Assembly (NCBI GenBank): GCA_963815215.1
Contig: CAWFFU010000004.1
Span: 128,001 to 192,000 of the forward strand
Source of the DNA: an uncultured Trueperaceae bacterium
GTDB taxonomy: Bacteria > Deinococcota > Deinococci > Deinococcales > Trueperaceae
Direction: 5' to 3'
DNA length: 64,000 nucleotides
Under the pieces are notes generated by a model. That model saw only the letters and a list, made by a program, of their open reading frames with translations. It did not search any database and was not told where the DNA came from. Below are positions 1 through 64,000 of the stretch, piece by piece. Position 1 is the first letter of the stretch. The number at the start of each line of letters is the position of its first letter. The position numbers were made by a program, and so were the translations under genes.

Positions 1-671
1 GGGAGCGTGGTGTCGAGGAGGCCGAGCTCGTCGGCCAGCGCAACGCCGTGGCCGGCGGAGGGATCGAGGAGCACGAGGTCGAACTCGTCCCGGATGCGCT
101 CCCATGCCGGCGGAGCGTCCTCGCCCTCGGCCTGCCGGCGGGCCAGGCGGCGCACGGCGTCGCGGGTGGCGGCGTCGAACGTCAGGCCCAGGGTGGCGGC
201 GAGGCGCACGCCGCGCAGCGGACGCAGCGGGTCGTCGGCCAGGGAGGTCTCCGAGGTCATGCGCAGGCGCCGCGCCCGCAGGTCGCTCACGCCGCCGAGC
301 GGATCGTGGAGGCGGCCGTCGAGTCCGGCGGCCATGGCGTTGACGGTGAAATCGCGGCGGCGCAGGTCGTCCTCGAGGGTCCCCGTCAGCGGCGCGTAGT
401 CGCAGGTGAGCGCGTCCGCCGCCACCCGCCAGTGGCCGCGCTGCGGGTCCAGGGCGAAGGCGCTGGCGTTCTTCCCGGCGGCCGCCAGGGCGTCCGCGGC
501 GCGGTGCGCCTCGGCCTCCGGGCGCTCCACCAGCCAATCGACATCGTGAGGCTCGCGGCCTTCCAGGGCGTCGCGCACGGCGCCGCCCACCAGGTAGCCG
601 CTGCCGGGCAGCGGCGTAGACTGGGGCATGGCGATGCGCTCCGGTGACGACGAGCGACGCAGCCAGCGCAT
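1..671 (-). CDS. tRNA nucleotidyltransferase (CCA-adding) / poly(A) polymerase family protein; 3' end runs off the window
   Basis: Manual translation of the minus strand gives YLVGGAVRDALEGREPHDVDW, LEDDLRRRDFTVNAMA and DDPLRPLRGVRLA, the hallmark class II nucleotidyltransferase motifs. Start ATG at 671 (alternative 629). Absent from the ORF track because it has no stop inside the window. Confidence 0.88.
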   Translation of the reverse strand, partial: MRWLRRSSSPERIAMPQSTPLPGSGYLVGGAVRDALEGREPHDVDWLVERPEAEAHRAADALAAAGKNASAFALDPQRGHWRVAADALTCDYAPLTGTLEDDLRRRDFTVNAMAAGLDGRLHDPLGGVSDLRARRLRMTSETSLADDPLRPLRGVRLAATLGLTFDAATRDAVRRLARRQAEGEDAPPAWERIRDEFDLVLLDPSAGHGVALADELGLLDTTL

Positions 672-707
672 GGCTCCAATTACAGCACGAGCGTCCCGGG
701 ATCGCCG

Positions 708-1322
708 GTGAGCCTTCGCGTCGGCGTCACCGGCAACATCGGCTCCGGCAAGTCGAGCGTGGCCCGGCTACTGCAACAGCGGGGAGCGGCGCTCATCGAT
801 GCCGATGCGCTGGCGCGCGAGGCCACGGAGGACGCCGCCGTGCTCGCTGCCATCGTCCGCGACCTCGGCCCCGAGCTGGTGCGGGACGGTCGCCTGGACC
901 GCGCCGCCACCGCACGGCGGGTGTTCGACGATCCGGTCGCGCGCGGTCGTTTGAACGCCATCGTCCACCCCTGGGTGCGACGCGCGTCGGCCCGCCGCGC
1001 CGCGGCGCTGGAGGCCGCCGACCCTGCACCACCGATGATCGTGTTCGACATCCCGCTTCTCTACGAGAACGGGCTGGAGCGCGGCATGGACGTCGTGGTG
1101 GTGGTGAACGCGCCACTCGAGCCGCGGCTGGCACGGGTGCGTGACCGCAGCGGTCTCGACGCCGCGGAGGTCCGTGCCCGAGACGGCGCTCAGATGCCGC
1201 TCCCGGACAAGATGGCGCGCGCCGACTTCGTGGTGGACAACAGTGGCTCGCCGGAGGCGCTGCACGACCGGGTCGACTCGCTGTGGCGCACGCTGCTCGA
1301 GCGTTCGGCGCAGCAGACCTGA
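708..1322 (+). CDS. coaE: Dephospho-CoA kinase
   Basis: VGVTGNIGSGKS P-loop, IDADALARE, LNAIVHPWV, DIPLLYE, ADFVVDNSGS. Confidence 0.95.
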   Translation: MSLRVGVTGNIGSGKSSVARLLQQRGAALIDADALAREATEDAAVLAAIVRDLGPELVRDGRLDRAATARRVFDDPVARGRLNAIVHPWVRRASARRAAALEAADPAPPMIVFDIPLLYENGLERGMDVVVVVNAPLEPRLARVRDRSGLDAAEVRARDGAQMPLPDKMARADFVVDNSGSPEALHDRVDSLWRTLLERSAQQT

Positions 1323-1390
1323 TCCGTCCGGGCCGGGGCGCGGCCGCGTCGGCCATGGTCCGCTACGACGGCTGCCGCTCCCAAGCGAGC

Positions 1391-1427
1391 GGGCGGCCGC
1401 CCCTTTCTCATGTCGGGGCGGCCGCCC
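1391..1427. terminator. GC-rich hairpin between convergent genes (putative bidirectional terminator)
   Basis: gggcggccgcccc-N11-ggggcggccgccc perfect 13-bp stem between coaE and the convergent exported-protein gene; weak U tracts. Confidence 0.5.
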
Positions 1428-1483
1428 GTTACCTTCGGATCAACGGCGCAGCGTTCGGGGCGCTCGCCGGAGCGCCCGGGCGC

Positions 1484-3253
1484 CTACCAGCTCACCTGCG
1501 TCAGGCCGCGGCTGGTGACGGTGCCGCCCGAGGTCTGCTGGTAGCTGTAGCTACCACCGAGGTGGGCGGCGACGAAGTCGAGGAACTTCTGGAGGGCGTC
1601 GGTGGCGACCTTCACCTTGGCGATGTCGAGGTTCTGCGATCCGCTCATGCCTGCGAAGGTCTGCACGCCCGTGACCAGCGAGGCGCTGGAGTTCTGCATG
1701 GTGGCCTTGGCGTCGGTCACCGAGAAGCTGTGGGCTCCCGCGGGCACCTTGGCGCGCATGCCGGCGAGGGTGGCAGGCATGGAGCCGCCGCTCTGCGCCG
1801 CCTGCAGTACGTCATCCAACGCTTTGGCGCTGGTGCCGATGAAGGCGTGGCCCTTCGCCACGGCGTAGGACAGCTTCACGGTCGGGGCCAGCGTCATGGT
1901 GGTCACCGTCACGCCGCCCGCCTGATGCGTGTCGGTCGAGGGCGCGGCGGCTTTGCCGGAGGTGTTGCTGAGGCCGGCGGCCTGCGTGCCGAGCTTGGTG
2001 AACAGGTCGCTCAAGCCCTTGGCCGCCGCCGCGTCGTCCTTGCTCTTCAACACGAACACGGTGGAGCCGAGCACGTCGCTGCTGGGCATTCCCGCTTGTA
2101 GCGGTGCCGGCGAGGGGGTCGAGACGATGGCCACGTTGCCGGCCGACCAGTCGAAGAGGTCGGCCTTGAGGTCGACGCCGACCATGGCCTGGACGAACTG
2201 GTTCAGATCGGTCACGCCGAGTTGCGGGACGCTGGCGACGAGGCCGCCGAGGAAATCCCACCATGCGCCCAGGTCGACGGCGCTGCTGTTGACGCTCAGC
2301 GCGTCGGACGGGGTGAAGCCCAGAGGGTCGGTCGAGGCCGGTGTGGACGACGACAGCAGGGCGTACAGGGCCGGGTCCTTGTCGGACGGGCCCAGCTTGC
2401 GGATGCTGTGCGTCTCGGTGCCGCCGGCCGTGAAGACGGTGACCCCACCGCTGGTGCCGAGGGTCGTCAGGGCGTTGGCGAGGCGTTGGGCCAACGCGTC
2501 CATGCCCTGCGCGTTGAGCAACGGCTGCGCCAGCGAGGCGACCGGGGCGAGGTCGGTGTAGGTCACGATGTTACCGTTCCCGACGGCGCCGAGCGTGGCC
2601 TTGTAGCCCGCGCTGTCGGTGAAGGAGGGCTCGCTGGCCCCTTGCTGCCGGCGGAGCACGCCGCGCACCGCGTCGGGGTTGTTCGACACGGTGACGAGTG
2701 CGCCGTCCTGCGCGTAGGCGAACTGCGTGGTGTTGCCGTTGCCGTTGCCGTTGTCGACGGTGGCGACGTAGAAGGCGACCTTGCCTTCGGTGAGCTTCTG
2801 CACCTCGGGTTTGGCGGCCTCCTTGGCGAGCATGGCGGAGAACGCCTTCTGCGCCTTGGCATCGACGTTGGCAACGAAGATCACGGCCGGGATCGGGTTG
2901 CCCTGGCGCAGGGCGACCGCCAGGTACGCCTCGTTGCCCAGGATGTCGAGCGCGCCGAGCCCCTTCAACTCCGCCGGCAGCTGACCGACGTCGGGCAGCT
3001 TGGCGGACTTCTGAGCCTGCTTCTCGGTCGATGCGAAGGCGTCCTGGAAGGCCTTCGCAACGCCCAGCCGCTCGAACTCGTCGATGAACGGCTGGATCTT
3101 GGCCTGCTGGCCACTGAGTCCCTGGACCCCGATGGCGGCGACCGTGTCGGCCGGCAGCAGGGAACGCAGCGACTGGGCCAACGCGCCCGAGAAGGCTGCG
3201 AGGACCAGGGCGACGAAGACGGTGGTGACGAATCCGGTGGTGAGGCGCTTCAT
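1484..3253 (-). CDS. Exported protein (589 aa), DUF3352-like
   Basis: GGAGG RBS before ATG 3253; signal peptide ending ALA-Q, then SLLPADTVAAI and a second PLGFTPSDALSV repeat, typical of DUF3352-like proteins. The upstream extension in the ORF track is spurious. Confidence 0.65.
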   Translation of the reverse strand: MKRLTTGFVTTVFVALVLAAFSGALAQSLRSLLPADTVAAIGVQGLSGQQAKIQPFIDEFERLGVAKAFQDAFASTEKQAQKSAKLPDVGQLPAELKGLGALDILGNEAYLAVALRQGNPIPAVIFVANVDAKAQKAFSAMLAKEAAKPEVQKLTEGKVAFYVATVDNGNGNGNTTQFAYAQDGALVTVSNNPDAVRGVLRRQQGASEPSFTDSAGYKATLGAVGNGNIVTYTDLAPVASLAQPLLNAQGMDALAQRLANALTTLGTSGGVTVFTAGGTETHSIRKLGPSDKDPALYALLSSSTPASTDPLGFTPSDALSVNSSAVDLGAWWDFLGGLVASVPQLGVTDLNQFVQAMVGVDLKADLFDWSAGNVAIVSTPSPAPLQAGMPSSDVLGSTVFVLKSKDDAAAAKGLSDLFTKLGTQAAGLSNTSGKAAAPSTDTHQAGGVTVTTMTLAPTVKLSYAVAKGHAFIGTSAKALDDVLQAAQSGGSMPATLAGMRAKVPAGAHSFSVTDAKATMQNSSASLVTGVQTFAGMSGSQNLDIAKVKVATDALQKFLDFVAAHLGGSYSYQQTSGGTVTSRGLTQVSW

Positions 3254-3447
3254 GAGACCTCCGCTGGGGTGTCGACGTGACCTCGGCGACATGACCATGG
3301 CGCCGTGCGTCACGGCGCGTTCCCAACTACTATACGGGCCGCCGCGGAGCAGACCGGGGGCGTGTGTCGCATCGCACGTCCCCTTCGATGCCCGGGGCGG
3401 TCGTACGCCAGGGGAGCGCGCCAGACGCGCTCCCCTGGCCGTGGTCG

Positions 3448-5475
3448 TCAGGCCCGGCGGGCCCGGCTCAGGCTCTCGCGGGCGGCCTCGACGACGTGCT
3501 CCGGGGTGAAGCCGTACTCCTTCATCAAGCGGCCACCCGGCGCTGACTGCCCGAAGCGGTCGATGCCCAGGATGACGCCGGCGTCGCCCGCGTAGCGTTC
3601 CCAGCCGAGCGAGGCGCCGGCCTCCACGGTGACGCGCGCACGCACCGAGCGCGGCATCACCGACTCGCGGTAGTCGGCGTCCTGGGCCTCGAACCACTCC
3701 CAGCTCGGGAGGCTGATGACGCGGGCGCGAACGCCCTGTTGTGCCAGCACGGTCTGCGCTTCGAGGCACAGGGACACCTCGGAGCCGGTGGCGATGAGGA
3801 GCGCGTCGGGCGTGCCGTCGCCGTCCTCGCGCGAGAGCACGTACCCGCCTCTGGCCACGCTGCCGTCGGGCACGTCGAGCGCGGGCACGTTCTGGCGGGT
3901 GAAGGCGAAGGCCACGGGGCCGGTGGGGTGCCGCATCGCCGCCGCCCAGGCCTGCGCCGTCTCGTTGGGATCGGCCGGGCGGACCAGCGTGAGGTTGGGG
4001 ATCGCGCGCAACGCCATGAGCTGGGCGATCGGCTGGTGGGTGGGGCCGTCGCCTCCGAGCGCGATGCTGTCGTGCGTGAACACGTAGAGCACGCGCTGTC
4101 CCATCAGTGCCGACAGCCTCAGAGCGGGGCGCAGGTAGTCGGAGAAGATCAGGAAGGTGGCCACGAACGGGCGCACCCCGCCGTGCAGGGCGAGCCCGTT
4201 GCCGATGGCGGCCATGGCGTGCTCGCGGATGCCGAAGTGGATGATGCGGCCGCCCATCGCGCGCGGCGCGATGGCGGCGGCGCCTTCGATGTCGGTGTAG
4301 TTGGAGCCGGCAAGATCGGCCGAGCCGCCGATCAGCTCGGGGACGCGCGGCGCCAGGCCGTTGATCGCCTTCTGCGAGGCCTTGCGGGTCGCCAGCTGCG
4401 TGCCCGGCTCGAAGGTCGGCAGGTCGGCGTCGAAGCCCTCCGGAAGGTCACCGGACAGGGTCCGCTCGAGTTCGGCGGCGAGGTCGGGGTGCGCCGCGCG
4501 GTAGCGCTCCATGAGCGCCTCCCACGCCTGCTCGGCGCGCTGCCCCTCCTCCCGGGCGGACCGGTAGTGCTCCGCGACGTCATCGGGAACGGTGAACGGA
4601 GCCCAGTCGATGGCGAGGTTGCGCTTGGCGGCCTCCGCTTCCTCGTCGCCCAGGACGGAGCCGTGCACGGCCGAGGTGCCCTGCTTGTGGGGAGCGCCGA
4701 AGCCGATGACGCTGCGCACGGCGATGAAGCTCGGGCGCAGCGCCTCGCGCCGGGCCTCGGCCACAGCGGCCTGCAAGGCTGCGACGTCGTTGGCATCGTC
4801 GACCGACTGCACGTGCCAGCCGTAGGCGCGGTAGCGCTCCTGGACGTCCTCGGTGAAGGTGATGTCGGTCGAGCCGTCGATGGAGATGCCGTTGTCGTCG
4901 TACAGCACGATCAGCTTGCCGAGCCCGAGGTGGCCGGCGAAGGACGACGCCTCCCCGGAGACGCCCTCCATGAGATCACCGTCGGAAGCGATCACGTAGG
5001 TGTGGTGGTCGATGACCTCGAAGCCGGGCCGGTTGAAGCGAGCGGCCAGGTGGGCCTCCGCAAGCGCCATGCCGACCGCGGTGCTGATGCCCTGCCCGAG
5101 CGGTCCGGTGGTCGTCTCGACGCCGGGGGTGTGGCCGTACTCCGGGTGTCCGGGCGTCTTGCTCCCCCATTGACGGTAGCGTTCGAGCTCGGCCATCGGC
5201 AGGTCGTAACCCGTCAGGTGCAGCAGGCTGTACTGGAGCATGGAGCCGTGACCCGCCGACTGCACGTAGCGGTCGCGGTCGGGCCAGGAGGGGTTGCTCG
5301 GGTTGTGCTTCATCACGTGGCGGTACAGCACGTAGCCGACCGGGGCCATGCCCATCGGCATGCCCGGGTGGCCGTCGCCCGCCGCCTGGGTGGCGTCGAT
5401 GACGAGCGCTCGGATGGCGTTGATCGCACGCTGCTGGAGCGTGTCGCTGCTGTCCTTGGTGGTGACGTCGGTCAT
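3448..5475 (-). CDS. tkt: Transketolase
   Basis: [66 protein letters not shown]. Confidence 0.97.
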
Positions 5476-5589
5476 GCTGCCTCCTCGTCGGGACGCGGGG
5501 CCAGACCGCTCCCGACCGACCCACCATAGCAGCGGCGGTCCGGGACGCAGGTCACGTCGTCCACGCGTTCCTGAGCGGTGGCGTGGTTC

Positions 5590-6093
5590 TCAGGCCGTGC
5601 CTTCCGCGGCGTCCCCCTTGCGCTCGCGTCGCCGCAGGATGTCCTGGCGGACGCGCTCGCCGGTCTCCCAGTGACGCTTCTCCAGCGCGGTCTCCACCCG
5701 GAGCTGTGGCACGGGGGTGGGCCGGCCGTCCTCGCCGATGGCCACGAAGTTGAGGTGGCCGATGGTACACAGCCGGCGCTCGCCGGTGATGGGGTTCTCA
5801 CCGTGCACCTCGCTGCGCACGATCATGCTGGTCCTCCCCGTCCAGGCGACGCGGCTCTTGAGCTCGACGATCTCGCCGACATAGATGGGGTTGCGGAAGT
5901 CGACCGGCTCGGTCGAAGCCGTCACCGATGCCTGACGGCAGAAACGCACGCAGGCGACGCTGGCGTTGATGTCCATCCACTGCAGCACCACTCCGCCGAA
6001 GAGGGTACCGAGCGGGTTGACCTGGTTCGGGAACACCGTGTCGACGGTGACCACCCAGTCGGACACACGGATCTCGCTGGGATCGATGGGCAC
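5590..6093 (-). CDS. Acyl-CoA thioesterase (hotdog fold, YciA-like)
   Basis: VFPNQVNPLGTLFGGVVLQWMD and VDFRNPIYVGEIV motifs; GTG 6093 lies 6 nt behind TATACT (leaderless). Confidence 0.9.
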   Translation of the reverse strand: MPIDPSEIRVSDWVVTVDTVFPNQVNPLGTLFGGVVLQWMDINASVACVRFCRQASVTASTEPVDFRNPIYVGEIVELKSRVAWTGRTSMIVRSEVHGENPITGERRLCTIGHLNFVAIGEDGRPTPVPQLRVETALEKRHWETGERVRQDILRRRERKGDAAEGTA

Positions 6094-6098
6094 GGTTT

Positions 6099-6150
6099 CA
6101 GTATAGGGGGGCCAGTATAGGGGGGCCAGTACAGGGGGCCAGTACAGAGG
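6099..6150. repeat. Tandem repeat, ~4 copies of a 13-14 bp unit CAGTA(T/C)AG(n)C containing a -10 box on the minus strand
   Basis: cagtataggggggc cagtataggggggc cagtacagggggc cagtacagagg read directly. Confidence 0.9.
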
Positions 6151-6236
6151 CGCGCGCCCCCGGCGTTCGCGTTGGCCCCTTGTATACTCGGCGGCGACGC
6201 GGGAGCACCACCCCCGCGGCTCGTGGAGGTCGAACC

Positions 6237-6824
6237 ATGGCAAGCCGAGCGCTCTCGACGACGCTCATCGAACGGATCCTTCCCGACCGGCGAGACCGCA
6301 GCGCCTTGCGGGCTGCGCTCCAGGTCGTGGTCGGCGTGGCCTTCCTGGCCGCGTTGGCGCAGGTGCGGCTCCAGCTCGGGCCGGTGCCCTTCACCGGCCA
6401 GACGCTCGGCGTGCTGCTCCTGGGCACCGCTTACGGCCTCGGCCTCGGCACGCTCACTACTGCGGCCTACGTGGCGCTGGGCGCGCTCGGCCTGCCGCTT
6501 TTCACCGGCTGGCAGGGGGGCCTCGCCCACCTGATGGGACCGACCGGCGGCTACCTGATCGGCTTCGTGCTGGCGTCGGCGCTGCTGGGCGGGCTGGCCC
6601 GACGCGGTTGGGATCGCAGCTACGGGCGTACGGTCGCGGCCATGCTGCTGGCCGAGCTCGCTATCTACCTGCCGGGGCTGCTGTGGTTGCACGGCGTGCT
6701 GGGCGGGAGCTGGGCGCAGACGCTGGCGTTGGGACTGGTGCCGTTCCTGATCGGGGACGCGATCAAGATGCTGCTGGCCGTCGGCCTGCTGCCGAGCGCC
6801 TGGCGGGCGCTGGGCGAGCGCTGA
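6237..6824 (+). CDS. bioY: Biotin transporter S-component BioY
   Basis: GGAGG RBS; PVPFTGQTLGVLL, GLPLFTG, GPTGGYLIGF, PFLIGDAIK. Confidence 0.93.
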   Translation: MASRALSTTLIERILPDRRDRSALRAALQVVVGVAFLAALAQVRLQLGPVPFTGQTLGVLLLGTAYGLGLGTLTTAAYVALGALGLPLFTGWQGGLAHLMGPTGGYLIGFVLASALLGGLARRGWDRSYGRTVAAMLLAELAIYLPGLLWLHGVLGGSWAQTLALGLVPFLIGDAIKMLLAVGLLPSAWRALGER

Positions 6825-6843
6825 GCGGGCGCTGAGCGGGGGG

Positions 6844-7728
6844 ATGGCGAAGCGCGACGCAGACCCCGATTCCGGGGCGCAGGCCGACGCGGGTGCCTCG
6901 ACCGATGCGGTCGACGAGGTGGCTGTGGCGCGAACGCAGCAGCGCGCGCGAACGCGCTTCGCGGCGTCGGCACAGGCGTACGTGACGAGCGTCTCGCACG
7001 CCAGGGGGGACGAGCTGCCGCGTCTGGTGGAGGCGGCTCGCTCGCGCCTGGGTGACCTTGCGGGGCGCCGCGCGCTCGACGTCGCCACCGGCGGCGGGCA
7101 CACGGCACGAACCCTGGCGGTGGCCGGCGCGCATGTCACCGTCTCCGACCTGACGCCCGAGATGCTGGCCGCAGCCGAGGCGCACCTGCGCGAGGCCGTG
7201 CCGGCCGCGGCGTTGACGTTCGTGGTGGCCGCAGCCGAAGCGCTGCCGTTCGACGACGGTGCGTTCGAGGTCGTGAGCTGCCGCATCGCGGCGCACCACT
7301 TCGGCGACCCGCGTGCCTTCCTGGCCGAGGCGCGGCGCGTGCTGGCGCCGGGCGGGGTGCTCCTGCTGGTGGACAACGTGGCGCCGGAGAACCCGCGGCT
7401 GGGCGAGGCGATGAACGAGGTCGAGCGCCTGCGCGACCCGAGCCACGTCGAGGCCTACCGGGTGTCCACCTGGACGGGTTGGCTGGGGGAGGCGGGGTTG
7501 GAGCCGTACCTGCTCGAGCGCTTCTGGCGCGTCAAGCCGCTGGCCTCGTGGCTGCGGCGGGCCGACACCTCACCGGAGAGCGAGACGGCGCTGCGGGCGT
7601 TGCTCGAGGGTGCCGACGAGGCGGTGCGGCGCTACCTGATCGCGCCGGACGCCGGGGCGGGCAGGGCGTCCGAGCCCGAGCTCCGGCACGAGGTCATGCT
7701 GCTGGCCGCGTCCGCGGGACCGGCCTGA
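6844..7728 (+). CDS. Class I SAM-dependent methyltransferase (UbiE/Methyltransf_11-like)
   Basis: ALDVATGGGH motif I, AEALPFDDGAFEVV, AAHHF, RVLAPGG. Confidence 0.9.
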   Translation: MAKRDADPDSGAQADAGASTDAVDEVAVARTQQRARTRFAASAQAYVTSVSHARGDELPRLVEAARSRLGDLAGRRALDVATGGGHTARTLAVAGAHVTVSDLTPEMLAAAEAHLREAVPAAALTFVVAAAEALPFDDGAFEVVSCRIAAHHFGDPRAFLAEARRVLAPGGVLLLVDNVAPENPRLGEAMNEVERLRDPSHVEAYRVSTWTGWLGEAGLEPYLLERFWRVKPLASWLRRADTSPESETALRALLEGADEAVRRYLIAPDAGAGRASEPELRHEVMLLAASAGPA

Positions 7729-7821
7729 GCCGACGTCGCCGCGACGGCGCGCTGTGTCCGGGCGTACCGAACGACGGAAACGCGCCCCCCAGCCTGAGCC
7801 GGGGAGCGCGCCGGTAACCCG

Positions 7822-7945
7822 CCAGAATCTCGAGGGAACCCTGAGGTTCCTTCTGAACTCAAGAAGGCGGTCCTGAGTTACCCTCGACGGGTACCTCCAC
7901 TGGTCTCTTTACTCGTATGTATTAGGACCACCTCCTTTCCGTGGT
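7822..7945 (-). ncRNA. Candidate structured small RNA (unassigned family)
   Basis: TTTAAA-17nt-TATATT promoter puts +1 at ~7945, exactly where the hairpin ACCAC/GUGGU starts; further hairpins UACCC/GGGUA, AACUCAGGA/UCUUGAGUU, GGAACC/GGUUCC inside CAGAA/UUCUG; no well-spaced canonical start after its SD. Confidence 0.45.
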
Positions 7946-8130
7946 GCGTCCAATATACTCCTGGCTCGAAGCAATTTAAAGCGGTGTTGCTGCAATTTAA
8001 CGTGGTGTTGGGAGCAATTAGACAGGGATCTAGAGATTAGGGGTGCTCGGGTTCTGGACTTCCCAGACGCTGAGGGTCGTGCGTTCGCCCTGGTTGTGGT
8101 TGCTGGATGTCGCTTCAGGTCCAAGGAGGT

Positions 8131-8155
8131 CAGGTTCGAGTCCTGCGCGTCCCAC
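8131..8155 (+). other. Isolated tRNA 3'-end fragment (T-arm plus acceptor 3' strand, tRNA-Lys-like); possible att-site scar
   Basis: caggTTCGAgtcctg-cgcgtcccac resembles tRNA-Lys 3' ends (GCAGGTTCGAATCCTGCACGACCCACCA); no D-arm or anticodon arm upstream. Confidence 0.55.
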
Positions 8156-8457
8156 TTCAGCTTGGCGGAGCATCCTTGAGGGCACGGTCTAGGACTTGCG
8201 CATTGCGCGTCGAGCGCGACATGACGTCTTCGGATCGCTCGACAGGGCGCGGGTGACTGCGTCCTTCATTAGGTCTAGAACTCGCTCGTGAACCGTCCTG
8301 AGTTCTGTGGACGCCTTCATGTTTCGCAAGCTGCCCAAGCACGTCCAACCGAGATCCGGGCCGTACCGTCGGGTGCGGCCCCCTTGGTTGCCGGAGTGGT
8401 GTGCCGGAGGTGGGTCCTAGGGATCGAGTCTGCCCCGCGCGGGGCGATCGGGGAGCG

Positions 8458-9561
8458 TCACTGGTAGTACGTGATGGTTCGGGTCGTGACGGAGCCGTAG
8501 TCGCTGCTGAGCTCGTGATGGACCGGGTCCTGCAGTTGGCACGTGCGGGTCTGCCAGTTGCCGTACGTGTCGCGATCGCCGTAGGTGCAGCGTTGGGTGG
8601 GGGTGCCGTTGCTGTCGAACTGCGTGCTGCGAAGCGGCTGGTAGACGTTGTAGCTGAAGGTCGTCCGTTGGCCCAAGGTAGCGCTTCCCGGAAGGTAGCT
8701 ACGGGTGGAGGTCTCGCGTCCGTCGCGATCGTAGTGGGTAACCGAGCTCAGGATGCCATCGCGGAGAGTGGTCACGGACTCGGGGGTGCCGCCCGGGTAG
8801 TAGGCGTGCAGCTCGACGATGTGGGAGGTGCCGTAGTAGGCGGGATGGGCTTCGCCGGGCACGGGCCAGTTGCCGTTGGCGGGCTGAAGGTAGTCCATGC
8901 GGAGCAGAAGCGGCGGGTGGCCCGGGCGGTCGTGGCTGTAGGCGAAGGTCTGGGTCCGTTCGCCGTCCCTGCCCGGGTAGGTGACGTGACGCTGGGTGAG
9001 CAGGCCATGGTCATCGTAGGTGAGGGTGGCGATCGCGCGAGGTCGCGACGGCTGGCGGTGCGGATCGTACCAGCCTGGAAAGCGTTCGACGCGTAGCGGT
9101 TTGCCCTCGTCGTCGAGGGTCGTGATGTCGTAGTACGAGGGTGGGCTGCCGCCGGCGTTGTCGAACTCGAGCAGCCGGTGGTGGGCGTCGAGCTTCTTGA
9201 TGGTGACGCCGGTCTCGTAGGACGCCAGGCGGTGCGTGTAACCGAGGTAGATCCCATGGTCGTAGTGGTAGGTGTATGCCACGACTTCGTTGCCGTCGCG
9301 GTCGCGGTACGTGACCTGCGTGAGCCGACCTCCTGCATCGAAGTGGAGGGTGAAGAGCTGGACGTGGCGGCTGGAGTCCATCCCCTGGGTAGTCAGCGTC
9401 TTGACGGGGCCTAGGAGGGCGACGTCGGTGGTGGTGAGGGCAGAACGTTGGTCGAAGGCCAGCGCGCCCTGCCAGGCCAGCGGATCCGTGATCCCGTGCT
9501 GCGCCGCCGCATAGGCGAGCACCAGCGCGCCAGCGAAGGGAAGGAGACGGAACATGGACAT
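8458..9561 (-). CDS. Secreted YD/RHS-repeat-like beta-strand protein
   Basis: Signal peptide (AYAAAQ); LLGPVKTL start, repeated FDxxGR/YDxxG hairpins, C-terminal DTYGNWQTR...TRTITYY. Confidence 0.65.
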   Translation of the reverse strand: MSMFRLLPFAGALVLAYAAAQHGITDPLAWQGALAFDQRSALTTTDVALLGPVKTLTTQGMDSSRHVQLFTLHFDAGGRLTQVTYRDRDGNEVVAYTYHYDHGIYLGYTHRLASYETGVTIKKLDAHHRLLEFDNAGGSPPSYYDITTLDDEGKPLRVERFPGWYDPHRQPSRPRAIATLTYDDHGLLTQRHVTYPGRDGERTQTFAYSHDRPGHPPLLLRMDYLQPANGNWPVPGEAHPAYYGTSHIVELHAYYPGGTPESVTTLRDGILSSVTHYDRDGRETSTRSYLPGSATLGQRTTFSYNVYQPLRSTQFDSNGTPTQRCTYGDRDTYGNWQTRTCQLQDPVHHELSSDYGSVTTRTITYYQ

Positions 9562-9628
9562 GATGGCCTTTCGGTGGGTGGCGCCCCGGCAGGAGCGCCA
9601 CCCACATGCGGTGACGAAGTGGGCTCCG

Positions 9629-11341
9629 CTACTGACAGACTAGACCGATGGTGTTGAAGGTGATCGTCTCGGCCGCCTGAGGGTCTGAGTTGCTTGTCGC
9701 CAGGACGGTAGTCGTGGCATGGGTCTGGGTCTCGCCGCTGTTGTAGCAGGGTAGTGTCGGTGCCGTGAAGTGCACGATGTCCACGGTTGGCGCCGACCAA
9801 GCGGTTCCGTTGGGTATGTGTTCGCGCGTCGATGAAAGCGCGCCTTGCCCGGAGGTCACTTCAAGGGTGGCTCCTTGCCCGCTGAAGTCGTTGCTGGTGA
9901 TGCTGATGTCCTTTGTCTGCCCCGGGCCGACAGAGTAAGAGTACTCCAGGTTCCCCACGCTGCAGCCTCCGGCATCGCCCTCGCACGCCAACAAGGTCAA
10001 GGTGTTCAGGTGGCTGTCGATGTCGTACGTGACGTCGGGTTGAGCGATGCTGTGGACGCGCAGGGTGAAAGGGGCGCCGTCCGCGTAGCCCGCCGTGGGC
10101 GCAGTGTAGTAGGTTGCTGGCTCGCCGCCTGGCCCCTGCCCGATGCTGATGGTTCCGGGTCCTGTGGCGATCGCCCACCCCACGCTTTCATCGAGGGTCG
10201 AGTCGTACACGTTGGTCACGCGCCCATCGAGCAGCAGCGTCTGGCCCGGATTCACAACAGATGCGGACCCCGACACCGGTTGTCCGTCCACGTAGGTTGT
10301 GGCGTTTCCACTGACCTCCAATTGGTAGCAGAGCACGGTGATGGGCACGGGCCCGAGCGGGCTGTCCGGATCATCACTCGTGATCGTCACCGTCCCACTC
10401 GTGTCCCAATCCACCGCGCTTGGACAGGTACCCGCCAGGGGAATCTCGGTACCTCGGCCTGGGTCTACGGCTCCGGACGTCGGGGCGTTCGTGCTGAGCC
10501 CTACGGCGCCTCCGTTGACGGACACCTCGTAGTGCAGCGTCGCGTCGCCGTTGTTCTCGAGCCCGAGCATGGTGCTGAAGGGCCGTCCCATGTTGCTGAC
10601 GGCATTGCGTTGGTAGTAGATGGCTGCATGCGGACCACAGTGCACGCCGAAGTAGGACGGCGGAAGGTCCGGAATCCCCATCGGGAAGATGGGCACATCA
10701 TTGCACGGCGGCGGCGTGTGCACGTCGGGCCGCAGAATGTCGATGGTCACCGCCGCTGCTCCATCTGGGTTGTCCGCCGCTGAGCTGCCGTCCTCGATGC
10801 TGCCACCGGAATCGAGCCAGTACGCATCACCGGGATACAGCTTGGGGCAGAGCACTTGGAAGGCGTACGACAGGCTGTCGGTGCGAGGATCATCGAAGAT
10901 GTTGATCGGGGTTGCGGAGCCCTGGTTCGCGCCGGCCTTCAGGTTGTTGATGAGAGAGTAGGGGAGCTTGGTGCCGACAGTGGGGTCGGTATCGTTCTTG
11001 CCGAGATTGAACTGAACGGACAGAACGTTGTCGCTCGAGTTCTGCGCGAAGCCGACCACGTGCCCGCTGCCATCAACACCGCCAAGAGAGATGCTAGACC
11101 GGTAGAGTTGGGGGTCCGGCGTGTAGTTCGGGTCGGCCGCGGCGTGGCTGCCGTCGGTGATGGCGGTGGCGAAGCCGATCACGTGGGGTGCGGGGGTGTC
11201 GCTGAGAGCGAGGACGATGGCGTCGCTGCCTTCCAGGATCCGTAGGTGGGTCTCGGGTGTGGGTGGGTTGGGCCAACCCTCGAAGAATCCCTGGAGCTGG
11301 TCCGGTCGGATGTGAGCGGCGGAGTGACGGTAGGTGACCAT
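9629..11341 (-). CDS. Chimeric ORF: N-terminal 64 aa of a GNAT acetyltransferase fused to a Cys/Thr/Gly-rich Ig-like extracellular protein fragment
   Basis: AGGAG RBS and ATG 11341; GFFEGWPNPPTPETHLRIL...VIGFATAITDG (GNAT N-terminus) then unrelated sequence with LENNGDATL...GTVTITSDDPDSP (ASH/Ig-like) and YYTAP repeats; no signal peptide. Confidence 0.6.
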   Translation of the reverse strand: MVTYRHSAAHIRPDQLQGFFEGWPNPPTPETHLRILEGSDAIVLALSDTPAPHVIGFATAITDGSHAAADPNYTPDPQLYRSSISLGGVDGSGHVVGFAQNSSDNVLSVQFNLGKNDTDPTVGTKLPYSLINNLKAGANQGSATPINIFDDPRTDSLSYAFQVLCPKLYPGDAYWLDSGGSIEDGSSAADNPDGAAAVTIDILRPDVHTPPPCNDVPIFPMGIPDLPPSYFGVHCGPHAAIYYQRNAVSNMGRPFSTMLGLENNGDATLHYEVSVNGGAVGLSTNAPTSGAVDPGRGTEIPLAGTCPSAVDWDTSGTVTITSDDPDSPLGPVPITVLCYQLEVSGNATTYVDGQPVSGSASVVNPGQTLLLDGRVTNVYDSTLDESVGWAIATGPGTISIGQGPGGEPATYYTAPTAGYADGAPFTLRVHSIAQPDVTYDIDSHLNTLTLLACEGDAGGCSVGNLEYSYSVGPGQTKDISITSNDFSGQGATLEVTSGQGALSSTREHIPNGTAWSAPTVDIVHFTAPTLPCYNSGETQTHATTTVLATSNSDPQAAETITFNTIGLVCQ

Positions 11342-11377
11342 GGTGGCTCCTCTCGTTCGGTTCGGCCATAATGCCGC

Positions 11378-12088
11378 ATGATCGAGGACCGATGGGGGGA
11401 TCAGGATGGGGTTCAGCTTCACTACGTCATCCAGCGGGGGGCCGCGGACCGGGTGCCTCTCGTGTACGTGCCGGGCAGCCTTGGAAGGGCGGAGGAGTTC
11501 CGGGCGGAGATGGGGCGTCTGGCTCCGCGCGCCACGCTCGCAGTGGACAAGCGGGGTGTGTTCGAGGGGGAAGATGCTCCGCAGCGCGGGTACGCGTTCG
11601 AGGATCGGGTCGCCGATCTCGAGGCCGTCCTTGCCGGCGCGGGCCTGGGCCCGGCATGCCTGATGGCGTTCTCGTTGGGGGTTCCGGTCGCCATCAGGTT
11701 TGCCGTGCGTCATCCGGATGAGGTGCGTGGATTGATCCTGCTGGACTACCCCGCTCGCTACCAGGCTAGAGACGATGCCTGGCTCGAGCGGGCGCTGCCG
11801 TTCGCCCGCGAGCGGGGGATCCCGGAGCGGGTGGTCCGCGCCATCTATCGCGAGTCCGCGCCAGTTGAGTTGTGGAGTGAGTTAGGAACCTTGAGCTGTC
11901 CCGTGCTGTTGGTGGTGGGCGGCAAGAGCCGGAGCGTGTCGGGCGCGGACCTCGAGCGCTACCGGGACGCGCTCCCGGACCTCCGGGTCGAGGTCTTCGA
12001 GGACGCCGGCCACGAGGTGTTCCGGCCGGACTACGAGCGCTTCATGCGGCTGGTCGAGGGGTTCCTTGCGGAGCTGGACGCGCTCTGA
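11378..12088 (+). CDS. Alpha/beta hydrolase
   Basis: LVYVPGSLG, VDKRG, nucleophile elbow AFSLG, CPVLLVVGGKS, FEDAGHE. Confidence 0.85.
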   Translation: MIEDRWGDQDGVQLHYVIQRGAADRVPLVYVPGSLGRAEEFRAEMGRLAPRATLAVDKRGVFEGEDAPQRGYAFEDRVADLEAVLAGAGLGPACLMAFSLGVPVAIRFAVRHPDEVRGLILLDYPARYQARDDAWLERALPFARERGIPERVVRAIYRESAPVELWSELGTLSCPVLLVVGGKSRSVSGADLERYRDALPDLRVEVFEDAGHEVFRPDYERFMRLVEGFLAELDAL

Positions 12089-12142
12089 GGGGCAGCCCGG
12101 CTTCACGGTCACGGCCGCCCGATCTCCTATGCTGGCTTGACC

Positions 12143-12853
12143 ATGGCTGATGGAGGTCGCGAGGACTGGGGCTTGCCCGACTATTGGCTTCCCCGACCCG
12201 GGACAAACGGCGCGGGTAAGCTGCGGGTCGCGCTTCGTAACGTCTTGGACGCGTACGTCCTGAACGGGACGGGTGGCTGGGTCCCGACACCGCTGCCGCG
12301 CCCTGCCTGGGTCTTCCTGACGTGGCTGGGTGAGGAGATGGGCCTGATGCTCCATGGGAGCGGTCATCCGGCGATCGAGTCGTTCACTCCCAGGGCGCCG
12401 AACGACAGGTCCCCGGATGCGTTCAGCAAGCAGCGTGCCGTCTTCGCGACCACCGACGGCATCTTCGCGATCTTCTACGCCATCCTCGACCGGAGGACGA
12501 AAGGGTTCAGCTTCCTCGACGCCGCCCTGCAGTTCGCGGACGCCAACGGCGGCTGGTCGCCGACGCACTACTACTTCTCCGTCTCGCAAGACGCTCCGCC
12601 AGCTCCCTGGCGGCCCGGCGCCGTGTACATCCTTCCGGCGGAGGGCTTCCGGCAGCAGCCGGCCTACCGCGTCGGCGACCGCATGGTGCTCGACCCGCAC
12701 TTCGCGCGCCAGGCGCCAGTGCGTCCCCTTGCGAAGCTGCGTGTGGAGCCCACGGACTTCCCGTTCCTCGGCCGCGTCGCGCGGCATGATCGCGAGCTCG
12801 TCGACGCAAGGTCCGTCGAAGAGCCGGTGGCCTTCCCCTGGCGTGAGCCCTGA
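12143..12853 (+). CDS. Hypothetical protein (possible ADP-ribosyltransferase-like fold)
   Basis: Coding-like composition; LHGS...FTPR...AVFATTDGIFAIFYA...GAVYILP; start ATG 12143 or TTG 12137 behind TATGCT. Confidence 0.65.
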   Translation: MADGGREDWGLPDYWLPRPGTNGAGKLRVALRNVLDAYVLNGTGGWVPTPLPRPAWVFLTWLGEEMGLMLHGSGHPAIESFTPRAPNDRSPDAFSKQRAVFATTDGIFAIFYAILDRRTKGFSFLDAALQFADANGGWSPTHYYFSVSQDAPPAPWRPGAVYILPAEGFRQQPAYRVGDRMVLDPHFARQAPVRPLAKLRVEPTDFPFLGRVARHDRELVDARSVEEPVAFPWREP

Positions 12854-12932
12854 TGACGATGGCTCCAGCGCGCGACAGCGCTGCGCGGATGGTGGCCGAA
12901 GCCTTGCCTACCACTGCTCCGAACTGTCGTGT

Positions 12933-13049
12933 CTACCTGATTGGCCGGCGTACACGGTGGGCACCAGGGCGACGATGATCTTGGACGACGTCAACCGCGT
13001 TGCCGACGATCCTGACGGGGCGTTGATGAAGGCAGCCGGCGCCCTCTGA
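12933..13049 (+). pseudogene. C-terminal remnant of a type-B carboxylesterase
   Basis: LPDWPAYTVGTRATMILDDVNRVADDPDG matches the WPxY...RATMxxD...DDP tail of carboxylesterase/pNB-esterase family; no start or upstream domain. Confidence 0.55.
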
Positions 13050-13103
13050 GTCGGACCATGCAGCGCCGGGTTGCGGAGGCGCGGCCAGCGCTCATGACAA
13101 CGA

Positions 13104-13132
13104 AGCGGGCCGGCCCTCGTGGCCGGCCCGCT
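13104..13132 (-). terminator. Putative rho-independent terminator of the NHL lipoprotein gene
   Basis: agcgggccggcc-ctcgt-ggccggcccgct 12-bp stem 20 nt past the stop, followed by tcgttgt on the minus strand. Confidence 0.6.
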
Positions 13133-13152
13133 AGCGCGGGTGTGCGCGAAAC

Positions 13153-14610
13153 TCAGGGTCTGTATACGAGGTAGCGGTAGTTGTTCTCGTCGGCGACGAT
13201 CAACGCCTGGTCGGTGAGCAGGAACCCTGCCGGGTTGTCGAGCGTGCGCGCGGTCGGCGTGCCGGACGTGCCCGTCTGGGCGTCATCGTCGGAGGTGACG
13301 TGCGTGAAGTCGCTCTGCCCAAGGACGTGCACGGCACTGGCGCCGTTCGTCGTGGGGATGCCGTCGAAGATCAGGACGCGGTTGTTGTTCGCATCGGCGA
13401 CGAAGAGCTGGTTCCCGTTGCTCGCGAGGAAGTATGGACCGTCCAACCCGGCTGCGCCGGCGGCGGCAATGTTCCCGGTCATGGTCGACTGACCGACGAC
13501 CACGTCGGCGGGCTGGAGGTCGCTGGTGGGGAAGGTGTTCCAGATGAGGACGCGGTTGCTGTTCCTGTCGACCACGATGAGGCGGGTGCCGTCCGACCAG
13601 ACGTCGCTCGGGTAGTCCAGCGTCGCGGCAGTGACGGTGGGGCTGTCGGCTCCGACGCCGGCGTTCTTGTAGCAGCTGGTGAGGCTGCTCTGACCGAGCA
13701 CGAGGTCGGCTGCGGCGCCGTTGCTAGTGGGGATGCTGTTGTAGATCAGTACCCGGTTGTTGTGGCTATCGGCGACGATGAGCTTGCCGTCCACGGTGAA
13801 GATGCTCTCGGGCTCATCGAGCCCCGTGGCGGTGCACGCAGTGCTGCTACTGCCGAAGCCGGGCTGCCCGACCACCAGATCGGCGGGAACCTGTGTGCTG
13901 GTCGGGATCGTGTTCCAGATGAGCACACGACTGTTGCTGTATCCGTCCACGAGAAGTTTGCCGCCCGCGCTCACCACGGTTTGCGCCCCGGCCATGCCAT
14001 CGGCGGTGGAGCTGGTGGCGGACGAGGTCATGTCGGGCTGGCCGAGCACGAAGTCGGCGCTGGCGCCGTTGCTGGTCGGGATGCCGCTCGAGAAGCCGAG
14101 CACCCGGTCGAAGCCGTAGTCAGGGAGGTACAGCACGCCGTTGACGAGTGCCGGGTTGCCGTAGGGGTGCCCTACCGACGTCGCGGTCGCCGAGGGGAGC
14201 TGGGCGTTGGTGGACATGTCGGGTTGTCCGATGACCACCGAGGCGTTCTGGAAGTCGGTGAAGGCGAGGAAGGGGTAGACCAGGGTGAGGGTGCTGGTCG
14301 AGGTGCCTGCGCTCGAGGTGGCGGTGACGACGATGCTGTTGCTGCCGTCGGCCAGCGTGAGCGGCGCGCTGAAGCTACTGCTGGTGTGGGTCGTGCCGCT
14401 GACGGCGGTGCCGTTGAGCTTCACGCTCACGGCCGTGGCGGGTCCGCCGCTGAGGGTGCCGGCCAGCGTCAGGCTGCGGCTCCCCACGACGCGTTGACCG
14501 TCGGTGTTAGACGTCACGCTGATGGACACTTTGCTCGATGTCGAGCAGCCGGCAAGGACGAGGGCAAGAGCGAGCAGAGAAGCATAGGCGAGTAGCTTCG
14601 GTCGCATCAT
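13153..14610 (-). CDS. Lipoprotein with Ig-like domain and NHL beta-propeller repeats
   Basis: Lipobox LAGC; repeated VADSxNNRVLIxNxxPTSNGAxADxVLGQ units; GGAGG RBS and TACAAT -10 at 14628-14633. Confidence 0.88.
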   Translation of the reverse strand: MMRPKLLAYASLLALALVLAGCSTSSKVSISVTSNTDGQRVVGSRSLTLAGTLSGGPATAVSVKLNGTAVSGTTHTSSSFSAPLTLADGSNSIVVTATSSAGTSTSTLTLVYPFLAFTDFQNASVVIGQPDMSTNAQLPSATATSVGHPYGNPALVNGVLYLPDYGFDRVLGFSSGIPTSNGASADFVLGQPDMTSSATSSTADGMAGAQTVVSAGGKLLVDGYSNSRVLIWNTIPTSTQVPADLVVGQPGFGSSSTACTATGLDEPESIFTVDGKLIVADSHNNRVLIYNSIPTSNGAAADLVLGQSSLTSCYKNAGVGADSPTVTAATLDYPSDVWSDGTRLIVVDRNSNRVLIWNTFPTSDLQPADVVVGQSTMTGNIAAAGAAGLDGPYFLASNGNQLFVADANNNRVLIFDGIPTTNGASAVHVLGQSDFTHVTSDDDAQTGTSGTPTARTLDNPAGFLLTDQALIVADENNYRYLVYRP

Positions 14611-14878
14611 GTTTTGCCTCCAGAGCGATTGTAGTCGGCATGCCAGCCTCCTCAGGGACGCGGCTCACAAGACCGAGGAGCACTCGCTTTCGACGTGCTT
14701 GAGTCCGTAGATCTTCCCTCTGAATTCGCGATCGAGCAAGGTCGCGGCCCGGGCCGTTCGCGGTCCGTTCGCCTCCGGGGGTCGCGGGCCGTAGGTCTTC
14801 CGGGTGGGCTTGCGCCAGCGAAGCCGTCACCGCGTAGGGTCGCGCCTCGAGGCGAGAACCTCGGCGCCCGCAGCGGGC

Positions 14879-16108
14879 TCAGTAGAGCAGCGCCAGCGCC
14901 GAAGGATCCTCCACCAGCTCCAGCAGCCGGTCGGCCCACGCCGCCGCCGCGCCGAGCTCGACGCGGGAGCGGTCGAACGCCAGGCGCAGGGTCAGCGCGG
15001 TACGGACCGCTGGAGCCCCGTCGACGGCGAGGACGCGTTCGGCCAGCCTGCCGGCGACCAGGCTCACGACGCCTTCGTGCGGCGCGCTCTCGCCGGACAG
15101 CTCGGTGCGAGCGCGGGTGAGGTCGAGCAGCGAGAGTGCGGGAACGGAATCCGTCTCCGCCGACCCGGCATCCCGCGCGGCAGCAGCCTCCCGCGCACTC
15201 ACGACGGCGTTCAGGCCGACCGAGCCGGCGTCTTCGAGGCGCGCGTCGCTCAGGGAGCCGTCGGCCACGCGGCGGTATCGCAGGCCGTGCGGCGTACCCG
15301 CGTGGGTTTCGACCAGAGGGTTGCGCGCCCACACGGCGGCCAGGAACCGTGCCAGCAGGTCGCCGACGTCGACCCCTGCGGTGTCGCCCGCCCCGCCTGT
15401 CGGCGTCCGGCGTCGCGCCCAGGCCACCACGGCCAGGAGCGGCGCGGCGTCGACCTCCCGGACGAACTCCGTCCAGCTCCCTGGCGCGAAGGGAGCGCCG
15501 AGGTAGGTCGGGGAGGGACGGGGAGCCCGCTCCGCCGCCCGCAGCACGTCCGCGGCGAGCACGGCACCCTCCGGCCCGCTCCCCTCGAGCACGGCCACAT
15601 CCAGTCCGCGCTCCGACGCCAGCCGACGCGCCTTCGGGGACGCCGGGGTGAGGCGGTACGGACCTGGGCGGTCGCTGGCGGCAGGGAGAGCGGTTCGTGG
15701 CGCGGCGGCCATCGATGGGCTGCCGGTGGTGGGCGCGCCCGTGGTGGTGGGCGCGCCCGTTCCGGGCTGCACGGGGCCGTTGGCCCCCGGTCGCGGGGTC
15801 CCGGCCGGTGCCCGCTCGGGCGTGGCAGTGTCCGGCTTCGGGGGGCGCCCGGAGGTATCCGCAGCTTCCCCTGCTGCGAGGATCACGGCGATGACGCTCC
15901 CCACCTTCACCTCGTCGCCGGCTGTGGCCGTGACGCGGGCGAGGGTGCCGGAGGCGGGCGCGTCGAGCTCCATGGTGGCCTTGTCGGTCTCGACCTCCAT
16001 GATGGGCTCGCCCTGCTCGACCTGCTCCCCCTCCTGCTTGAGCCAGGAGAGGAGCACGGCGGTGTCCTGGTTCATCCCCAGGACCGGCATGATGACGTCC
16101 TTGGCCAC
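14879..16108 (-). CDS. 2-oxoacid/acetoin dehydrogenase E2-like protein: lipoyl and E1/E3-binding domains with degenerate acyltransferase domain
   Basis: EVETDKAT lipoyl-Lys motif; ASPKARRLA...GSGPEGAV PSBD; C-terminal LAFDRSRVELG in place of DHRxxDG. Confidence 0.85.
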   Translation of the reverse strand: MAKDVIMPVLGMNQDTAVLLSWLKQEGEQVEQGEPIMEVETDKATMELDAPASGTLARVTATAGDEVKVGSVIAVILAAGEAADTSGRPPKPDTATPERAPAGTPRPGANGPVQPGTGAPTTTGAPTTGSPSMAAAPRTALPAASDRPGPYRLTPASPKARRLASERGLDVAVLEGSGPEGAVLAADVLRAAERAPRPSPTYLGAPFAPGSWTEFVREVDAAPLLAVVAWARRRTPTGGAGDTAGVDVGDLLARFLAAVWARNPLVETHAGTPHGLRYRRVADGSLSDARLEDAGSVGLNAVVSAREAAAARDAGSAETDSVPALSLLDLTRARTELSGESAPHEGVVSLVAGRLAERVLAVDGAPAVRTALTLRLAFDRSRVELGAAAAWADRLLELVEDPSALALLY

Positions 16109-16135
16109 GGCTCTCCTTCGTCGCTCGCGCGCAGG

Positions 16136-17519
16136 CTAGTGCTTGCCGTCCGGACCGACCGCGCCCGTGTCGGCGGCGGCCGGCGCGCCCGGCACGCCGG
16201 GCTTGCCGTCGGGGAAGATGCGGCCGTTGTTGTAGTTCGACTCGGTCTCGCGCACGCCGGGGAGATCGCCGAGCGCGGTGTAGTACTTGGGCCCGGCGAC
16301 CATCAGCTCTTCGGCGGGGAATCGGCTGATGACCTCGCAGCCGTCCTTGGTCACCACCAGCTCTTCCTCGATGCGGGCGGCCGACCAGCCGTCGCTGGCG
16401 GGCCAGAAGGTCTCGAGCGCGAACACCATGCCCTCTTCGATGACCTCGGGGTGGTCGAGGCTGAACAGCCGGCTGAAGATGGGCTTCTCCCAGATGTTGA
16501 GGCCGAGCCCGTGGCCGTACTGCAGGGCGAAGGCGAGCTCCTCGTTGGGGAAGCCGAACTCCTGGGCCTTGGGCCAGATCGACACCACTTCGGCGGTGGT
16601 GACGCCGGGCTTGATGAGGCTGATGGCGTGGTCGAGCAGGTCGCGGCACTTGGCGTAGGCGTCGACCTGGGCCTGGCTGGCGCTGCCGACGGCGAAGGTG
16701 CGGTAGTAGCAGGTGCGGTAGCCCATGTAGCTGTGCAGGATGTCGAAGTAGGCGGGGTCGCCGGGACGCAGCATGCGGTCGGACGCGACGTGGGGGTGGG
16801 GGTTGCAGCGTTCGCCGCTGATGGCGTTGACGCCCTCGACCATCTCGCTGCCGTGGCGGTAGAGGAAGTCGCTCACCAGGCCCGACCAGATCGTTCTCGC
16901 GCACGCCAGGGCGGAGCTTCTCGTAGAGCTGGTCGTAGGCGGCGTCGACCATGGAGGAGGCGTGGGTGAGCAGCATGATCTCGTCGACCGTCTTGATCTT
17001 GCGGGCCTCGAGCATGAGCTGCTGGCCGTCGATGACGGTGATGCCCGCCTTCTGCAGCGCGAACAGCACCGGCGGCTCGACGATGTCGATGGCGACCGGG
17101 TCGCCGGCCAGGCCGCGCTGGTCGAGCTCGTCCTTGATCCAGCGCGCCACTTGCTCGGCGCGGCCCATCTCGGGGCTGATGGTGCCGCGCAGCATCGACA
17201 CGCCGGGTCGCGAGCGCTTCTCGCCGTCGAGCCAGGGGGCGTAGAGCTGGTGGTGCTTGGCCGCCGAGCCGAAGTCCCACAGGATGGGCTCGTCGTTCTG
17301 CGGCAGCAGGGTGAAGCGCGCCACCTTGTCCTGCGCCCAGGTACCGATGTGGGTGGCCGTGATGTAGCGGACGTTGTTCATGTCGAAGCACAGCAGGGCT
17401 CCGGCCTCGGACTCCGCCAGCACCTTCTTGATGCGTGCCAGTCGCTCGTTGCGGAGGCGCTCGAAGTTGACGCGCTCCTCCCAGTCGACCGCCATGACGC
17501 CGTGGGTATGAATGGCCAT
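16136..17519 (-). pseudogene. M24 (Xaa-Pro peptidase/creatinase/DddP-fold) family protein, split by a +1 frameshift at ~16881-16883
   Basis: N-part GALLCFDMNNVRY...RKIKTVDEI...RPGVRENDLV continues in another frame as LVSDFLY...GYRTCYYRT, YGHGLG, FALETF, RIEEE; removing one G of GGG restores a 460-aa ORF. May be a sequencing indel. Confidence 0.85.
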
Positions 17520-17562
17520 CAGGATTCCGCCTCCCTGGTACGGGGTGGGGTGCGCTTCCGCG

Positions 17563-18582
17563 TCAGGCGGGAGGGCACATCTCGCGCGCGAGCGCGGTCA
17601 GTTGCTTGGGCGTGGGGACGGTGACGTCCTCGAGGACGGGGGAGAAGGGCACGGGGACGTCCATCGCGCCCATCCTCCGCACCGGCGCGTCGAGGTGATA
17701 GAAGGCGCCGTCGGCGATGACCGCCGCCAGCTCGGCGCTGGCGCCGTAGCTCTGGTGGCCTTCGTCCACCACCACCACCCGGCCGGTCTTCCTGGCCGAC
17801 GCGATGAGGGTGTCGGCGTCGAGTGGCGCGAGCGAGCGCGGGTCGACCACCTCGGCGGAGATGCCGTGGGCCTCGAGCTGCTCGGCCGCCTGCAGCGCCA
17901 CCAGGACCATGCTGCTGGTGGCGACGAAGGTGATGTCGGTGCCGGCACGCTTGACCTCGGCCTGGCCCAGCGGGATGATCAGCTCGCCCTCGGGCACCGG
18001 CCCCTTGTCCTGGAAGCTGAGCTTGTCCTCGACGATCACGACCGGGTTGTCGTCGCGGATGGCCGCCTTCATCAGGCCCTTGGCGTCCCGCGGCGTGGCG
18101 GGCAGCGCCACCTTCAGCCCCGGGATGTGGCTCACCCAGGCGTGGAGACTCTGGCTGTGCTGGGCGGCGCTCCTGCGGGTGGCGCCGAGGGTGGTGCGGA
18201 GCACCATCGGCACCTTGAGCTTGCCGCCGGACATGTAGTGCGTCTTGGCGGCCTGGTTGACGAGCTGGTCCATCACCAACGTCAGGAAGTCGCCGAACAT
18301 GAGGTCGACCACCGGACGCATGCCGGTCATGGCGGCGCCGACCGCCACGCCGGTGAAGCCGGCTTCGCTGATGGGCGTGTCGCGCACCCGTTCGGGGCCG
18401 AACTCCTCGACCAGGCCGGAGAGTACCTTGAACGGGGTGCCGGCCTCGGCGACGTCCTCGCCCAGGATGAACACGCGCGGGTCGCGGCGCATCTCCTCGG
18501 CGAGCGCCTCGTTGACGGCCTGGGAGAAGGTGATGGTGCGGGCCGGACCCTCCTTGGAGAGCGTGCGGCTAGGCGTAGACAT
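17563..18582 (-). CDS. ThDP-dependent dehydrogenase E1 beta subunit (AcoB/PdhB-like)
   Basis: FILGEDV, GPERVRDTPISEAGF, AMDQLVNQAAK-like VMDQLVNQAAK, AAQHSQS, EVVDPRSLAPLD. Confidence 0.95.
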   Translation of the reverse strand: MSTPSRTLSKEGPARTITFSQAVNEALAEEMRRDPRVFILGEDVAEAGTPFKVLSGLVEEFGPERVRDTPISEAGFTGVAVGAAMTGMRPVVDLMFGDFLTLVMDQLVNQAAKTHYMSGGKLKVPMVLRTTLGATRRSAAQHSQSLHAWVSHIPGLKVALPATPRDAKGLMKAAIRDDNPVVIVEDKLSFQDKGPVPEGELIIPLGQAEVKRAGTDITFVATSSMVLVALQAAEQLEAHGISAEVVDPRSLAPLDADTLIASARKTGRVVVVDEGHQSYGASAELAAVIADGAFYHLDAPVRRMGAMDVPVPFSPVLEDVTVPTPKQLTALAREMCPPA

Positions 18583-19609
18583 GCAGCGTGACCTCGCTCT
18601 CGTCGGGGTAGGGCGCTTCGAGCCCGAAGGCCACGGCCGCCTCGGCTTCGGCCCGGACCTCGGCCTCGACGGCCTCGAGCTCGGCGGCGGTGACGATGCC
18701 CCGCTCCGTCAACCAGGCGGCATACAGGGTGAGGGGGTCGCGCTCGCTCCTCCAGTGCGACTCCTCGTCCTTGGAGCGGTAGTAGTCGCGCTGGATGTCG
18801 CCGACGTGGTGCCCGTAGTAGCGGTAGGTGTGGGCCAGCAGGAACGAGGGCCCGTCGCCCCGACGCGCCCGGGCCACCAACTCGCCGGCCACCGCGCTGA
18901 CGGCGGTCACGTCCTGCCCGTCGACCTCCGCGGTGTGGATGCCGAAGGCGCGAGGGCGGTCGAGGATGGCGCCGGCGGTGGTCTCCTCGAAGTGGGTGTA
19001 CTCGTTGTAGAGGTTGTTCTCACACACGTAGAGCACGGGGAGCTTCCAGAGCTGCGCCATGTTCATGACCTCGTACAGCAGCCCCTGCCCGAGCGCGCCT
19101 TCGCCGAAGAAGCACACGGCCACGCGGTCCGTGCCCTGCATCCTGGCCGACAGCGCCGCGCCGGTGGCGATCCCGGCGCTGCCGCCGACGATGGCGTTGG
19201 CTCCGAGGTTGCCGTTCTCCTGGTCCGCGATATGCATGCTTCCGCCCTTGCCGCGGTTGTAGCCGGACGCCTTGCCCAGCAGTTCGGCGAACATCAGGTC
19301 GACCCGCGCGCCCTTGGCGATGCAGTGACCGTGCCCCCGGTGGGTGCTGGTGATGTAGTCCTCACGGGTGAGAGCGTCGCACACGCCGACCGCGACGGCC
19401 TCCTCCCCTGCGTACATGTGGGTGAGGCCGGGCATCTTGGCGCTCAGGTAGAGGTCGTTGGCGTGCTCCTCGAACACCCGGATGCGCATCATCTGCCGGT
19501 AGCTGTAGAGGTGCCGCGGTGGGTCGGAGTCGGCGGACACGCCGGCCCCCGGCGCCTTGCGGCCCGCCCTTTCATTGGAGGACGTGCTTGCTGTGGGTCG
19601 ACCCTTCAC
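18569..19609 (-). CDS. ThDP-dependent dehydrogenase E1 alpha subunit (AcoA/PdhA-like)
   Basis: STHRGHGH, GKGGSMH, FFGEGA...CENN ThDP motif, TYRYYGH; AAGGAG RBS before GTG 19609 (alternatives 19627, 19675). Confidence 0.95.
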   Translation of the reverse strand: MKGRPTASTSSNERAGRKAPGAGVSADSDPPRHLYSYRQMMRIRVFEEHANDLYLSAKMPGLTHMYAGEEAVAVGVCDALTREDYITSTHRGHGHCIAKGARVDLMFAELLGKASGYNRGKGGSMHIADQENGNLGANAIVGGSAGIATGAALSARMQGTDRVAVCFFGEGALGQGLLYEVMNMAQLWKLPVLYVCENNLYNEYTHFEETTAGAILDRPRAFGIHTAEVDGQDVTAVSAVAGELVARARRGDGPSFLLAHTYRYYGHHVGDIQRDYYRSKDEESHWRSERDPLTLYAAWLTERGIVTAAELEAVEAEVRAEAEAAVAFGLEAPYPDESEVTLHVYA

Positions 19610-19661
19610 GCGGTGCTCCTTCCCCATGGAGCGGGAGCCGGCCGGGGCCGCGGATGGCGGC

Positions 19662-20411
19662 TCAGGCGGCGTCACCGTCCGGCTTGTCGTCGTGGTCGCT
19701 GGTCTCGGGACCGGTCGTCTTGAGGGCCTGCCGGCTGTCCTCGCGCACCTGTGCGAGGTGGGCCAGCATCGCTGTCCGGGCGGCGTCCGCGTCCCCCGCC
19801 TCGATGGCGGCGAGGATGACGCGATGGTGGCGCTGGCCGCGCGTCGGGCCGCCGCTCACCTGGAAGATGTGCCCCCTGAGTTCCTGCAACAGATCCACGA
19901 CCGAGTCGAGCAGGCGGGGGACGAAGTGGTTCTGGGTGGCGACGGCGAGGGCGACGTGGAAGCGGTTGTCGGCCTCGATGAAGGTCTTGGCGTCGTCCAG
20001 TGCGAGGTCCATGGCGTGGACGGCGGCCCGCAGGCTCTCGAGATCGGCGTCGCTGCGCCGCAGGGCGGCGCGGGCGGCGATCTCGGGCTCCAGCAGCTCC
20101 CGAACCTCGACCATGCCGCCGATACGCTCCTCGGAGGCGAACCCCATCATCAGGCGCAACGACTGCGTGAAGGCCTTGGCGGTGCCGTCGACGACGAACG
20201 TGCCTTGGCCGCGGCGCACCTCGACCAGGCCGTTCTGGATGAGCGTCTTCATGGCCTCGCGGATGACGGTCCGGCTGACGCCGTAGCGTTCCCCGAGGCT
20301 GCGCTCGTTGGGCAGCTGGTCCCCGCTCGTGAGCTCGCCCGAGAGGATCTGATGGCGGATCCTCTCCACGACCTGCTCGTAGAGCTTGCGGTGTTGAAGC
20401 ACATCCGTCAT
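19662..20411 (-). CDS. GntR family regulator, FadR subfamily (wHTH + FCD)
   Basis: GDQLPNERSLGERYGVSRTVIREA, RRGQGTFV, EVRELLE, DNRFH, HRVILAAIEAGD...MLAHL. Confidence 0.95.
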   Translation of the reverse strand: MTDVLQHRKLYEQVVERIRHQILSGELTSGDQLPNERSLGERYGVSRTVIREAMKTLIQNGLVEVRRGQGTFVVDGTAKAFTQSLRLMMGFASEERIGGMVEVRELLEPEIAARAALRRSDADLESLRAAVHAMDLALDDAKTFIEADNRFHVALAVATQNHFVPRLLDSVVDLLQELRGHIFQVSGGPTRGQRHHRVILAAIEAGDADAARTAMLAHLAQVREDSRQALKTTGPETSDHDDKPDGDAA

Positions 20412-20449
20412 AGTGCAAACCCATGCATCAGATGAAATCTCTTGCAGGA

Positions 20450-20731
20450 GGTATGGTGGTAATACCTCTGTTGGGATGGAGCGAACCTAGCATGTGCCAA
20501 GGCGCCCTGTCAAGGAAACGAGGGGGTGCGAGGGGTTTGACACGCCCATCTCGGTGTGCTAACGTTGGGCGCGTCCACAACTTGATTATGTAGGCTTTGC
20601 GATTCCTTGCGAGCCGGCGCGTCCAGCCCTGTCCGGGGCGGAGATCCGGCCCAACCAGAAGGGTGGTCCAGGCGCCCGAAGTGATCGTTTCCGTTCGGTG
20701 GTATGACCACCACACCACTAATAGTTATCGA
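20450..20731. promoter_or_regulatory. Divergent promoter cassette A with two FadR-type operators
   Basis: Leftward TTGACA(20513-20508)-18-TAGGTT(20489-20484); rightward TTGACA(20537-20542)-17-TAACGT(20560-20565); GGTAT(G/T)ACCACCA boxes at 20450-20469 (minus) and within 20696-20731 (plus). Confidence 0.8.
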
Positions 20732-20838
20732 GCGTGCGTTGCCGAGTCCGGGGCGGTCGGAGCCGCAGCCTGCGGGGCATCGCAGGCGTCCGAGCGCGCC
20801 GGCGACACCGTCGCGGACAGCGTGGAGGAGAACGTGAC

Positions 20839-21717
20839 ATGGCGAGACTAGGATTCGTTGGCCTCGGGGTGATGGGCGGCCGCGTGGCCAAGCGGTTGAT
20901 GGATGCGGGCCACACGGTCACCGGCTACAACCGCACGCGCGCCAAGGCGCGCTGGCTGGAGGATGCCGGCATGGCCTGGGGCGCCACCCCGCGGGCGGTC
21001 GCCGAGGCCTCCGACATCGTGTTCACGATGGTGACCAACACGACCGCCCTGGAGGCCGTGACACAGGGCGAGGACGGCGTCCTGGCCGGACTCGTCGAGG
21101 GCAAGATCTACATCGACATGAGCACGGTCAGCCCGGCCTACAGCCGGGATCTAGCCGCCAGCGTCAAGCTGCGCGGCGCGACCATGCTCGATGCGCCGGT
21201 GTCGGGCAGCGTGGAGACCCTCGAGCAGGGCAAGCTCACCTTCATGGTGGGCGGCGAGCGCAGCGACTTCGAGAAGGTCGAGCCCATCTTGCTGAACGTG
21301 GGGCCGAAGGCTACGCACGTCGGTGCCAACGGGCTGGCGGTGACCATGAAGATCGCCACCAACCTGAGCCTGGCCGTGCAGATGCTGGCCTTCAGCGAAG
21401 GGCTGCTGCTGGCCGAGCGCAGCGGGATCGCCCGGGAGACGGCGACGGAGGTGTTGCTGAACAGCGTCATCGCCTCCCCGATGGTCAAGTACCGTGGCCC
21501 CTTCGTGCTGGCGATGCCGGACGAGGCCTGGTTCGACGTGAACATGATGCAGAAGGACATGAACCTGGCCCTCGAGCTGGGTCAGGAGGTCAACGTCATG
21601 TTGCCCACCACGGCCGCGACCAACGAGATGTTGACCGCCGCCCGCGGGCTGGGGCTGGACAAGCAGGACTTCGCCGTCGTGTTCGAAGTGCTCTCGCGTC
21701 TCTCCGGGGGGAGCTGA
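20839..21717 (+). CDS. NAD(P)-dependent beta-hydroxyacid dehydrogenase (3-hydroxyisobutyrate/tartronate semialdehyde reductase family)
   Basis: GFVGLGVMG, YNRT, DMSTVSP, LDAPVSG, catalytic MKIATN; GGAGGAG RBS. Confidence 0.92.
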   Translation: MARLGFVGLGVMGGRVAKRLMDAGHTVTGYNRTRAKARWLEDAGMAWGATPRAVAEASDIVFTMVTNTTALEAVTQGEDGVLAGLVEGKIYIDMSTVSPAYSRDLAASVKLRGATMLDAPVSGSVETLEQGKLTFMVGGERSDFEKVEPILLNVGPKATHVGANGLAVTMKIATNLSLAVQMLAFSEGLLLAERSGIARETATEVLLNSVIASPMVKYRGPFVLAMPDEAWFDVNMMQKDMNLALELGQEVNVMLPTTAATNEMLTAARGLGLDKQDFAVVFEVLSRLSGGS

Positions 21718-21721
21718 GCTC

Positions 21722-23212
21722 GTGGCAGCGGAGCGACTGCGTAGCGATTCGGGCGAGCGCCGCACATCCGCCTCCGGCGGGCAGCCCCGGCTGGGCGAGT
21801 TCGGGTGCTACGTGGCCGGGCAGTGGGTCCGCACGGGTGATCGGCTGGAGGTCCTGAGCCCCTTCGACGGCAGCCTGGTGGCGGTCGTACATCGTGCCGG
21901 CCCGGAGCAGATCGAGGCGGCCATCGCGCAGGCCACGGCGGCGTTCCAGGCCACCCGCCACATGCCGGTGTGGAAGCGGTCGGAGGCGCTGGAGGCCATC
22001 AGCGCCGGCATCCGCGAGCGCCGCGAGGACCTCGCCCAGACCATCGCGCTGGAGGCCGGCAAGCCGGTCTCGGCGGCGCGCGGCGAGGTCGACCGCGCGG
22101 CCTTCACCTTCAAGGTGGCGGCCGAGGAGGCCAAGCGCATCTACGGCGAGATCGTTCCTCTCGACTGGATCCCCGGCCTGGAGGGGCGCGAGGCGCAGGT
22201 CCGTCACGTCCCGCTGGGACCGGTGGCGGGCATCAGCCCCTTCAACTACCCACTGAACCTGGTCGCCCACAAGGTCGCGCCGGCGTTGGCCGCCGGCGAC
22301 GCCATCGTGCTGCGCCCTGCCAGCCAGACGCCCTTGAGCGCGTTGAAGCTGGCCGCCATCGTGCAGGAGTCCGGCTTCCCGGAGGGCGCCTTCAGCGTGG
22401 TCCCCAGCCGCACGGCCGACGCCGCGCCGCTCGTCGAGGACGAGCGCATCCGTTTGCTGACCTTCACCGGCAGCCCGGCGGTCGGCTGGTCGCTCAAGGG
22501 ACGGGCCGGCCGCAAGCGCGTCACGCTGGAGCTCGGCGGCAACGCCGGGGTCATCGTCCACAAGGACGCCGACCTGGCATTCGCGGCCGAGCGCGTGATC
22601 TGGGGCGGCTTCCAGTACTCGGGCCAGTCGTGCGTATCGGTGCAGCGCGTCTACGTGCACGAGGACGTCTACGACGCCTTCCGCGAGGCGTTGGTGCCAC
22701 AGGTCGAGGCGCTGAGGGTGGGTGATCCACTCGACGACGCCACCGACGTGGGTCCGGTCATCGATGCCGATGCCGCCGAGCGGATCGAGGCGTGGGTGGC
22801 CGAGGCCATCGAAGGCGGAGCGCGCCTGCTCGCCGGCGGCACCCGACGGGGCAACCTGTGGCCGCCCACGCTGCTCGAGGCCATCACGCCCTCGATGAAG
22901 GTGTGCAACCAGGAGGTCTTCGCGCCCATGATCGGGCTGTACCGCTACGCCGACGTGCTCGAGGCGATCGACGCCGTCGACGCCAGCGACTTCGGCCTGC
23001 AGGCGGGCCTGTTCACCAACGACACGCGCGTCATCCGCGAGGCCTTCGACCGCATCGAGGTCGGAGGGCTCAACATCAACGACGTCTCCACCTTCCGTGT
23101 CGATCACATGCCGTACGGCGGCGTGAAGCAGTCGGGCGCGGGACGCGAGGGGCTGCGTTACGCCATCCAGGAGATGAGCGAGATGAAGCTGCTGACGCTC
23201 AACCCCCGGTAA
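21722..23212 (+). CDS. Aldehyde dehydrogenase
   Basis: ISPFNYPLNLVAHK, FTGS, LELGGNA, SGQSCVS, EVFAP, MPYGGVKQSG. Confidence 0.95.
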   Translation: MAAERLRSDSGERRTSASGGQPRLGEFGCYVAGQWVRTGDRLEVLSPFDGSLVAVVHRAGPEQIEAAIAQATAAFQATRHMPVWKRSEALEAISAGIRERREDLAQTIALEAGKPVSAARGEVDRAAFTFKVAAEEAKRIYGEIVPLDWIPGLEGREAQVRHVPLGPVAGISPFNYPLNLVAHKVAPALAAGDAIVLRPASQTPLSALKLAAIVQESGFPEGAFSVVPSRTADAAPLVEDERIRLLTFTGSPAVGWSLKGRAGRKRVTLELGGNAGVIVHKDADLAFAAERVIWGGFQYSGQSCVSVQRVYVHEDVYDAFREALVPQVEALRVGDPLDDATDVGPVIDADAAERIEAWVAEAIEGGARLLAGGTRRGNLWPPTLLEAITPSMKVCNQEVFAPMIGLYRYADVLEAIDAVDASDFGLQAGLFTNDTRVIREAFDRIEVGGLNINDVSTFRVDHMPYGGVKQSGAGREGLRYAIQEMSEMKLLTLNPR

Positions 23213-23354
23213 CCGGGGTCGAGCCGTTCATGCCACGCCGCATCCCCGGAGGGAGGTGACCGCGACCACCTGAGCGAACCGTACGCCGAGGGGCACGGAT
23301 GGATCGAGACAGCCGAGGATCCGACCGGAAGACGCAGGACCTGGAGGTAGTGAG

Positions 23355-24545
23355 ATGTTCAAGAGACTTGCACTCGTGATCGCGGCGAGCGTGTTCGCCG
23401 TGACCGGGCTCGCCATGGCGCAGGGTCCCATCAAGATCGGGATCTCGCTCCCCCTGACGGGCATGTTCTCGCAGCCGGGCGGAGCTGCGCAGAAGGGCTA
23501 CAAGGTCTGGCAGAAGATCATCAACGACAACGGCGGGCTGCTGGGACGCCAGGTGGACCTCGTCATCAAGGACGACGCCAGCGACCAGAACAGCATCGTG
23601 TCGGACTACAACCGACTGATCACGCAGGACAAGGTCGACCTCGTGCTCGGCACCTTCTCGTCGCTTCTCAACCTGCCGGCCTCGGCGGTCGCCGAGAAGT
23701 ACCACATGGTGTACGTCGAGCCCGCCGGTGGCGCGCCCAAGATGTTCGAGCGCGGCTTCCAGTACCTGTTCTTCGCGCAGCAGGCGACGGCTACGCATCA
23801 GGGCGACCAGTTCGTGAAGTGGGTGCTCTCGCTGCCGGCCGATCAGCGACCGAAGACGGCCGCCTACCCCACCCAGGACGACCCCTTCACCAAGCCGGTC
23901 ATCGAGGGGATCCGCGCGCAGCTCGAGGCGGCCGGGATCAAGACCGTCTACCAGACGACCTACCCGCCCGACACCTCGAACTTCGACACCATCGCCAGCG
24001 CCATCAAGAACAGCGGCGCGGACCTGGTCGCCGAGGGTGCGGTCTTCCAGGACGGCGTCAGCATCATCCGCTCGTTCCAGAAGCTGGGCTACAGCCCCAA
24101 GGTGCTGTTCGAGACGTCGGCGCCCTCCGAGAGCGAGCAGTTCGCCAGCGGCATCGGTGCGGCCAACACCGAGGGCATCTTCTACGCGGTGAGCTGGCAC
24201 CAGGATCTCACGACGCCGATGAACAAGCAGTTCGTCGACACCTACCAGCAGATGTACGGGGCGGACCAGATCCCTGCCGAGGACGCCGCCGACGCGTTCG
24301 CTTCGGCGCAGGTGCTGCAGACGGCGGTCACCGCGGTCGGCTCCCTCGACCAGACCAAGATCAAGGACTACCTGCACGCCAACACCGTCCCGACCATCCT
24401 CGGACCGCTGTCCTGGGACAAGACGGGCGCTCCGCAGTCCAACTTCCTGCTCGCCCAGTGGCAGAAGGGCAAGGCGGAGATCGTGCTGCCGCGCGACGTC
24501 GCGACGTCGCCGACGATCACCTTCCCGAAGCCTGGGTGGAAGTAG
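23355..24545 (+). CDS. HAAT (LivJ/K-type) ABC transporter substrate-binding protein 1
   Basis: Signal peptide AMA-Q; PIKIGISLPLTG, GGLLGRQV, DKVDLVLG. Confidence 0.92.
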   Translation: MFKRLALVIAASVFAVTGLAMAQGPIKIGISLPLTGMFSQPGGAAQKGYKVWQKIINDNGGLLGRQVDLVIKDDASDQNSIVSDYNRLITQDKVDLVLGTFSSLLNLPASAVAEKYHMVYVEPAGGAPKMFERGFQYLFFAQQATATHQGDQFVKWVLSLPADQRPKTAAYPTQDDPFTKPVIEGIRAQLEAAGIKTVYQTTYPPDTSNFDTIASAIKNSGADLVAEGAVFQDGVSIIRSFQKLGYSPKVLFETSAPSESEQFASGIGAANTEGIFYAVSWHQDLTTPMNKQFVDTYQQMYGADQIPAEDAADAFASAQVLQTAVTAVGSLDQTKIKDYLHANTVPTILGPLSWDKTGAPQSNFLLAQWQKGKAEIVLPRDVATSPTITFPKPGWK

Positions 24546-24560
24546 GCCTCTCGCATATGC

Positions 24561-24595
24561 GCGGAAGGGGCCCCCGCAGGGGGGCCCCGCTCCGC
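24561..24595 (+). terminator. Stem-loop after SBP gene 1 (mRNA stabiliser / partial terminator)
   Basis: ggggccccc-gcag-gggggcccc plus outer gcgga/tccgc; no U tract. Confidence 0.55.
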
Positions 24596-24660
24596 CTCAG
24601 GACCCCGCCGGCGGGGCGCGTCCTGGTGGACGTCCCCAGCGCCGGCGCACGAGGAGTTCC

Positions 24661-25542
24661 ATGACGCTGTTGGTCCAGACGATCTTCCTGGGGTTGCTCA
24701 TCGGGGGGGTCTACGCCCTGTTCGCGTCCGGTCTCACGCTGGTCTTCGGGGTCATGGGGATCGTCAACGTGGCGCACCCCGCGTTCCTGGTGCTGGCCGG
24801 CCTCTTCACCTACGAGCTGTGGTCCCGTCTGGGGGTGGACCCGCTCCTCCTCACGCTGGTCACCACGCCGGTGATGTTCGCGCTCGGATGGCTGGTCTAC
24901 AAGGGACTCATCGCGCGGGTGCGTTCGGGACCGGTCTCGATGTCGGTCGTGCTGACCTTCGGCCTCGCCATCGCGCTCGAAGGCGCCATGGGGATGACCT
25001 GGAAGAACGTCTTCCGTTCGGTCACGCCCCCCTATTTCAACCAATCGTTCCACCTCGGGGCACTGGTGTTTCCCAAGGCCCAGGTCTTCGGTTGCATCGC
25101 CGCCGTGGTGGTCCTGCTGCTGCTCTATCTGCTGCTCACCAAGACCTGGATCGGGCGCGCCATCCGCGGCGCGTCGGAGAACCCCGAGGGGGCGCACCTC
25201 GTCGGCATCGACATCGGTGCGGTGGCGGCGCTGACGTTCGCCATCGGCGCCGCCACCGCCGGCGTGGGCGGATCGGTCATGTCGATCCTCTACCCGATCT
25301 TCCCGGCCTCCCAGTACGTATGGATCTCCCGCACCCTCGGCATCATCGTGCTGGGCGGCATGGGGAGCCTGCCCGGGGCCGTGTTGGGGGCGCTGATCCT
25401 GGGCGCCGCCGAGACCCTGACCGCCACCTACATCTCCACGCAGTGGGCGGTGGTGGTCTTCTACCTCGTCATCCTGGTGGTGCTCATGGTGCGCCCGGAG
25501 GGCCTGATGGGCGCCCGCGTGCGGAAGGACGTGGTGGCGTGA
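24661..25542 (+). CDS. HAAT ABC permease (LivH-like)
   Basis: GGVYALFASGLTLVFGVMGIVNVAH, GRAIRG, VLGGMGSLPGA, RPEGLMG. Confidence 0.93.
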   Translation: MTLLVQTIFLGLLIGGVYALFASGLTLVFGVMGIVNVAHPAFLVLAGLFTYELWSRLGVDPLLLTLVTTPVMFALGWLVYKGLIARVRSGPVSMSVVLTFGLAIALEGAMGMTWKNVFRSVTPPYFNQSFHLGALVFPKAQVFGCIAAVVVLLLLYLLLTKTWIGRAIRGASENPEGAHLVGIDIGAVAALTFAIGAATAGVGGSVMSILYPIFPASQYVWISRTLGIIVLGGMGSLPGAVLGALILGAAETLTATYISTQWAVVVFYLVILVVLMVRPEGLMGARVRKDVVA

Positions 25543-27401
25543 CCGCGAACCCCCGAGCCGCCGCGCCGCGCCGGTCGTTCCTCACCTGGCGCAACGTGGC
25601 GCTCGCGCTCGCCGGGGCGGCGCTGGTCGCCTTCCCGCTGGTCCGGCCCGGTGACCAGTACTACCAGACCGTCCTCATCCTGATCTTCGTGCTCGGGGTG
25701 ATGGCGACCGGTTGGAACGTGATCGCCGGCTTCACCGGCTACATCTCGCTGGGCCAGAGCGCCTTCCTGGGGCTGGGCGCGTATACCGTCGGTCTGCTCA
25801 CGCGGGTCGTGCACGTCTCGCCTTTCGTGCTGGCGCCGCTGGGCGGCATCGTGGCGGCGGTGGTGGCGGCGCTGCTGGGCTCCACCATCATGCGTACCCG
25901 CGAGCACGCCTACGTGATCATCACCATCGCCTTCCTGTTCCTGATGCAGGCCATCGGTCTGAACGCGCCCGGTCTCACCGGCGGTTCGGACGGCATCACG
26001 CTCCCGCTCCCTTCATGGGGTCTCGGCATCGGCAACATGCCGTTCTATTACGCGCTGTTCGGGCTCATGCTGTTGTCGGTCCTGATGACGTGGTGGATCC
26101 GCCGGACCAAGTTCGGGATGGGCCTGATCGCCATCCGCGAGGACGAGGACAAGGCGGCCGCCATCGGCGTGCGGACCAGCGTCTACAAGATCCTCGCCAC
26201 CGTTGCCAGCGGCGTGCTCATCGGCGTGGCCGGCGGGGTGTACGCGTACTTCCTGACGTTCATCGACCCGCGCGGCATGTTCGCCATCCTGGTGAGCGTC
26301 CAGATCGTGCTGGCGACGTTGTTGGGCGGCCTCGGAACGATCTGGGGTCCCGTGCTCGGCGCCTTCCTGGTCGTGCCCATGAACGAGGTGACCAACAACG
26401 TCATGGCGGCACAGGGCGTGCACCTGTTCGTGTTCGGCCTGGTACTGATGGCGGTGGTGATGTTCCTGCCGCGCGGGCTCATCCCGACCCTCCGTGGCTG
26501 GGTCGAGAGCCGACGCAAGTCCACTGTCGCCTTCGAACGGCGGCAGAGCGTGCCGAGCGTGCTCGAGCTCAGCACGCCGCCGATGGCGGTGGGGCGGGAC
26601 CGCGGGTCGCCGCGGGCAGCCGGTGAAGGTCCGCCGCTGTTGCAGGTCGACGGGCTGGTGAAGCGCTTCGGCGGCATCACCGCTGTCGACGGGTGCTCGT
26701 TCAAGGTGGCAGACGGCAGCCTTACCGGCCTCATCGGCCCCAACGGCTCGGGCAAGACCACGGTGTTCAATCTCGTCAGCGGGATGATGCGTGCCAACGA
26801 GGGCGTCATCCGGCTCGCCGGCGAACGCATCGACGCGCTGCAACCCTGGGACCGGGCGTACCGCGGGCTGGGGCGCACCTTCCAGAGCACCCGGCTGTTC
26901 CCCAAGCTGACCGTGATGGAGAACGTGGTGGCGCCCCTCAAGCGCTTCGACTGGTCGCTGCTCCCGGCCGACGCCGTGAGCGGGCGCGAGGCCAAGCGGG
27001 GGCTCGAGCTCCTCGACTTCGTGGGGCTGGCCGACTTCGGGCAGCAGCCGGCGTGGCAGCTCTCCTTCGGGCAGAAGAAGCTGGTCGAGCTGGCGCAACT
27101 CCTCATGCTCGAGCCCCGCCTGATCCTGCTCGACGAGCCGGCCGGCGGCATCAACCCCGGCCTGATCGAGCGCATCTCGGACACCATCCGCGCCCTCAAC
27201 AAGCAGGGCCTCACCTTCGTGATCGTGGAGCACAACATGCCGATGGTCCTCGACCTGTGCGATTCGATGCTGGTGATGGCGCGCGGCAGCGTGATCGCCG
27301 AGGGCAGTCCCGACGAGATCCAGAGCAACCCGGTGGTGCTCGACGCCTACCTGGGCGAGGACTGGAACCGCGAGGCCGAGCTCGAGGAGGCGAGGGCCTG
27401 A
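25539..27401 (+). CDS. Fused HAAT ABC permease-ATPase (LivM-LivG)
   Basis: GTG overlaps upstream [18 protein letters not shown]...LPRGLI permease, then [29 protein letters not shown] in one frame. Confidence 0.92.
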
Positions 27402-28135
27402 TGGCGGCCGTCCTCGAGTTGGCGGGCGTGGTGTCGGGCTACCACGGAGCTCGCGTCCTGCAGGGCGTCGACCTGGCGCTCGAGTCCGGCGCCATCACCT
27501 GCGTGGTGGGGCCGAACGGCGCAGGCAAGTCGACGCTGCTCAAGACGATCAGCGGCGTGTGCCGGGCACTCGAGGGGACCGTCCTGCTGAACGGCTCGGA
27601 CATGCTCTCGACGCTGTCGCCCAGCCAGATCCTGGCGCTCGGCGTGGTCCAGGTGCCGCAGCAGAACGCCCTGTTCCCCAGCCTCACCGTCAAGGACAAC
27701 GTGCTGATGGGCGCCTACATCCTGCGGGGCAAGCCGGGGCTGGTACGCAAGCGTTACCGCGAGGTCGAGGAGCTCATCCCGCTGGTGCACGACCGCGCCT
27801 CGGACAAGGCGGGCAACCTGTCGGGCGGGCAGCGGCGTGCCGTCGAGTTCGCGCGCAGTCTCATGCTCGACCCCAGCCTGGTGCTGCTCGACGAGCCCTC
27901 GCTGGGCCTCGACCGCAAGAGCCTCAAGCAGGTGTGGGACCTCATCGCCGGCATGCGCGACCGCGGCCGCACCATCCTGCTGGTGGAGCAGAACGTCCGG
28001 CTGGGCCTGGGCTCGGCCGACTACGGGGTGGTGTTGGAGGGCGGCCGCGTGCGCCTCAACGGCCCCGCGCGGGAGGTCCTCGAGCATCCCGAGATCGCCG
28101 ACCTCTACCTCGGCGGCACCGTCCGAGATGCCTGA
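27401..28135 (+). CDS. HAAT ABC ATPase (LivF-like)
   Basis: [31 protein letters not shown]. Confidence 0.93.
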
Positions 28136-28222
28136 ACGCCGGCCGCGCCACGCCGGTCGGCGTCGCCTCCCGCGGCGCCCGGCCGCCTGGGGGCGGAGGC
28201 CGCTCGCCGGGAGGCGGCAACG

Positions 28223-29155
28223 GTGACCGGTGTGCTGTGGGCGGCCCTCGCGGGCGTGGCCTACGGGGTGTTCCAGGCGGTGAATCGTGGCACGCTCGTC
28301 GACATGGGCGTGCTGGAGTCGACGTTCATCCAGCTGCTGGTCAGCTCGCTACTGCTCGTACCCCTGGTGCTGGGACTGCGCGGCGTGGCGCTGGCGCAGA
28401 TCCCGGGCGCCGCCGTGCTGTACTTCGGCCTGGCCGGGATCGTCCACTTCCTGGGCGGCTGGACGCTGCTCAACCACAGCCAGAAGCTGCTCGGTGCGGC
28501 CCGTACCAGCCCGCTGCTGGCGTCGGTGCCGCTGTTCGGCACGGCCCTGGCGCTCGTCGTCCTGCGCGAAGTGCCGAGCCTCGCCGCCATGGCGGGCATG
28601 ACGACCATCGTCGTGGGCGTCTACGTGGTGCAGCTCGACCGGGCGCGTCGCCAGGCGCGCGCGGCGGCGGCCGGCGGGCCGGCGGCCGGCGGCGGCTGGA
28701 AACGGGCGCTGGCGTCGTCGCGCTTCGGGCTGGGAGCGGCGCTGTGCTGGTCGATCAGCCCGCTGTTCATCCGGCGCGGGCTGGACGCCATGGACGCGCC
28801 CATGGTGGGGGTCACGCTCGGGTTGGTCGCTGCCACGCTGGCCTATGGGGGGATCCTCGCCGTTCGCCGCCGCGCCCCGTGGCGCGGCGTGCCGGCTCGC
28901 GCCATGAGCTGGAAGATCGTAGCCGGCGTGCTGGTGGGGTTCGCGACCTGGACCCGCTGGTACGCCTTGTCGCTCAACCCCGTGACGGTGGTGCTCAGCC
29001 TCGGGCTGCTCTCCGTGCCCACCGTTATCGCTCTGGCCCCGCTGTTGGCGGGCCGCCACCTGGAGCAGGTGAGCCGCGCCGTGGTGCTGGGCTCGGCGCT
29101 GGTCGTGGTGGGTGCGCTGGTGCTGGTCGCGCCCGGTGTGAGGAGTTCGATGTGA
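28223..29155 (+). CDS. DMT/EamA family transporter
   Basis: Two hydrophobic repeats, LLGAARTSPL...PLF...VVLRE pattern. Confidence 0.85.
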   Translation: MTGVLWAALAGVAYGVFQAVNRGTLVDMGVLESTFIQLLVSSLLLVPLVLGLRGVALAQIPGAAVLYFGLAGIVHFLGGWTLLNHSQKLLGAARTSPLLASVPLFGTALALVVLREVPSLAAMAGMTTIVVGVYVVQLDRARRQARAAAAGGPAAGGGWKRALASSRFGLGAALCWSISPLFIRRGLDAMDAPMVGVTLGLVAATLAYGGILAVRRRAPWRGVPARAMSWKIVAGVLVGFATWTRWYALSLNPVTVVLSLGLLSVPTVIALAPLLAGRHLEQVSRAVVLGSALVVVGALVLVAPGVRSSM

Positions 29156-30159
29156 ACGTAGACGTCCATTGCCATGCCATCGTCCCGGAGATGTTGCGAG
29201 GGGCGGCTGGTGACGAGCCCTGGCGACCGTCGGTCACATGGGAGGACGGCGCCCAGGTGGTGGCCTACCGCGGTAAGCGCATCCGCTCCGCAGTGCGCGA
29301 GTTCGTGCGGGTCGACCGCATGCTGGAGGAGGCGGCGGAGGAGGGCGTCGACCACGTGGTGCTCTCACCGTGGGTCAACTTGCTCCCCTTGGGCCTCGCG
29401 GTCGACGAGGCGCTGGAGGTGTGCGGTCTGCAGAACGAAGCGCTGTCCAGCGCGGCCCGCGCCCATCCGGGCCGGGTGAGCGGGCTCGGCGCCGTGCCGA
29501 TGCAGGATCCGGAACGTGCCGCCGAGGAGCTGGAGCGCGTCATGGCGCTTCCCGGCATGCTGGGTGTGGAGACCAGCGCCAGCGTGCAGGGCGCCTACCT
29601 CGGCGACGATCGCTTCCTCCCCTTCTGGGAGGCCGCCGAGCGCCTCGGTGCGCTGGTGTTCGTCCACCCGACCACCAAGGGTTTCGGGCTGCCGGTGTTC
29701 GAGGACTACTACATGTGGAACACGGTCGCCAACCCCATGGAGACCGCGGTCACGGCCGCGCACATGGTGATGGCCGGAGTGATGGAGCGCCATCCGGAGC
29801 TGCGGGTGCTGCTCGCGCACGGCGGCGGTGCGCTCCTGGCTCTGCGCGGCCGGCTGCGCCACGCCGCGTCCTTCCAGCCGCAGGCACGATCGCGGTTGCA
29901 GGGCGCCTTCGACGATTCGCTGCGACGCTTCTACTACGACACCGTCACCTTCGACGGCGACCTGCTCCGTTCGCTCGTCGACTACGTCGGACACGAGCGC
30001 GTGCTGCTCGGGACCGACCGGCCCTTCGACATGGGGACCACCCGCTCGGTTCAGGAGGTGCGCGCGCTGCAGCTCCCCGAGGCGCAGGAGCAGGCCCTGC
30101 TGGGGAGCAACGCCGAGCGGCTGTTCGGGTTGTCCGCCTCCGTGCGGGCGGCGGGCTGA
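29152..30159 (+). CDS. Amidohydrolase_2 family metalloenzyme (ACMSD-like decarboxylase/hydratase)
   Basis: DVHCH, VFVHP, LAHGGG, YYDTV, LLGTDRPFDMG. Confidence 0.9.
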   Translation: MNVDVHCHAIVPEMLRGAAGDEPWRPSVTWEDGAQVVAYRGKRIRSAVREFVRVDRMLEEAAEEGVDHVVLSPWVNLLPLGLAVDEALEVCGLQNEALSSAARAHPGRVSGLGAVPMQDPERAAEELERVMALPGMLGVETSASVQGAYLGDDRFLPFWEAAERLGALVFVHPTTKGFGLPVFEDYYMWNTVANPMETAVTAAHMVMAGVMERHPELRVLLAHGGGALLALRGRLRHAASFQPQARSRLQGAFDDSLRRFYYDTVTFDGDLLRSLVDYVGHERVLLGTDRPFDMGTTRSVQEVRALQLPEAQEQALLGSNAERLFGLSASVRAAG

Positions 30160-30199
30160 TGATGGGCCTCGATCGCTCCTGGGAACGCACGGTGCCGGC

Positions 30200-31780
30200 A
30201 TGAGCGAGGCCTTCGACGTCGTCGTCGCCGGGGCCGGACACAACAGTCTGGTCACCGCCGCCTACCTCAGCAAGGCGGGCTTTCGCTGCCTGGTGCTGGA
30301 GTCCCGCGACGAGGTGGGGGGCGACACCAACACCGAGGCGCTCACCCTGCCCGGCTTCCGCCACGACGCCTGCTCGACGGCGCATACGTTGCTGCAGAGC
30401 AGCCCGCTGCTGCAGGGTGACGAGCTGGGCCTCGAGCGCTACGGGCTCAGCTACCTCCACCCCGACCCGGTGGTGCACGTCCCCTTCCCGGACGGCACCT
30501 CGATCACGCAGTGGCGCGACCCGGAACGCACGGCCGCGGAGCTGGCGCGTTTCTCCGAGCGCGACGCGGCCGCCTATCTGCGGGCGCTGGCCGAGTACGA
30601 GGAGGTGGCCCCGGTGTTCGGAAGCCACCGCTACACCCCCATCGGCTGGGGGCCGACGCTGGCCGAGCGGCTGGCCGAGCACCCGCACGGCAACCGCTGG
30701 CTGCGCCGCCAGGCCATGAGCGCGCACGAGATCATCGAGGACACCTACGAGAGCGAGCCGGTGCGGGCGTTCATGCTGTGGATGGCGTTCATGACGATGC
30801 AGCCGCCCGAGCGCCCGGGCACCGGGCGGCTGGCGTACTCGCTGGTGTACGGCCGTCAGAAGCACAGCTGGACGTTGCCCAGGGGCGGGTCCGGCTCGCT
30901 GCCGGCCGCGCTGGCGCGGCTGATCGAAGAGCGGGGCGGGGTCATCCTCACCGGCCGCCGCGTACACCGGCTGGTGCTCGAGCACGGGCGTTGCGTCGGC
31001 GTGGTCACCGAGGACGGGGAGGAGCACCGCGCGACGAAGGCCGTGCTCTCGACCGTCCACATCAAGCACCTCATCGACATGGCCCCGGCCGAGGCCTGGG
31101 GCGAGGACTTCCTCTACGGGGTGCGCACCTGGAAGGCGGGGGTGTCGATGTTCGTCACCCACTACGCCACCAGCGAGCCGCCGAAGTTCGCGGTGGAGGG
31201 CGGCACCCTGACGGCGTCGGCCAGCGGTACGCCGGGCTCGGTGGCGCGCATGCTGCGCGTCGCGCCCGAGTTCAGCCGCGGCACCGTGGCCGCCGACGAC
31301 CCGGTGCTGCTGGTGCTGTGCCAGACGGTGGCCGACCCCTCGCGCGCGCCGGAGGGCAGGCACACCCTGAAGGTGGTGGGCTTCCAGCCCTACGAGTTGC
31401 CGGAGGGGCCGGAGCGCTGGGACGCGCTCGAGCAGGAGGTGTCGGAGGCCAACCTGGCGCAGCTCCGGCGCTACGCTCCCAATCTCACGGAGGACACCAT
31501 CCTGGCGCGCGTGATCGAGAGCCCGTTGGGGCTCGAGCGCTTCAACGAACACAACTGGCACGGCTCCTGCCACGGCGGCGACGCCTCGCCGGCGCAGTCC
31601 GGCGCGCTGCGCCCGGCGCCCGGCTGGGCGGGCCACCGCACCCCGATCGAGGGGCTCTACCAGACCGGCGCCACCACCCATCCCGGGGGGTCGGTGTCCG
31701 CCGGGCCGGGCCGCAACGCGGCCATGGTCATGCTCCGGGATCTCGGAACCAGCCTCGAGGAGGTCGTTCAGCGTGCCTGA
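30200..31780 (+). CDS. Phytoene desaturase-family FAD-dependent oxidoreductase (COG1233-like)
   Basis: VVVAGAGHNSL...LE...GG, TLPGFRHD, PRGGSGSL, TPIEGLYQTGATTHPGGSVS..PGRNAA. Confidence 0.88.
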   Translation: MSEAFDVVVAGAGHNSLVTAAYLSKAGFRCLVLESRDEVGGDTNTEALTLPGFRHDACSTAHTLLQSSPLLQGDELGLERYGLSYLHPDPVVHVPFPDGTSITQWRDPERTAAELARFSERDAAAYLRALAEYEEVAPVFGSHRYTPIGWGPTLAERLAEHPHGNRWLRRQAMSAHEIIEDTYESEPVRAFMLWMAFMTMQPPERPGTGRLAYSLVYGRQKHSWTLPRGGSGSLPAALARLIEERGGVILTGRRVHRLVLEHGRCVGVVTEDGEEHRATKAVLSTVHIKHLIDMAPAEAWGEDFLYGVRTWKAGVSMFVTHYATSEPPKFAVEGGTLTASASGTPGSVARMLRVAPEFSRGTVAADDPVLLVLCQTVADPSRAPEGRHTLKVVGFQPYELPEGPERWDALEQEVSEANLAQLRRYAPNLTEDTILARVIESPLGLERFNEHNWHGSCHGGDASPAQSGALRPAPGWAGHRTPIEGLYQTGATTHPGGSVSAGPGRNAAMVMLRDLGTSLEEVVQRA

Positions 31781-32831
31781 CAAGAAGATCGAGTCCGCCA
31801 TCGCCAACTGGGCCCCGCGCTTCACTTCGCAGGGCGTCGACTACAACGACTTCGTGCGCGTCACCGCGGGTCTGGAGCGCTGGGAGGAGTGGCTCGACGC
31901 CTGGTGCGCCAACGGCGACGTCCACGCCGAGCTCGCCGGCCAGGCCGAGGAGCGGGGGCGCGCGCTGTCGGCCGGTGAGGCGTGGGTGCGGGCCGCGCTC
32001 AGCTACCACTTCGCCAAGTTCGTGTGGCGGGTCGACCTGGCGAAGTACCGTGCCGCGGCCGACCGCGCGGTGAACGCGCTGCGGCAGGCCCACCGCTTGC
32101 TCGACCCCAGTGCCGAACGCCTCGAGGTGCCCTTCGAGGGCGGCCTGATGGTCGGCAACCTGCGGCGCCCGGCCGGGAGCGTCCGGCCGCCGCTGGTGCT
32201 GCTCCTGCCCGGCCTCGACTCCACCAAGGAGGAGTTCTTCCACTGGGAGAACGTCTTCCTGGCACGGGGCATGGCGACGCTCTCGCTGGACGGGCCCGGC
32301 CAGGGCGAGACCGGCTACCACACCGTCATCCATCCGAACTACGAGGTCGGACCGGCGGCCATGCTCGACCACCTCGCCGAGCGCAGCGACCTCGACCTGG
32401 AGCGCGTGGGCGTGGTGGGGGTGTCGCTGGGGGGCTACTACGCGCCGCGCACCGCCGCCTTCGTGCCGCGCATCAAGGCGGTGTGCTCCATCGGCGGGCC
32501 GTACGACTTCGGCGAGTTCTTCGCCGAGCGTCCCGCCATCTCGCGCGAGACTTTCCTGCATCACTCCGGCACCGACAGCCTGGAGGCGGCCCAGGCGGTC
32601 GCCAGCCGCCTCAGCCTCGAGGGGGTGGCGGAAGCGGTGCACCAGCCGTTCCTGGTGATCTTCGGCAAGCTCGACCGGTTGGTGCCGTACCAGCAAGCCG
32701 AGCGGGTGGCGGCCGAGGCCCCGAACGCCGAGTTGGTCATGTACCCCGACGGCAACCACGTCTGCAACAACCTGCCCTACAAGTACCGCCCCCTGGCCGG
32801 CGACTGGATGGCGGAGCGGCTGCGTGGTTGA
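31773..32831 (+). CDS. Alpha/beta hydrolase similar to 2,6-dihydroxypseudooxynicotine hydrolase / FrsA family
   Basis: GVDYND N-terminal cap, PGLDSTKEE, RGMATLSLDGPGQGE, GVSLGGYY, DGNHVCNN. Confidence 0.85.
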   Translation: MPDKKIESAIANWAPRFTSQGVDYNDFVRVTAGLERWEEWLDAWCANGDVHAELAGQAEERGRALSAGEAWVRAALSYHFAKFVWRVDLAKYRAAADRAVNALRQAHRLLDPSAERLEVPFEGGLMVGNLRRPAGSVRPPLVLLLPGLDSTKEEFFHWENVFLARGMATLSLDGPGQGETGYHTVIHPNYEVGPAAMLDHLAERSDLDLERVGVVGVSLGGYYAPRTAAFVPRIKAVCSIGGPYDFGEFFAERPAISRETFLHHSGTDSLEAAQAVASRLSLEGVAEAVHQPFLVIFGKLDRLVPYQQAERVAAEAPNAELVMYPDGNHVCNNLPYKYRPLAGDWMAERLRG

Positions 32832-34029
32832 CCGCTTCACCCCCGGCGAGATGGCGCGGCGCTGGAGCCTCGCGCGTGGCCTCATGGACGAACACGAGCT
32901 GGACGCCCTGCTCCTGTTCGGGAACTCGGGGGTGAACCGCCACAACGAGGCCAACGTCTTCTGGCTCTCCAACCACCTCGACCTGCACCACTGCTACCTG
33001 CTCGCGCCGCGCGACGAGGGCCTGCCGGCCGCGCTCTACACCGGGCTCACCAACCACGTTCCCAACGCCCGCCAGGTCAGCGACGTGCCGGAGATCGCCT
33101 GGGGCGGCTATGACCCGGCGGCCACGGTGGCCGCCCGGCTGCGCGAGCAGGGCCTGGGGAGGGCGCGCCTCGGGCTGGTCGGCGTCAACGCCACCTTCGC
33201 CATGGGTATGCCCTACGCGCACCGGCGGACGCTGCTGGAGGCGTTGCCCGACCTCGTCCTGGTCGACGTCACGCGCGAGTTCGCGGGTCTGCGGTCGGTG
33301 AAGTCGGACGAGGAGATCACCTGGCTGCGCAAGGCGGCGGGCTTCACCGATCGCACCATCCGGGCCCTGCAGGCCGAAGTCCGGCCCGGCATGCCGGAGT
33401 ACGCCCTGCTCGACATCATCGAGCACGCCTACCGGGCCGACGGGGGCCAGCCCCACATCGCGTTCCTGCGCTCCATGCCGATGGACGCCCCCAACGGCTG
33501 CCTGCCGGCGCAGAATCCCTCGGACCGGCGCATCGAGCAGGGGGACGTCATCATCACCGAGATCAGCGCCTCCTGGTGGGGCTACTCCGGCCAGATCCAC
33601 CGGCCGGTGTTCGTAGGAGCCGAGCCCACCCCTGCCTGGCAACGCATGTTCGACACCGCCCGGGAGGCCTACCGGCGCATGGCCGAGGCGATCCGTCCGG
33701 GCGCCAGCGAGGGGGACGCCATCCGCGCCGCATCGGTCATCGGCGAGCGCGGCTACGCCATCTACGACGACCTCATCCACGGCTACGGGGTCGACATCCA
33801 CCCGCCGCTCGTCGACCGCTCCTGCTGCCGCTACTGGCCCTGGGACGACGCCCGTCCCGCGCCTGCCGGGCGGCGCTTCGAGGCGGGCATGGCCATCGTG
33901 ATCCAGCCCAACCCCATCACCCCCGACGAACGCATGGGGCTGCAGCTCGGAGCGCTCACCGTCGTCACCGACGCGGGCGCCGAGTCGCTGCACGAGGTGC
34001 CGCTCGAGCCGGTGGTGACGACGGCATGA
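32824..34029 (+). CDS. M24-fold protein lacking the canonical metal ligands (creatinase-like)
   Basis: RSVKSDEEI, RPGMPE, GDVIITEISA..WGYSGQIHRP, IHGYG, GMAIVIQPN. Confidence 0.85.
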   Translation: MVDRFTPGEMARRWSLARGLMDEHELDALLLFGNSGVNRHNEANVFWLSNHLDLHHCYLLAPRDEGLPAALYTGLTNHVPNARQVSDVPEIAWGGYDPAATVAARLREQGLGRARLGLVGVNATFAMGMPYAHRRTLLEALPDLVLVDVTREFAGLRSVKSDEEITWLRKAAGFTDRTIRALQAEVRPGMPEYALLDIIEHAYRADGGQPHIAFLRSMPMDAPNGCLPAQNPSDRRIEQGDVIITEISASWWGYSGQIHRPVFVGAEPTPAWQRMFDTAREAYRRMAEAIRPGASEGDAIRAASVIGERGYAIYDDLIHGYGVDIHPPLVDRSCCRYWPWDDARPAPAGRRFEAGMAIVIQPNPITPDERMGLQLGALTVVTDAGAESLHEVPLEPVVTTA

Positions 34030-35090
34030 GCGCCGCCGCGCCCCCCGAAGCGCCGGCGCGCGGCGACGCGGGTGGCCCCCTGGGCGTCGGCCTGATCGGG
34101 GTGGGGCGCTGGGGCATGCGCCTCGGCGCTGCGCTGCGCCGCGCCGACGGCGTGACGCTGGTGAGCTGCTACGCGCGCACTCCCGAGGCGCGTCGGGAGG
34201 CCGCGCGGACCCTGGAGTGCGCGGCCGCACCCACCCTGGAGGCGCTGCTCGACGACCGCACGGTCGAGGCAGTGGTGGTGGCGACGCCCAACGCCAGCCA
34301 CGAGGCGCTGGCGCTGGCAGCCGCCGAGCGCGGCCTGCACGTGTTCGTCGAGAAGCCGATCGCCCCTGACGAGGCGGCGGCCCGGCGGATGGCGGCGGCC
34401 TGTGCCCGCGCGGGCGTGACGCTGCAGGTCGGGCACGCCTTCCGGCGGCTGGGCGCGTCGCGTGCGGCCCATCGGCTGGTGCGCTCGGGGGCGCTCGGTA
34501 CGGTGGTGCTGGCCGAGGCAAACTTCTCGTTGCCGGGGGCGTTCGCGCCGGGCAACTGGCGCTCGAGCCGGGCGACCTTGCCGGGCGGGCCGATGACGCA
34601 GCTCGGCGTCCACCACGCCGACACGCTGCAGGCGTGGCTGGGGCCTGCGGTGCGCGTGCAGGGCTCGTTGGGACACGTCGCTGCGGACGCCGACATCGAC
34701 GACGTGGCCGTTGCGGTGCTCGAGCACGCCTCCGGTGCACGTTCGGTGGTGGCGTGCAGCTACGTCTCGCCCAAGACCTACCGCATCCGCCTCTACGGTA
34801 CGCGCGCCAACCTCGAGTTGCGCACCGCCATGGCGCTGTGGCCGGAGGCCGAGCGCATGGATGCGGGCACCACCCTGACGTTGGAGGAGGGCGGCGCGTG
34901 CCGGCGCGTGCCGTTCGAGGTGCGCGACATGCTGGCCGACGAGTTGGAGGCGTTCGGGCGCTGCGCCCGGTCTGGGGAGGCGCCCGAGACGGGAGCGGAG
35001 GAGGGCATCGCGGCGTTGCGCGTCATCCTCGGCGTGCTGTCGGCGCCGCGCGGGGTGGCGCCCGCGGAGGCCGGAGGGGTCGTGCGGTGA
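34026..35090 (+). CDS. Gfo/Idh/MocA family oxidoreductase
   Basis: GLIGVGRWG, VATPNASH, HVFVEKP, VGHAFR, GGPMTQLGVHHAD. Confidence 0.92.
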   Translation: MSAAAPPEAPARGDAGGPLGVGLIGVGRWGMRLGAALRRADGVTLVSCYARTPEARREAARTLECAAAPTLEALLDDRTVEAVVVATPNASHEALALAAAERGLHVFVEKPIAPDEAAARRMAAACARAGVTLQVGHAFRRLGASRAAHRLVRSGALGTVVLAEANFSLPGAFAPGNWRSSRATLPGGPMTQLGVHHADTLQAWLGPAVRVQGSLGHVAADADIDDVAVAVLEHASGARSVVACSYVSPKTYRIRLYGTRANLELRTAMALWPEAERMDAGTTLTLEEGGACRRVPFEVRDMLADELEAFGRCARSGEAPETGAEEGIAALRVILGVLSAPRGVAPAEAGGVVR

Positions 35091-35180
35091 GCTGCGGGTC
35101 GGGCGGGACCGCGGCGCGCGCGGGGCGCGACCGCAAGATTCGAAGGCGCGTGCGCGGCACGGGCCGGAAGGAGTGAGACC

Positions 35181-35810
35181 GTGGAGAAGCAACGTATCAG
35201 CTACGTCGACCCCAAGACGCTGGAGGATCCGAAGATGCTCGAGGAGCTCCAGCGTTGCGCCCGCGAGGGCACACCCCGGCCGGAGAGCTCGGCGGTGCGC
35301 GCGCACGTGCCGGCCGTGTTCTGGTCGTTCGCGAACGGCTGGCGCGACGTCTTCAAGCACGGCGTGTGCGACCACGCCATCAAGGAGCTGTGCCGCGTGT
35401 ACGTGTCGCGCTCGGTGAAGTGTGAGTACTGCGGCAACCAGCGCTCCATGACGGCGGCCCGGGACGGCCTCCAGGAGGAGGACTACCGCGCCCTGATGGA
35501 GTTCGAGAGCTCCGAGCGCTACGACGACCGCCAGAAGGCCGCGCTGTCGCTGGCTCAGGCGATGGCCTGGCACTCCGACCTGAGCGACGACGACTGGGCA
35601 CGCCTGCACCGGCACTTCAGCGAGCCGGAGCTGGTCGAGCTCGGCTACTTCATCGGCCTCACGCTCGGTCAGCAGAGCTTCCTGAGGTTGCTGAACATCG
35701 GGCATCACGAGGTGCTGGACCTCGGTGACGCCTCGCTGGCCCCGGGCTTCGAGACCAGGGATGCGATGGACCGGACGCGTGCGTCGGAGGACTACTGGGC
35801 GCGCAAGTAG
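35181..35810 (+). CDS. Carboxymuconolactone decarboxylase / AhpD-like protein with CxxC
   Basis: KELCRVYVSRSVKCEYC, DDRQKAAL, LHRHFSEPELVEL; AAGGAG RBS. Confidence 0.85.
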   Translation: MEKQRISYVDPKTLEDPKMLEELQRCAREGTPRPESSAVRAHVPAVFWSFANGWRDVFKHGVCDHAIKELCRVYVSRSVKCEYCGNQRSMTAARDGLQEEDYRALMEFESSERYDDRQKAALSLAQAMAWHSDLSDDDWARLHRHFSEPELVELGYFIGLTLGQQSFLRLLNIGHHEVLDLGDASLAPGFETRDAMDRTRASEDYWARK

Positions 35811-35844
35811 GGCGTCGACGCCGGCCGCAAGGGGTCGCTGCCCG

Positions 35845-37314
35845 TCAGTCGTCCTGCGAGAAGTCCATCTGGATGGCCTTCACCCGGCTGAAGCTTCGCA
35901 TCGCTTCGAGGAAGTCCTTCTTGCGCCCGACGCCGCTGCGCTTGTAGCCGCCGAAGGGCAGGCCCAACTCGCCGGTGTTGACACGGTTGACCGACACGAC
36001 GCCCGCCTCGATGCGCGTCGCCATGCGGTGGGCCACGCCCAGGTCGCGGGTCCATACGCCGCTGGTGAGTCCGTAGTCGACGGCGTTGGCGATGGCCACT
36101 GCTTCGTCCTCGTCTTCGAAGGGCAGGATGCCGGCCACCGGCCCGAACACCTCGGTGGTCATGATCTCGGCATCGGGCGCGGCCTCGGTGACGATCGTCG
36201 GCGGCACCCAGAAGCCGCCCTCCAGGCGAGCGTCCGAGGGCACGTCGGCGCGGGCGGGGATGCAGGCTCCGGCGGCGACGGCGCGGTCCAGGGCGCCCTG
36301 CACCTTCTCCTGCTGGCGCTTGCTCACCATCGGGCCCACGATGGAGCGCTCGTCGAACCCGTCGCCGACGCTCAGGCCGGCGACCGCCGAGGTGAAGCGC
36401 TCCATGAAGGTGGTGTAGATGGACTCGTGCACCAGCACCCGTTCGCTGCCCGAGCACGCCTGGCCGCTGTTGAAGAAGGCGCTGCGCACCATGCCCTGCA
36501 CCGCTCGGCCGAGGTCGGCGTCGGGGAAGATGATGGACGCGTTCTTGCCGCCCAGCTCCATCATGGTGGGCAGGATGCGGGTGGCGGCCGCGGCGAGGAT
36601 CTTCTCGCCGGTGAGGTCCGAGCCCGTGAAGGCGATGAAGTCGATGCCTCGGTGCGCCACCAGCTGCACCCCGGTATCGACGCCGCCGGTCACGACGTTG
36701 AGCACGCCTGGCGGCAGCACGTCGGCGGCCAGCTCGGCGATGCGCAGCGACGACAGCGGCGTCTCGGGCGCGGGCTTGAGCACCACGGTGTTGCCGGTGG
36801 CGAGCGCCAGCGCCGCGAAGTCCGCGGTGTGCATCGGAGGCCAGTTCCAGGGGATGATGACGGCCACCACTCCGTAGGGCTCGTAGACGATCTTGCGCAT
36901 CTCGCTCAGGCCGTCGTAGACGCTCTGGCCGTAGAACTTGTCGGCTGCGCCGGCGTAGAAGCGGAAGGTGCGCGCGGCGTTGGTGACGTCGCGCGCCGAC
37001 TGGGCGCGCGGCTTGCCGTTCTCCCAGGTCTCGAGGTCGACGAGCTCGTCGTGGTGTTCGTGGATGCGGCGGGCGATCTCGAACAGCATCGCGCCGCGCT
37101 TCTCGGGACTCACCCAACGCCAGCCGCGGTAGGCCTGCCGGGCCGAGACGACCGCCCGGTCGACGTCGGCCTCGCTGGCCGCCGGCGCCTCGCCGAGCAC
37201 CTGCCCGGTGGCGGGGTTGATGACCTCCAGCGCTGTCGCGCCGCCGCCGTCGACGAACTCCCCGCCGATGAGCATCTTCCAGCTTGCGTGGTCCTTGTAG
37301 GGGTGGTAGGCCAT
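35845..37314 (-). CDS. Aldehyde dehydrogenase
   Basis: IIPWNWP, LKPAPETPLS, FTGS, MELGGKN, NSGQACS, EVFGPV, PFGGYKRSGVGR; AAGGAG RBS. Confidence 0.95.
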   Translation of the reverse strand: MAYHPYKDHASWKMLIGGEFVDGGGATALEVINPATGQVLGEAPAASEADVDRAVVSARQAYRGWRWVSPEKRGAMLFEIARRIHEHHDELVDLETWENGKPRAQSARDVTNAARTFRFYAGAADKFYGQSVYDGLSEMRKIVYEPYGVVAVIIPWNWPPMHTADFAALALATGNTVVLKPAPETPLSSLRIAELAADVLPPGVLNVVTGGVDTGVQLVAHRGIDFIAFTGSDLTGEKILAAAATRILPTMMELGGKNASIIFPDADLGRAVQGMVRSAFFNSGQACSGSERVLVHESIYTTFMERFTSAVAGLSVGDGFDERSIVGPMVSKRQQEKVQGALDRAVAAGACIPARADVPSDARLEGGFWVPPTIVTEAAPDAEIMTTEVFGPVAGILPFEDEDEAVAIANAVDYGLTSGVWTRDLGVAHRMATRIEAGVVSVNRVNTGELGLPFGGYKRSGVGRKKDFLEAMRSFSRVKAIQMDFSQDD

Positions 37315-37454
37315 CCGCTGTCTCCTTCGCCGGGGGCCGTCCCCGGCGGGCCGCCACACGACCTCGGGCGCCTGCGGCCTACGCCGCGCGCCCAGGATCG
37401 CTGGAGTGTCCGCCAGAGTGCAAGCGCATACACAGGATGTAAGGTCTTGCAGGA

Positions 37455-37733
37455 CGTATGGTGGTCATACCTCTCAGGCTCGTCGTGAACGTAGCATGTT
37501 CCTCGCGTCCCTGTCAAGGAACGCGGCGCCGGATCGGGGTTTGACAGCCCCGCGCCGTTGTGCTAGTTTGAGCGGCGTCCACAACTTGCTTATGGTACCC
37601 TCACCGCTACGCTCGAGCGGCCCGGGCACCGCTTCACTTGGCGAAGCTGTCCACGGTCCAAGGAGCCGCTCGCATGCGACGTCGTTCATCGAACTTCCGG
37701 TGGTATGACCACCACACCACGAATACTTATCGA
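37455..37733. promoter_or_regulatory. Divergent promoter cassette B, homologous to cassette A
   Basis: Leftward TTGACA(37517-37512)-18-TACGTT(37493-37488); rightward TTGACA(37541-37546)-17-TAGTTT(37564-37569); GGTATGACCACCA boxes at 37455-37474 (minus) and within 37698-37733 (plus). Confidence 0.8.
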
Positions 37734-38019
37734 ACTTCCTGTCGATTCCTGGAACGGCGGCGCACCGTCGCGCGTACGTGCGGCCCGATCCTGCGCTCCC
37801 GTCCCCTGTCGGCCGCCTCGCGGCCCTCGTCCGGTGTGTTCTCACTGGAGGTGTTCGTTCACGGCATGGCGGTCGCCCACGTTCCGGCGGCGCGGTCCTC
37901 CATGCGTAGCGGGGAGGTGAGCGGGTCCATCTGACAGGGCGCGCCGAGCGTACGTGGGGTCCGCCCGACGTGCCGCCCAGAACACCTTAGGCATCACCTG
38001 CTTGCCCTTGGAGGCAGAC

Positions 38020-39219
38020 ATGTACAAGAGGATCACGGCGCTCGTCGCCGCGGCCGCGCTGCTGGCAGTGCTCGGCTTCGCAGCGGCGCAGGGCCCCATC
38101 AAGATCGGTATCTCGCTCTCGCTCTCTGGCGACTTCTCGGCCGACGGCCAGGGCTTCCAGAACGGCTATCAGCTATGGGCGGACCACGTCAACGCGACCG
38201 GCGGGCTTCTCGGGCGGCAGGTGCAGCTCGACATCGTCAACGACAACTCGAGCCCCGACCAGGTCCAGACCAACTACCAGAAGCTCATCACGGTGGACAA
38301 GGTGCCGTTGATCCTGGGGCCGTTCTCGACGCTGCTCACCAAGCCCGCTTCGGTGGTGGCGAACCGCTACGGCTACGCCATGGTGGAGGGCGCGGGCGGC
38401 GCGCCGTCGGTCTTCAACCGCGGGCTGAACAACGTCTTCGACGTGGCGCTCCCGGTCATCAACGACCTCGACAGCTTCACCCAGTACATCCTCTCGCTGC
38501 CGGCTTCACAGCGGCCCAAGACGGTGGCCTACGCGACCAATGACGATCCCTTCACGCAGCCGCAGGTCGAGCGTTCGCGCAAGTTGTTCGAGGCCGCCGG
38601 CCTGAAGACGGTGTCGTTCCAGACCTATCCGTCGGAGACGACCGACTTCAACCCCATCGCCGACAAGATCATCCAGTCGAAGGCCGATCTGGTCGTGGCG
38701 GGCACCTTCATGCCCGACATCGTGGCCTTCGTGCAACGCTTCCGGCAGCAGCACTACAACCCCCAGGGTCTGGTCGCCACGGCCGGGCCCGACCTCGGCT
38801 CGCAGTTCATCCAGGCCGTCGGCGGAGCGCAGAACGCCGAGGGCATCCTGGTGCCGAACACCTGGTACCCGGGCGCCGACAATGCGGGCAACGCCGACTT
38901 CGTCAAGGCCTACATCGCCAAGTACGGCGGCAAGGCCGCCGACATCAACGGTGATGCGGCCGAGGGCTACGCCGCGGGCCAGGTCCTGCAGGCCGCCGTC
39001 GAGAAGGTGGGCAGCCTCGACAACGCCAAGATCATCGCCGAGCTCCACTCCGGCGACACCTTCAAGAGCATCCTCGGCGATGTGACCTTCAACGGCGTGG
39101 GCGAGAACACCGCGGCCAAGGCGTACCTGTTCCAGTGGCAGAAGGGCCAGTACCTGCCCGTCTACCCGGACAGCGCAGCGGTGGCTCCGTTCGAGTTCCC
39201 CAAGCCGGCCTGGAAGTGA
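38020..39219 (+). CDS. HAAT ABC substrate-binding protein 2 (paralogue of SBP 1)
   Basis: GGAGG RBS; AAAQGPIKIGISL, GGLLGRQV, VEGAGGAP, LPASQRPKT, QWQKG shared with SBP 1. Confidence 0.92.
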   Translation: MYKRITALVAAAALLAVLGFAAAQGPIKIGISLSLSGDFSADGQGFQNGYQLWADHVNATGGLLGRQVQLDIVNDNSSPDQVQTNYQKLITVDKVPLILGPFSTLLTKPASVVANRYGYAMVEGAGGAPSVFNRGLNNVFDVALPVINDLDSFTQYILSLPASQRPKTVAYATNDDPFTQPQVERSRKLFEAAGLKTVSFQTYPSETTDFNPIADKIIQSKADLVVAGTFMPDIVAFVQRFRQQHYNPQGLVATAGPDLGSQFIQAVGGAQNAEGILVPNTWYPGADNAGNADFVKAYIAKYGGKAADINGDAAEGYAAGQVLQAAVEKVGSLDNAKIIAELHSGDTFKSILGDVTFNGVGENTAAKAYLFQWQKGQYLPVYPDSAAVAPFEFPKPAWK

Positions 39220-39239
39220 AGTGAGGAACTCCGGGTTCT

Positions 39240-39269
39240 GGAGGGACGGCGCGCGAGCGCCGTCCCTCC
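39240..39269 (+). terminator. Stem-loop after SBP gene 2
   Basis: ggagggacggcgc-GCGA-gcgccgtccctcc 13-bp stem with GNRA loop; no U tract. Confidence 0.6.
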
Positions 39270-39342
39270 CTCACCATCGCGGCGCCCGTCGGCCAGGGCG
39301 GGCGCGCGAGCGACGCGCCGTCACCGACTGCGGACGCGAGCC

Positions 39343-40218
39343 ATGCGCATAGTCGTCGACGCCATCATCACGGGCGTGCTCTCCGGCGGGATCTACGTTC
39401 TCATGGCGCTCGGGCTGACGCTGATCTTCGGTGTGATGGACATCATCAACGTGGGTCAGGGAGCGCTCGTGATCCTGGGTGCCTACCTCAGCTACGTCCT
39501 GCAGCAGTACCTCCACATCGACCTGTTCCTCGGGCTGCTCATCACCATGCCCGTGATGTTCGGGCTCGGGGTGGCGCTGGAGGCGGCCTTCGTGCGCCCC
39601 ATCCGCTGGGAACGCACCACCCTGTCCATCCTCGTCACCTTCGCTATCGCGCTGCTCATCCAGGGGGCGTTGTCGCTCGTATTCTCGACCAACCTGGTGC
39701 AGATGCACGCCTGGTACGTCGATCACTCGGTGAAGATCGGCAGCTTCTACCTGGCGTGGGTCTATATCTTCGACTTCCTGCTGAGCGTGGTGCTGGTGAC
39801 CGGGCTCTACCTGCTCCTCAACCGCACCAAGTTCGGTGCGAGCCTGCGCGCCTCGATGCAGAACCGCACGGCCGCGCAGCTCATCGGCATCGACGTCGAG
39901 CGGGTCTCGGCGATCACCTTCGGTATCGGGGTGGCGTTGGCGGCGGCCGGGGGCATGGCCTACGGCGCGACCTCGGCGTTCAACCCCAACAGCCAGTACG
40001 ACCTGATCTCGCGCCTGCTGGCGATCATCATCCTGGGAGGCATGGGCAGCCTGCGCGGCGCCGTCATCGCAGGCCTCGGGATGCTCGTCGTCGAGGACGT
40101 CACCTCGGTGGTGTGGTCGCCGGTGTGGGCCAGCACGGTGTTCTACATGGCCCTGGTGCTGGTGCTGGTGGTCCGGCCGCAGGGCCTGTTCGGACGCCTC
40201 GCAGGAAGGCAGCAATGA
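39343..40218 (+). CDS. HAAT ABC permease (LivH-like)
   Basis: ALGLTLIFGVMDIINVGQG, LGGMGSLRGA, RPQGLFG. Confidence 0.93.
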   Translation: MRIVVDAIITGVLSGGIYVLMALGLTLIFGVMDIINVGQGALVILGAYLSYVLQQYLHIDLFLGLLITMPVMFGLGVALEAAFVRPIRWERTTLSILVTFAIALLIQGALSLVFSTNLVQMHAWYVDHSVKIGSFYLAWVYIFDFLLSVVLVTGLYLLLNRTKFGASLRASMQNRTAAQLIGIDVERVSAITFGIGVALAAAGGMAYGATSAFNPNSQYDLISRLLAIIILGGMGSLRGAVIAGLGMLVVEDVTSVVWSPVWASTVFYMALVLVLVVRPQGLFGRLAGRQQ

Positions 40219-41264
40219 AGACCCTGCGCCCCGTCCTCCTGCTCGTCCTGCTGGCTCTGGCGGTCGTGTTCCCGCTGCTGTTCCCCAACCCCGCGGTCGA
40301 CACGGTGGCGGTCCTCACCGTCCTCTTCGCGACCGCGGTCACCGCCTGGAACGCCTTCTCGGGCTACAGCGGTTACATCTCCATCGGCCACGCGGCGTTC
40401 TTCGGCATCGGTTCCTACGCCGTCGCCATCTTGTGCCAGGACTGGCACGTCCCCGGCGGATACCTGCCCTTCCTGCTGCTGCCGGTCGCCGGGCTCATCG
40501 CCGTGGTGTTCGCCGTCCCGATGGGCTGGGTGGCGCTCAGGACGCGCAAGCACACCTTCGTCATCCTGACCATCGCGATGTTCTTCATCATGCAGCTCAT
40601 GGCGTTCAACCTCCGCGGCCTCACCAACGGCTCGCGGGGCATGAGCCTGCCCATCCCCACCCACTGGAGCGGCGCCTTCTACGACCTGCCCTTCTACTAC
40701 GTGGGGCTGGCCCTGCTGCTGCTGGCGCTGGCGGTCTCGTGGTGGATCCGCAACTCCAAGTACGGCCTGGGTCTGCTGGCGATCCGCGACGACGAGGATC
40801 GCGCCCGCGGCCTCGGCGTGCGTACGGGAGCGTTCAAGCTCACCGCCTTCGTGATCGCCGCCTTCTTCTTCGGGATGGTCGGCGGCCTGCACGCCTACTT
40901 CGTGGAGTCGATCTTCCCGGCTTTCGCGTTCGACCCGCTGATCGACCTGATGGTCGCCCTGATGGCGTTCCTGGGCGGACTCGGCACGCTGGCGGGGCCG
41001 GTCCTGGGGGCCGTGATCCTGGAGCCGGCCCAACAGTACTTCACCATCTGGTTCAGCCGGCCCGGCTACTACCTGATGATCTACGGGGCGCTGTTCCTGG
41101 TCATCATCCTGCTCCTGCCCCAGGGCATCATCCCTGCCCTGCGCGCCCGCTTCACGCGCTCCGAGGCGCTGGCGGGACCGGTACGGCACACTGAGGGCGG
41201 CGACGGCCTGTCGGGAGCGGCCGTGGCCGCCGAGGGTGAGCCGGAACGAGGGGGTGGAGCATGA
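40215..41264 (+). CDS. HAAT ABC permease (LivM-like)
   Basis: WNAFSGYSGYISIGHAAFFG, AIRDDEDRA, GGLGTLAGP, LPQGI. Confidence 0.93.
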   Translation: MKTLRPVLLLVLLALAVVFPLLFPNPAVDTVAVLTVLFATAVTAWNAFSGYSGYISIGHAAFFGIGSYAVAILCQDWHVPGGYLPFLLLPVAGLIAVVFAVPMGWVALRTRKHTFVILTIAMFFIMQLMAFNLRGLTNGSRGMSLPIPTHWSGAFYDLPFYYVGLALLLLALAVSWWIRNSKYGLGLLAIRDDEDRARGLGVRTGAFKLTAFVIAAFFFGMVGGLHAYFVESIFPAFAFDPLIDLMVALMAFLGGLGTLAGPVLGAVILEPAQQYFTIWFSRPGYYLMIYGALFLVIILLLPQGIIPALRARFTRSEALAGPVRHTEGGDGLSGAAVAAEGEPERGGGA

Positions 41265-41992
41265 GCCTGCTCGCGGCAACGGCGGTGTCGAAGGCGTTCG
41301 GAGGCGTGCAAGCGCTCGACAACTGCTCGATCACGGTCGAGAAGGGGAGCCTCACCGGGCTCATCGGCCCCAACGGCTCGGGCAAGACCACGTTGTTCAA
41401 CGTCATGACCGGCTACGAGACGGTGGACGCCGGCGAGGTCGCCTTCGCCGGCAAGCCCATCACCAATGCCACTCCCGACCGGGTGTTCCAGCTCGGCGTC
41501 GGCCGCACCTTCCAGCTCACCCGCATCTTCCCGCGCCTGACGGTGCTGGAGAACATGCACGTGGCGGCGCAGCGGCAGGGGTGGCGGGCGTTGTTCGGGC
41601 GCTGGAGCTCGTCGGGGGAGCACCAGAGGGCCTTGGAGCTGCTCGATTTCGTGGGCCTCACCCGCCTCAAGGACGTGCCCGCGCGCAACCTCTCCTACGG
41701 CCAGAAGAAGCTGCTGGAGTTCGCCTACGTGCTGGTGGCCGAGCCCGAGGTGATCCTGCTCGACGAGCCCGCCGGCGGCGTCAACCCGACGATGATCCGC
41801 TACCTTACCGAGCGGATCCGCGAGCTCAACGAGCGCGGGGTGACCTTCCTGATGGTGGAGCACAACATGGAGTTCGTGATGGGGCTATGCGACCGCGTCG
41901 TCGTCATGAACCACGGCGAGACGATCGCCGACGGCGACCCTGAGACCGTCCGCAACGATCAACAGGTCCTCGAAGCCTACCTGGGGGCATGA
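41261..41992 (+). CDS. HAAT ABC ATPase (LivG-like)
   Basis: [29 protein letters not shown]. Confidence 0.94.
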   Translation: MSLLAATAVSKAFGGVQALDNCSITVEKGSLTGLIGPNGSGKTTLFNVMTGYETVDAGEVAFAGKPITNATPDRVFQLGVGRTFQLTRIFPRLTVLENMHVAAQRQGWRALFGRWSSSGEHQRALELLDFVGLTRLKDVPARNLSYGQKKLLEFAYVLVAEPEVILLDEPAGGVNPTMIRYLTERIRELNERGVTFLMVEHNMEFVMGLCDRVVVMNHGETIADGDPETVRNDQQVLEAYLGA

Positions 41993-42717
41993 GCATGCTT
42001 CTCGAGTTGCGCAAGGTGACGGCCGGCTACGACGGCAGCGACGTGCTCAAGTCCCTCGACCTCACGGTGGAGGAGGGTTCGGTCACCTGCATCGTCGGGC
42101 CCAACGGCGCCGGCAAGTCGACGGTGCTCAAGGTGGTGAGTGGCCTGCTCAAGCCGCGGCGCGGCGAGATCGTCTTCAAGGGGCGCGGCGTCACCGGCCT
42201 CAACCCCCGCGGGGCGCTGGCGCTCGGCATCGTCCAGGTGCCGCAGAACCACAGCCTGTTCCCCGACATGACGGTGCGGGAGAACGTGCGCCTGGGTGGC
42301 TTCACCATCGCCGACACGGCCCTGGTCGACGAACGCATGCGTGAGGTCGAGGCCATGTTCCCGATCGTGAAGGCGCGCGCCGGAGAGAAGGCGGGCAACC
42401 TCTCGGGCGGTCAGCAAAGGCTGGTGGAGTTCGCCCGCTCGCTGATGCTCGATCCCGAGATGATCCTGCTCGACGAGCCCTCGATGGGCCTCGACCCGAA
42501 GACCTCGAAGGCCGTGTTCGAGACCGTCGCCCGCATGCACCAGGGGGGCCGCACCATCCTCCTGGTCGAGCAGAACGTTCGGGCCGGCCTCGCCATCGCC
42601 ACCCACGGCATCGTGCTGGAGAGCGGGCAGGTGCGTCTCGAAGGCTCGCACGACGAGGTCCTCGGCAACCCACAGATCGGCAGGCTCTACCTCGGCACCG
42701 CCCTCGCCGACGCCTGA
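41989..42717 (+). CDS. HAAT ABC ATPase (LivF-like)
   Basis: [29 protein letters not shown]. Confidence 0.94.
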   Translation: MSMLLELRKVTAGYDGSDVLKSLDLTVEEGSVTCIVGPNGAGKSTVLKVVSGLLKPRRGEIVFKGRGVTGLNPRGALALGIVQVPQNHSLFPDMTVRENVRLGGFTIADTALVDERMREVEAMFPIVKARAGEKAGNLSGGQQRLVEFARSLMLDPEMILLDEPSMGLDPKTSKAVFETVARMHQGGRTILLVEQNVRAGLAIATHGIVLESGQVRLEGSHDEVLGNPQIGRLYLGTALADA

Positions 42718-42857
42718 GGCCTCGCGTCGCGACGCGACGCGAGGTGTACCGTCCCCGACGCCGCCCGGCGAGCACGCAACGCCGGGCGATTAGACTGGGA
42801 CGCAGGCGTCACCCACTGGAGGGACACCTTCCCAGGCCGGTCGCTGGAGGGAGCCAC

Positions 42858-44960
42858 GTGCTGAGTACCCCGGAGAAACTCGTCTTCCTCGTCCTGACGC
42901 TGGTGTCGCTGTACTTCGCCGGTGTGGGCTTCGCGCGCGTGGTCCGCGTCGTGCTGCGCGGGCGCGAAGGCTCCTACCCGCGGCTCGATCACCTCCCCGT
43001 CCGGCTGGGCGCGGGCATCGCGAGGGTGCTGTCGCAGCGCACGGTGTTCCGGGCGCGGCCGTGGGTGAGCCTGTTCCACAGCTTCATCTTCTACGGTTTC
43101 ATGCTCTACCTGTTCGTCAACCTGATCGACCTGCTCAACGGCTATCTGCCGCACGCCTGGACCGAGGGCATCCGGCTGGGCCTCGTGGGCGACCTCTACC
43201 GGCTGCTGGCCGACGTGCTCACGGTCCTGATCCTGGTGGGCATGGTCTATATGCTGGTGCGGCGCTTCTGGGCGCGGGACCCGCGCCTGGAGATGGGCCA
43301 GCCGACGCTGCTGCACGACAAGGTCAGGCTCGGCGGCATCCAGCGCGACAGCCTCATCGTGGGCGTGTTCATCCTGCTGCATGTGGGCTTCCGCCTCTTC
43401 GGGGAGAGCTTCCTGCTCGCTTCCGAAGGGCACCCTGACGCCTATCAGCCGGTCGCGAGCGCGGTGGCGTCGCTGGTGGGCTTCGGGCCCGGCCGCATCT
43501 GGGGCTGGCACGTCGGCTGGTGGGCGGCGCTCGGCATGATCCTGGCGTTCCTGCCGTACTTCCCTCGTTCCAAGCACCTGCACCTCATCGCCGCACCGTT
43601 CAACTTCGCCTTCGAGCGGCGCCATGAGAACGGCGGCCGCGTGTCGAGCGGTGCGCTCGACCCCATCGATTTCGAGGACGAGTCGCTGGAGCAGTTCGGC
43701 GCCGCCAGCCTCGAGCACCTGCGCTTCCCTCAGCTCCTCGACCCCTACGCCTGCATCCAGTGCAACCGCTGCGCCGACGTGTGCCCGGCCAACCAGACCG
43801 GCAAGGCGCTCAGCCCGGCCGCGCTGGAGATCAACAAGCGCTACGAGCTCAACCTGGTGGGCGAGGCGTTCGCGCGGGGTGAGGCCAGCCCGCGCCCGCT
43901 GATCGAGTTCGCCATCGCCCCAGAGGCGCTGTGGGCCTGCACCACCTGCGGCGCGTGCATGGAGGTGTGCCCGGTCGGGTGCGAGCAGATGATCGACATC
44001 GTCGACATCCGGCGCGACCAGGTGCTCATGCAGGGCGAGTTCCCCTCGGAGCTGCAGACGGCCTTCCGCGGCATGGAGCGCACCGGCAACCCCTGGGGCC
44101 TCGGCCAGGACAAGCGCATGGACTGGGCCGAGGGACTCGACGTCCCCACCGTCGAGCAGAAGCCCGATTTCGAGGTGCTGTTCTGGGTCGGCTGCGCCGG
44201 CTCCTACGACCCCGCGGCGCAGAAGACCACCCGCGCCATGGTGCGCATCCTCGAGCAAGCGGGCGTGAACTACGCCGTTCTGGGCAAGGGCGAGAAGTGC
44301 ACCGGCGATCCCGCCCGGCGCGCCGGCAACGAGTACCTGTACTATCAGCTCGCTACCGAGAACGTGGCGGTGCTCAACGACACGCTGGCCTCGGAGGCGC
44401 TCGACGGTGACAGCGCCAAGCTGGTGCTCACCACCTGCCCCCACTGCTTCAACGCCCTGTTCAACGACTACCCGCAGCTCGGCGGCGAGTACCAGGTGGT
44501 GCACCACACCCAGCTCATCGAGCGCCTCATGGCTGAAGGGCGCATCCCAGCGGTGGGGCTCGACGCCAGCATCACCTACCACGACCCCTGCTACCTGGGG
44601 CGCCACAACAGCGTCTACGACGCGCCACGTAACGTCTTGACGGCGGGCGGCGGCGAGCTGCGTGAGATGGAGAAGAACCGTAACGACGCGCTGTGCTGCG
44701 GGGCCGGCGGCGCCCAGTTCTGGAAGGAAGAGGAAGAGGGGCGCATGCGCGTGTCCGAGCTGCGCTTCAGCCAGGCGAAGGCGACCGGCGCCGAGATCGT
44801 GGCGGCAGCGTGCCCCTTCTGCAAGGTGATGCTCTCCAGCAGCGAGGGCGCGCAGGGGGAGGGCGCTCCCGAGGTCCTCGACGTGGCGCAGCTGGTGGCG
44901 GCGCAGCTCGACGCCATCCAGGCGCGGGTCTCCGGAGGGAGCGAGGCCGCCGGCGATTGA
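42858..44960 (+). CDS. Membrane Fe-S oxidoreductase (FadF/HdrD-like: TM region, 2x 4Fe-4S, CCG domains)
   Basis: PRSKHLH, CIQCNRCADVCP, CTTCGACMEVCP, WVGC, CPHC, YHDPCYLGR, CCGAGG, ACPFC; GGAG RBS before GTG 42858. Confidence 0.9.
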   Translation: MLSTPEKLVFLVLTLVSLYFAGVGFARVVRVVLRGREGSYPRLDHLPVRLGAGIARVLSQRTVFRARPWVSLFHSFIFYGFMLYLFVNLIDLLNGYLPHAWTEGIRLGLVGDLYRLLADVLTVLILVGMVYMLVRRFWARDPRLEMGQPTLLHDKVRLGGIQRDSLIVGVFILLHVGFRLFGESFLLASEGHPDAYQPVASAVASLVGFGPGRIWGWHVGWWAALGMILAFLPYFPRSKHLHLIAAPFNFAFERRHENGGRVSSGALDPIDFEDESLEQFGAASLEHLRFPQLLDPYACIQCNRCADVCPANQTGKALSPAALEINKRYELNLVGEAFARGEASPRPLIEFAIAPEALWACTTCGACMEVCPVGCEQMIDIVDIRRDQVLMQGEFPSELQTAFRGMERTGNPWGLGQDKRMDWAEGLDVPTVEQKPDFEVLFWVGCAGSYDPAAQKTTRAMVRILEQAGVNYAVLGKGEKCTGDPARRAGNEYLYYQLATENVAVLNDTLASEALDGDSAKLVLTTCPHCFNALFNDYPQLGGEYQVVHHTQLIERLMAEGRIPAVGLDASITYHDPCYLGRHNSVYDAPRNVLTAGGGELREMEKNRNDALCCGAGGAQFWKEEEEGRMRVSELRFSQAKATGAEIVAAACPFCKVMLSSSEGAQGEGAPEVLDVAQLVAAQLDAIQARVSGGSEAAGD

Positions 44961-45125
44961 GCCGGACGCCGCCGACCCGGGGGCCGCTGGCCGCCGGGTC
45001 GAGTGGCATTGTCGGCAGGCCGCCCCCGCACGCGGAACGTATCCTGAGCGCGGCGGCGACCGCGAGGCGATGGTGATGGGGGGACGGCCAGCGGCTGCCC
45101 GAGCTCTCGAGGAGGCCGTGCCCCC

Positions 45126-47726
45126 GTGTGCGCCGAACCGGTGAACCAGGCGGACGTGTTGAGCGTCGACGTCCTGTTCCGACACCACCCCCAACCGATG
45201 TGGCTGGTGGACGTGCCGAGCCTGCGGCTCGTCGACGTCAATGTGGCGGCCCTGGAGCGCTACCGTCTGGAACGCGCGGCGTTCCTGGCGCGGTCGTTGC
45301 CCGAGATGTGGGTGGCCGGCCCGCCGCGACTCACCGCCGCCACCGCCGACCCCCACGTGCTCGCCGCTGCCGTGAGCGGACCGGCCCTTCACCGGCGGGG
45401 CGACGGGTCGGTGCTCTCGGTGCGGGTCGAGGCGCGGCCGCTGGAGAGTGGCTCCGGCAAGCGGTTGCTGGTCATGGCGCAGGAGGAGCCGGGCGCGCTC
45501 GTCGCCGGGGACGGCGGCGACGAGCTGGCGGGCGCCCTGCTGGAGCTCGGCTCCGACGCGGTGCTGCTGCTCGACGCCGAGCAGCGCATCACCGACTTCA
45601 ACCCGCGCGCGCGGGTGCTGCTGGGCGCGGGCGCGGCGCACCTCGAGGGGCTCGCCATCACCCGGCTGCTGCCGCCCGGCGACGCCCTGACGCCCGCCCT
45701 GCTGGCGGGGGCTGCCGCCGGGGACCCGCTTCGCGCCGAGGTGGAGCTGCAACGGCTCGACGGCGGCCGGGTGCCCGCCGAGCTGGTGCTCAAGGCGCTG
45801 CCGGACGGTCGGGCGCTGGTGTTGCTGAGCGACGTGACCCTCAAGCGCACGGCGGAGCGCACGCTGGCGCGCAGCGAGCGCCGCTTCCGGGCGCTCATCC
45901 AGAACAGCAACGACATCATCGTGCTGCTCGATGCCGACGCGCAGCCCCTGTACCTGTCGCCATCGGCTGCGCGCCTGGGCTTCGACCCGGCGTCGGGGAG
46001 GGACTTCGATCTGCGCGCGGGGGTGCATCCGCGCGATCGGCGCGCCACCGACGAGGCGCTGGCTCGACTGGTGCGGGAGGGGGGCGTGCAGTCCGCCACC
46101 TTCCGCCTGCTCACCACGCGGGGGTGGCGCTGGCTGGAGTCGGTGGGCACCAATCGGCTCGACGACCCCGATGTCGAGGGGCTGGTGTTGAACGTGCGCG
46201 ACGTGACCGAGCGCGTCGAGGCCGAGACCCGGTTGCGCGAGAGCGAGGCCTACTACCGGGCGCTGTTCGACAAGAGCATGGAGGGGGTCGTGCTGATCGA
46301 GTCCGACCGGCGCTTGCGCATGGCGAGCGGCGCGGCCCTGCGGCTGCTCGGCTACGAGCCCGAGGAGGTCGTCGGCAAGGACCGAATCGACCTCGTTCAC
46401 GAGGACGATCGCGATGCGTTCCTCGACGCCCTCGATCTGGTGGAGGCGAAGGCAGGCGCCAGCGAGTCGGTGCGCTTCAGGCTGCGTGACGCCGGCGGAG
46501 CCTGGCGCTGGCTCGAGGGGGTCGTCACCAACCTGGAGCGCGATGCCGACGTTGGCGCCATCGTGTTGAACTTCCGCGAGATCACGGATCGGGTGCGGGC
46601 GATGGAGAAGATCTCCGATCTCAACACCGAGCTACGGCGCCGGCTCGCCCATCTACAGTCGCTGCGGCGCATCGACATGGCGATCACCAACAGCGTCGAC
46701 GTGCGACTGGTGCTCGACATCTTCATGGATCAGCTGCTGAACGATCTTGGGGTCGACGCGGTGGCCGTGCTGCTGTTCGACGGCTCCGCCGGCGAGCTGA
46801 GCCCGTTCATGGCCCGCGGTTTCGAGGGCGAGCTCGACGCCGAGTTCCGCACGCGCCTGGGCGAGGGGCCGGCGGGGCACGCTGCGCTGGAACAGCGTAC
46901 CGTCTACCTGCCGGACATGGCCGCGAGCGAGGAGGCGGCCGGTGCGGCGGTGGCGTCGTCGCTGCAGGCGGGCTTCACCAGCTACCTGGCGGTACCGATG
47001 CTGGCCAAGGGGCAGCTGCAGGGGGTCATCGAGCTCTACGCCCGCCAACGGCTCGAGCCGGGCGACGAGTGGCTGGAGTTCCTCGAGACGTACGCCGACC
47101 AGGGCGCCATCGCCATCGAGAACTCGCAGCTCCTGCGCTCGCTGGAGCGCAGCAACGTCGAGCTGCAGCGCGCCTACGACCGCACCATCGAAGGCTGGGC
47201 CTTCGCGCTGGACCTCAAGGACGAGGAGACGGCGGGGCACAGCAAGCGGGTGACCGACATGGCGGTGCGGCTGGCGAGGAGCCTGGGGATGGGGCAGGCG
47301 GAGCTGGTGCACCTGCAGCGCGGCGCGCTGCTGCACGACATCGGCAAGATGGGCATCCCGGACCACATCCTGCTCAAGGGCGAGGAGCTCACCGACGAAG
47401 AGTACGATCTCATGAAGCGCCACACCATCTACGCCTACGAGCTGCTCTCGCCCATCGACTTCCTGCGGCCGGCGCTCGACGTCCCGTACTGCCACCACGA
47501 GCGCTGGGACGGCGGCGGCTACCCGCGCGGCCTGGCCGGCGACGACATCCCCCTCGCCGCCCGCATCTTCGCGGTCGTCGACGTGTTCGACGCCCTCACC
47601 AGCGACCGCCCCTACCGCCCGGCCTGGCCGCGCGAGCGGGCGCTCGCCTACATCCGCGCCGAGTCCGGCCGGCACTTCGACCCCGCCGTGGTGACGGCGT
47701 TCTTCGAGGTCGTCGGGGAGGACTGA
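45126..47726 (+). CDS. Multi-PAS / GAF / HD-GYP cyclic di-GMP phosphodiesterase
   Basis: Several PAS/PAC repeats (VHPRD, WRWLE, RDVTER), GAF, then GHSKRV, LLHDIGK, HHERWDGGGYP, DVFDALTSDRPY. Confidence 0.92.
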   Translation: MCAEPVNQADVLSVDVLFRHHPQPMWLVDVPSLRLVDVNVAALERYRLERAAFLARSLPEMWVAGPPRLTAATADPHVLAAAVSGPALHRRGDGSVLSVRVEARPLESGSGKRLLVMAQEEPGALVAGDGGDELAGALLELGSDAVLLLDAEQRITDFNPRARVLLGAGAAHLEGLAITRLLPPGDALTPALLAGAAAGDPLRAEVELQRLDGGRVPAELVLKALPDGRALVLLSDVTLKRTAERTLARSERRFRALIQNSNDIIVLLDADAQPLYLSPSAARLGFDPASGRDFDLRAGVHPRDRRATDEALARLVREGGVQSATFRLLTTRGWRWLESVGTNRLDDPDVEGLVLNVRDVTERVEAETRLRESEAYYRALFDKSMEGVVLIESDRRLRMASGAALRLLGYEPEEVVGKDRIDLVHEDDRDAFLDALDLVEAKAGASESVRFRLRDAGGAWRWLEGVVTNLERDADVGAIVLNFREITDRVRAMEKISDLNTELRRRLAHLQSLRRIDMAITNSVDVRLVLDIFMDQLLNDLGVDAVAVLLFDGSAGELSPFMARGFEGELDAEFRTRLGEGPAGHAALEQRTVYLPDMAASEEAAGAAVASSLQAGFTSYLAVPMLAKGQLQGVIELYARQRLEPGDEWLEFLETYADQGAIAIENSQLLRSLERSNVELQRAYDRTIEGWAFALDLKDEETAGHSKRVTDMAVRLARSLGMGQAELVHLQRGALLHDIGKMGIPDHILLKGEELTDEEYDLMKRHTIYAYELLSPIDFLRPALDVPYCHHERWDGGGYPRGLAGDDIPLAARIFAVVDVFDALTSDRPYRPAWPRERALAYIRAESGRHFDPAVVTAFFEVVGED

Positions 47727-47766
47727 GCGGCGTTCGCATCTGCGGAGTTGGCTTATGCTGGCCCGC

Positions 47767-48375
47767 ATGATGCGGATGACGCGGGTGACGCGCAGCCTGC
47801 TGTGGGCGCTGGTGCTGGTGGCGGCGGGGGTCGTGGCGTACGGACTCGGGATCTGCTGTTGCACCCGTCGCCGCCGCTGGCGGGACAGCCGCTCGAGGAC
47901 AATCCGCCCGACGTCGCCGGCGTCCATCTCGTCGACGGTGCGGGCGAGCCGGTATCGCTGGCGGACGTTCCGGGGAAAGGTGCTGCTCGTGTACTTCGGC
48001 TATACCCGCTGCGCCGACACCTGCCCGCTCACCATGCAGGAGCTTGCCAAGGCCTACCACGACGCCGGCGCGCCAGGCGATGTGCAGGTGGCGATGATCA
48101 CCGTCGACCCGGGCCACGACACGCCCGCCGTGCTCGATCCCTGGGTCAAGCAGTTCGACCCGAGCTTCATCGGGCTCACCGGCTCCGCCGGTCAGATCGC
48201 CGCTGCCGCCAAGGCGTTCATGATCGGCTACAGCACCGGCGGCGAGCCGAGCGACCACACGGCCGTCGTCGAGGTCGTCGGGCGCGACTCGCACATCCTC
48301 TACATCTACGGTCAGGGAGAGATCGTCAAGCTCGGCGACGACCTGCCGCGGCTGCTGGCAGCGCGAGCAGGCTGA
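47767..48375 (+). CDS. SCO/SenC copper chaperone with two compensating frameshifts (~47850 and ~47967)
   Basis: N-terminal TM helix, FRGKVLLVYFGYTRCADTCP, ITVDPGHDT, GLTG, DHT; ATG 7 nt behind TATGCT. Confidence 0.85.
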   Translation: MMRMTRVTRSLLWALVLVAAGVVAYGLGICCCTRRRRWRDSRSRTIRPTSPASISSTVRASRYRWRTFRGKVLLVYFGYTRCADTCPLTMQELAKAYHDAGAPGDVQVAMITVDPGHDTPAVLDPWVKQFDPSFIGLTGSAGQIAAAAKAFMIGYSTGGEPSDHTAVVEVVGRDSHILYIYGQGEIVKLGDDLPRLLAARAG

Positions 48376-48448
48376 ACCCACGACCGCGCGCTCGCCTTCG
48401 CAGCGTGCGGGCCGGCTGCGATGCGCCTCTAGGTCAGGTCAAGTCAGA

Positions 48449-49114
48449 TCAGGTCAGGGAGATGCGCTGCGCGTACTCGATCAGCGGCTCGCGCCGGAAC
48501 CGGTAGGTCCCGCGCGTGCCCTCGAGCAGGCCGAGCTGGCGCAACTCGCCGAGCGTCGCCGTGGTCGTCTCGCGGGCGGCGCCGATCATGGCGGCGAGGT
48601 TCTCGTGTGTCAGGGGCAGAGTGATGCGCACCATGCCGCCTTCGGAGATCTGGCCGAAGCGCTCGCCGAGGCGCAGCAGGGTGCGTGCCAGGCGCGCGGC
48701 GACGGGCAACTCGCCGTCCTCAAGGGCGTCGGTCATGCGGGTGAGCTGGTCGCCGGCGGCCCGGAACAGGGCCGGCTCGAAGGCGGACGCTTCCTGGCGC
48801 GGCACGACCGTCACCACCACGCTGGCGCTGAGCGCCTCGGCGCTCTCGCGCAGGGCGGACTGGCCGGGCGCCAGGGCGCCGATCAGATCGCCCGGGCCGG
48901 CCACGCCGACGATGCGCTCCTTGCCCGAGGGGACGTCGATGGCGAGCTTCACCAGACCGTTCACCAGGCGGTAGACCGTGTCGGCACGGTCGCCGGCACG
49001 GTACAGCGGCTCTCCCTTCCCCAACTCGCGGTGGGGATAGCCGTCCAGGCCGCGCGGTGGCGGCGGGGGGCTCTGCCAACCCGCGTAGAGAGCGGCATCG
49101 AAGCTCGGCGTCAC
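48449..49114 (-). CDS. Crp/Fnr family transcriptional regulator
   Basis: LYRAGD...GLVKL...GPGDLIG cNMP domain; LTHENLAAMIGAARETTT HTH; GTG 6 nt behind TAGAAT. Confidence 0.93.
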   Translation of the reverse strand: MTPSFDAALYAGWQSPPPPPRGLDGYPHRELGKGEPLYRAGDRADTVYRLVNGLVKLAIDVPSGKERIVGVAGPGDLIGALAPGQSALRESAEALSASVVVTVVPRQEASAFEPALFRAAGDQLTRMTDALEDGELPVAARLARTLLRLGERFGQISEGGMVRITLPLTHENLAAMIGAARETTTATLGELRQLGLLEGTRGTYRFRREPLIEYAQRISLT

Positions 49115-49189
49115 GCCCGCATTCTAGCCGCCCCTACGCGAAAGCTCTGTTCGATGCTTGGCACGTGCCGGGCTCGCCCGCGCTCGGGA

Positions 49190-50509
49190 TCAGTCGGTCC
49201 GGGCCTCCATCCGGTAGACGACCGCGCCGTCGATGACCGTCAGGGTCGGCCAGCCCCGCAGACGCTCGTCCGCCCAGGGGCTGAACCTGGCCTTGCTCCG
49301 GAAGCGTCGCGGGTCCACCGCGCGTTCGGTCTCGAGATCGAGCAGCACCAGGTCGGCAGGCGCCCCCACCTCGAGGCGCGGCCGGGGCCAGCCCATGACG
49401 TCGGCCGGGCCGTCCTGGAGCAGGCGCAACAGGTCCGCGAGCTCGAGCTCGCCGGCGCGGACCAACCGGGTGTAGAGCAGCGGGAAGGCCACTTCGATGT
49501 TGGGCAGGCCGAAGGGCGCGCTCATGAGGTCGCGCTCCTTCTCGGCGCGGGTGTGCGGCGCGTGGTCGGTGCCGATGCTGTCGACCACGCCGCGCCGCAG
49601 CGCCTCGCGCAGGTAGGCCACGTCGGCCTCGGCGCGCAGCGGCGGCGCCACCTTGAACAGCGGATCGAAGCCGCGCAGGGAGGCATCGGTGAGAGTCAGG
49701 TGGTGCGGGGTCACCTCGCAGGTGACCGGCGCTCCCAGCGCCTTGAAGTGCTCGATCACCTGCATGGAGCGCTCGCAGGTCACGTGGGCGATGTGCACGC
49801 GCGCGCCGGTGAGGCGGGCCACCTCGCAGTCGCGGAACACCATGATCGCCTCGGCGGCGTCGGGGTTGCCGGGGAGTCCGAGCTCCTGGCTCACCGCGCC
49901 TTCGTGCATCACGCCGTCGCCGCGCAGGCTGGGGTCCTCCGAGTGCGTCTGGATGACCAGGCCGAGCTCGGCGGCGTACTCGCAGGCGCTGCGCATCAGG
50001 CGGCTGTTGGTCACCGGGATGCCGTCGTCGGTGATCATCACCGCGCCCGCGGCCTGGAGCGCCGCGAAGTCGGTGAGCGTCTCGCCGCGCAGGCCGTGGC
50101 TGAGCGCGGCCCCCGGCCGCAGCCGCGCGCCGGAGAGCCCGGCCGCCTTGCCGACCAGCTCCGCCACGAGCCCCGGCTCGTCGACGGTGGGCGTGGTGTT
50201 CGCCATGCTCACCACCGTGCCGAAGCCGCCGGCCGCGGCGGCCGCGAGGCCGCTCGCCAGGTCCTCCTTGACCTCCTGCCCGGGCTCGCGCAGGTGGGCG
50301 TGGAGGTCGAGGAAGGCGGGGGTGAGGAGCGCCCCGCCGGCGTCGACGACCGTCGCCGCACCGGCGCCCGCGCCTTCGCCCATCGCCTGGATCACGCCGC
50401 CCTCGAGCAGCACGTCGCCGACGCCGTGGTCGCCGGCGCCGTCGACGAGGCGGGCGCCGACGATGGCCAAGCGCTTCGCGCTCGCCGTTCGCATCGTGGG
50501 CCCGCTCAT
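49190..50509 (-). CDS. pyrC: Dihydroorotase
   Basis: DLHAHLREPG, MANTTP, HSED, CEVTPHHL, KVAPPLR, TDHAPH. Confidence 0.95.
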   Translation of the reverse strand: MSGPTMRTASAKRLAIVGARLVDGAGDHGVGDVLLEGGVIQAMGEGAGAGAATVVDAGGALLTPAFLDLHAHLREPGQEVKEDLASGLAAAAAGGFGTVVSMANTTPTVDEPGLVAELVGKAAGLSGARLRPGAALSHGLRGETLTDFAALQAAGAVMITDDGIPVTNSRLMRSACEYAAELGLVIQTHSEDPSLRGDGVMHEGAVSQELGLPGNPDAAEAIMVFRDCEVARLTGARVHIAHVTCERSMQVIEHFKALGAPVTCEVTPHHLTLTDASLRGFDPLFKVAPPLRAEADVAYLREALRRGVVDSIGTDHAPHTRAEKERDLMSAPFGLPNIEVAFPLLYTRLVRAGELELADLLRLLQDGPADVMGWPRPRLEVGAPADLVLLDLETERAVDPRRFRSKARFSPWADERLRGWPTLTVIDGAVVYRMEARTD

Positions 50510-51467
50510 CGCTTACCCACCAGGAGCGTGTACAGCACGGCCATGCGGATCGGCACGCCGCTCGCGACCTGGGCCTCGATCACGCTTCGCGGGCCGTCGG
50601 CGACCTCGCTGGCGATCTCGACGTCACGGTTGATCGGCCCCGGGTGCATGACCAGGGCGCCGTCCTGCGCCGTGCGCAAGACGGCCTCGGTGAGCTGGTA
50701 GCGGGCTACGTACTCCGCCAGCGACGGTAGCAGACCGGAGTCCATGCGCTCGCGCTGCAGGCGCAGCGCCATGACGGCGTGGGCGCCTTCCACGGCCTCG
50801 GCCAGGCGGTAGCTGTGGCGCACGCCGGGCGCCATCTCGGGGGGCAGCAGCGGGGCGGGACCGCACAGCACCACCTCGCCGCCGAGCTTGCGCCACAGCT
50901 CCACGTTCGAGCGCGCAACGCGCGAGTGCAGCACGTCACCGACGATGGCCAGCCGCTTGCCCGCGAAGCCGTCGAAGCCCGGGAAGCGCGTCCGGAAGGT
51001 GTAGGCGTCGAGCAGTGCCTGGGTGGGGTGGGCGCGGCGGCCGTCGCCGGCGTTGACGATGGAGGCGTCGGTCCACTTCGCGAGCTGGTGGGGGACGCCG
51101 GCCGCCGGGTGGCGGACGACGTAGAGGTCGGCCTGCATCTGGTCGATGGTGCGCAGCGTGTCCTTGAGGCTCTCGCCCTTGGAGAGGCTCGAGCCTCCGG
51201 CGGCGAAGCTGATGACGTCGGCGCTCTGCGCCCGCGCGGCGCGCTCGAAGCTCAGCCGGGTGCGGGTGCTGTCCTCGAAGAACAGCGTCCCCACCGTGAA
51301 CCCCTGCAGCGCCGGCACCTTCTTGATGGTGCGCGTCAGTACCTGCGCCATGACGTCCGCGGTGTCGAACAGCGCCCCGACCTCGTCCACGGACCAGTCG
51401 GCGAAGTCCAGTAGGTTGCGCTTGCGCACGCTGGTCTTGTCGGGAAGGTCGATCTGGACCGTTGCCA

Positions 51468-51468
<1 letters not shown>
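50506..51468 (-). CDS. pyrB: Aspartate carbamoyltransferase catalytic subunit
   Basis: FFEDSTRTRLSF, KGESL, NAGDG..AHPTQALLD, LRLQRER, MHPGPINR. Confidence 0.96.
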
Positions 51469-52195
<727 letters not shown>

Positions 52196-52440
52196 CTCGT
52201 CCGATTGTAGCTCCGGGACGGAGCGGACTCAAGCCGGTGCGCGGCGCTCATGGACCCGGCGCCGGGTTCAGACTCGCTTCAGGCGGACTTCAGCCGTTGC
52301 CGGGATACTGAACCGGGAGGCGCTGCCTGAAGCGCACGGCCACGGTCGTGCATCGGGTTCGGGGCGTGTTCCAGGACTAGCCTCAGGGCGTCTGCGGGTT
52401 ACACAATGGGGCAGTCTCCAGAGGAGGACGGAAGGACGCG

Positions 52441-52989
52441 ATGAACATCCTGACCCGTTGGACGGTCGCCCTTGCCGCGGCCCTGCTCGTCGCCCACGCG
52501 GCGGCGCTGCAGCCGGTCGATGGTACCGAGGTGGTCGTCACCGACGGTGGGGGTCACCAGTTCGTCGGCTACGGGGTGGTGAAGAACGGCTTCCTGATGC
52601 TCCGCATGGGGAACGCGACGGACAGCTTCGTGATGGTGCTGGTCGCCCCGGACGGCTCGGTCCAGAGTTACGACGGCGTGCGCGGCGCCGGCGGGGCCCT
52701 ACTGGTCGACCTCGCCGACGGGACCCGCGAGAGCCTGAAGGCGTTGCTCGGCATCCACAATGTCGGGCTGACGGTGGTCCACCAGAGCGGGGGTTCGCCG
52801 CGGGCCGGGGCTCCGGGCAGCGGGTCCGGGGGGAGCACAGTCAGTAGCGGGAGCGACGCGAGCTCCGGCAGCGATTCCAGCTCCTCCGGCGACGTCAACG
52901 TCTCGGTGGGCGACGGGAGCTCGGGCGATACCAACGTCTCCGTCGACACGGGTGACGCCCCCTCCAACGACGGCACCGATGGCCCCTGA
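52441..52989 (+). CDS. Exported hypothetical protein with Ser/Gly/Asp-rich tail
   Basis: RBS, signal peptide (AHAAA), beta-rich domain, low-complexity SSGSD/GD(V/T)NVSV tail. Confidence 0.7.
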   Translation: MNILTRWTVALAAALLVAHAAALQPVDGTEVVVTDGGGHQFVGYGVVKNGFLMLRMGNATDSFVMVLVAPDGSVQSYDGVRGAGGALLVDLADGTRESLKALLGIHNVGLTVVHQSGGSPRAGAPGSGSGGSTVSSGSDASSGSDSSSSGDVNVSVGDGSSGDTNVSVDTGDAPSNDGTDGP

Positions 52990-53665
52990 GGTGCCGGCGG
53001 GCGCGTCCCGCGCACGGATCCTCGTCGTCGAGGACGATTCCGCGCTAGCGAACCTGGTCGCTGGACAGCTCGGTCACGCGGGGTACCGCGCCGAGGCGGT
53101 CGGTCTCGGCCGCGAGGCCCTGGTGCGCGCGCAGAGCGACGCCTTCGATCTGGTCGTGCTCGATCTGAACCTTCCGGATATCGACGGCATCGAGGTGGCC
53201 GAGAGGATGCGGGAGGCCGGCGATACGGCCATCCTGATGCTCACGGCCCGGGCCGACGTCGACAGCCGGGTCGAAGGGCTCTATGCCGGCGCGAGCGACT
53301 ACCTCGCCAAGCCCTTCAGCGTGCAGGAGCTGCTGGCCCGCGTCCACGTGCGGCTGCGCGAACGGCAGGCCACCGGCGTCCTCCGTCACGACGATCTCGA
53401 GCTCGACCCCGACGCCCTCAGTTGCCGCTGCGGCGACCACAAGGTGGTGCTGCCGGAGCGGGAGTTCGAGTTGCTGAGGCTGCTCGTCCGCCACCGCGGC
53501 CGGCTCTTCTCCCGCGAGGACATCGAGCGATCCCTGTACGGCGTCGACGTGCCGGAGTCCAACACCGTCGAGGTGTTCGTGTACAACCTGCGGCGCAAGC
53601 TCGGTACGCTCGGCCACAAGGAGATCATCCGCACGGTGCGCAACCGCGGCTACATGGTGCTATAG
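52979..53665 (+). CDS. OmpR/PhoB family response regulator
   Basis: ILVVEDD, VLDLNLP, LMLTAR, DYLAKPF, NTVEVFVYNLRRKL, IRTVRNRGY. Confidence 0.95.
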   Translation: MAPEVPAGASRARILVVEDDSALANLVAGQLGHAGYRAEAVGLGREALVRAQSDAFDLVVLDLNLPDIDGIEVAERMREAGDTAILMLTARADVDSRVEGLYAGASDYLAKPFSVQELLARVHVRLRERQATGVLRHDDLELDPDALSCRCGDHKVVLPEREFELLRLLVRHRGRLFSREDIERSLYGVDVPESNTVEVFVYNLRRKLGTLGHKEIIRTVRNRGYMVL

Positions 53666-53693
53666 CCGGAGCCAAGGTTGCCGGAGTGGGGGC

Positions 53694-53743
53694 CAAGTTC
53701 ACGGCGTCCCGCGCGAACGTTCGCGCGGGACGCCGTGAACTTG
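53694..53743. repeat. Perfect 50-bp palindrome with no spacer, between convergent genes
   Basis: caagttcacggcgtcccgcgcgaac|gttcgcgcgggacgccgtgaacttg checked base by base. Confidence 0.95.
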
Positions 53744-53763
53744 TCGGGGCGGTCCGTTGGGAG

Positions 53764-55347
53764 CTAGTTCTTGCCCCAGTCGGCGTAGACGAAGGTCCAC
53801 ACCGGGTCGATGGTGAAGTTCGTGATCGATGGGTTCGCCCACTTGTACTCGACGGGGAAGTACAGCGGCACCCAGGGGTAGTCCGCCAGGATCAGCTTCT
53901 GCGCCTGCTGGTACATCGGCATGGCCTGGGCGACCGGCAGACCCTGCGCGTCGTTCATGAGCTTGTCGACGGCGGGGTTCTGGTACTCCGAGAGGTTGAA
54001 CGAGCCCTGCTTCACGTTGGCGGAGTTGAACAGCACGTCCAGGAAGTCGGACGGGTCGGGGTAGTCCTGGTACCAACCGCTGAACCCGATGGCCGCCTTC
54101 TTGAGGGTGGTGATGGTGTTGATGTACTCCGCGTGCGGCAGCGCCTTGATGTTGAGGGTGATGCCGGCCTCGGCCATCTGCTGCTGCAGGGCCTGGGCGA
54201 TCTGCGGTCCGGGCGGGTTCGACAGCGTGATGAAGTCCGCCTGGATGCCGTCCGGATGGCCCGCCTGGCTCAGCAGCTGCTTGGCCTTCTGCGGATCGTA
54301 GGTGGTCCCCTCCACCGAGCTGTCGTAGCCGGGCATGGCCGGTGGCAGGATCTGCTGTGCGACCTGGCCGCGGCCGTTCATGAGCTGGACGATCCGCTTC
54401 TTGTCCACGGCGTAGTTGACCGCTTCGCGCACCAGCTTGTTGTCGAAAGGCGCCACCTGCGTGTTCATGAACACGTAGTTGATGCCGACCTGGGTGAAGT
54501 GGTGGAGATCGGCCTTGTACTTGGGATTGTTGGCGACGGACAGGAACTGGGCCGACGGGATGTCGTCGCCGATGACGTCGATCTCACCGCGCTGCGCGCG
54601 CAGGAGCGCGACCTGCGGATCGAGGTTGAAGGTGAAGTCGATCTGGTCGACCTTGGCCGCCGTCGCGGGATCGAAGTAGGCGGGGTTCTTCACCAGCACC
54701 ATGCTCTGGCCGGGGACCCACGACTTGAGCAGGAACTGCGCGCTGCCGACGACGTGGTGGGCATAGTCGCGCCCCCACTTCTCCACCGCCTTCTGCGGCT
54801 CGGCCGACGAGAAGGGGGTCGCCAGGATGTTCATGAAGGTGCGATCGGGTTTCACGAGCGTGAACGAGATGGTCAGGGGGTCGGGCGTCTTGATGCCGGC
54901 CACGTGATCCGTCTTCCCGTCGATGTAGTCCTTGGCGCCCACCAGGTTGCCGTACCAGCCTCCCATGCCCCCCTGAGGCGATTGGGTCTTCGGGTCCAGG
55001 ATGCGTTCGATGGCGTAGCGGAACGCCCCGGAGTCCACGGCCTCGCCGTCGGAGAAGGTGATGCCCGGGTGGATGTGGAAGGTGTAGGTCTTGAGGTCCT
55101 GGCTGACCTGCGGCATCGACGTCGCCGCCCAGGGAACGAGGGTGGTGCCGTTCTGGTAGCTCAGCAAGGTGATGAACAGGGCGTGCTCGACGGGCCAGTT
55201 CTCGATGTCGTAGCCGATGGCGGGGTCGAGCGTGGCCATGTCCTCGGTGTAGGACACGTGGACGACCGACTGCGCCTGGGCGGCCAGGAACGCGGTCAGG
55301 CCGATGGCGGCCAGGATCGTGGACAACGCTTTCGCGGAACGGCGCAA
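53764..55347 (-). CDS. Peptide/nickel ABC substrate-binding protein (OppA/DppA family 5)
   Basis: GAGGAGG RBS before TTG 55347; TLDPAI, YTFHIHPGITFSDG, PFDNKLVREAVNYAVD, GWYQDYPDP. Confidence 0.92.
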   Translation of the reverse strand: MRRSAKALSTILAAIGLTAFLAAQAQSVVHVSYTEDMATLDPAIGYDIENWPVEHALFITLLSYQNGTTLVPWAATSMPQVSQDLKTYTFHIHPGITFSDGEAVDSGAFRYAIERILDPKTQSPQGGMGGWYGNLVGAKDYIDGKTDHVAGIKTPDPLTISFTLVKPDRTFMNILATPFSSAEPQKAVEKWGRDYAHHVVGSAQFLLKSWVPGQSMVLVKNPAYFDPATAAKVDQIDFTFNLDPQVALLRAQRGEIDVIGDDIPSAQFLSVANNPKYKADLHHFTQVGINYVFMNTQVAPFDNKLVREAVNYAVDKKRIVQLMNGRGQVAQQILPPAMPGYDSSVEGTTYDPQKAKQLLSQAGHPDGIQADFITLSNPPGPQIAQALQQQMAEAGITLNIKALPHAEYINTITTLKKAAIGFSGWYQDYPDPSDFLDVLFNSANVKQGSFNLSEYQNPAVDKLMNDAQGLPVAQAMPMYQQAQKLILADYPWVPLYFPVEYKWANPSITNFTIDPVWTFVYADWGKN

Positions 55348-55477
55348 GACTCTTCCTCCTCGAGGGCTCGGCGGGGCGTGCCCGAGATGGGAACGGCCCC
55401 TGTGGCGTGACGCTCCGTTGCGGGGGCGCAACGTCGTACTGGCGTGACGGCCGAAGGCTCGGCTCGCCCGCTTGCGC

Positions 55478-56413
55478 TCACTCACCTCCCCTCGTGAACG
55501 AGATGCGGGGGTCGACGAAGCTGTAGAGGATGTCGACGAAGCTGTTCGCGACCACGATGACGGCCGCCGTGAACAGCACCGTCCCCATGATCATCGGGAT
55601 ATCTACGTTGAGGATCGCCTGCCAGGCCAGCGTTCCGATGCCCGGCCAGCCGAACACTTGCTCGATGATGAGGACGCCCCCCATGAACACCCCGAGATCG
55701 AGCCCCGCCATCGTGATGATGGGCCGGAGCGCGTTCCTGAAGGCATGCTTGTAGATCACGACCGCCTTGCGCAGGCCCTTGGCGTGCGCCGTGCGCACGT
55801 AGTCTTCGGACAGCACCTCCAGCATCGAGGCGCGGCTCATCCGTGTGTAGAACGCCGAGCCCGTGACGCCCAGGGTGAGGGCGGGAAGGACCAGGGCGCT
55901 CACGCCTCCGGCGGCGCCTCCCAGCGGGAAGATCGGCACCACGTAGGCGAACACGTAGAGCAGGATGATGCCGAGCCAGAACGGGGGCACGGCCAGGGCG
56001 AGCAACACGAACACCATGGATCCGCCGTCGATGCTCGAGCCCCGGTACACGGCGGCGGCCACGCCCAGGGTGACGCCGATGATCAGCTCCACGAACAACC
56101 CTGCCAGCGCCAGCTCCGCCGTGTAGGGGAAGCGCCTGAGGATGGTCGGGAGCACCTTCTGCGAGGTCTTGTACGAGCGCCCGAAATCGCCGTGCAGGGC
56201 TCGGCTCAGGTAGCGCCCGTACTGGACGTAGACCGGCTGGTCGAGCCCCAGTTCGTGGGCGATGCTGTCCACGACCGACGCCGGCGCGTTCGGACCCGCG
56301 ATCATGCGGGCGGGGTTGGCGGGCATCAGGACGCCGATCGTGAAGGTGATCATGGAGGCTGCGAGGAGCACGACGGCGCTCCAGAGCAGGCGCCGGGCAA
56401 GGTACTCCAGCAC
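55478..56413 (-). CDS. Peptide ABC permease (DppB/OppB-like)
   Basis: LGLDQPVYVQY, GDFGRSY, DYVRTAHAKGL, HAFRNAL, IEQVFGWPGIG. Confidence 0.94.
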   Translation of the reverse strand: MLEYLARRLLWSAVVLLAASMITFTIGVLMPANPARMIAGPNAPASVVDSIAHELGLDQPVYVQYGRYLSRALHGDFGRSYKTSQKVLPTILRRFPYTAELALAGLFVELIIGVTLGVAAAVYRGSSIDGGSMVFVLLALAVPPFWLGIILLYVFAYVVPIFPLGGAAGGVSALVLPALTLGVTGSAFYTRMSRASMLEVLSEDYVRTAHAKGLRKAVVIYKHAFRNALRPIITMAGLDLGVFMGGVLIIEQVFGWPGIGTLAWQAILNVDIPMIMGTVLFTAAVIVVANSFVDILYSFVDPRISFTRGGE

Positions 56414-56415
56414 GG

Positions 56416-57321
56416 TCAGCGCCCTCCCGTGTTCTTCGGATCGAGAGCATCGCGCAGCCCGTCGCCGACGAGGTTGAAGCCGAGCACGGAGATCCCGAGG
56501 AAGATGCCCGGGAACACCACGAGCCACGGCATCACGGTCAGGTACTGTGCGCCCTCGGCGATCATGTTGCCCCAGTCCGGGGTGGGTGGCTGCACGCCGA
56601 TGCCCAGATAGGAGAGCGCCGCTGCGAACAGGACGGTCGTGGAGAAGTTGAGCGTGCCGTAGACGAGTGCCTGTCCAAGGATCTGGGGCAGCACGTGGCG
56701 CCGGACGATGCGCCCGCTCGGTGCTCCCAGGGCGCGGGCCGCCTCGATGTACTCCCGGTGCTTGACCGAGAGGACCTCGGCGCGGACGATGCGGGCGAGG
56801 TAGAACCACGACGAGAAGCCGATGACGACCACCACGACGGTGACGCCGGGCCTGAGGACGACGGCGAGGAAACCGGCAAGGAGCAGGACCGGGAAGCTGA
56901 TGAGGATGTCGGTGATGCGCATCAGAATGGTGTCGATGACGCCGCCGGCGTAGCCCGCGACGGTCCCGAAGACGAGCGCGATGACCAGCGAGATGAGGTT
57001 CGCGGTGATCGCGACGAACATCGAGGTGCGCGTGCCGAACAGGATGCGGCTGTACAGATCCCTGCCGAGGTTGTCCGTGCCGAACCAGAACGACGGGCTC
57101 GGGGGTAGCGGTCCACCCATCGCGGAGAGCCCGTCGGAGAACTGCGTGTTGGGGTTGTGCGTGGCGAGGACGGGGGCCAGCAGGGCCACCAGCACGATGA
57201 GCAGGCTCAAGGCCAGGCCAGTCGTTCCCAATCGGTTCCGCCGGAAGCGACGCAATGCGGCTTGGCTGGGCGTGTCGATCTGGACGGCACCCGCCATGGG
57301 CTGCTGTTCCACCGAAGGCAC
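56416..57321 (-). CDS. Peptide ABC permease (DppC/OppC-like)
   Basis: FGTDNLGRDLYSR, EYIEAARALG, RHVLP, LSYLGIG..PPTPDWG, GDGLRDALDP; start uncertain (57297-57321). Confidence 0.93.
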   Translation of the reverse strand: MPSVEQQPMAGAVQIDTPSQAALRRFRRNRLGTTGLALSLLIVLVALLAPVLATHNPNTQFSDGLSAMGGPLPPSPSFWFGTDNLGRDLYSRILFGTRTSMFVAITANLISLVIALVFGTVAGYAGGVIDTILMRITDILISFPVLLLAGFLAVVLRPGVTVVVVVIGFSSWFYLARIVRAEVLSVKHREYIEAARALGAPSGRIVRRHVLPQILGQALVYGTLNFSTTVLFAAALSYLGIGVQPPTPDWGNMIAEGAQYLTVMPWLVVFPGIFLGISVLGFNLVGDGLRDALDPKNTGGR

Positions 57322-57471
57322 GATGCCCGCGATGATATGCCATCGACGCTCACCGGGTGACGTGTGTCGGAGTGCGGAGCGCATCCGGCATGCCCGGAGC
57401 CGCACCCGGTAGCGGGTCGGCGCCGATTTCGGGAACGGGTGGGGAGCCACGCGCCGCGTTGCGGCCCGAGC

Positions 57472-58752
57472 TCAGGGTGAGGACCGGCGCCCGGCAAGCG
57501 TGCGGTAGAGCCGTTCTCCCCCGAACGCCAGGAGCGCCAGGGCGGCGACCAGCCAGAGCTGCGCGGGGTGAGCGCTCGCCACCTGCACCAGCAGCGTGAG
57601 CAGCGCAGCGGCGGAGGCGGCGGCGGCCAGCCACGCGAGGCTCGGTCGCGCGCCGGTCCGGCCGGCGAGGCGCGCGCCGGCGACGTTGACGAAGGTGAAG
57701 ATCAGCAGGAAGCCTGCGCTGCCGACGGCCGCGATGCTGGTGAGCGGCACGACGTTCGCCAGGACCAGGGTGGCGCCGCCGGTGATGAGCAGCCCTTCGA
57801 TCGGTCGGTTCCACACCTTGCGTTCGAGCGCCGCCGGCAGCTCGCCGGAACGGGCGATCACGAAGCTGACGCGCGCCGCGCCGTAGAGCGAGGCGTTGAT
57901 GGCCGAGGCGGTCGAGAGCATCGCCGCGATCGCGATGAGGGCGAAGCCCGCCGTGCCCAGCGAGGGCTTCGCGGCCACCGCCAGCGCGTAGTCGCGGGCG
58001 TGGATCAGCGTGGCCTGCGGCACCGCGCCGACCGCCACCAGCGCTACCGCCACGTAGAGCGCCACCACGAAGCCGACGGCCAGGTGGTAGGCGCGAGGCA
58101 GCGTCGCTCGCGGGTCGCGAACGTCCTCGGCGGAGTTCGCGATCAGCTCGAAACCCTCGTAGGCCAGGAAGATGAGCATGCCGCCGGCCGCCAGCGCGAG
58201 CGGGGAGGCCCAGGTGGCCGGCGCCAGCCGGCTGCCTTGGATGGCGAACGCGCCTGCGCCGACGAACAGCAGCAGGATGGCGACCTTCAGACCCACGATG
58301 ACGGTCTCGGCCCGCCCCACCACGTCGGCGCCCAGCACGTTGAGCGCCGTGATCAGCACCAGCACAGCGCTGATCAGTAGGTGGCGAACGACGTCGTGGG
58401 CCGGCCCGGGGACGAAGCTCGCACCGTAGCTGCCGAAGGCCTGGGCGTACAGGGCCAGCATCACCAGGTAGCTCAGCCAAAGCAGGACGTTGAGCCCGCC
58501 GCTGAGCATGCCCGTGCCGAACGCCTGGTTGAGGAAGGTGACGGTGCCGCCGCGAGTGGGGAAGGCCAGGGTCAGGTGCACGTAACTGTTCGCGGTCAAC
58601 AGCGCCACCAGCCCGGCCAGCAGGAAGGCCAGCGGCGCGCCGCCGCCCGCCAGCTCGACCGCGAGCCCGAGCACCGCGAAGATGCCGCCGCCCACCATGC
58701 CGCCGACGCCGATGGCGACCGCCCCCCACAACCCGATGGTGCCTCGTCCCAC
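57472..58752 (-). CDS. APC family amino acid permease
   Basis: GVGGMVGGGIF, FLAYEGFELIAN.AED, STASAINASLYG; many TM segments. Confidence 0.9.
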   Translation of the reverse strand: MGRGTIGLWGAVAIGVGGMVGGGIFAVLGLAVELAGGGAPLAFLLAGLVALLTANSYVHLTLAFPTRGGTVTFLNQAFGTGMLSGGLNVLLWLSYLVMLALYAQAFGSYGASFVPGPAHDVVRHLLISAVLVLITALNVLGADVVGRAETVIVGLKVAILLLFVGAGAFAIQGSRLAPATWASPLALAAGGMLIFLAYEGFELIANSAEDVRDPRATLPRAYHLAVGFVVALYVAVALVAVGAVPQATLIHARDYALAVAAKPSLGTAGFALIAIAAMLSTASAINASLYGAARVSFVIARSGELPAALERKVWNRPIEGLLITGGATLVLANVVPLTSIAAVGSAGFLLIFTFVNVAGARLAGRTGARPSLAWLAAAASAAALLTLLVQVASAHPAQLWLVAALALLAFGGERLYRTLAGRRSSP

Positions 58753-58858
58753 GCCGATGCGCTCCCGTCCGATCGGTTTCCCGCCCAGCGTACCGCCGCG
58801 CGCGCGGGCGCAGCGCGACTCACACCTCGATACCTCCCGGGGGTATAAGATACGGGAC

Positions 58859-59182
58859 ATGGCGAAGCACCCGATCAAGCTGACCGATACCTCGTTCAAG
58901 CGCGCGACCAAGTCCGGGGTCGCCCTGGTCGACTTCTGGGCGCCCTGGTGCGGGCCCTGCCGCATGGTGGGTCCGATCGTGGAGGAGATCGCCGGCGAGC
59001 TCGGCGACAAGGTCCTGGTCGGCAAGTTGAACGTCGACGAGAACCCCAAGACCGCCATGCAGTTCCGCGTCCAGAGCATCCCGACCGTGCTGGTCCTCAA
59101 GGACGGCGAGCTGCAGCAGGCCATCGTGGGCGCGCGCCGCAAGGGGGACTACCTCGGGGCGCTTCAGAAGCAGCTGGCCTGA
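58859..59182 (+). CDS. trxA: Thioredoxin
   Basis: VDFWAPWCGPC, KLNVDENP, SIPT; ATG 7 nt behind TAAGAT. Confidence 0.96.
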   Translation: MAKHPIKLTDTSFKRATKSGVALVDFWAPWCGPCRMVGPIVEEIAGELGDKVLVGKLNVDENPKTAMQFRVQSIPTVLVLKDGELQQAIVGARRKGDYLGALQKQLA

Positions 59183-59375
59183 GCAGCTGGCCTGAGCCTC
59201 CGGCGCTCCCCGCGTGCTCACCTCAAGGCCTCCAGGGGCCGAAGCCGTCAGGCCCGAAGCGTCCCGGCATGGTGCTTCGCGTCATCGATACCCCAGCTCG
59301 CCCCAGCCCGGATCGCGTTGCCGTCACCCTGCTCGGGTCGGCTCGCTCGGGTCGCTCCGGTCAGGCCGCCCCCGG

Positions 59376-59879
59376 TCAGGCCGGCCCGCTCTCGGCGATG
59401 CGGCCCGTCGTCGCCAGGCGCGGGCTCAGCAGATGGTCGAGGCAGGCGTCGTAGGTCACACCCTGGCGGAAGTCGGCCGCCAGATCCTCGACGCTGACGT
59501 CGGCCAGCACCTCCAGCATGCGGTCGCGGACGCGTTCCCAGACCGTGCCACGCGCGTGGCAGCGGGACTCCTCGGGGCAGGCGGCGCGCCAGTTCAGGCT
59601 GACACAGGCCAGCGGCGCCACCGGTCCGTCGACGGCCCGGAGGACGTCACGCAGGCTGATCTCGAGGGCCGGGCGCGCCAGTGCGTAGCCGCCGCCGACG
59701 CCTTTCTTGGACGTGACCAGGCCGCGGCTGTTGAGCACCGCCAGCACTCTCAGTAGGTAGGGGCGCGCCACGCCGGTGGCGGTGCTGATGCCCCCGCTGG
59801 AGACCCAGCGGCCGCGCGGTTGGGTTCCCAGGAACCCCAGCGCCTGGAAGGCGTAGATGTCGGTGGCGGAGAGGCGCAT
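59376..59879 (-). CDS. Rrf2 family regulator with three Cys (possible Fe-S sensor)
   Basis: YL.RVL..L...[27 protein letters not shown]-x8-C-x5-C. Confidence 0.9.
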
Positions 59880-60077
59880 GGGCTCCCCCGAGTCTAGCAG
59901 CGCTCGCGGGGGCCGCGTCTCCAGGACGACGGCGCGAACGGCCACGGTCCGGGCAATATGGAGCCACCCAGAACGGTGCCGGAGCGCCGGCACCGGGGGC
60001 GCGAACGTTCGCGTGGCGCGCTCAGGTCCGAGCGCGCCCGAGCGAGCGCGCATCCTACAGGCGTGGAGGAGGTCGAG

Positions 60078-60941
60078 ATGAGCGAGTATGCGCATCCCGA
60101 GGTATTGGTGAGCACTGCGTGGGTCGAACAGCACGTCGCGGACGAAGGGATCCGCGTGCTGGAGGTCGACGAGGACGTGCTGCTATACGAGCAGGGTCAC
60201 GTTCAGGGAGCCACCAAGCTCGACTGGCACACCGAGTTGCAGCGACCGGACGTGCGCGACTTCGTCGATGCAGCAGGGTTCGCCGAGTTGATGGAAGCCA
60301 AGGGCGTGAGCAGCGACACCACGGTCGTGCTCTACGGCGACAAGTCGAACTGGTGGGCGGCGTACGCGTTCTGGTTCCTGAAGTACAACGGTCACGCGGA
60401 CGTGAGGCTCATGGACGGCGGACGCAAGAAGTGGACGAGCGAGGGCCGCGCCCTGAGCGCGGAGGTGGCCGATTCGAAGCGTGGGAGGTACCACGTTCCC
60501 TACCGCGATGCGTCCATCCGGGCCTTCGCCACCGATGTCCTGCGGCAGATCATCGCCGTCAAGGACGGTAGCGGGGCTCTGGTCGACGTCCGTAGCCCGC
60601 AGGAATACACCGGCGAGAAGCTCCACATGCCCGAGTACCCGCAGGAGGGCGCGCTGCGGGGCGGGCACGTGCCGGGCGCGCAGAGCATCCCTTGGGCGGA
60701 GGCCGTCGATGAGGACGGCACTTTCAAGGACGCCGAGGCGCTGCGCGAGCTCTACGGCTCGCACGGCGTGACGCCCGACAAGGACGTGGTGGCCTACTGC
60801 CGCATCGCGGAACGGAGCAGCCACACCTGGTTCGTTCTGAAGTACCTGCTGGGGTATCCCAACGTCCGCAACTACGACGGCTCCTGGACCGAGTGGGGCA
60901 ACATGGTCGGGGTGCCGATCCACCAGGGCGAGGCGGCGTAG
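60078..60941 (+). CDS. Tandem rhodanese sulfurtransferase (SseA/CysA-like)
   Basis: [62 protein letters not shown]. Confidence 0.95.
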
Positions 60942-61116
60942 TTCGATCGGGTCCGACGTTCCGACTTGTCCCTTGACGCCCCTTCCGGCAGCTTCATAGG
61001 CTCGCGGGGAAGCTTCTCTCAGCGCGGCGCCAGTGTGACCGCTGCCCGAAGCGGCGGTGATCACCCGGTGGACGCTCGCCACCGGCACGGCGCCCGCGCA
61101 TCTTAGGAGGTTGGGT

Positions 61117-62412
61117 GTGAGACGTAGAGTCGTAGCGTTCCTGGCGATCGCTGCCCTGGTGTTGGCTACCGTGGGCGTGGCGAGCGCGCAGCAATTCGAC
61201 TGGAAGCAGTTCTCCGGAACGAAGATCCGCTTCCTGATGAACCAGCATCCGTTCACGACCTTCATCCAGCCGCTGCTACCGGAGTTCGAACAGCAGACGG
61301 GTATCCAGGTCACCTTCGAGACCTTCCCCGAGGACCAGTTCCGTCAGCGCCGCCTGCTCGAGGCGAGCAGCGGGGCGGACACGCTCGACGGCTACATGAT
61401 CATGCCCGGTCAGGTGGGCGCTCAGTACCTCGAGGCCGGCTGGGTGCGCAACGTCGACGACTTCCTGGCCGATCCCACCATGACCGACCCCGGCATCGAC
61501 CTGAACGATTTCTTCGGCGGGGCGCTGAACACGTTCAAGAACAACGGCAAGGTGTTCGGCCTGCCGCTGCAGAACGAGACCAGTCTTCTGTTCTACCGCA
61601 AGGATCTGTTCCAGCAGGCCGGCATCCAACGGCCTCCTCAGGACATGGCGGAGCTGCTGGCCGATGCGGCGCTGCTGAAGCAAGGTCGGGTGGCGGGTTT
61701 CGCGATGCGCGGCAAGTCCGCCAGCGCGACCTCGCAGATCGTGAACTTCCTGATGTCCTTCGGGGGCGATTGGCTGAACGCCGACGGGACGTCGGCACTC
61801 AACAGTTACCAGAGCAAGCAGGCGCTGGCGTTCTATGCCGACCTGCTGCGCAACTACGGCCCTCCGGGCGAGTCGAACATGTCGTGGCCGGAGGTGACCA
61901 GCCTCTACGCGCAGGGCCAGGCGGCCATGATCTTCGATGCCAACGTGTTCCGCTCGATCATGGAGGACCCCAAGCAGGCCACCGATGTAGTGCGCAACAA
62001 CACCGGCTACGCGCCGCTCCCCGCGGGCCCGGCCGGCCTGCACCCGGTGGTGCTGGTGTGGGGTCTCAGCGTCAACCACGCCTCCAAGCACGCGGGCGCG
62101 GCCTGGTACTTCATCCAGTGGGCGCTCTCCAAGACAAACCAGGAGAAGGCCATCCTGGCCGGCGTTCCGGCAGCGCGTACCTCGGCCTGGCAGAACGAGG
62201 AGTTCATGAAGACGGCTCCGGCGGACTGGATCGACGCATCGCAGAAGAGCTTCGCGGTCGGCAATCCGAACTGGAACCCGCCGGTGAAGCCAGTGCCAGA
62301 AGTGCGCGATGCGTACGGTCAGGCGATCGTGGCGGCGCTCGAGGGCAAGCCTGTAGGCCCCGCTCTGGATCAGGCGGCGAAGTCGATCGACCAGATCCTG
62401 GCGAACCAGTAG
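61117..62412 (+). CDS. Carbohydrate ABC substrate-binding protein
   Basis: AGGAGG RBS, signal peptide ASA-Q, FEQQTGIQV, LFYRKDLF, WGLSV..SKH..AAWYFIQW. Confidence 0.9.
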   Translation: MRRRVVAFLAIAALVLATVGVASAQQFDWKQFSGTKIRFLMNQHPFTTFIQPLLPEFEQQTGIQVTFETFPEDQFRQRRLLEASSGADTLDGYMIMPGQVGAQYLEAGWVRNVDDFLADPTMTDPGIDLNDFFGGALNTFKNNGKVFGLPLQNETSLLFYRKDLFQQAGIQRPPQDMAELLADAALLKQGRVAGFAMRGKSASATSQIVNFLMSFGGDWLNADGTSALNSYQSKQALAFYADLLRNYGPPGESNMSWPEVTSLYAQGQAAMIFDANVFRSIMEDPKQATDVVRNNTGYAPLPAGPAGLHPVVLVWGLSVNHASKHAGAAWYFIQWALSKTNQEKAILAGVPAARTSAWQNEEFMKTAPADWIDASQKSFAVGNPNWNPPVKPVPEVRDAYGQAIVAALEGKPVGPALDQAAKSIDQILANQ

Positions 62413-62506
62413 CGTAGCGTTCGCGCAGACCCATGCTGCACGATCCTCGAGGGGATGAGGCGGTATGGGTCCGCGCGAGCCGCGTGCGCCAGCGAGGGAC
62501 CTGCCC

Positions 62507-63382
62507 ATGACCGAACGCGCAGCTCGATTCTTCGATCGCAACGCGCAGTGGCTCTTCCCGCTGCCAGCGGTGATCGCGATCGTGATCCTCTTCGTCGGTC
62601 CGGTGCTCGCGAACGCATACATCTCCGTTCACGACTGGTACATCGGCGCCACCCCCAAGTACATCGGTTTGGGGAATTTCGTCCGTGCTCTGAACGACCA
62701 TCGATTCTGGGGCGGCCTGAAGAACACGTTCTATTTCACGTTGGTGGCGGTTCCTGTGGAGCTGGTCCTGGGCCTGGGCATCGCCGTGCTCTTCAACCGC
62801 GACTTCCGCGGCAAGGGCCTGGTGCGCACGATCATCCTGCTCCCCATGGTCGCGACGCCGGTCGCCATCGCGCTCATCTGGGCGCTGATGTTCAACCCCA
62901 GCCTGGGCGTCATGAACTACTTCCTCGAGAGCCTGGGCCTGCCGCGCTCGCTATGGGTCGCCAGCGCGCAACTCGCCATCCCCTCGCTCACGCTCGTCGA
63001 CATCTGGGAGTGGACGCCGATGGTGGCGCTGATCCTGTTGGCGGCGCTGCAAGGCGTGCCCACCGAGCTCTATGAGGCCGCCATCATCGACGGCGCCGGG
63101 CCGGTGCAGGCCTTCCGATTCATCACGTTGCCCTCGATCCGCTCCGCGGCGGTCATCGCGCTCATCCTGCGCAGCATCGACGCGCTGAAGACGTTCGACA
63201 TCATCTACGTCATCACCCAGGGAGGGCCGGGGATCGCCTCGGAGACGCTCAACGTATTCGCCTTCAAGACCGGCTTCGAGTTCTTCCGGGCCGGATACGC
63301 CGCGTCGCTGCTGATCTTCCTGCTGGTGGCGGTGCTCGGCGTCTCGGTGCTGCTCAACATGACGCGTCGGAGCCCGGCATGA
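62507..63382 (+). CDS. Carbohydrate ABC permease (MalF-like)
   Basis: IGLGNF, LPMVATP, DIWEWTP, ELYEAAIIDGA, TQGGPG. Confidence 0.94.
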   Translation: MTERAARFFDRNAQWLFPLPAVIAIVILFVGPVLANAYISVHDWYIGATPKYIGLGNFVRALNDHRFWGGLKNTFYFTLVAVPVELVLGLGIAVLFNRDFRGKGLVRTIILLPMVATPVAIALIWALMFNPSLGVMNYFLESLGLPRSLWVASAQLAIPSLTLVDIWEWTPMVALILLAALQGVPTELYEAAIIDGAGPVQAFRFITLPSIRSAAVIALILRSIDALKTFDIIYVITQGGPGIASETLNVFAFKTGFEFFRAGYAASLLIFLLVAVLGVSVLLNMTRRSPA

Positions 63383-64000
63383 GCGCCCTGAGCCAGGGCG
63401 GCCCCCGGCGCGCGCAGGCCACGCCGGCCGGTGACCGGCGCAGGCGCCGCCTGCGCCAGGCGCTCATCTACCTGCTGATGGCCGTGGTGATCGTCATCCT
63501 GCTGTTCCCGTTCTACTGGATGATCCTCACCAGCCTGCGCAACCAGGTCGACAACACCAGCCCGGTACCGGTGTGGTTCTTCAAGCCGACGCTGGACAAC
63601 TACCTCAACGTCATCCGCCAGAACAACTTCCTGGCCTACACCTGGCACTCCCTGGTGATCGCCACGCTGGCGACCAGCGTGGGCCTGGTCCTCGGGCTGC
63701 CGGCGGCCTACTCGATCGCCCGCTACAAGCAGAACGGCCTCGCCTTCGCCATCCTGATGGCTCGGCTGACCCCCTACATCACCTACCTGGTGCCCTGGTA
63801 CATGGCCTTCCGTGCCCTGCACCTGATCGACACCTACGTCGCCCTGACGGCGACGCACCTGATCGTGGGGATGCCGTTGATCATCTGGATCATGATCTCG
63901 TTCTTCGAAGAGGTGCCGCGAGATCTGGAGGAGGCGGCGTACGTCGACGGAGCCAGCCGCTTCGGGACGTTCACGCGCATCGTGCTGCCGCTCTCGACTC
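63379..64000 (+). CDS. Carbohydrate ABC permease (MalG-like); runs off the window
   Basis: Manual translation from ATG 63379: LFPFYWMILTSL, PTLDNY, LPAAYSIAR, VPRDLEEAAYVDGA. Confidence 0.92.
   Translation, partial: MSALSQGGPRRAQATPAGDRRRRRLRQALIYLLMAVVIVILLFPFYWMILTSLRNQVDNTSPVPVWFFKPTLDNYLNVIRQNNFLAYTWHSLVIATLATSVGLVLGLPAAYSIARYKQNGLAFAILMARLTPYITYLVPWYMAFRALHLIDTYVALTATHLIVGMPLIIWIMISFFEEVPRDLEEAAYVDGASRFGTFTRIVLPLST

Follow-up and report, generated by a model that had tools for sequence, protein, structure and literature searches.

Nicotine catabolism pairs Kdh with DHPON hydrolase, and the picolinate pathway has an alpha/beta hydrolase as well as a decarboxylase of the amidohydrolase_2 type. 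To our knowledge, the nicotine, nicotinate and picolinate pathways have no counterpart of the proteins M24a and M24b or of the E1 and E2 components that are encoded, together with a DHPON-hydrolase-like enzyme, in the gene cluster described here, which lies in a 64,000-nucleotide stretch of DNA (the window) from an uncultured Trueperaceae bacterium. The hydrolase is a likeness shared with the nicotine pathway, but the Mo hydroxylase is missing: PF02738 has no match in the host genome, which is 97% complete. Searches of the literature, the PDB and NCBIfam returned no described pathway matching the cluster, in agreement with the earlier note, which could match it to none. The cluster is probably a real catabolic regulon under a single repressor, composed of two gene modules that many bacteria reuse, and it is predicted to let this Deinococcus-class bacterium import and degrade a small organic compound. 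The same enzymes recur in many phyla of soil bacteria; therefore, the pathway should be common, though undescribed.

Gene content of the cluster

Two divergent promoter cassettes face 25 genes in total (Table 1). Gene content and coordinates were checked by third-position GC (GC3) frame analysis and by Pfam, NCBIfam and PDB sequence searches; these agree, and every gene listed in the earlier note is found where that note placed it. Gene orientation and spacing suggest four transcription units; an automatic terminator scan gave a count no higher than chance. All cluster genes have dN/dS of 0.07-0.26 in comparison with the relative G003, which indicates purifying selection. A Pfam search of the cluster proteins found no oxygenase family, as had been claimed, and neither an acyl-CoA dehydrogenase nor an enoyl-CoA hydratase. 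The term island, applied earlier, is only loosely apt: the block contains no mobility genes and no break in composition, but phyla are intermixed in the tree of DHPON-hydrolase-like proteins.

Table 1. Genes and promoter cassettes of the cluster, in window coordinates.
Feature	Position	Strand	Evidence
E2-like lipoyl scaffold, 409 aa	14879..16108	-	Biotin_lipoyl 3.1e-17, E3_binding 4.1e-10
M24a, DddP-like M24 protein	16136..17519	-	PDB DddP 4b28/4s01, frame plot, intact orthologues
ThDP-dependent dehydrogenase E1 beta	17563..18582	-	Transket_pyr 3.4e-46, Transketolase_C 7.4e-41
ThDP-dependent dehydrogenase E1 alpha	18569..19675	-	E1_dh 4.6e-75
GntR-family regulator, FadR (FCD) type, presumed regulon repressor	19662..20411	-	GntR HTH 5e-25, FCD 7.3e-30
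Divergent promoter cassette 1	20412..20733	.	homology to cassette 2, operator cores, hand-read promoters
Beta-hydroxyacid dehydrogenase, HIBADH/tartronate-semialdehyde-reductase-like	20734..21717	+	NAD_binding_2 2.3e-48, NAD_binding_11 8.4e-22
Aldehyde dehydrogenase 1 (ALDH1)	21722..23212	+	Aldedh 1e-146
Liv-type substrate-binding protein 1 (SBP1)	23355..24545	+	Peripla_BP_6 1.6e-60
ABC permease (LivH type) 1	24661..25542	+	BPD_transp_2 3.8e-31
Fused LivM-type permease + LivG-type ATPase, 620 aa	25539..27401	+	BPD_transp_2 1.7e-36, ABC_tran 1.1e-27
LivF-type ATPase 1	27398..28135	+	ABC_tran 1.5e-28 in frame; frame plot
EamA/DMT transporter	28223..29155	+	EamA 1.4e-20, two repeats
ACMSD-like amidohydrolase_2 decarboxylase	29152..30159	+	Amidohydro_2 1.5e-37
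CrtI/CrtO-like (COG1233-type) FAD oxidoreductase	30200..31780	+	Amino_oxidase 1.3e-20
DHPON-hydrolase-like alpha/beta hydrolase, putative C-C hydrolase	31773..32831	+	2jbw E 2.6e-47
M24b, creatinase/prolidase-fold protein	32824..34029	+	Peptidase_M24 5.3e-28, Creatinase_N 6e-7
Gfo/Idh/MocA oxidoreductase	34083..35090, start uncertain 34026-34083	+	GFO_IDH_MocA 1.8e-25, C3 domain 3.4e-24; frame plot
CMD/AhpD-like protein	35181..35810	+	CMD 22.8 bits, just below cut-off 23
Aldehyde dehydrogenase 2 (ALDH2), aminoaldehyde/betaine-aldehyde-DH-like, from cassette 2	35845..37359	-	Aldedh 1.3e-154
Divergent promoter cassette 2	37400..37735	.	homology to cassette 1, operator cores, hand-read promoters
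Liv-type substrate-binding protein 2 (SBP2)	37954..39219	+	Peripla_BP_6 7.6e-61
ABC permease (LivH type) 2	39343..40218	+	BPD_transp_2 4.1e-36
ABC permease (LivM type) 2	40215..41264	+	BPD_transp_2 1.1e-34 in frame; frame plot
LivG-type ATPase 2	41261..41992	+	ABC_tran 5.8e-30, BCA_ABC_TP_C
LivF-type ATPase 2	41989..42717	+	ABC_tran 2.2e-32

Promoter cassettes and operators

The cassettes are homologous, as had been proposed, with 78% column identity in an alignment. Hand-read promoters on the plus strand are TTGACA and TAACGT in cassette 1 (20537-20542, 20560-20565) and TTGACA and TAGTTT in cassette 2 (37541-37546, 37564-37569); on the minus strand, the -35 and -10 boxes are at 20508-20513 and 20484-20489 in cassette 1 and at 37512-37517 and 37488-37493 in cassette 2. 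An automatic scan called no promoter in either cassette because the hand-read -10 boxes fit the consensus at only three of six positions. Each cassette contains two inverted copies of a common 13-bp, FadR-type operator core, GGTATGACCACCA, at 20454-20466 (minus strand, one mismatch) and 20700-20712 (plus strand) in cassette 1 and at 37459-37471 (minus) and 37702-37714 (plus) in cassette 2. All three exact copies in the 3.3-Mb genome are inside the cassettes, together with one single-mismatch copy, and this confinement supports the earlier reading of the locus as one co-regulated catabolic unit. With up to two mismatches, the window contains five matches versus 0.71 expected, and none of 100 shuffles reaches five; with up to one mismatch, the operator and a reversed-pattern control each have eight matches genome-wide, which leaves the exact copies as the distinctive ones. 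The operator and promoter blocks are kept in relatives, those of cassette 1 in G003, G007 and G019 and those of cassette 2 in G003 and G007. The regulator encoded beside the cassettes is the presumed repressor of the four units; in the absence of inducer, it would occupy all four operators and block four transcripts.

Predicted uptake and catabolism

Family resemblance suggests each chemical step of the proposed pathway. Module A, comprising two Liv-type importers, EamA, an ACMSD-type decarboxylase, a CrtI-like flavoenzyme, a DHPON-type hydrolase, M24b, a Gfo/Idh/MocA dehydrogenase, a CMD protein and two aldehyde dehydrogenases, would import a cyclic compound bearing a carboxyl group, either an N-heterocycle or a hydroaromatic or cyclitol-like acid, decarboxylate and oxidise it, and open or trim it by hydrolysis of C-C and/or C-N bonds rather than with an oxygenase; the resulting aldehyde would then be oxidised. 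Module B, comprising a beta-hydroxyacid dehydrogenase, E1 alpha/beta, the DddP-like M24 protein (D-C-H-E-E) and a lipoyl protein, would then convert the short hydroxy- or oxo-acid so formed, through an oxidative cleavage that depends on ThDP and a lipoyl group.

The importers are paralogous HAAT systems, as stated earlier, with binding proteins that are 45% identical. LivM and LivG of the first system are fused in a single frame without a stop, a form also present in G003, G007 and G019. The nearest PDB entries to SBP1 are 3ip5, 4n0q and LivJ; because SBP1 has replaced the LivJ residues with S, G, V and S at the positions that we take to be ligand contacts, the imported ligand is predicted not to be a standard amino acid. 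The ACMSD-like protein matches human ACMSD (2wm1, E 8.3e-37 over residues 1-327) and keeps the aligned HxH, His, His, Asp and two Arg positions, which presumably have their ACMSD roles, the two Arg being the substrate arginines. The FAD oxidoreductase scores 281 bits with the CrtO model (cut-off 1000) and matches PDB 4dgk at 1e-17. The hydrolase matches 2jbw over its full length (residues 5-348) and AntI at 2e-16, and its Ser218, Asp301 and His329 are invariant among 15 sequences; the titles of its relatives with solved structures name DHPON hydrolase, AntI and "yellowish-green 1" proteins, which we take to be retro-Claisen C-C hydrolases. M24b matches creatinase 7yto at 9e-8 in a PDB search; in a pairwise alignment, its five ligand positions are occupied by E,Q,H,Q,G, with one of five metal ligands remaining, and it is a putative metal-free creatinase-like M24 protein. 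The CMD/AhpD-like protein (YciW-related model, 58 bits versus 310), ALDH1 (lactaldehyde dehydrogenase, 460.8 versus 650) and ALDH2 (428 versus 615) all score below the cut-offs of these NCBIfam models, for the two ALDHs the top-scoring ones.

The E2-like protein of module B has a lipoyl domain, an E3/E1-binding domain and an E2-homologous C-terminal core. Its description as a degenerate E2 proved accurate: the catalytic His is lost, the DHR motif kept by the true E2 of the same module being aligned with DRS in the host and G003 and with DPG in G019; 2-oxoacid_dh matches at only E 0.21, and PDB matches are restricted to residues 1-211. Since the lipoyl protein lacks the acyl-transfer His, the acyl group would quit the lipoyl arm some other way, or the cell's own E2 would take over. 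M24a is split in the assembly by a one-base insertion at 16879/16880 into an N part (17519-~16885) and a C part (16876-16136), with a frame switch visible in the GC3 plot; the insertion is missing from contigs of three of four metagenome runs, in which bridging contigs have the intact frame, and the gene is intact in relatives (a 460-aa orthologue in G003; in frame in G007 and G019). M24a matches the DddP entries 4b28/4s01 over residues 17-404 (E ~1e-17); in a pairwise alignment, its five ligand positions are occupied by D,C,H,E,E, with the Cys invariant in all ten orthologues; both M24 proteins have the altered active sites noted before. Between phyla, M24a is 66-70% identical, and its relatives, at least 8000 at E 1e-60 or better, have generic names only. 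E1 beta exceeds the cut-off of the NCBIfam PDH E1-beta subfamily (389 versus 321 bits), E1 alpha is under that of TIGR03182 (326 versus 393.85), and the beta-hydroxyacid dehydrogenase is under that of every NCBIfam equivalog (at best 211.6 versus 340.75).

Distribution and variants

Synteny is complete in G003, complete except for the flavoenzyme in G007, and extends from the E2-like gene through ALDH2 in G019, which belongs to another genus and lacks the second ABC system. The DHPON-hydrolase-like family occurs in at least 585 species-level genomes. Around its best 80 loci (at least 45% identity and 60% cover; at least five phyla), only 43 of which span at least 18 kb, genes of the cluster recur: Liv ATPase in 47, binding protein in 41, ACMSD-like protein in 38, flavoenzyme in 37, M24a in 24 (within 10 kb of the hydrolase, across phyla), M24b in 18, CMD in 16, Gfo in 14, E1 beta in 10 and E1 alpha in 9 (E1 at 45% identity or more). 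The cross-phylum check proposed earlier found co-occurrence, and the searches of papers, the PDB and NCBIfam found no characterised pathway with an orthologous, syntenic cluster. Neither the GntR regulator nor the His-less E2-like form recurs with the cluster outside the host's family in any of the 80 loci (at least 45% identity); LacI is the regulator in 21.

Related clusters among the 80 add a Mo hydroxylase (29), a small cupin (14) and a catalytically intact E2 (21). All three are missing from the host cluster, which leaves the claim of a complete pathway unsupported; without the Mo hydroxylase and cupin, the host version may act only on a compound that is pre-oxidised or lies further downstream. 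The nitrogenous or heterocyclic substrate named in the earlier note is a guess: the Mo hydroxylase of relatives fits it, but the Mo enzyme and ALDH2 swap position in Solirubrobacterales, which fits an aldehyde oxidoreductase equally. A second type of hydrolase neighbourhood contains Zn-ADH (16/80), creatininase-family protein (8/80), ALS/IolD-like ThDP enzyme (9/80) and AKR (9/80), and on a Phaeobacter plasmid a sugar-type ABC system and a ThuA-domain protein neighbour the set of M24a, E1 alpha/beta, lipoyl protein, ALDH, E2 and Lpd; both point to cyclitol- or sugar-like chemistry. Module B is separable: Phaeobacter and Haloferax plasmids carry it in the absence of module A.

Alternative explanations

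It is possible, though doubtful, that the substrate contains no nitrogen and is a cyclitol, hydroaromatic acid or sugar-like polyol, with Gfo/Idh/MocA and the flavoenzyme turning ring hydroxyls into ketones, the DHPON-type hydrolase cutting a 1,3-diketone and the ThDP enzyme cutting a 1,2-dione or alpha-hydroxyketone. The presence of a Gfo/Idh/MocA gene, the presumed C-C hydrolases related to the hydrolase, the second neighbourhood type, the Phaeobacter surroundings of module B and the loss of amino-acid contacts in the binding protein all fit this route, but the importers are of Liv/HAAT rather than sugar type, both M24-fold proteins look like C-N hydrolases, both ACMSD substrate arginines are kept, and the Mo enzyme of the 29 loci is of the xanthine dehydrogenase family. 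Two or three unrelated neighbouring pathways, the E1/M24a unit serving one nutrient and that of the hydrolase another, are unlikely: the plasmids with module B only, the many hydrolase loci without E1 and the absence of the second ABC system from G019 would be explained, but one operator core flanks all four units with no exact copy elsewhere in the genome, M24a is near the hydrolase across phyla, and all genes from the E2-like one to ALDH2 move as one block between two genera.

It is very unlikely that the cluster belongs to one of the described pyridine-ring pathways, whether of nicotine, nicotinate or picolinate type; the strong likeness to DHPON hydrolase, the pairing of hydrolase with Mo hydroxylase in relatives and the decarboxylase and alpha/beta hydrolase of the picolinate pathway are outweighed by the lack of PF02738 in the genome and of a ring hydroxylase or dioxygenase in the cluster, by the position swap in Solirubrobacterales, and by M24a, M24b and E1/E2, for which we know of no counterpart there. 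Ordinary catabolism of branched-chain amino acids and peptides, by Liv uptake, Xaa-Pro peptidases, a branched-chain oxo-acid dehydrogenase and an MmsB/MmsA-like HIBADH and ALDH, would account for automatic names such as "Xaa-Pro aminopeptidase" for M24a, for the match of ABC parts to Liv models and for the 176 bits with HIBADH model TIGR01692. It is highly improbable, however: that score is below the cut-off of 291.6, as are all equivalog scores below theirs; the 25 best models for ALDH1 include none for methylmalonate-semialdehyde dehydrogenase; the subfamily that E1 beta fits is of PDH type; the E2 has no catalytic His; the metal site is incomplete in both M24 proteins; the binding protein lacks amino-acid contacts; and acyl-CoA dehydrogenase and enoyl-CoA hydratase are absent from the cluster. 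Least credible is a decaying relic, with a dead E2, a frameshifted M24a and lost Mo hydroxylase and cupin; the assembly and the G007 cluster without flavoenzyme would agree with it, but dN/dS versus G003 is 0.10-0.15 for each M24a half and 0.26 for the E2-like gene (0.24 for its core), the M24a frame is intact in three of four runs, and the operators are conserved in relatives.

Gene organization

The G+C content of the window is about 70%, and plain lists of open reading frames were full of spurious frames; genes were called by third-position G+C content and then confirmed with Pfam and NCBIfam, and those listed in the earlier note match the genes called here. The genes fall into module A (two Liv-type ABC importers, an EamA transporter, an ACMSD-like enzyme, a flavoenzyme, a DHPON-type hydrolase, the creatinase/prolidase-fold protein M24b, a Gfo/Idh/MocA oxidoreductase, a CMD-like protein and two aldehyde dehydrogenases, ALDH1 and ALDH2) and module B (a HIBADH-like beta-hydroxyacid dehydrogenase, E1 alpha and beta, the DddP-like protein M24a and a lipoyl protein). 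In the first Liv-type system, LivM and LivG are one fused protein of 620 aa.

Features of the gene cluster and its neighbours, in window coordinates
Feature	Position	Strand	Remarks
NHL-repeat protein	13153-14610		485 aa, with Glucodextran_B-like domain; upstream neighbour of the cluster
E2-like protein	14879-16108	minus	
M24a	16136-17519	minus	
E1 beta	17563-18582	minus	
E1 alpha	18569-19675	minus	
GntR/FCD regulator	19662-20411	minus	
Cassette 1	20412-20733		divergent promoter region
HIBADH-like dehydrogenase, ALDH1, Liv-type ABC system, EamA, Amidohydro_2, CrtI/CrtO-like flavoenzyme, alpha/beta hydrolase, M24b, Gfo/Idh/MocA, CMD-like	20734-35810	plus	
ALDH2	35845-37359	minus	
Cassette 2	37400-37735		divergent promoter region
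Second Liv-type ABC system	37954-42717		
Fe-S/CCG-domain protein, then PAS-PAS-GAF-HD(HD_5) signalling protein	42744-47726		738 aa (Fer4 and two CCG domains; N-terminal 330 aa without assignment) and 866 aa; after the second ABC system

The term "island" applied to these genes in the earlier note is only loosely apt: there is no composition break at the cluster, no mobility genes were seen among its Pfam matches, and a border at a tRNA gene is discounted, the sole ARAGORN call being a 90-nt tRNA-Gly(CCC) at 44112-44201 that lies inside the Fe-S/CCG coding frame and is probably a false positive. Window positions 8001-12000 have lower G+C (0.65-0.66) and strong GC skew (0.14-0.18) compared to the rest of the window. 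Of the flanking genes, the NHL-repeat gene adjoins the E2-like gene in only one of the relative genomes compared (G003), and the Fe-S/CCG and PAS-PAS-GAF-HD(HD_5) genes are syntenic in two (G003, G007) but are not at that position in G019, which belongs to another genus.

A regulon of two cassettes and four operators

The regulator matches PF00392 (87.4 bits) and PF07729 (104.4 bits), both over the cut-offs, which places it in the FadR (FCD) subfamily of the GntR family, and every NCBIfam regulator model scores under its cut-off (best NanR, 152 bits versus 260). With FadR-subfamily repressors of the PdhR, LldR and NanR type it shares the helix-turn-helix and FCD domains, an operator containing TGGT-N3-ACCA, which we take to be the FadR-type half-site pattern, and an autoregulated, divergent regulator gene; it differs from them in that all regulator models are sub-cut-off and in that each cassette carries two inverted operator copies 243-246 bp apart. 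The two cassettes align with 78% column identity, and in each of them the predicted palindromic operator near the promoters is present as two inverted copies of the core GGTATGACCACCA, four in all. At up to two mismatches this core has five matches in the window versus 0.71 expected, a number reached in none of 100 shuffles; four are in the cassettes and one, with two mismatches, is inside the EamA gene. The whole 3.3-Mb genome has three exact copies and one single-mismatch copy in the cassettes, and the other four single-mismatch matches are no excess, the total of eight at up to one mismatch being equal to that of a reversed-pattern control. For cassette 1, conservation of the operator and promoter blocks extends to G003, G007 and G019. 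For cassette 2 it extends to G003 and G007, and the stretch of G019 chosen for comparison aligns poorly.

Promoters read by hand comprise one on the plus strand and one on the minus strand of each cassette, each with a perfect TTGACA and a TGnTAnnnT-type -10. An automatic promoter scan called nothing in the cassettes because these -10 hexamers match the consensus at only three of six positions, and an automatic terminator scan found terminator-like sites at chance level. Just 3' of the plus-strand -10, a block GCGTCCACAACTTG.TTATG is conserved in both cassettes (20566-20600 and 37570-37600) and in the relatives, and could represent the point where transcription begins or part of a leader. On the plus strand the leader measures about 130-160 nt in cassette 1 and about 380 nt in cassette 2. 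There are thus four gene groups, presumably four transcripts, faced by one regulator and four operators. No operator copy precedes the Fe-S/CCG and PAS-PAS-GAF-HD(HD_5) genes.

The E1 unit and its E2-like protein

All Pfam domains expected of E1 alpha (E1_dh) and E1 beta (Transket_pyr and Transketolase_C) were matched. In NCBIfam, E1 beta scores 389, over the PDH E1-beta subfamily cut-off of 321, and E1 alpha scores 326, under its cut-off of 393.85. The E2-like protein has lipoyl (PF00364, 62.6 bits) and peripheral-subunit-binding (PF02817, 40.1 bits) domains, to which its likeness to E2s is confined; the catalytic domain PF00198 scores only 11.4 bits (E 0.21). In an alignment with a true E2 that belongs to this module in another phylum, the DHR of the DHRxxDG motif is replaced by DRS in the window and in G003 and by DPG in G019, so that the catalytic His is absent and the E2 is degenerate, as the earlier note had proposed. 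Compared with G003, the E2-like gene has the highest dN/dS of the cluster (0.26), and its C-terminal core has a value of 0.24; therefore the His-less protein is being kept and is not decaying.

The heterotetrameric acetoin and pyruvate dehydrogenase systems (AcoABCL, PDH) likewise combine E1 alpha and beta ThDP folds with a lipoyl and E3-binding protein in a single unit, and the score of E1 beta is a further likeness to PDH. In contrast to both, an M24 protein is located between E1 beta and E2, across phyla, the E2 core has no catalytic His, the cluster has no E3, and E1 alpha is under the equivalog cut-off. A predicted complex of the E2-like protein with M24a scored 0.00, which is uninformative either way.

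M24 proteins with altered metal sites

Residues 17-404 of M24a can be aligned with DddP structures (E about 1e-17), and its catalytic domain with prolidases. Instead of the D, D, H, E, E ligands of M24 metallopeptidases, pairwise alignments give D, C, H, E, E for M24a, the Cys being invariant in 10 of 10 orthologues, and E, Q, H, Q, G for M24b, in which the His alone is kept; the altered active sites reported in the earlier note are thus present in both proteins. Creatinase is an M24 enzyme with an altered metal site. With DddP, creatinase and the ectoine hydrolase DoeA the two proteins have in common the pita-bread fold and an N-terminal domain, but their scores are far under the family cut-offs of DddP and DoeA, and M24a has its invariant Cys in place of the second Asp. 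Assignment of M24a as the DMSP lyase DddP is rejected at 59.5 bits (N half) and 41.2 bits (C half) versus 600 for NF043017. An identity as creatinase or ectoine hydrolase is rejected as well, since the DoeA models score 25-41 bits versus cut-offs of 575-613 and M24b, which matches creatinase weakly, shows only the Creatinase_N domain (30.5 bits). A protein atlas offered only generic "Peptidase M24" clusters for M24a.

In the assembly M24a is frameshifted: the third-position G+C signal switches frame at about 16880, the two translations meet at a GGGCC run, and one extra G/C in this run at 16879-16880 splits the gene. M24a is an uninterrupted gene of 460 aa in G003, and G007 and G019 likewise have both halves in one frame. 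When contigs from four metagenome runs were aligned to the window, bridging contigs of three runs lacked one letter at 16879, with depths of 5.65/5.65 (X1; 9 other differences from the window in 740 letters), 6.08/6.08 (X3; 19 in 868) and 30.6/30.6 (X4; 41 in 1249). In the fourth run (X2), none of the contigs listed bridges the site; two contigs match the window up to precisely this point, and the 19 letters beyond it that do not match were read by hand as the continuation of the window minus one G. Both halves of M24a have dN/dS of 0.10-0.15 compared with G003. The frame-intact contigs and these dN/dS values argue that the frameshift is an assembly error or a private mutation and not gene decay in the population; given the three bridging runs, an indel error in the assembly is probable at this site, and further ones are possible at other homopolymer runs.

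Hydrolase, other enzymes and transporters

The alpha/beta hydrolase matches the DHPON hydrolase 2jbw over its full length (E 2.6e-47, residues 5-348), with weaker matches to AntI and "yellowish-green 1" proteins, and its Ser218, Asp301 and His329 are shared by all 15 family members that were aligned. These features place it as a putative C-C or ester/amide-cleaving member of the FrsA-like group to which DHPON hydrolase belongs. The Amidohydro_2 protein (PF04909, 130.4 bits) matches human ACMSD 2wm1 over its whole length (E 8e-37) and conserves seven of its positions (the HxH, a His, an Asp, a further His and two Arg), which we take to be the metal ligands, the catalytic His and the two substrate arginines of ACMSD, and is thus predicted to be of the ACMSD type. 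It matches no NCBIfam model, and, unlike ACMSD, its cluster has no tryptophan/kynurenine or nitrobenzoate partner and no 3-hydroxyanthranilate dioxygenase. The flavoenzyme has only distant likeness to the carotenoid enzymes CrtO (281 bits versus 1000) and CrtI (crtI_fam, 109.6 versus 238.1), and an identity as either is rejected. The CMD-like protein scores 22.8 bits against PF02627, just under the gathering cut-off of 23.

Both importers have the full set of HAAT (Liv) components, namely a Peripla_BP_6 binding protein, two BPD_transp_2 permeases and two ATPases. The binding proteins SBP1 and SBP2 are 45% identical to each other and closest to amino-acid binders (E about 1e-25), but in SBP1 the amino-acid contact positions of LivJ, presumably those that touch the amino and carboxyl groups, are S, G, V and S and are not conserved.

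Conservation and selection

With the hydrolase as bait, some match was found in 35 of 41 genomes. Orthologues with 75-98% identity are present in six of nine other genomes of the genus and one of 15 other genomes of the family, and in none of 16 genomes of other families of the order, where the best match is 29% identical. In G003 the arrangement is complete, with both flanking genes in place, G007 has everything but the flavoenzyme, and G019 has the block from the E2-like gene through ALDH2, without the second ABC system and without the flanks. In two further genomes (G032, G040) the hydrolase paralogues are 27-29% identical and none of the other cluster genes is near. In G007 the hydrolase gene comes immediately after the ACMSD-like gene with all else kept; therefore that species either does without the flavoenzyme step or has a replacement for it. 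Compared with G003, dN/dS is 0.07-0.26 for all 25 cluster genes and for the two genes downstream.

Of 8000 candidates scored for the hydrolase, 7335 have E 1e-20 or better; the top 120 are 69-100% identical, and by their names the top relatives come from MAGs of Deinococcales, Anaerolineae, Spirochaetia and Actinomycetota. When one genome per species was scanned, at least 585 relatives were confirmed, of which the best 80 loci are all from MAGs (Actinomycetota, Chloroflexota, Armatimonadota, Deinococcota, Spirochaetales and unclassified bacteria). A quick tree of 63 rows, arbitrarily rooted and with SH-aLRT support only, was made from the 59 of these 80 loci with a clean ORF of 330-420 aa, the sequences of G000, G003 and G019, and the G032 paralogue. 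The four Deinococci-type sequences group with three MAG sequences labelled Actinomycetota (clade support 98), and Actinomycetota, Chloroflexota and Armatimonadota are intermixed overall. This mixing fits transfer between phyla; the donor is left unnamed, given the arbitrary rooting and the chance of binning errors.

Gene neighbourhoods of the hydrolase

The cluster genes recur around the hydrolase across phyla, with the ACMSD-like enzyme and M24a among them, which answers the question that the earlier note put to a gene-neighbourhood check; among the best 80 loci, the GntR regulator and the His-less E2-like form do not recur with them outside the family. Among the 80 loci, 43 are at least 18 kb long.

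Genes near the hydrolase in the best 80 of at least 585 loci. A cluster gene was counted if it lay no more than 10 kb from the hydrolase and had at least 45% identity and at least 60% cover; families absent from the window come from clustering all ORFs of the 80 loci (crude ORF caller) at 35% identity or more and 60% cover
Gene or family	Loci of 80	Window
Liv ATPase	47	
Binding protein	41	
ACMSD-like	38	
Flavoenzyme	37	
M24a	24	
M24b	18	
CMD	16	
Gfo	14	
E1 beta	10	
HIBADH	10	
EamA	10	
E1 alpha	9	
ALDH	7	
GntR	0	
His-less E2-like	0	
Mo-hydroxylase large subunit	29	absent
LacI regulator	21	absent
E2 with intact catalytic domain (E 1e-70)	21	absent
Zn-ADH	16	absent
Mo-hydroxylase 2Fe-2S subunit	9	absent
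AKR	9	absent
ALS/IolD-like ThDP enzyme	9	absent
Small cupins	9 and 5	absent
Creatininase-family protein	8	absent
Mo-hydroxylase FAD subunit	7	absent

Gene-order maps reveal two types of neighbourhood, one window-like and the other in Streptosporangiales-like MAGs, in which a Liv ABC system, a cupin, a small uncharacterized protein, Zn-ADH, a creatininase-family protein and an ALS/IolD-like ThDP enzyme are followed by the hydrolase, AKR and HIBADH. The second type looks like a sister pathway; LacI is often present in it (L053, L056-L060, L064, L088). In Solirubrobacterales the slot right after the hydrolase is occupied by an ALDH2-type gene in three loci (L087, L089, L090) and by the Mo enzyme in seven (L067, L079, L091, L093, L097, L100, L101). 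The caller found 13 ALDH ORFs, and the Mo enzyme is also present in none of six ALDH2-type loci versus five of six ALDH1-type loci. The swap of slot and these counts suggest, short of proof, that the Mo enzyme oxidizes the aldehyde of ALDH2 rather than hydroxylating a heteroaromatic ring.

Proposed function and alternatives

The architecture of the regulon, its gene families, their conservation and the selection on them are established, and from them a route may be proposed. A carboxylated compound that is not amino-acid-like would be taken up by the Liv-type systems and decarboxylated by the ACMSD-type enzyme; the flavoenzyme and the Gfo/Idh/MocA enzyme would carry out dehydrogenation; the DHPON-type hydrolase and the metal-free M24b would catalyze hydrolytic C-C and/or C-N cleavage, followed by oxidation of aldehydes; and HIBADH, M24a and E1 would convert a short hydroxy- or oxo-acid on the lipoyl arm. 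The ring may be N-heterocyclic, as the earlier note held, or carbocyclic, and the evidence points both ways. In a wider reading, which we consider rather improbable, module B is a new ThDP/lipoyl cleavage system with the M24 protein as an integral catalytic partner, and together with the hydrolase module it forms an oxygenase-free route for an N-heterocycle or hydroaromatic acid. The M24 protein would either make the substrate of E1, by elimination or hydrolysis, or discharge the acyl-dihydrolipoyl arm, and such a partnership would explain the selection on the system after E2 lost its acyl-transfer His.

Nicotine catabolism, with its 2,6-dihydroxypseudooxynicotine hydrolase (2jbw) and KdhLMS, offers one of the closest parallels, since the hydrolase resembles 2jbw over its full length with Ser, Asp and His invariant, and a Mo enzyme of the xanthine dehydrogenase family adjoins its relatives in the 29 loci tabulated. 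A nicotine (pyridine-pathway) cluster combines the Mo hydroxylases Ndh and Kdh with DHPON hydrolase, but the genome of the window, which is 97% complete, has no PF02738 match (the same search found the family in six of 14 reference genomes), the remaining nicotine pathway is absent, and the hydrolase family, in at least 585 species-level genomes of mostly uncultured soil lineages, is far wider than the nicotine degraders; this assignment is rejected. Catabolism of branched-chain amino acids and peptides, to which the Liv-type, E1/E2 and M24 families might be referred by name, fails on the sub-cut-off scores, the dead E2, the incomplete metal sites and the absence of acyl-CoA enzymes. Degradation of pantothenate by an amide hydrolase, a hydroxyacid dehydrogenase, an aldehyde dehydrogenase and an oxo-acid dehydrogenase is a speculation, for which a full-text literature search found no gene-level paper. 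Full-text searches found no paper on this gene set or module, and the matching passages of PMC10873849 concern sad genes and do not mention the M24 and E1 genes.

If the oxygenase-free route is real, it would serve to break down a common soil N-heterocycle or hydroaromatic acid and lie outside every described pathway. The hydrolase and M24a families are very large (of 8000 candidates scored for the hydrolase, over 7300 clusters reach E 1e-20, and for M24a no fewer than 8000 clusters reach E 1e-60), are unusually conserved between phyla (66-85% identity) under generic names only, and are carried mostly by uncultured soil, sediment and freshwater lineages. Naming the substrate would annotate thousands of genes at once and identify a carbon or nitrogen source widely used by oligotrophic soil bacteria. 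Two enzymological puzzles, the position of the M24 protein within an E1/E2 unit and the selection on an E2 without its His, can be tested in cultured carriers, and the window contributes a clean two-cassette, four-operator regulon, the selected E2, the positional swap of ALDH2 and the Mo enzyme, and the cultured carriers.

Module B in other genomes

No fewer than 8000 relatives of M24a reach E 1e-60, and the only name they carry is "Xaa-Pro aminopeptidase/peptidase". M24a is 66-70% identical between phyla, and tblastn located it on 54 plasmid records. On pP92_e of Phaeobacter inhibens P92 the order is SDR, M24, E1 alpha, E1 beta, lipoyl protein, ALDH, E2 catalytic protein and Lpd, adjoining a sugar-type ABC system and a ThuA-domain gene. 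M24a adjoins a Liv-type ABC system, a fused E1, an amidase and a cupin in Paenarthrobacter ureafaciens, and a ThDP protein, an oxidoreductase and a cupin in Haloferax gibbonsii; in Rhodococcus opacus 1CP it lies among insertion sequences. No named pathway was found in the plasmid contexts of the last three. These four organisms are the cultured carriers of the M24a/E1 module. From the plasmid contexts, module B is therefore separable and combines with varying genes for uptake and for the upper pathway.
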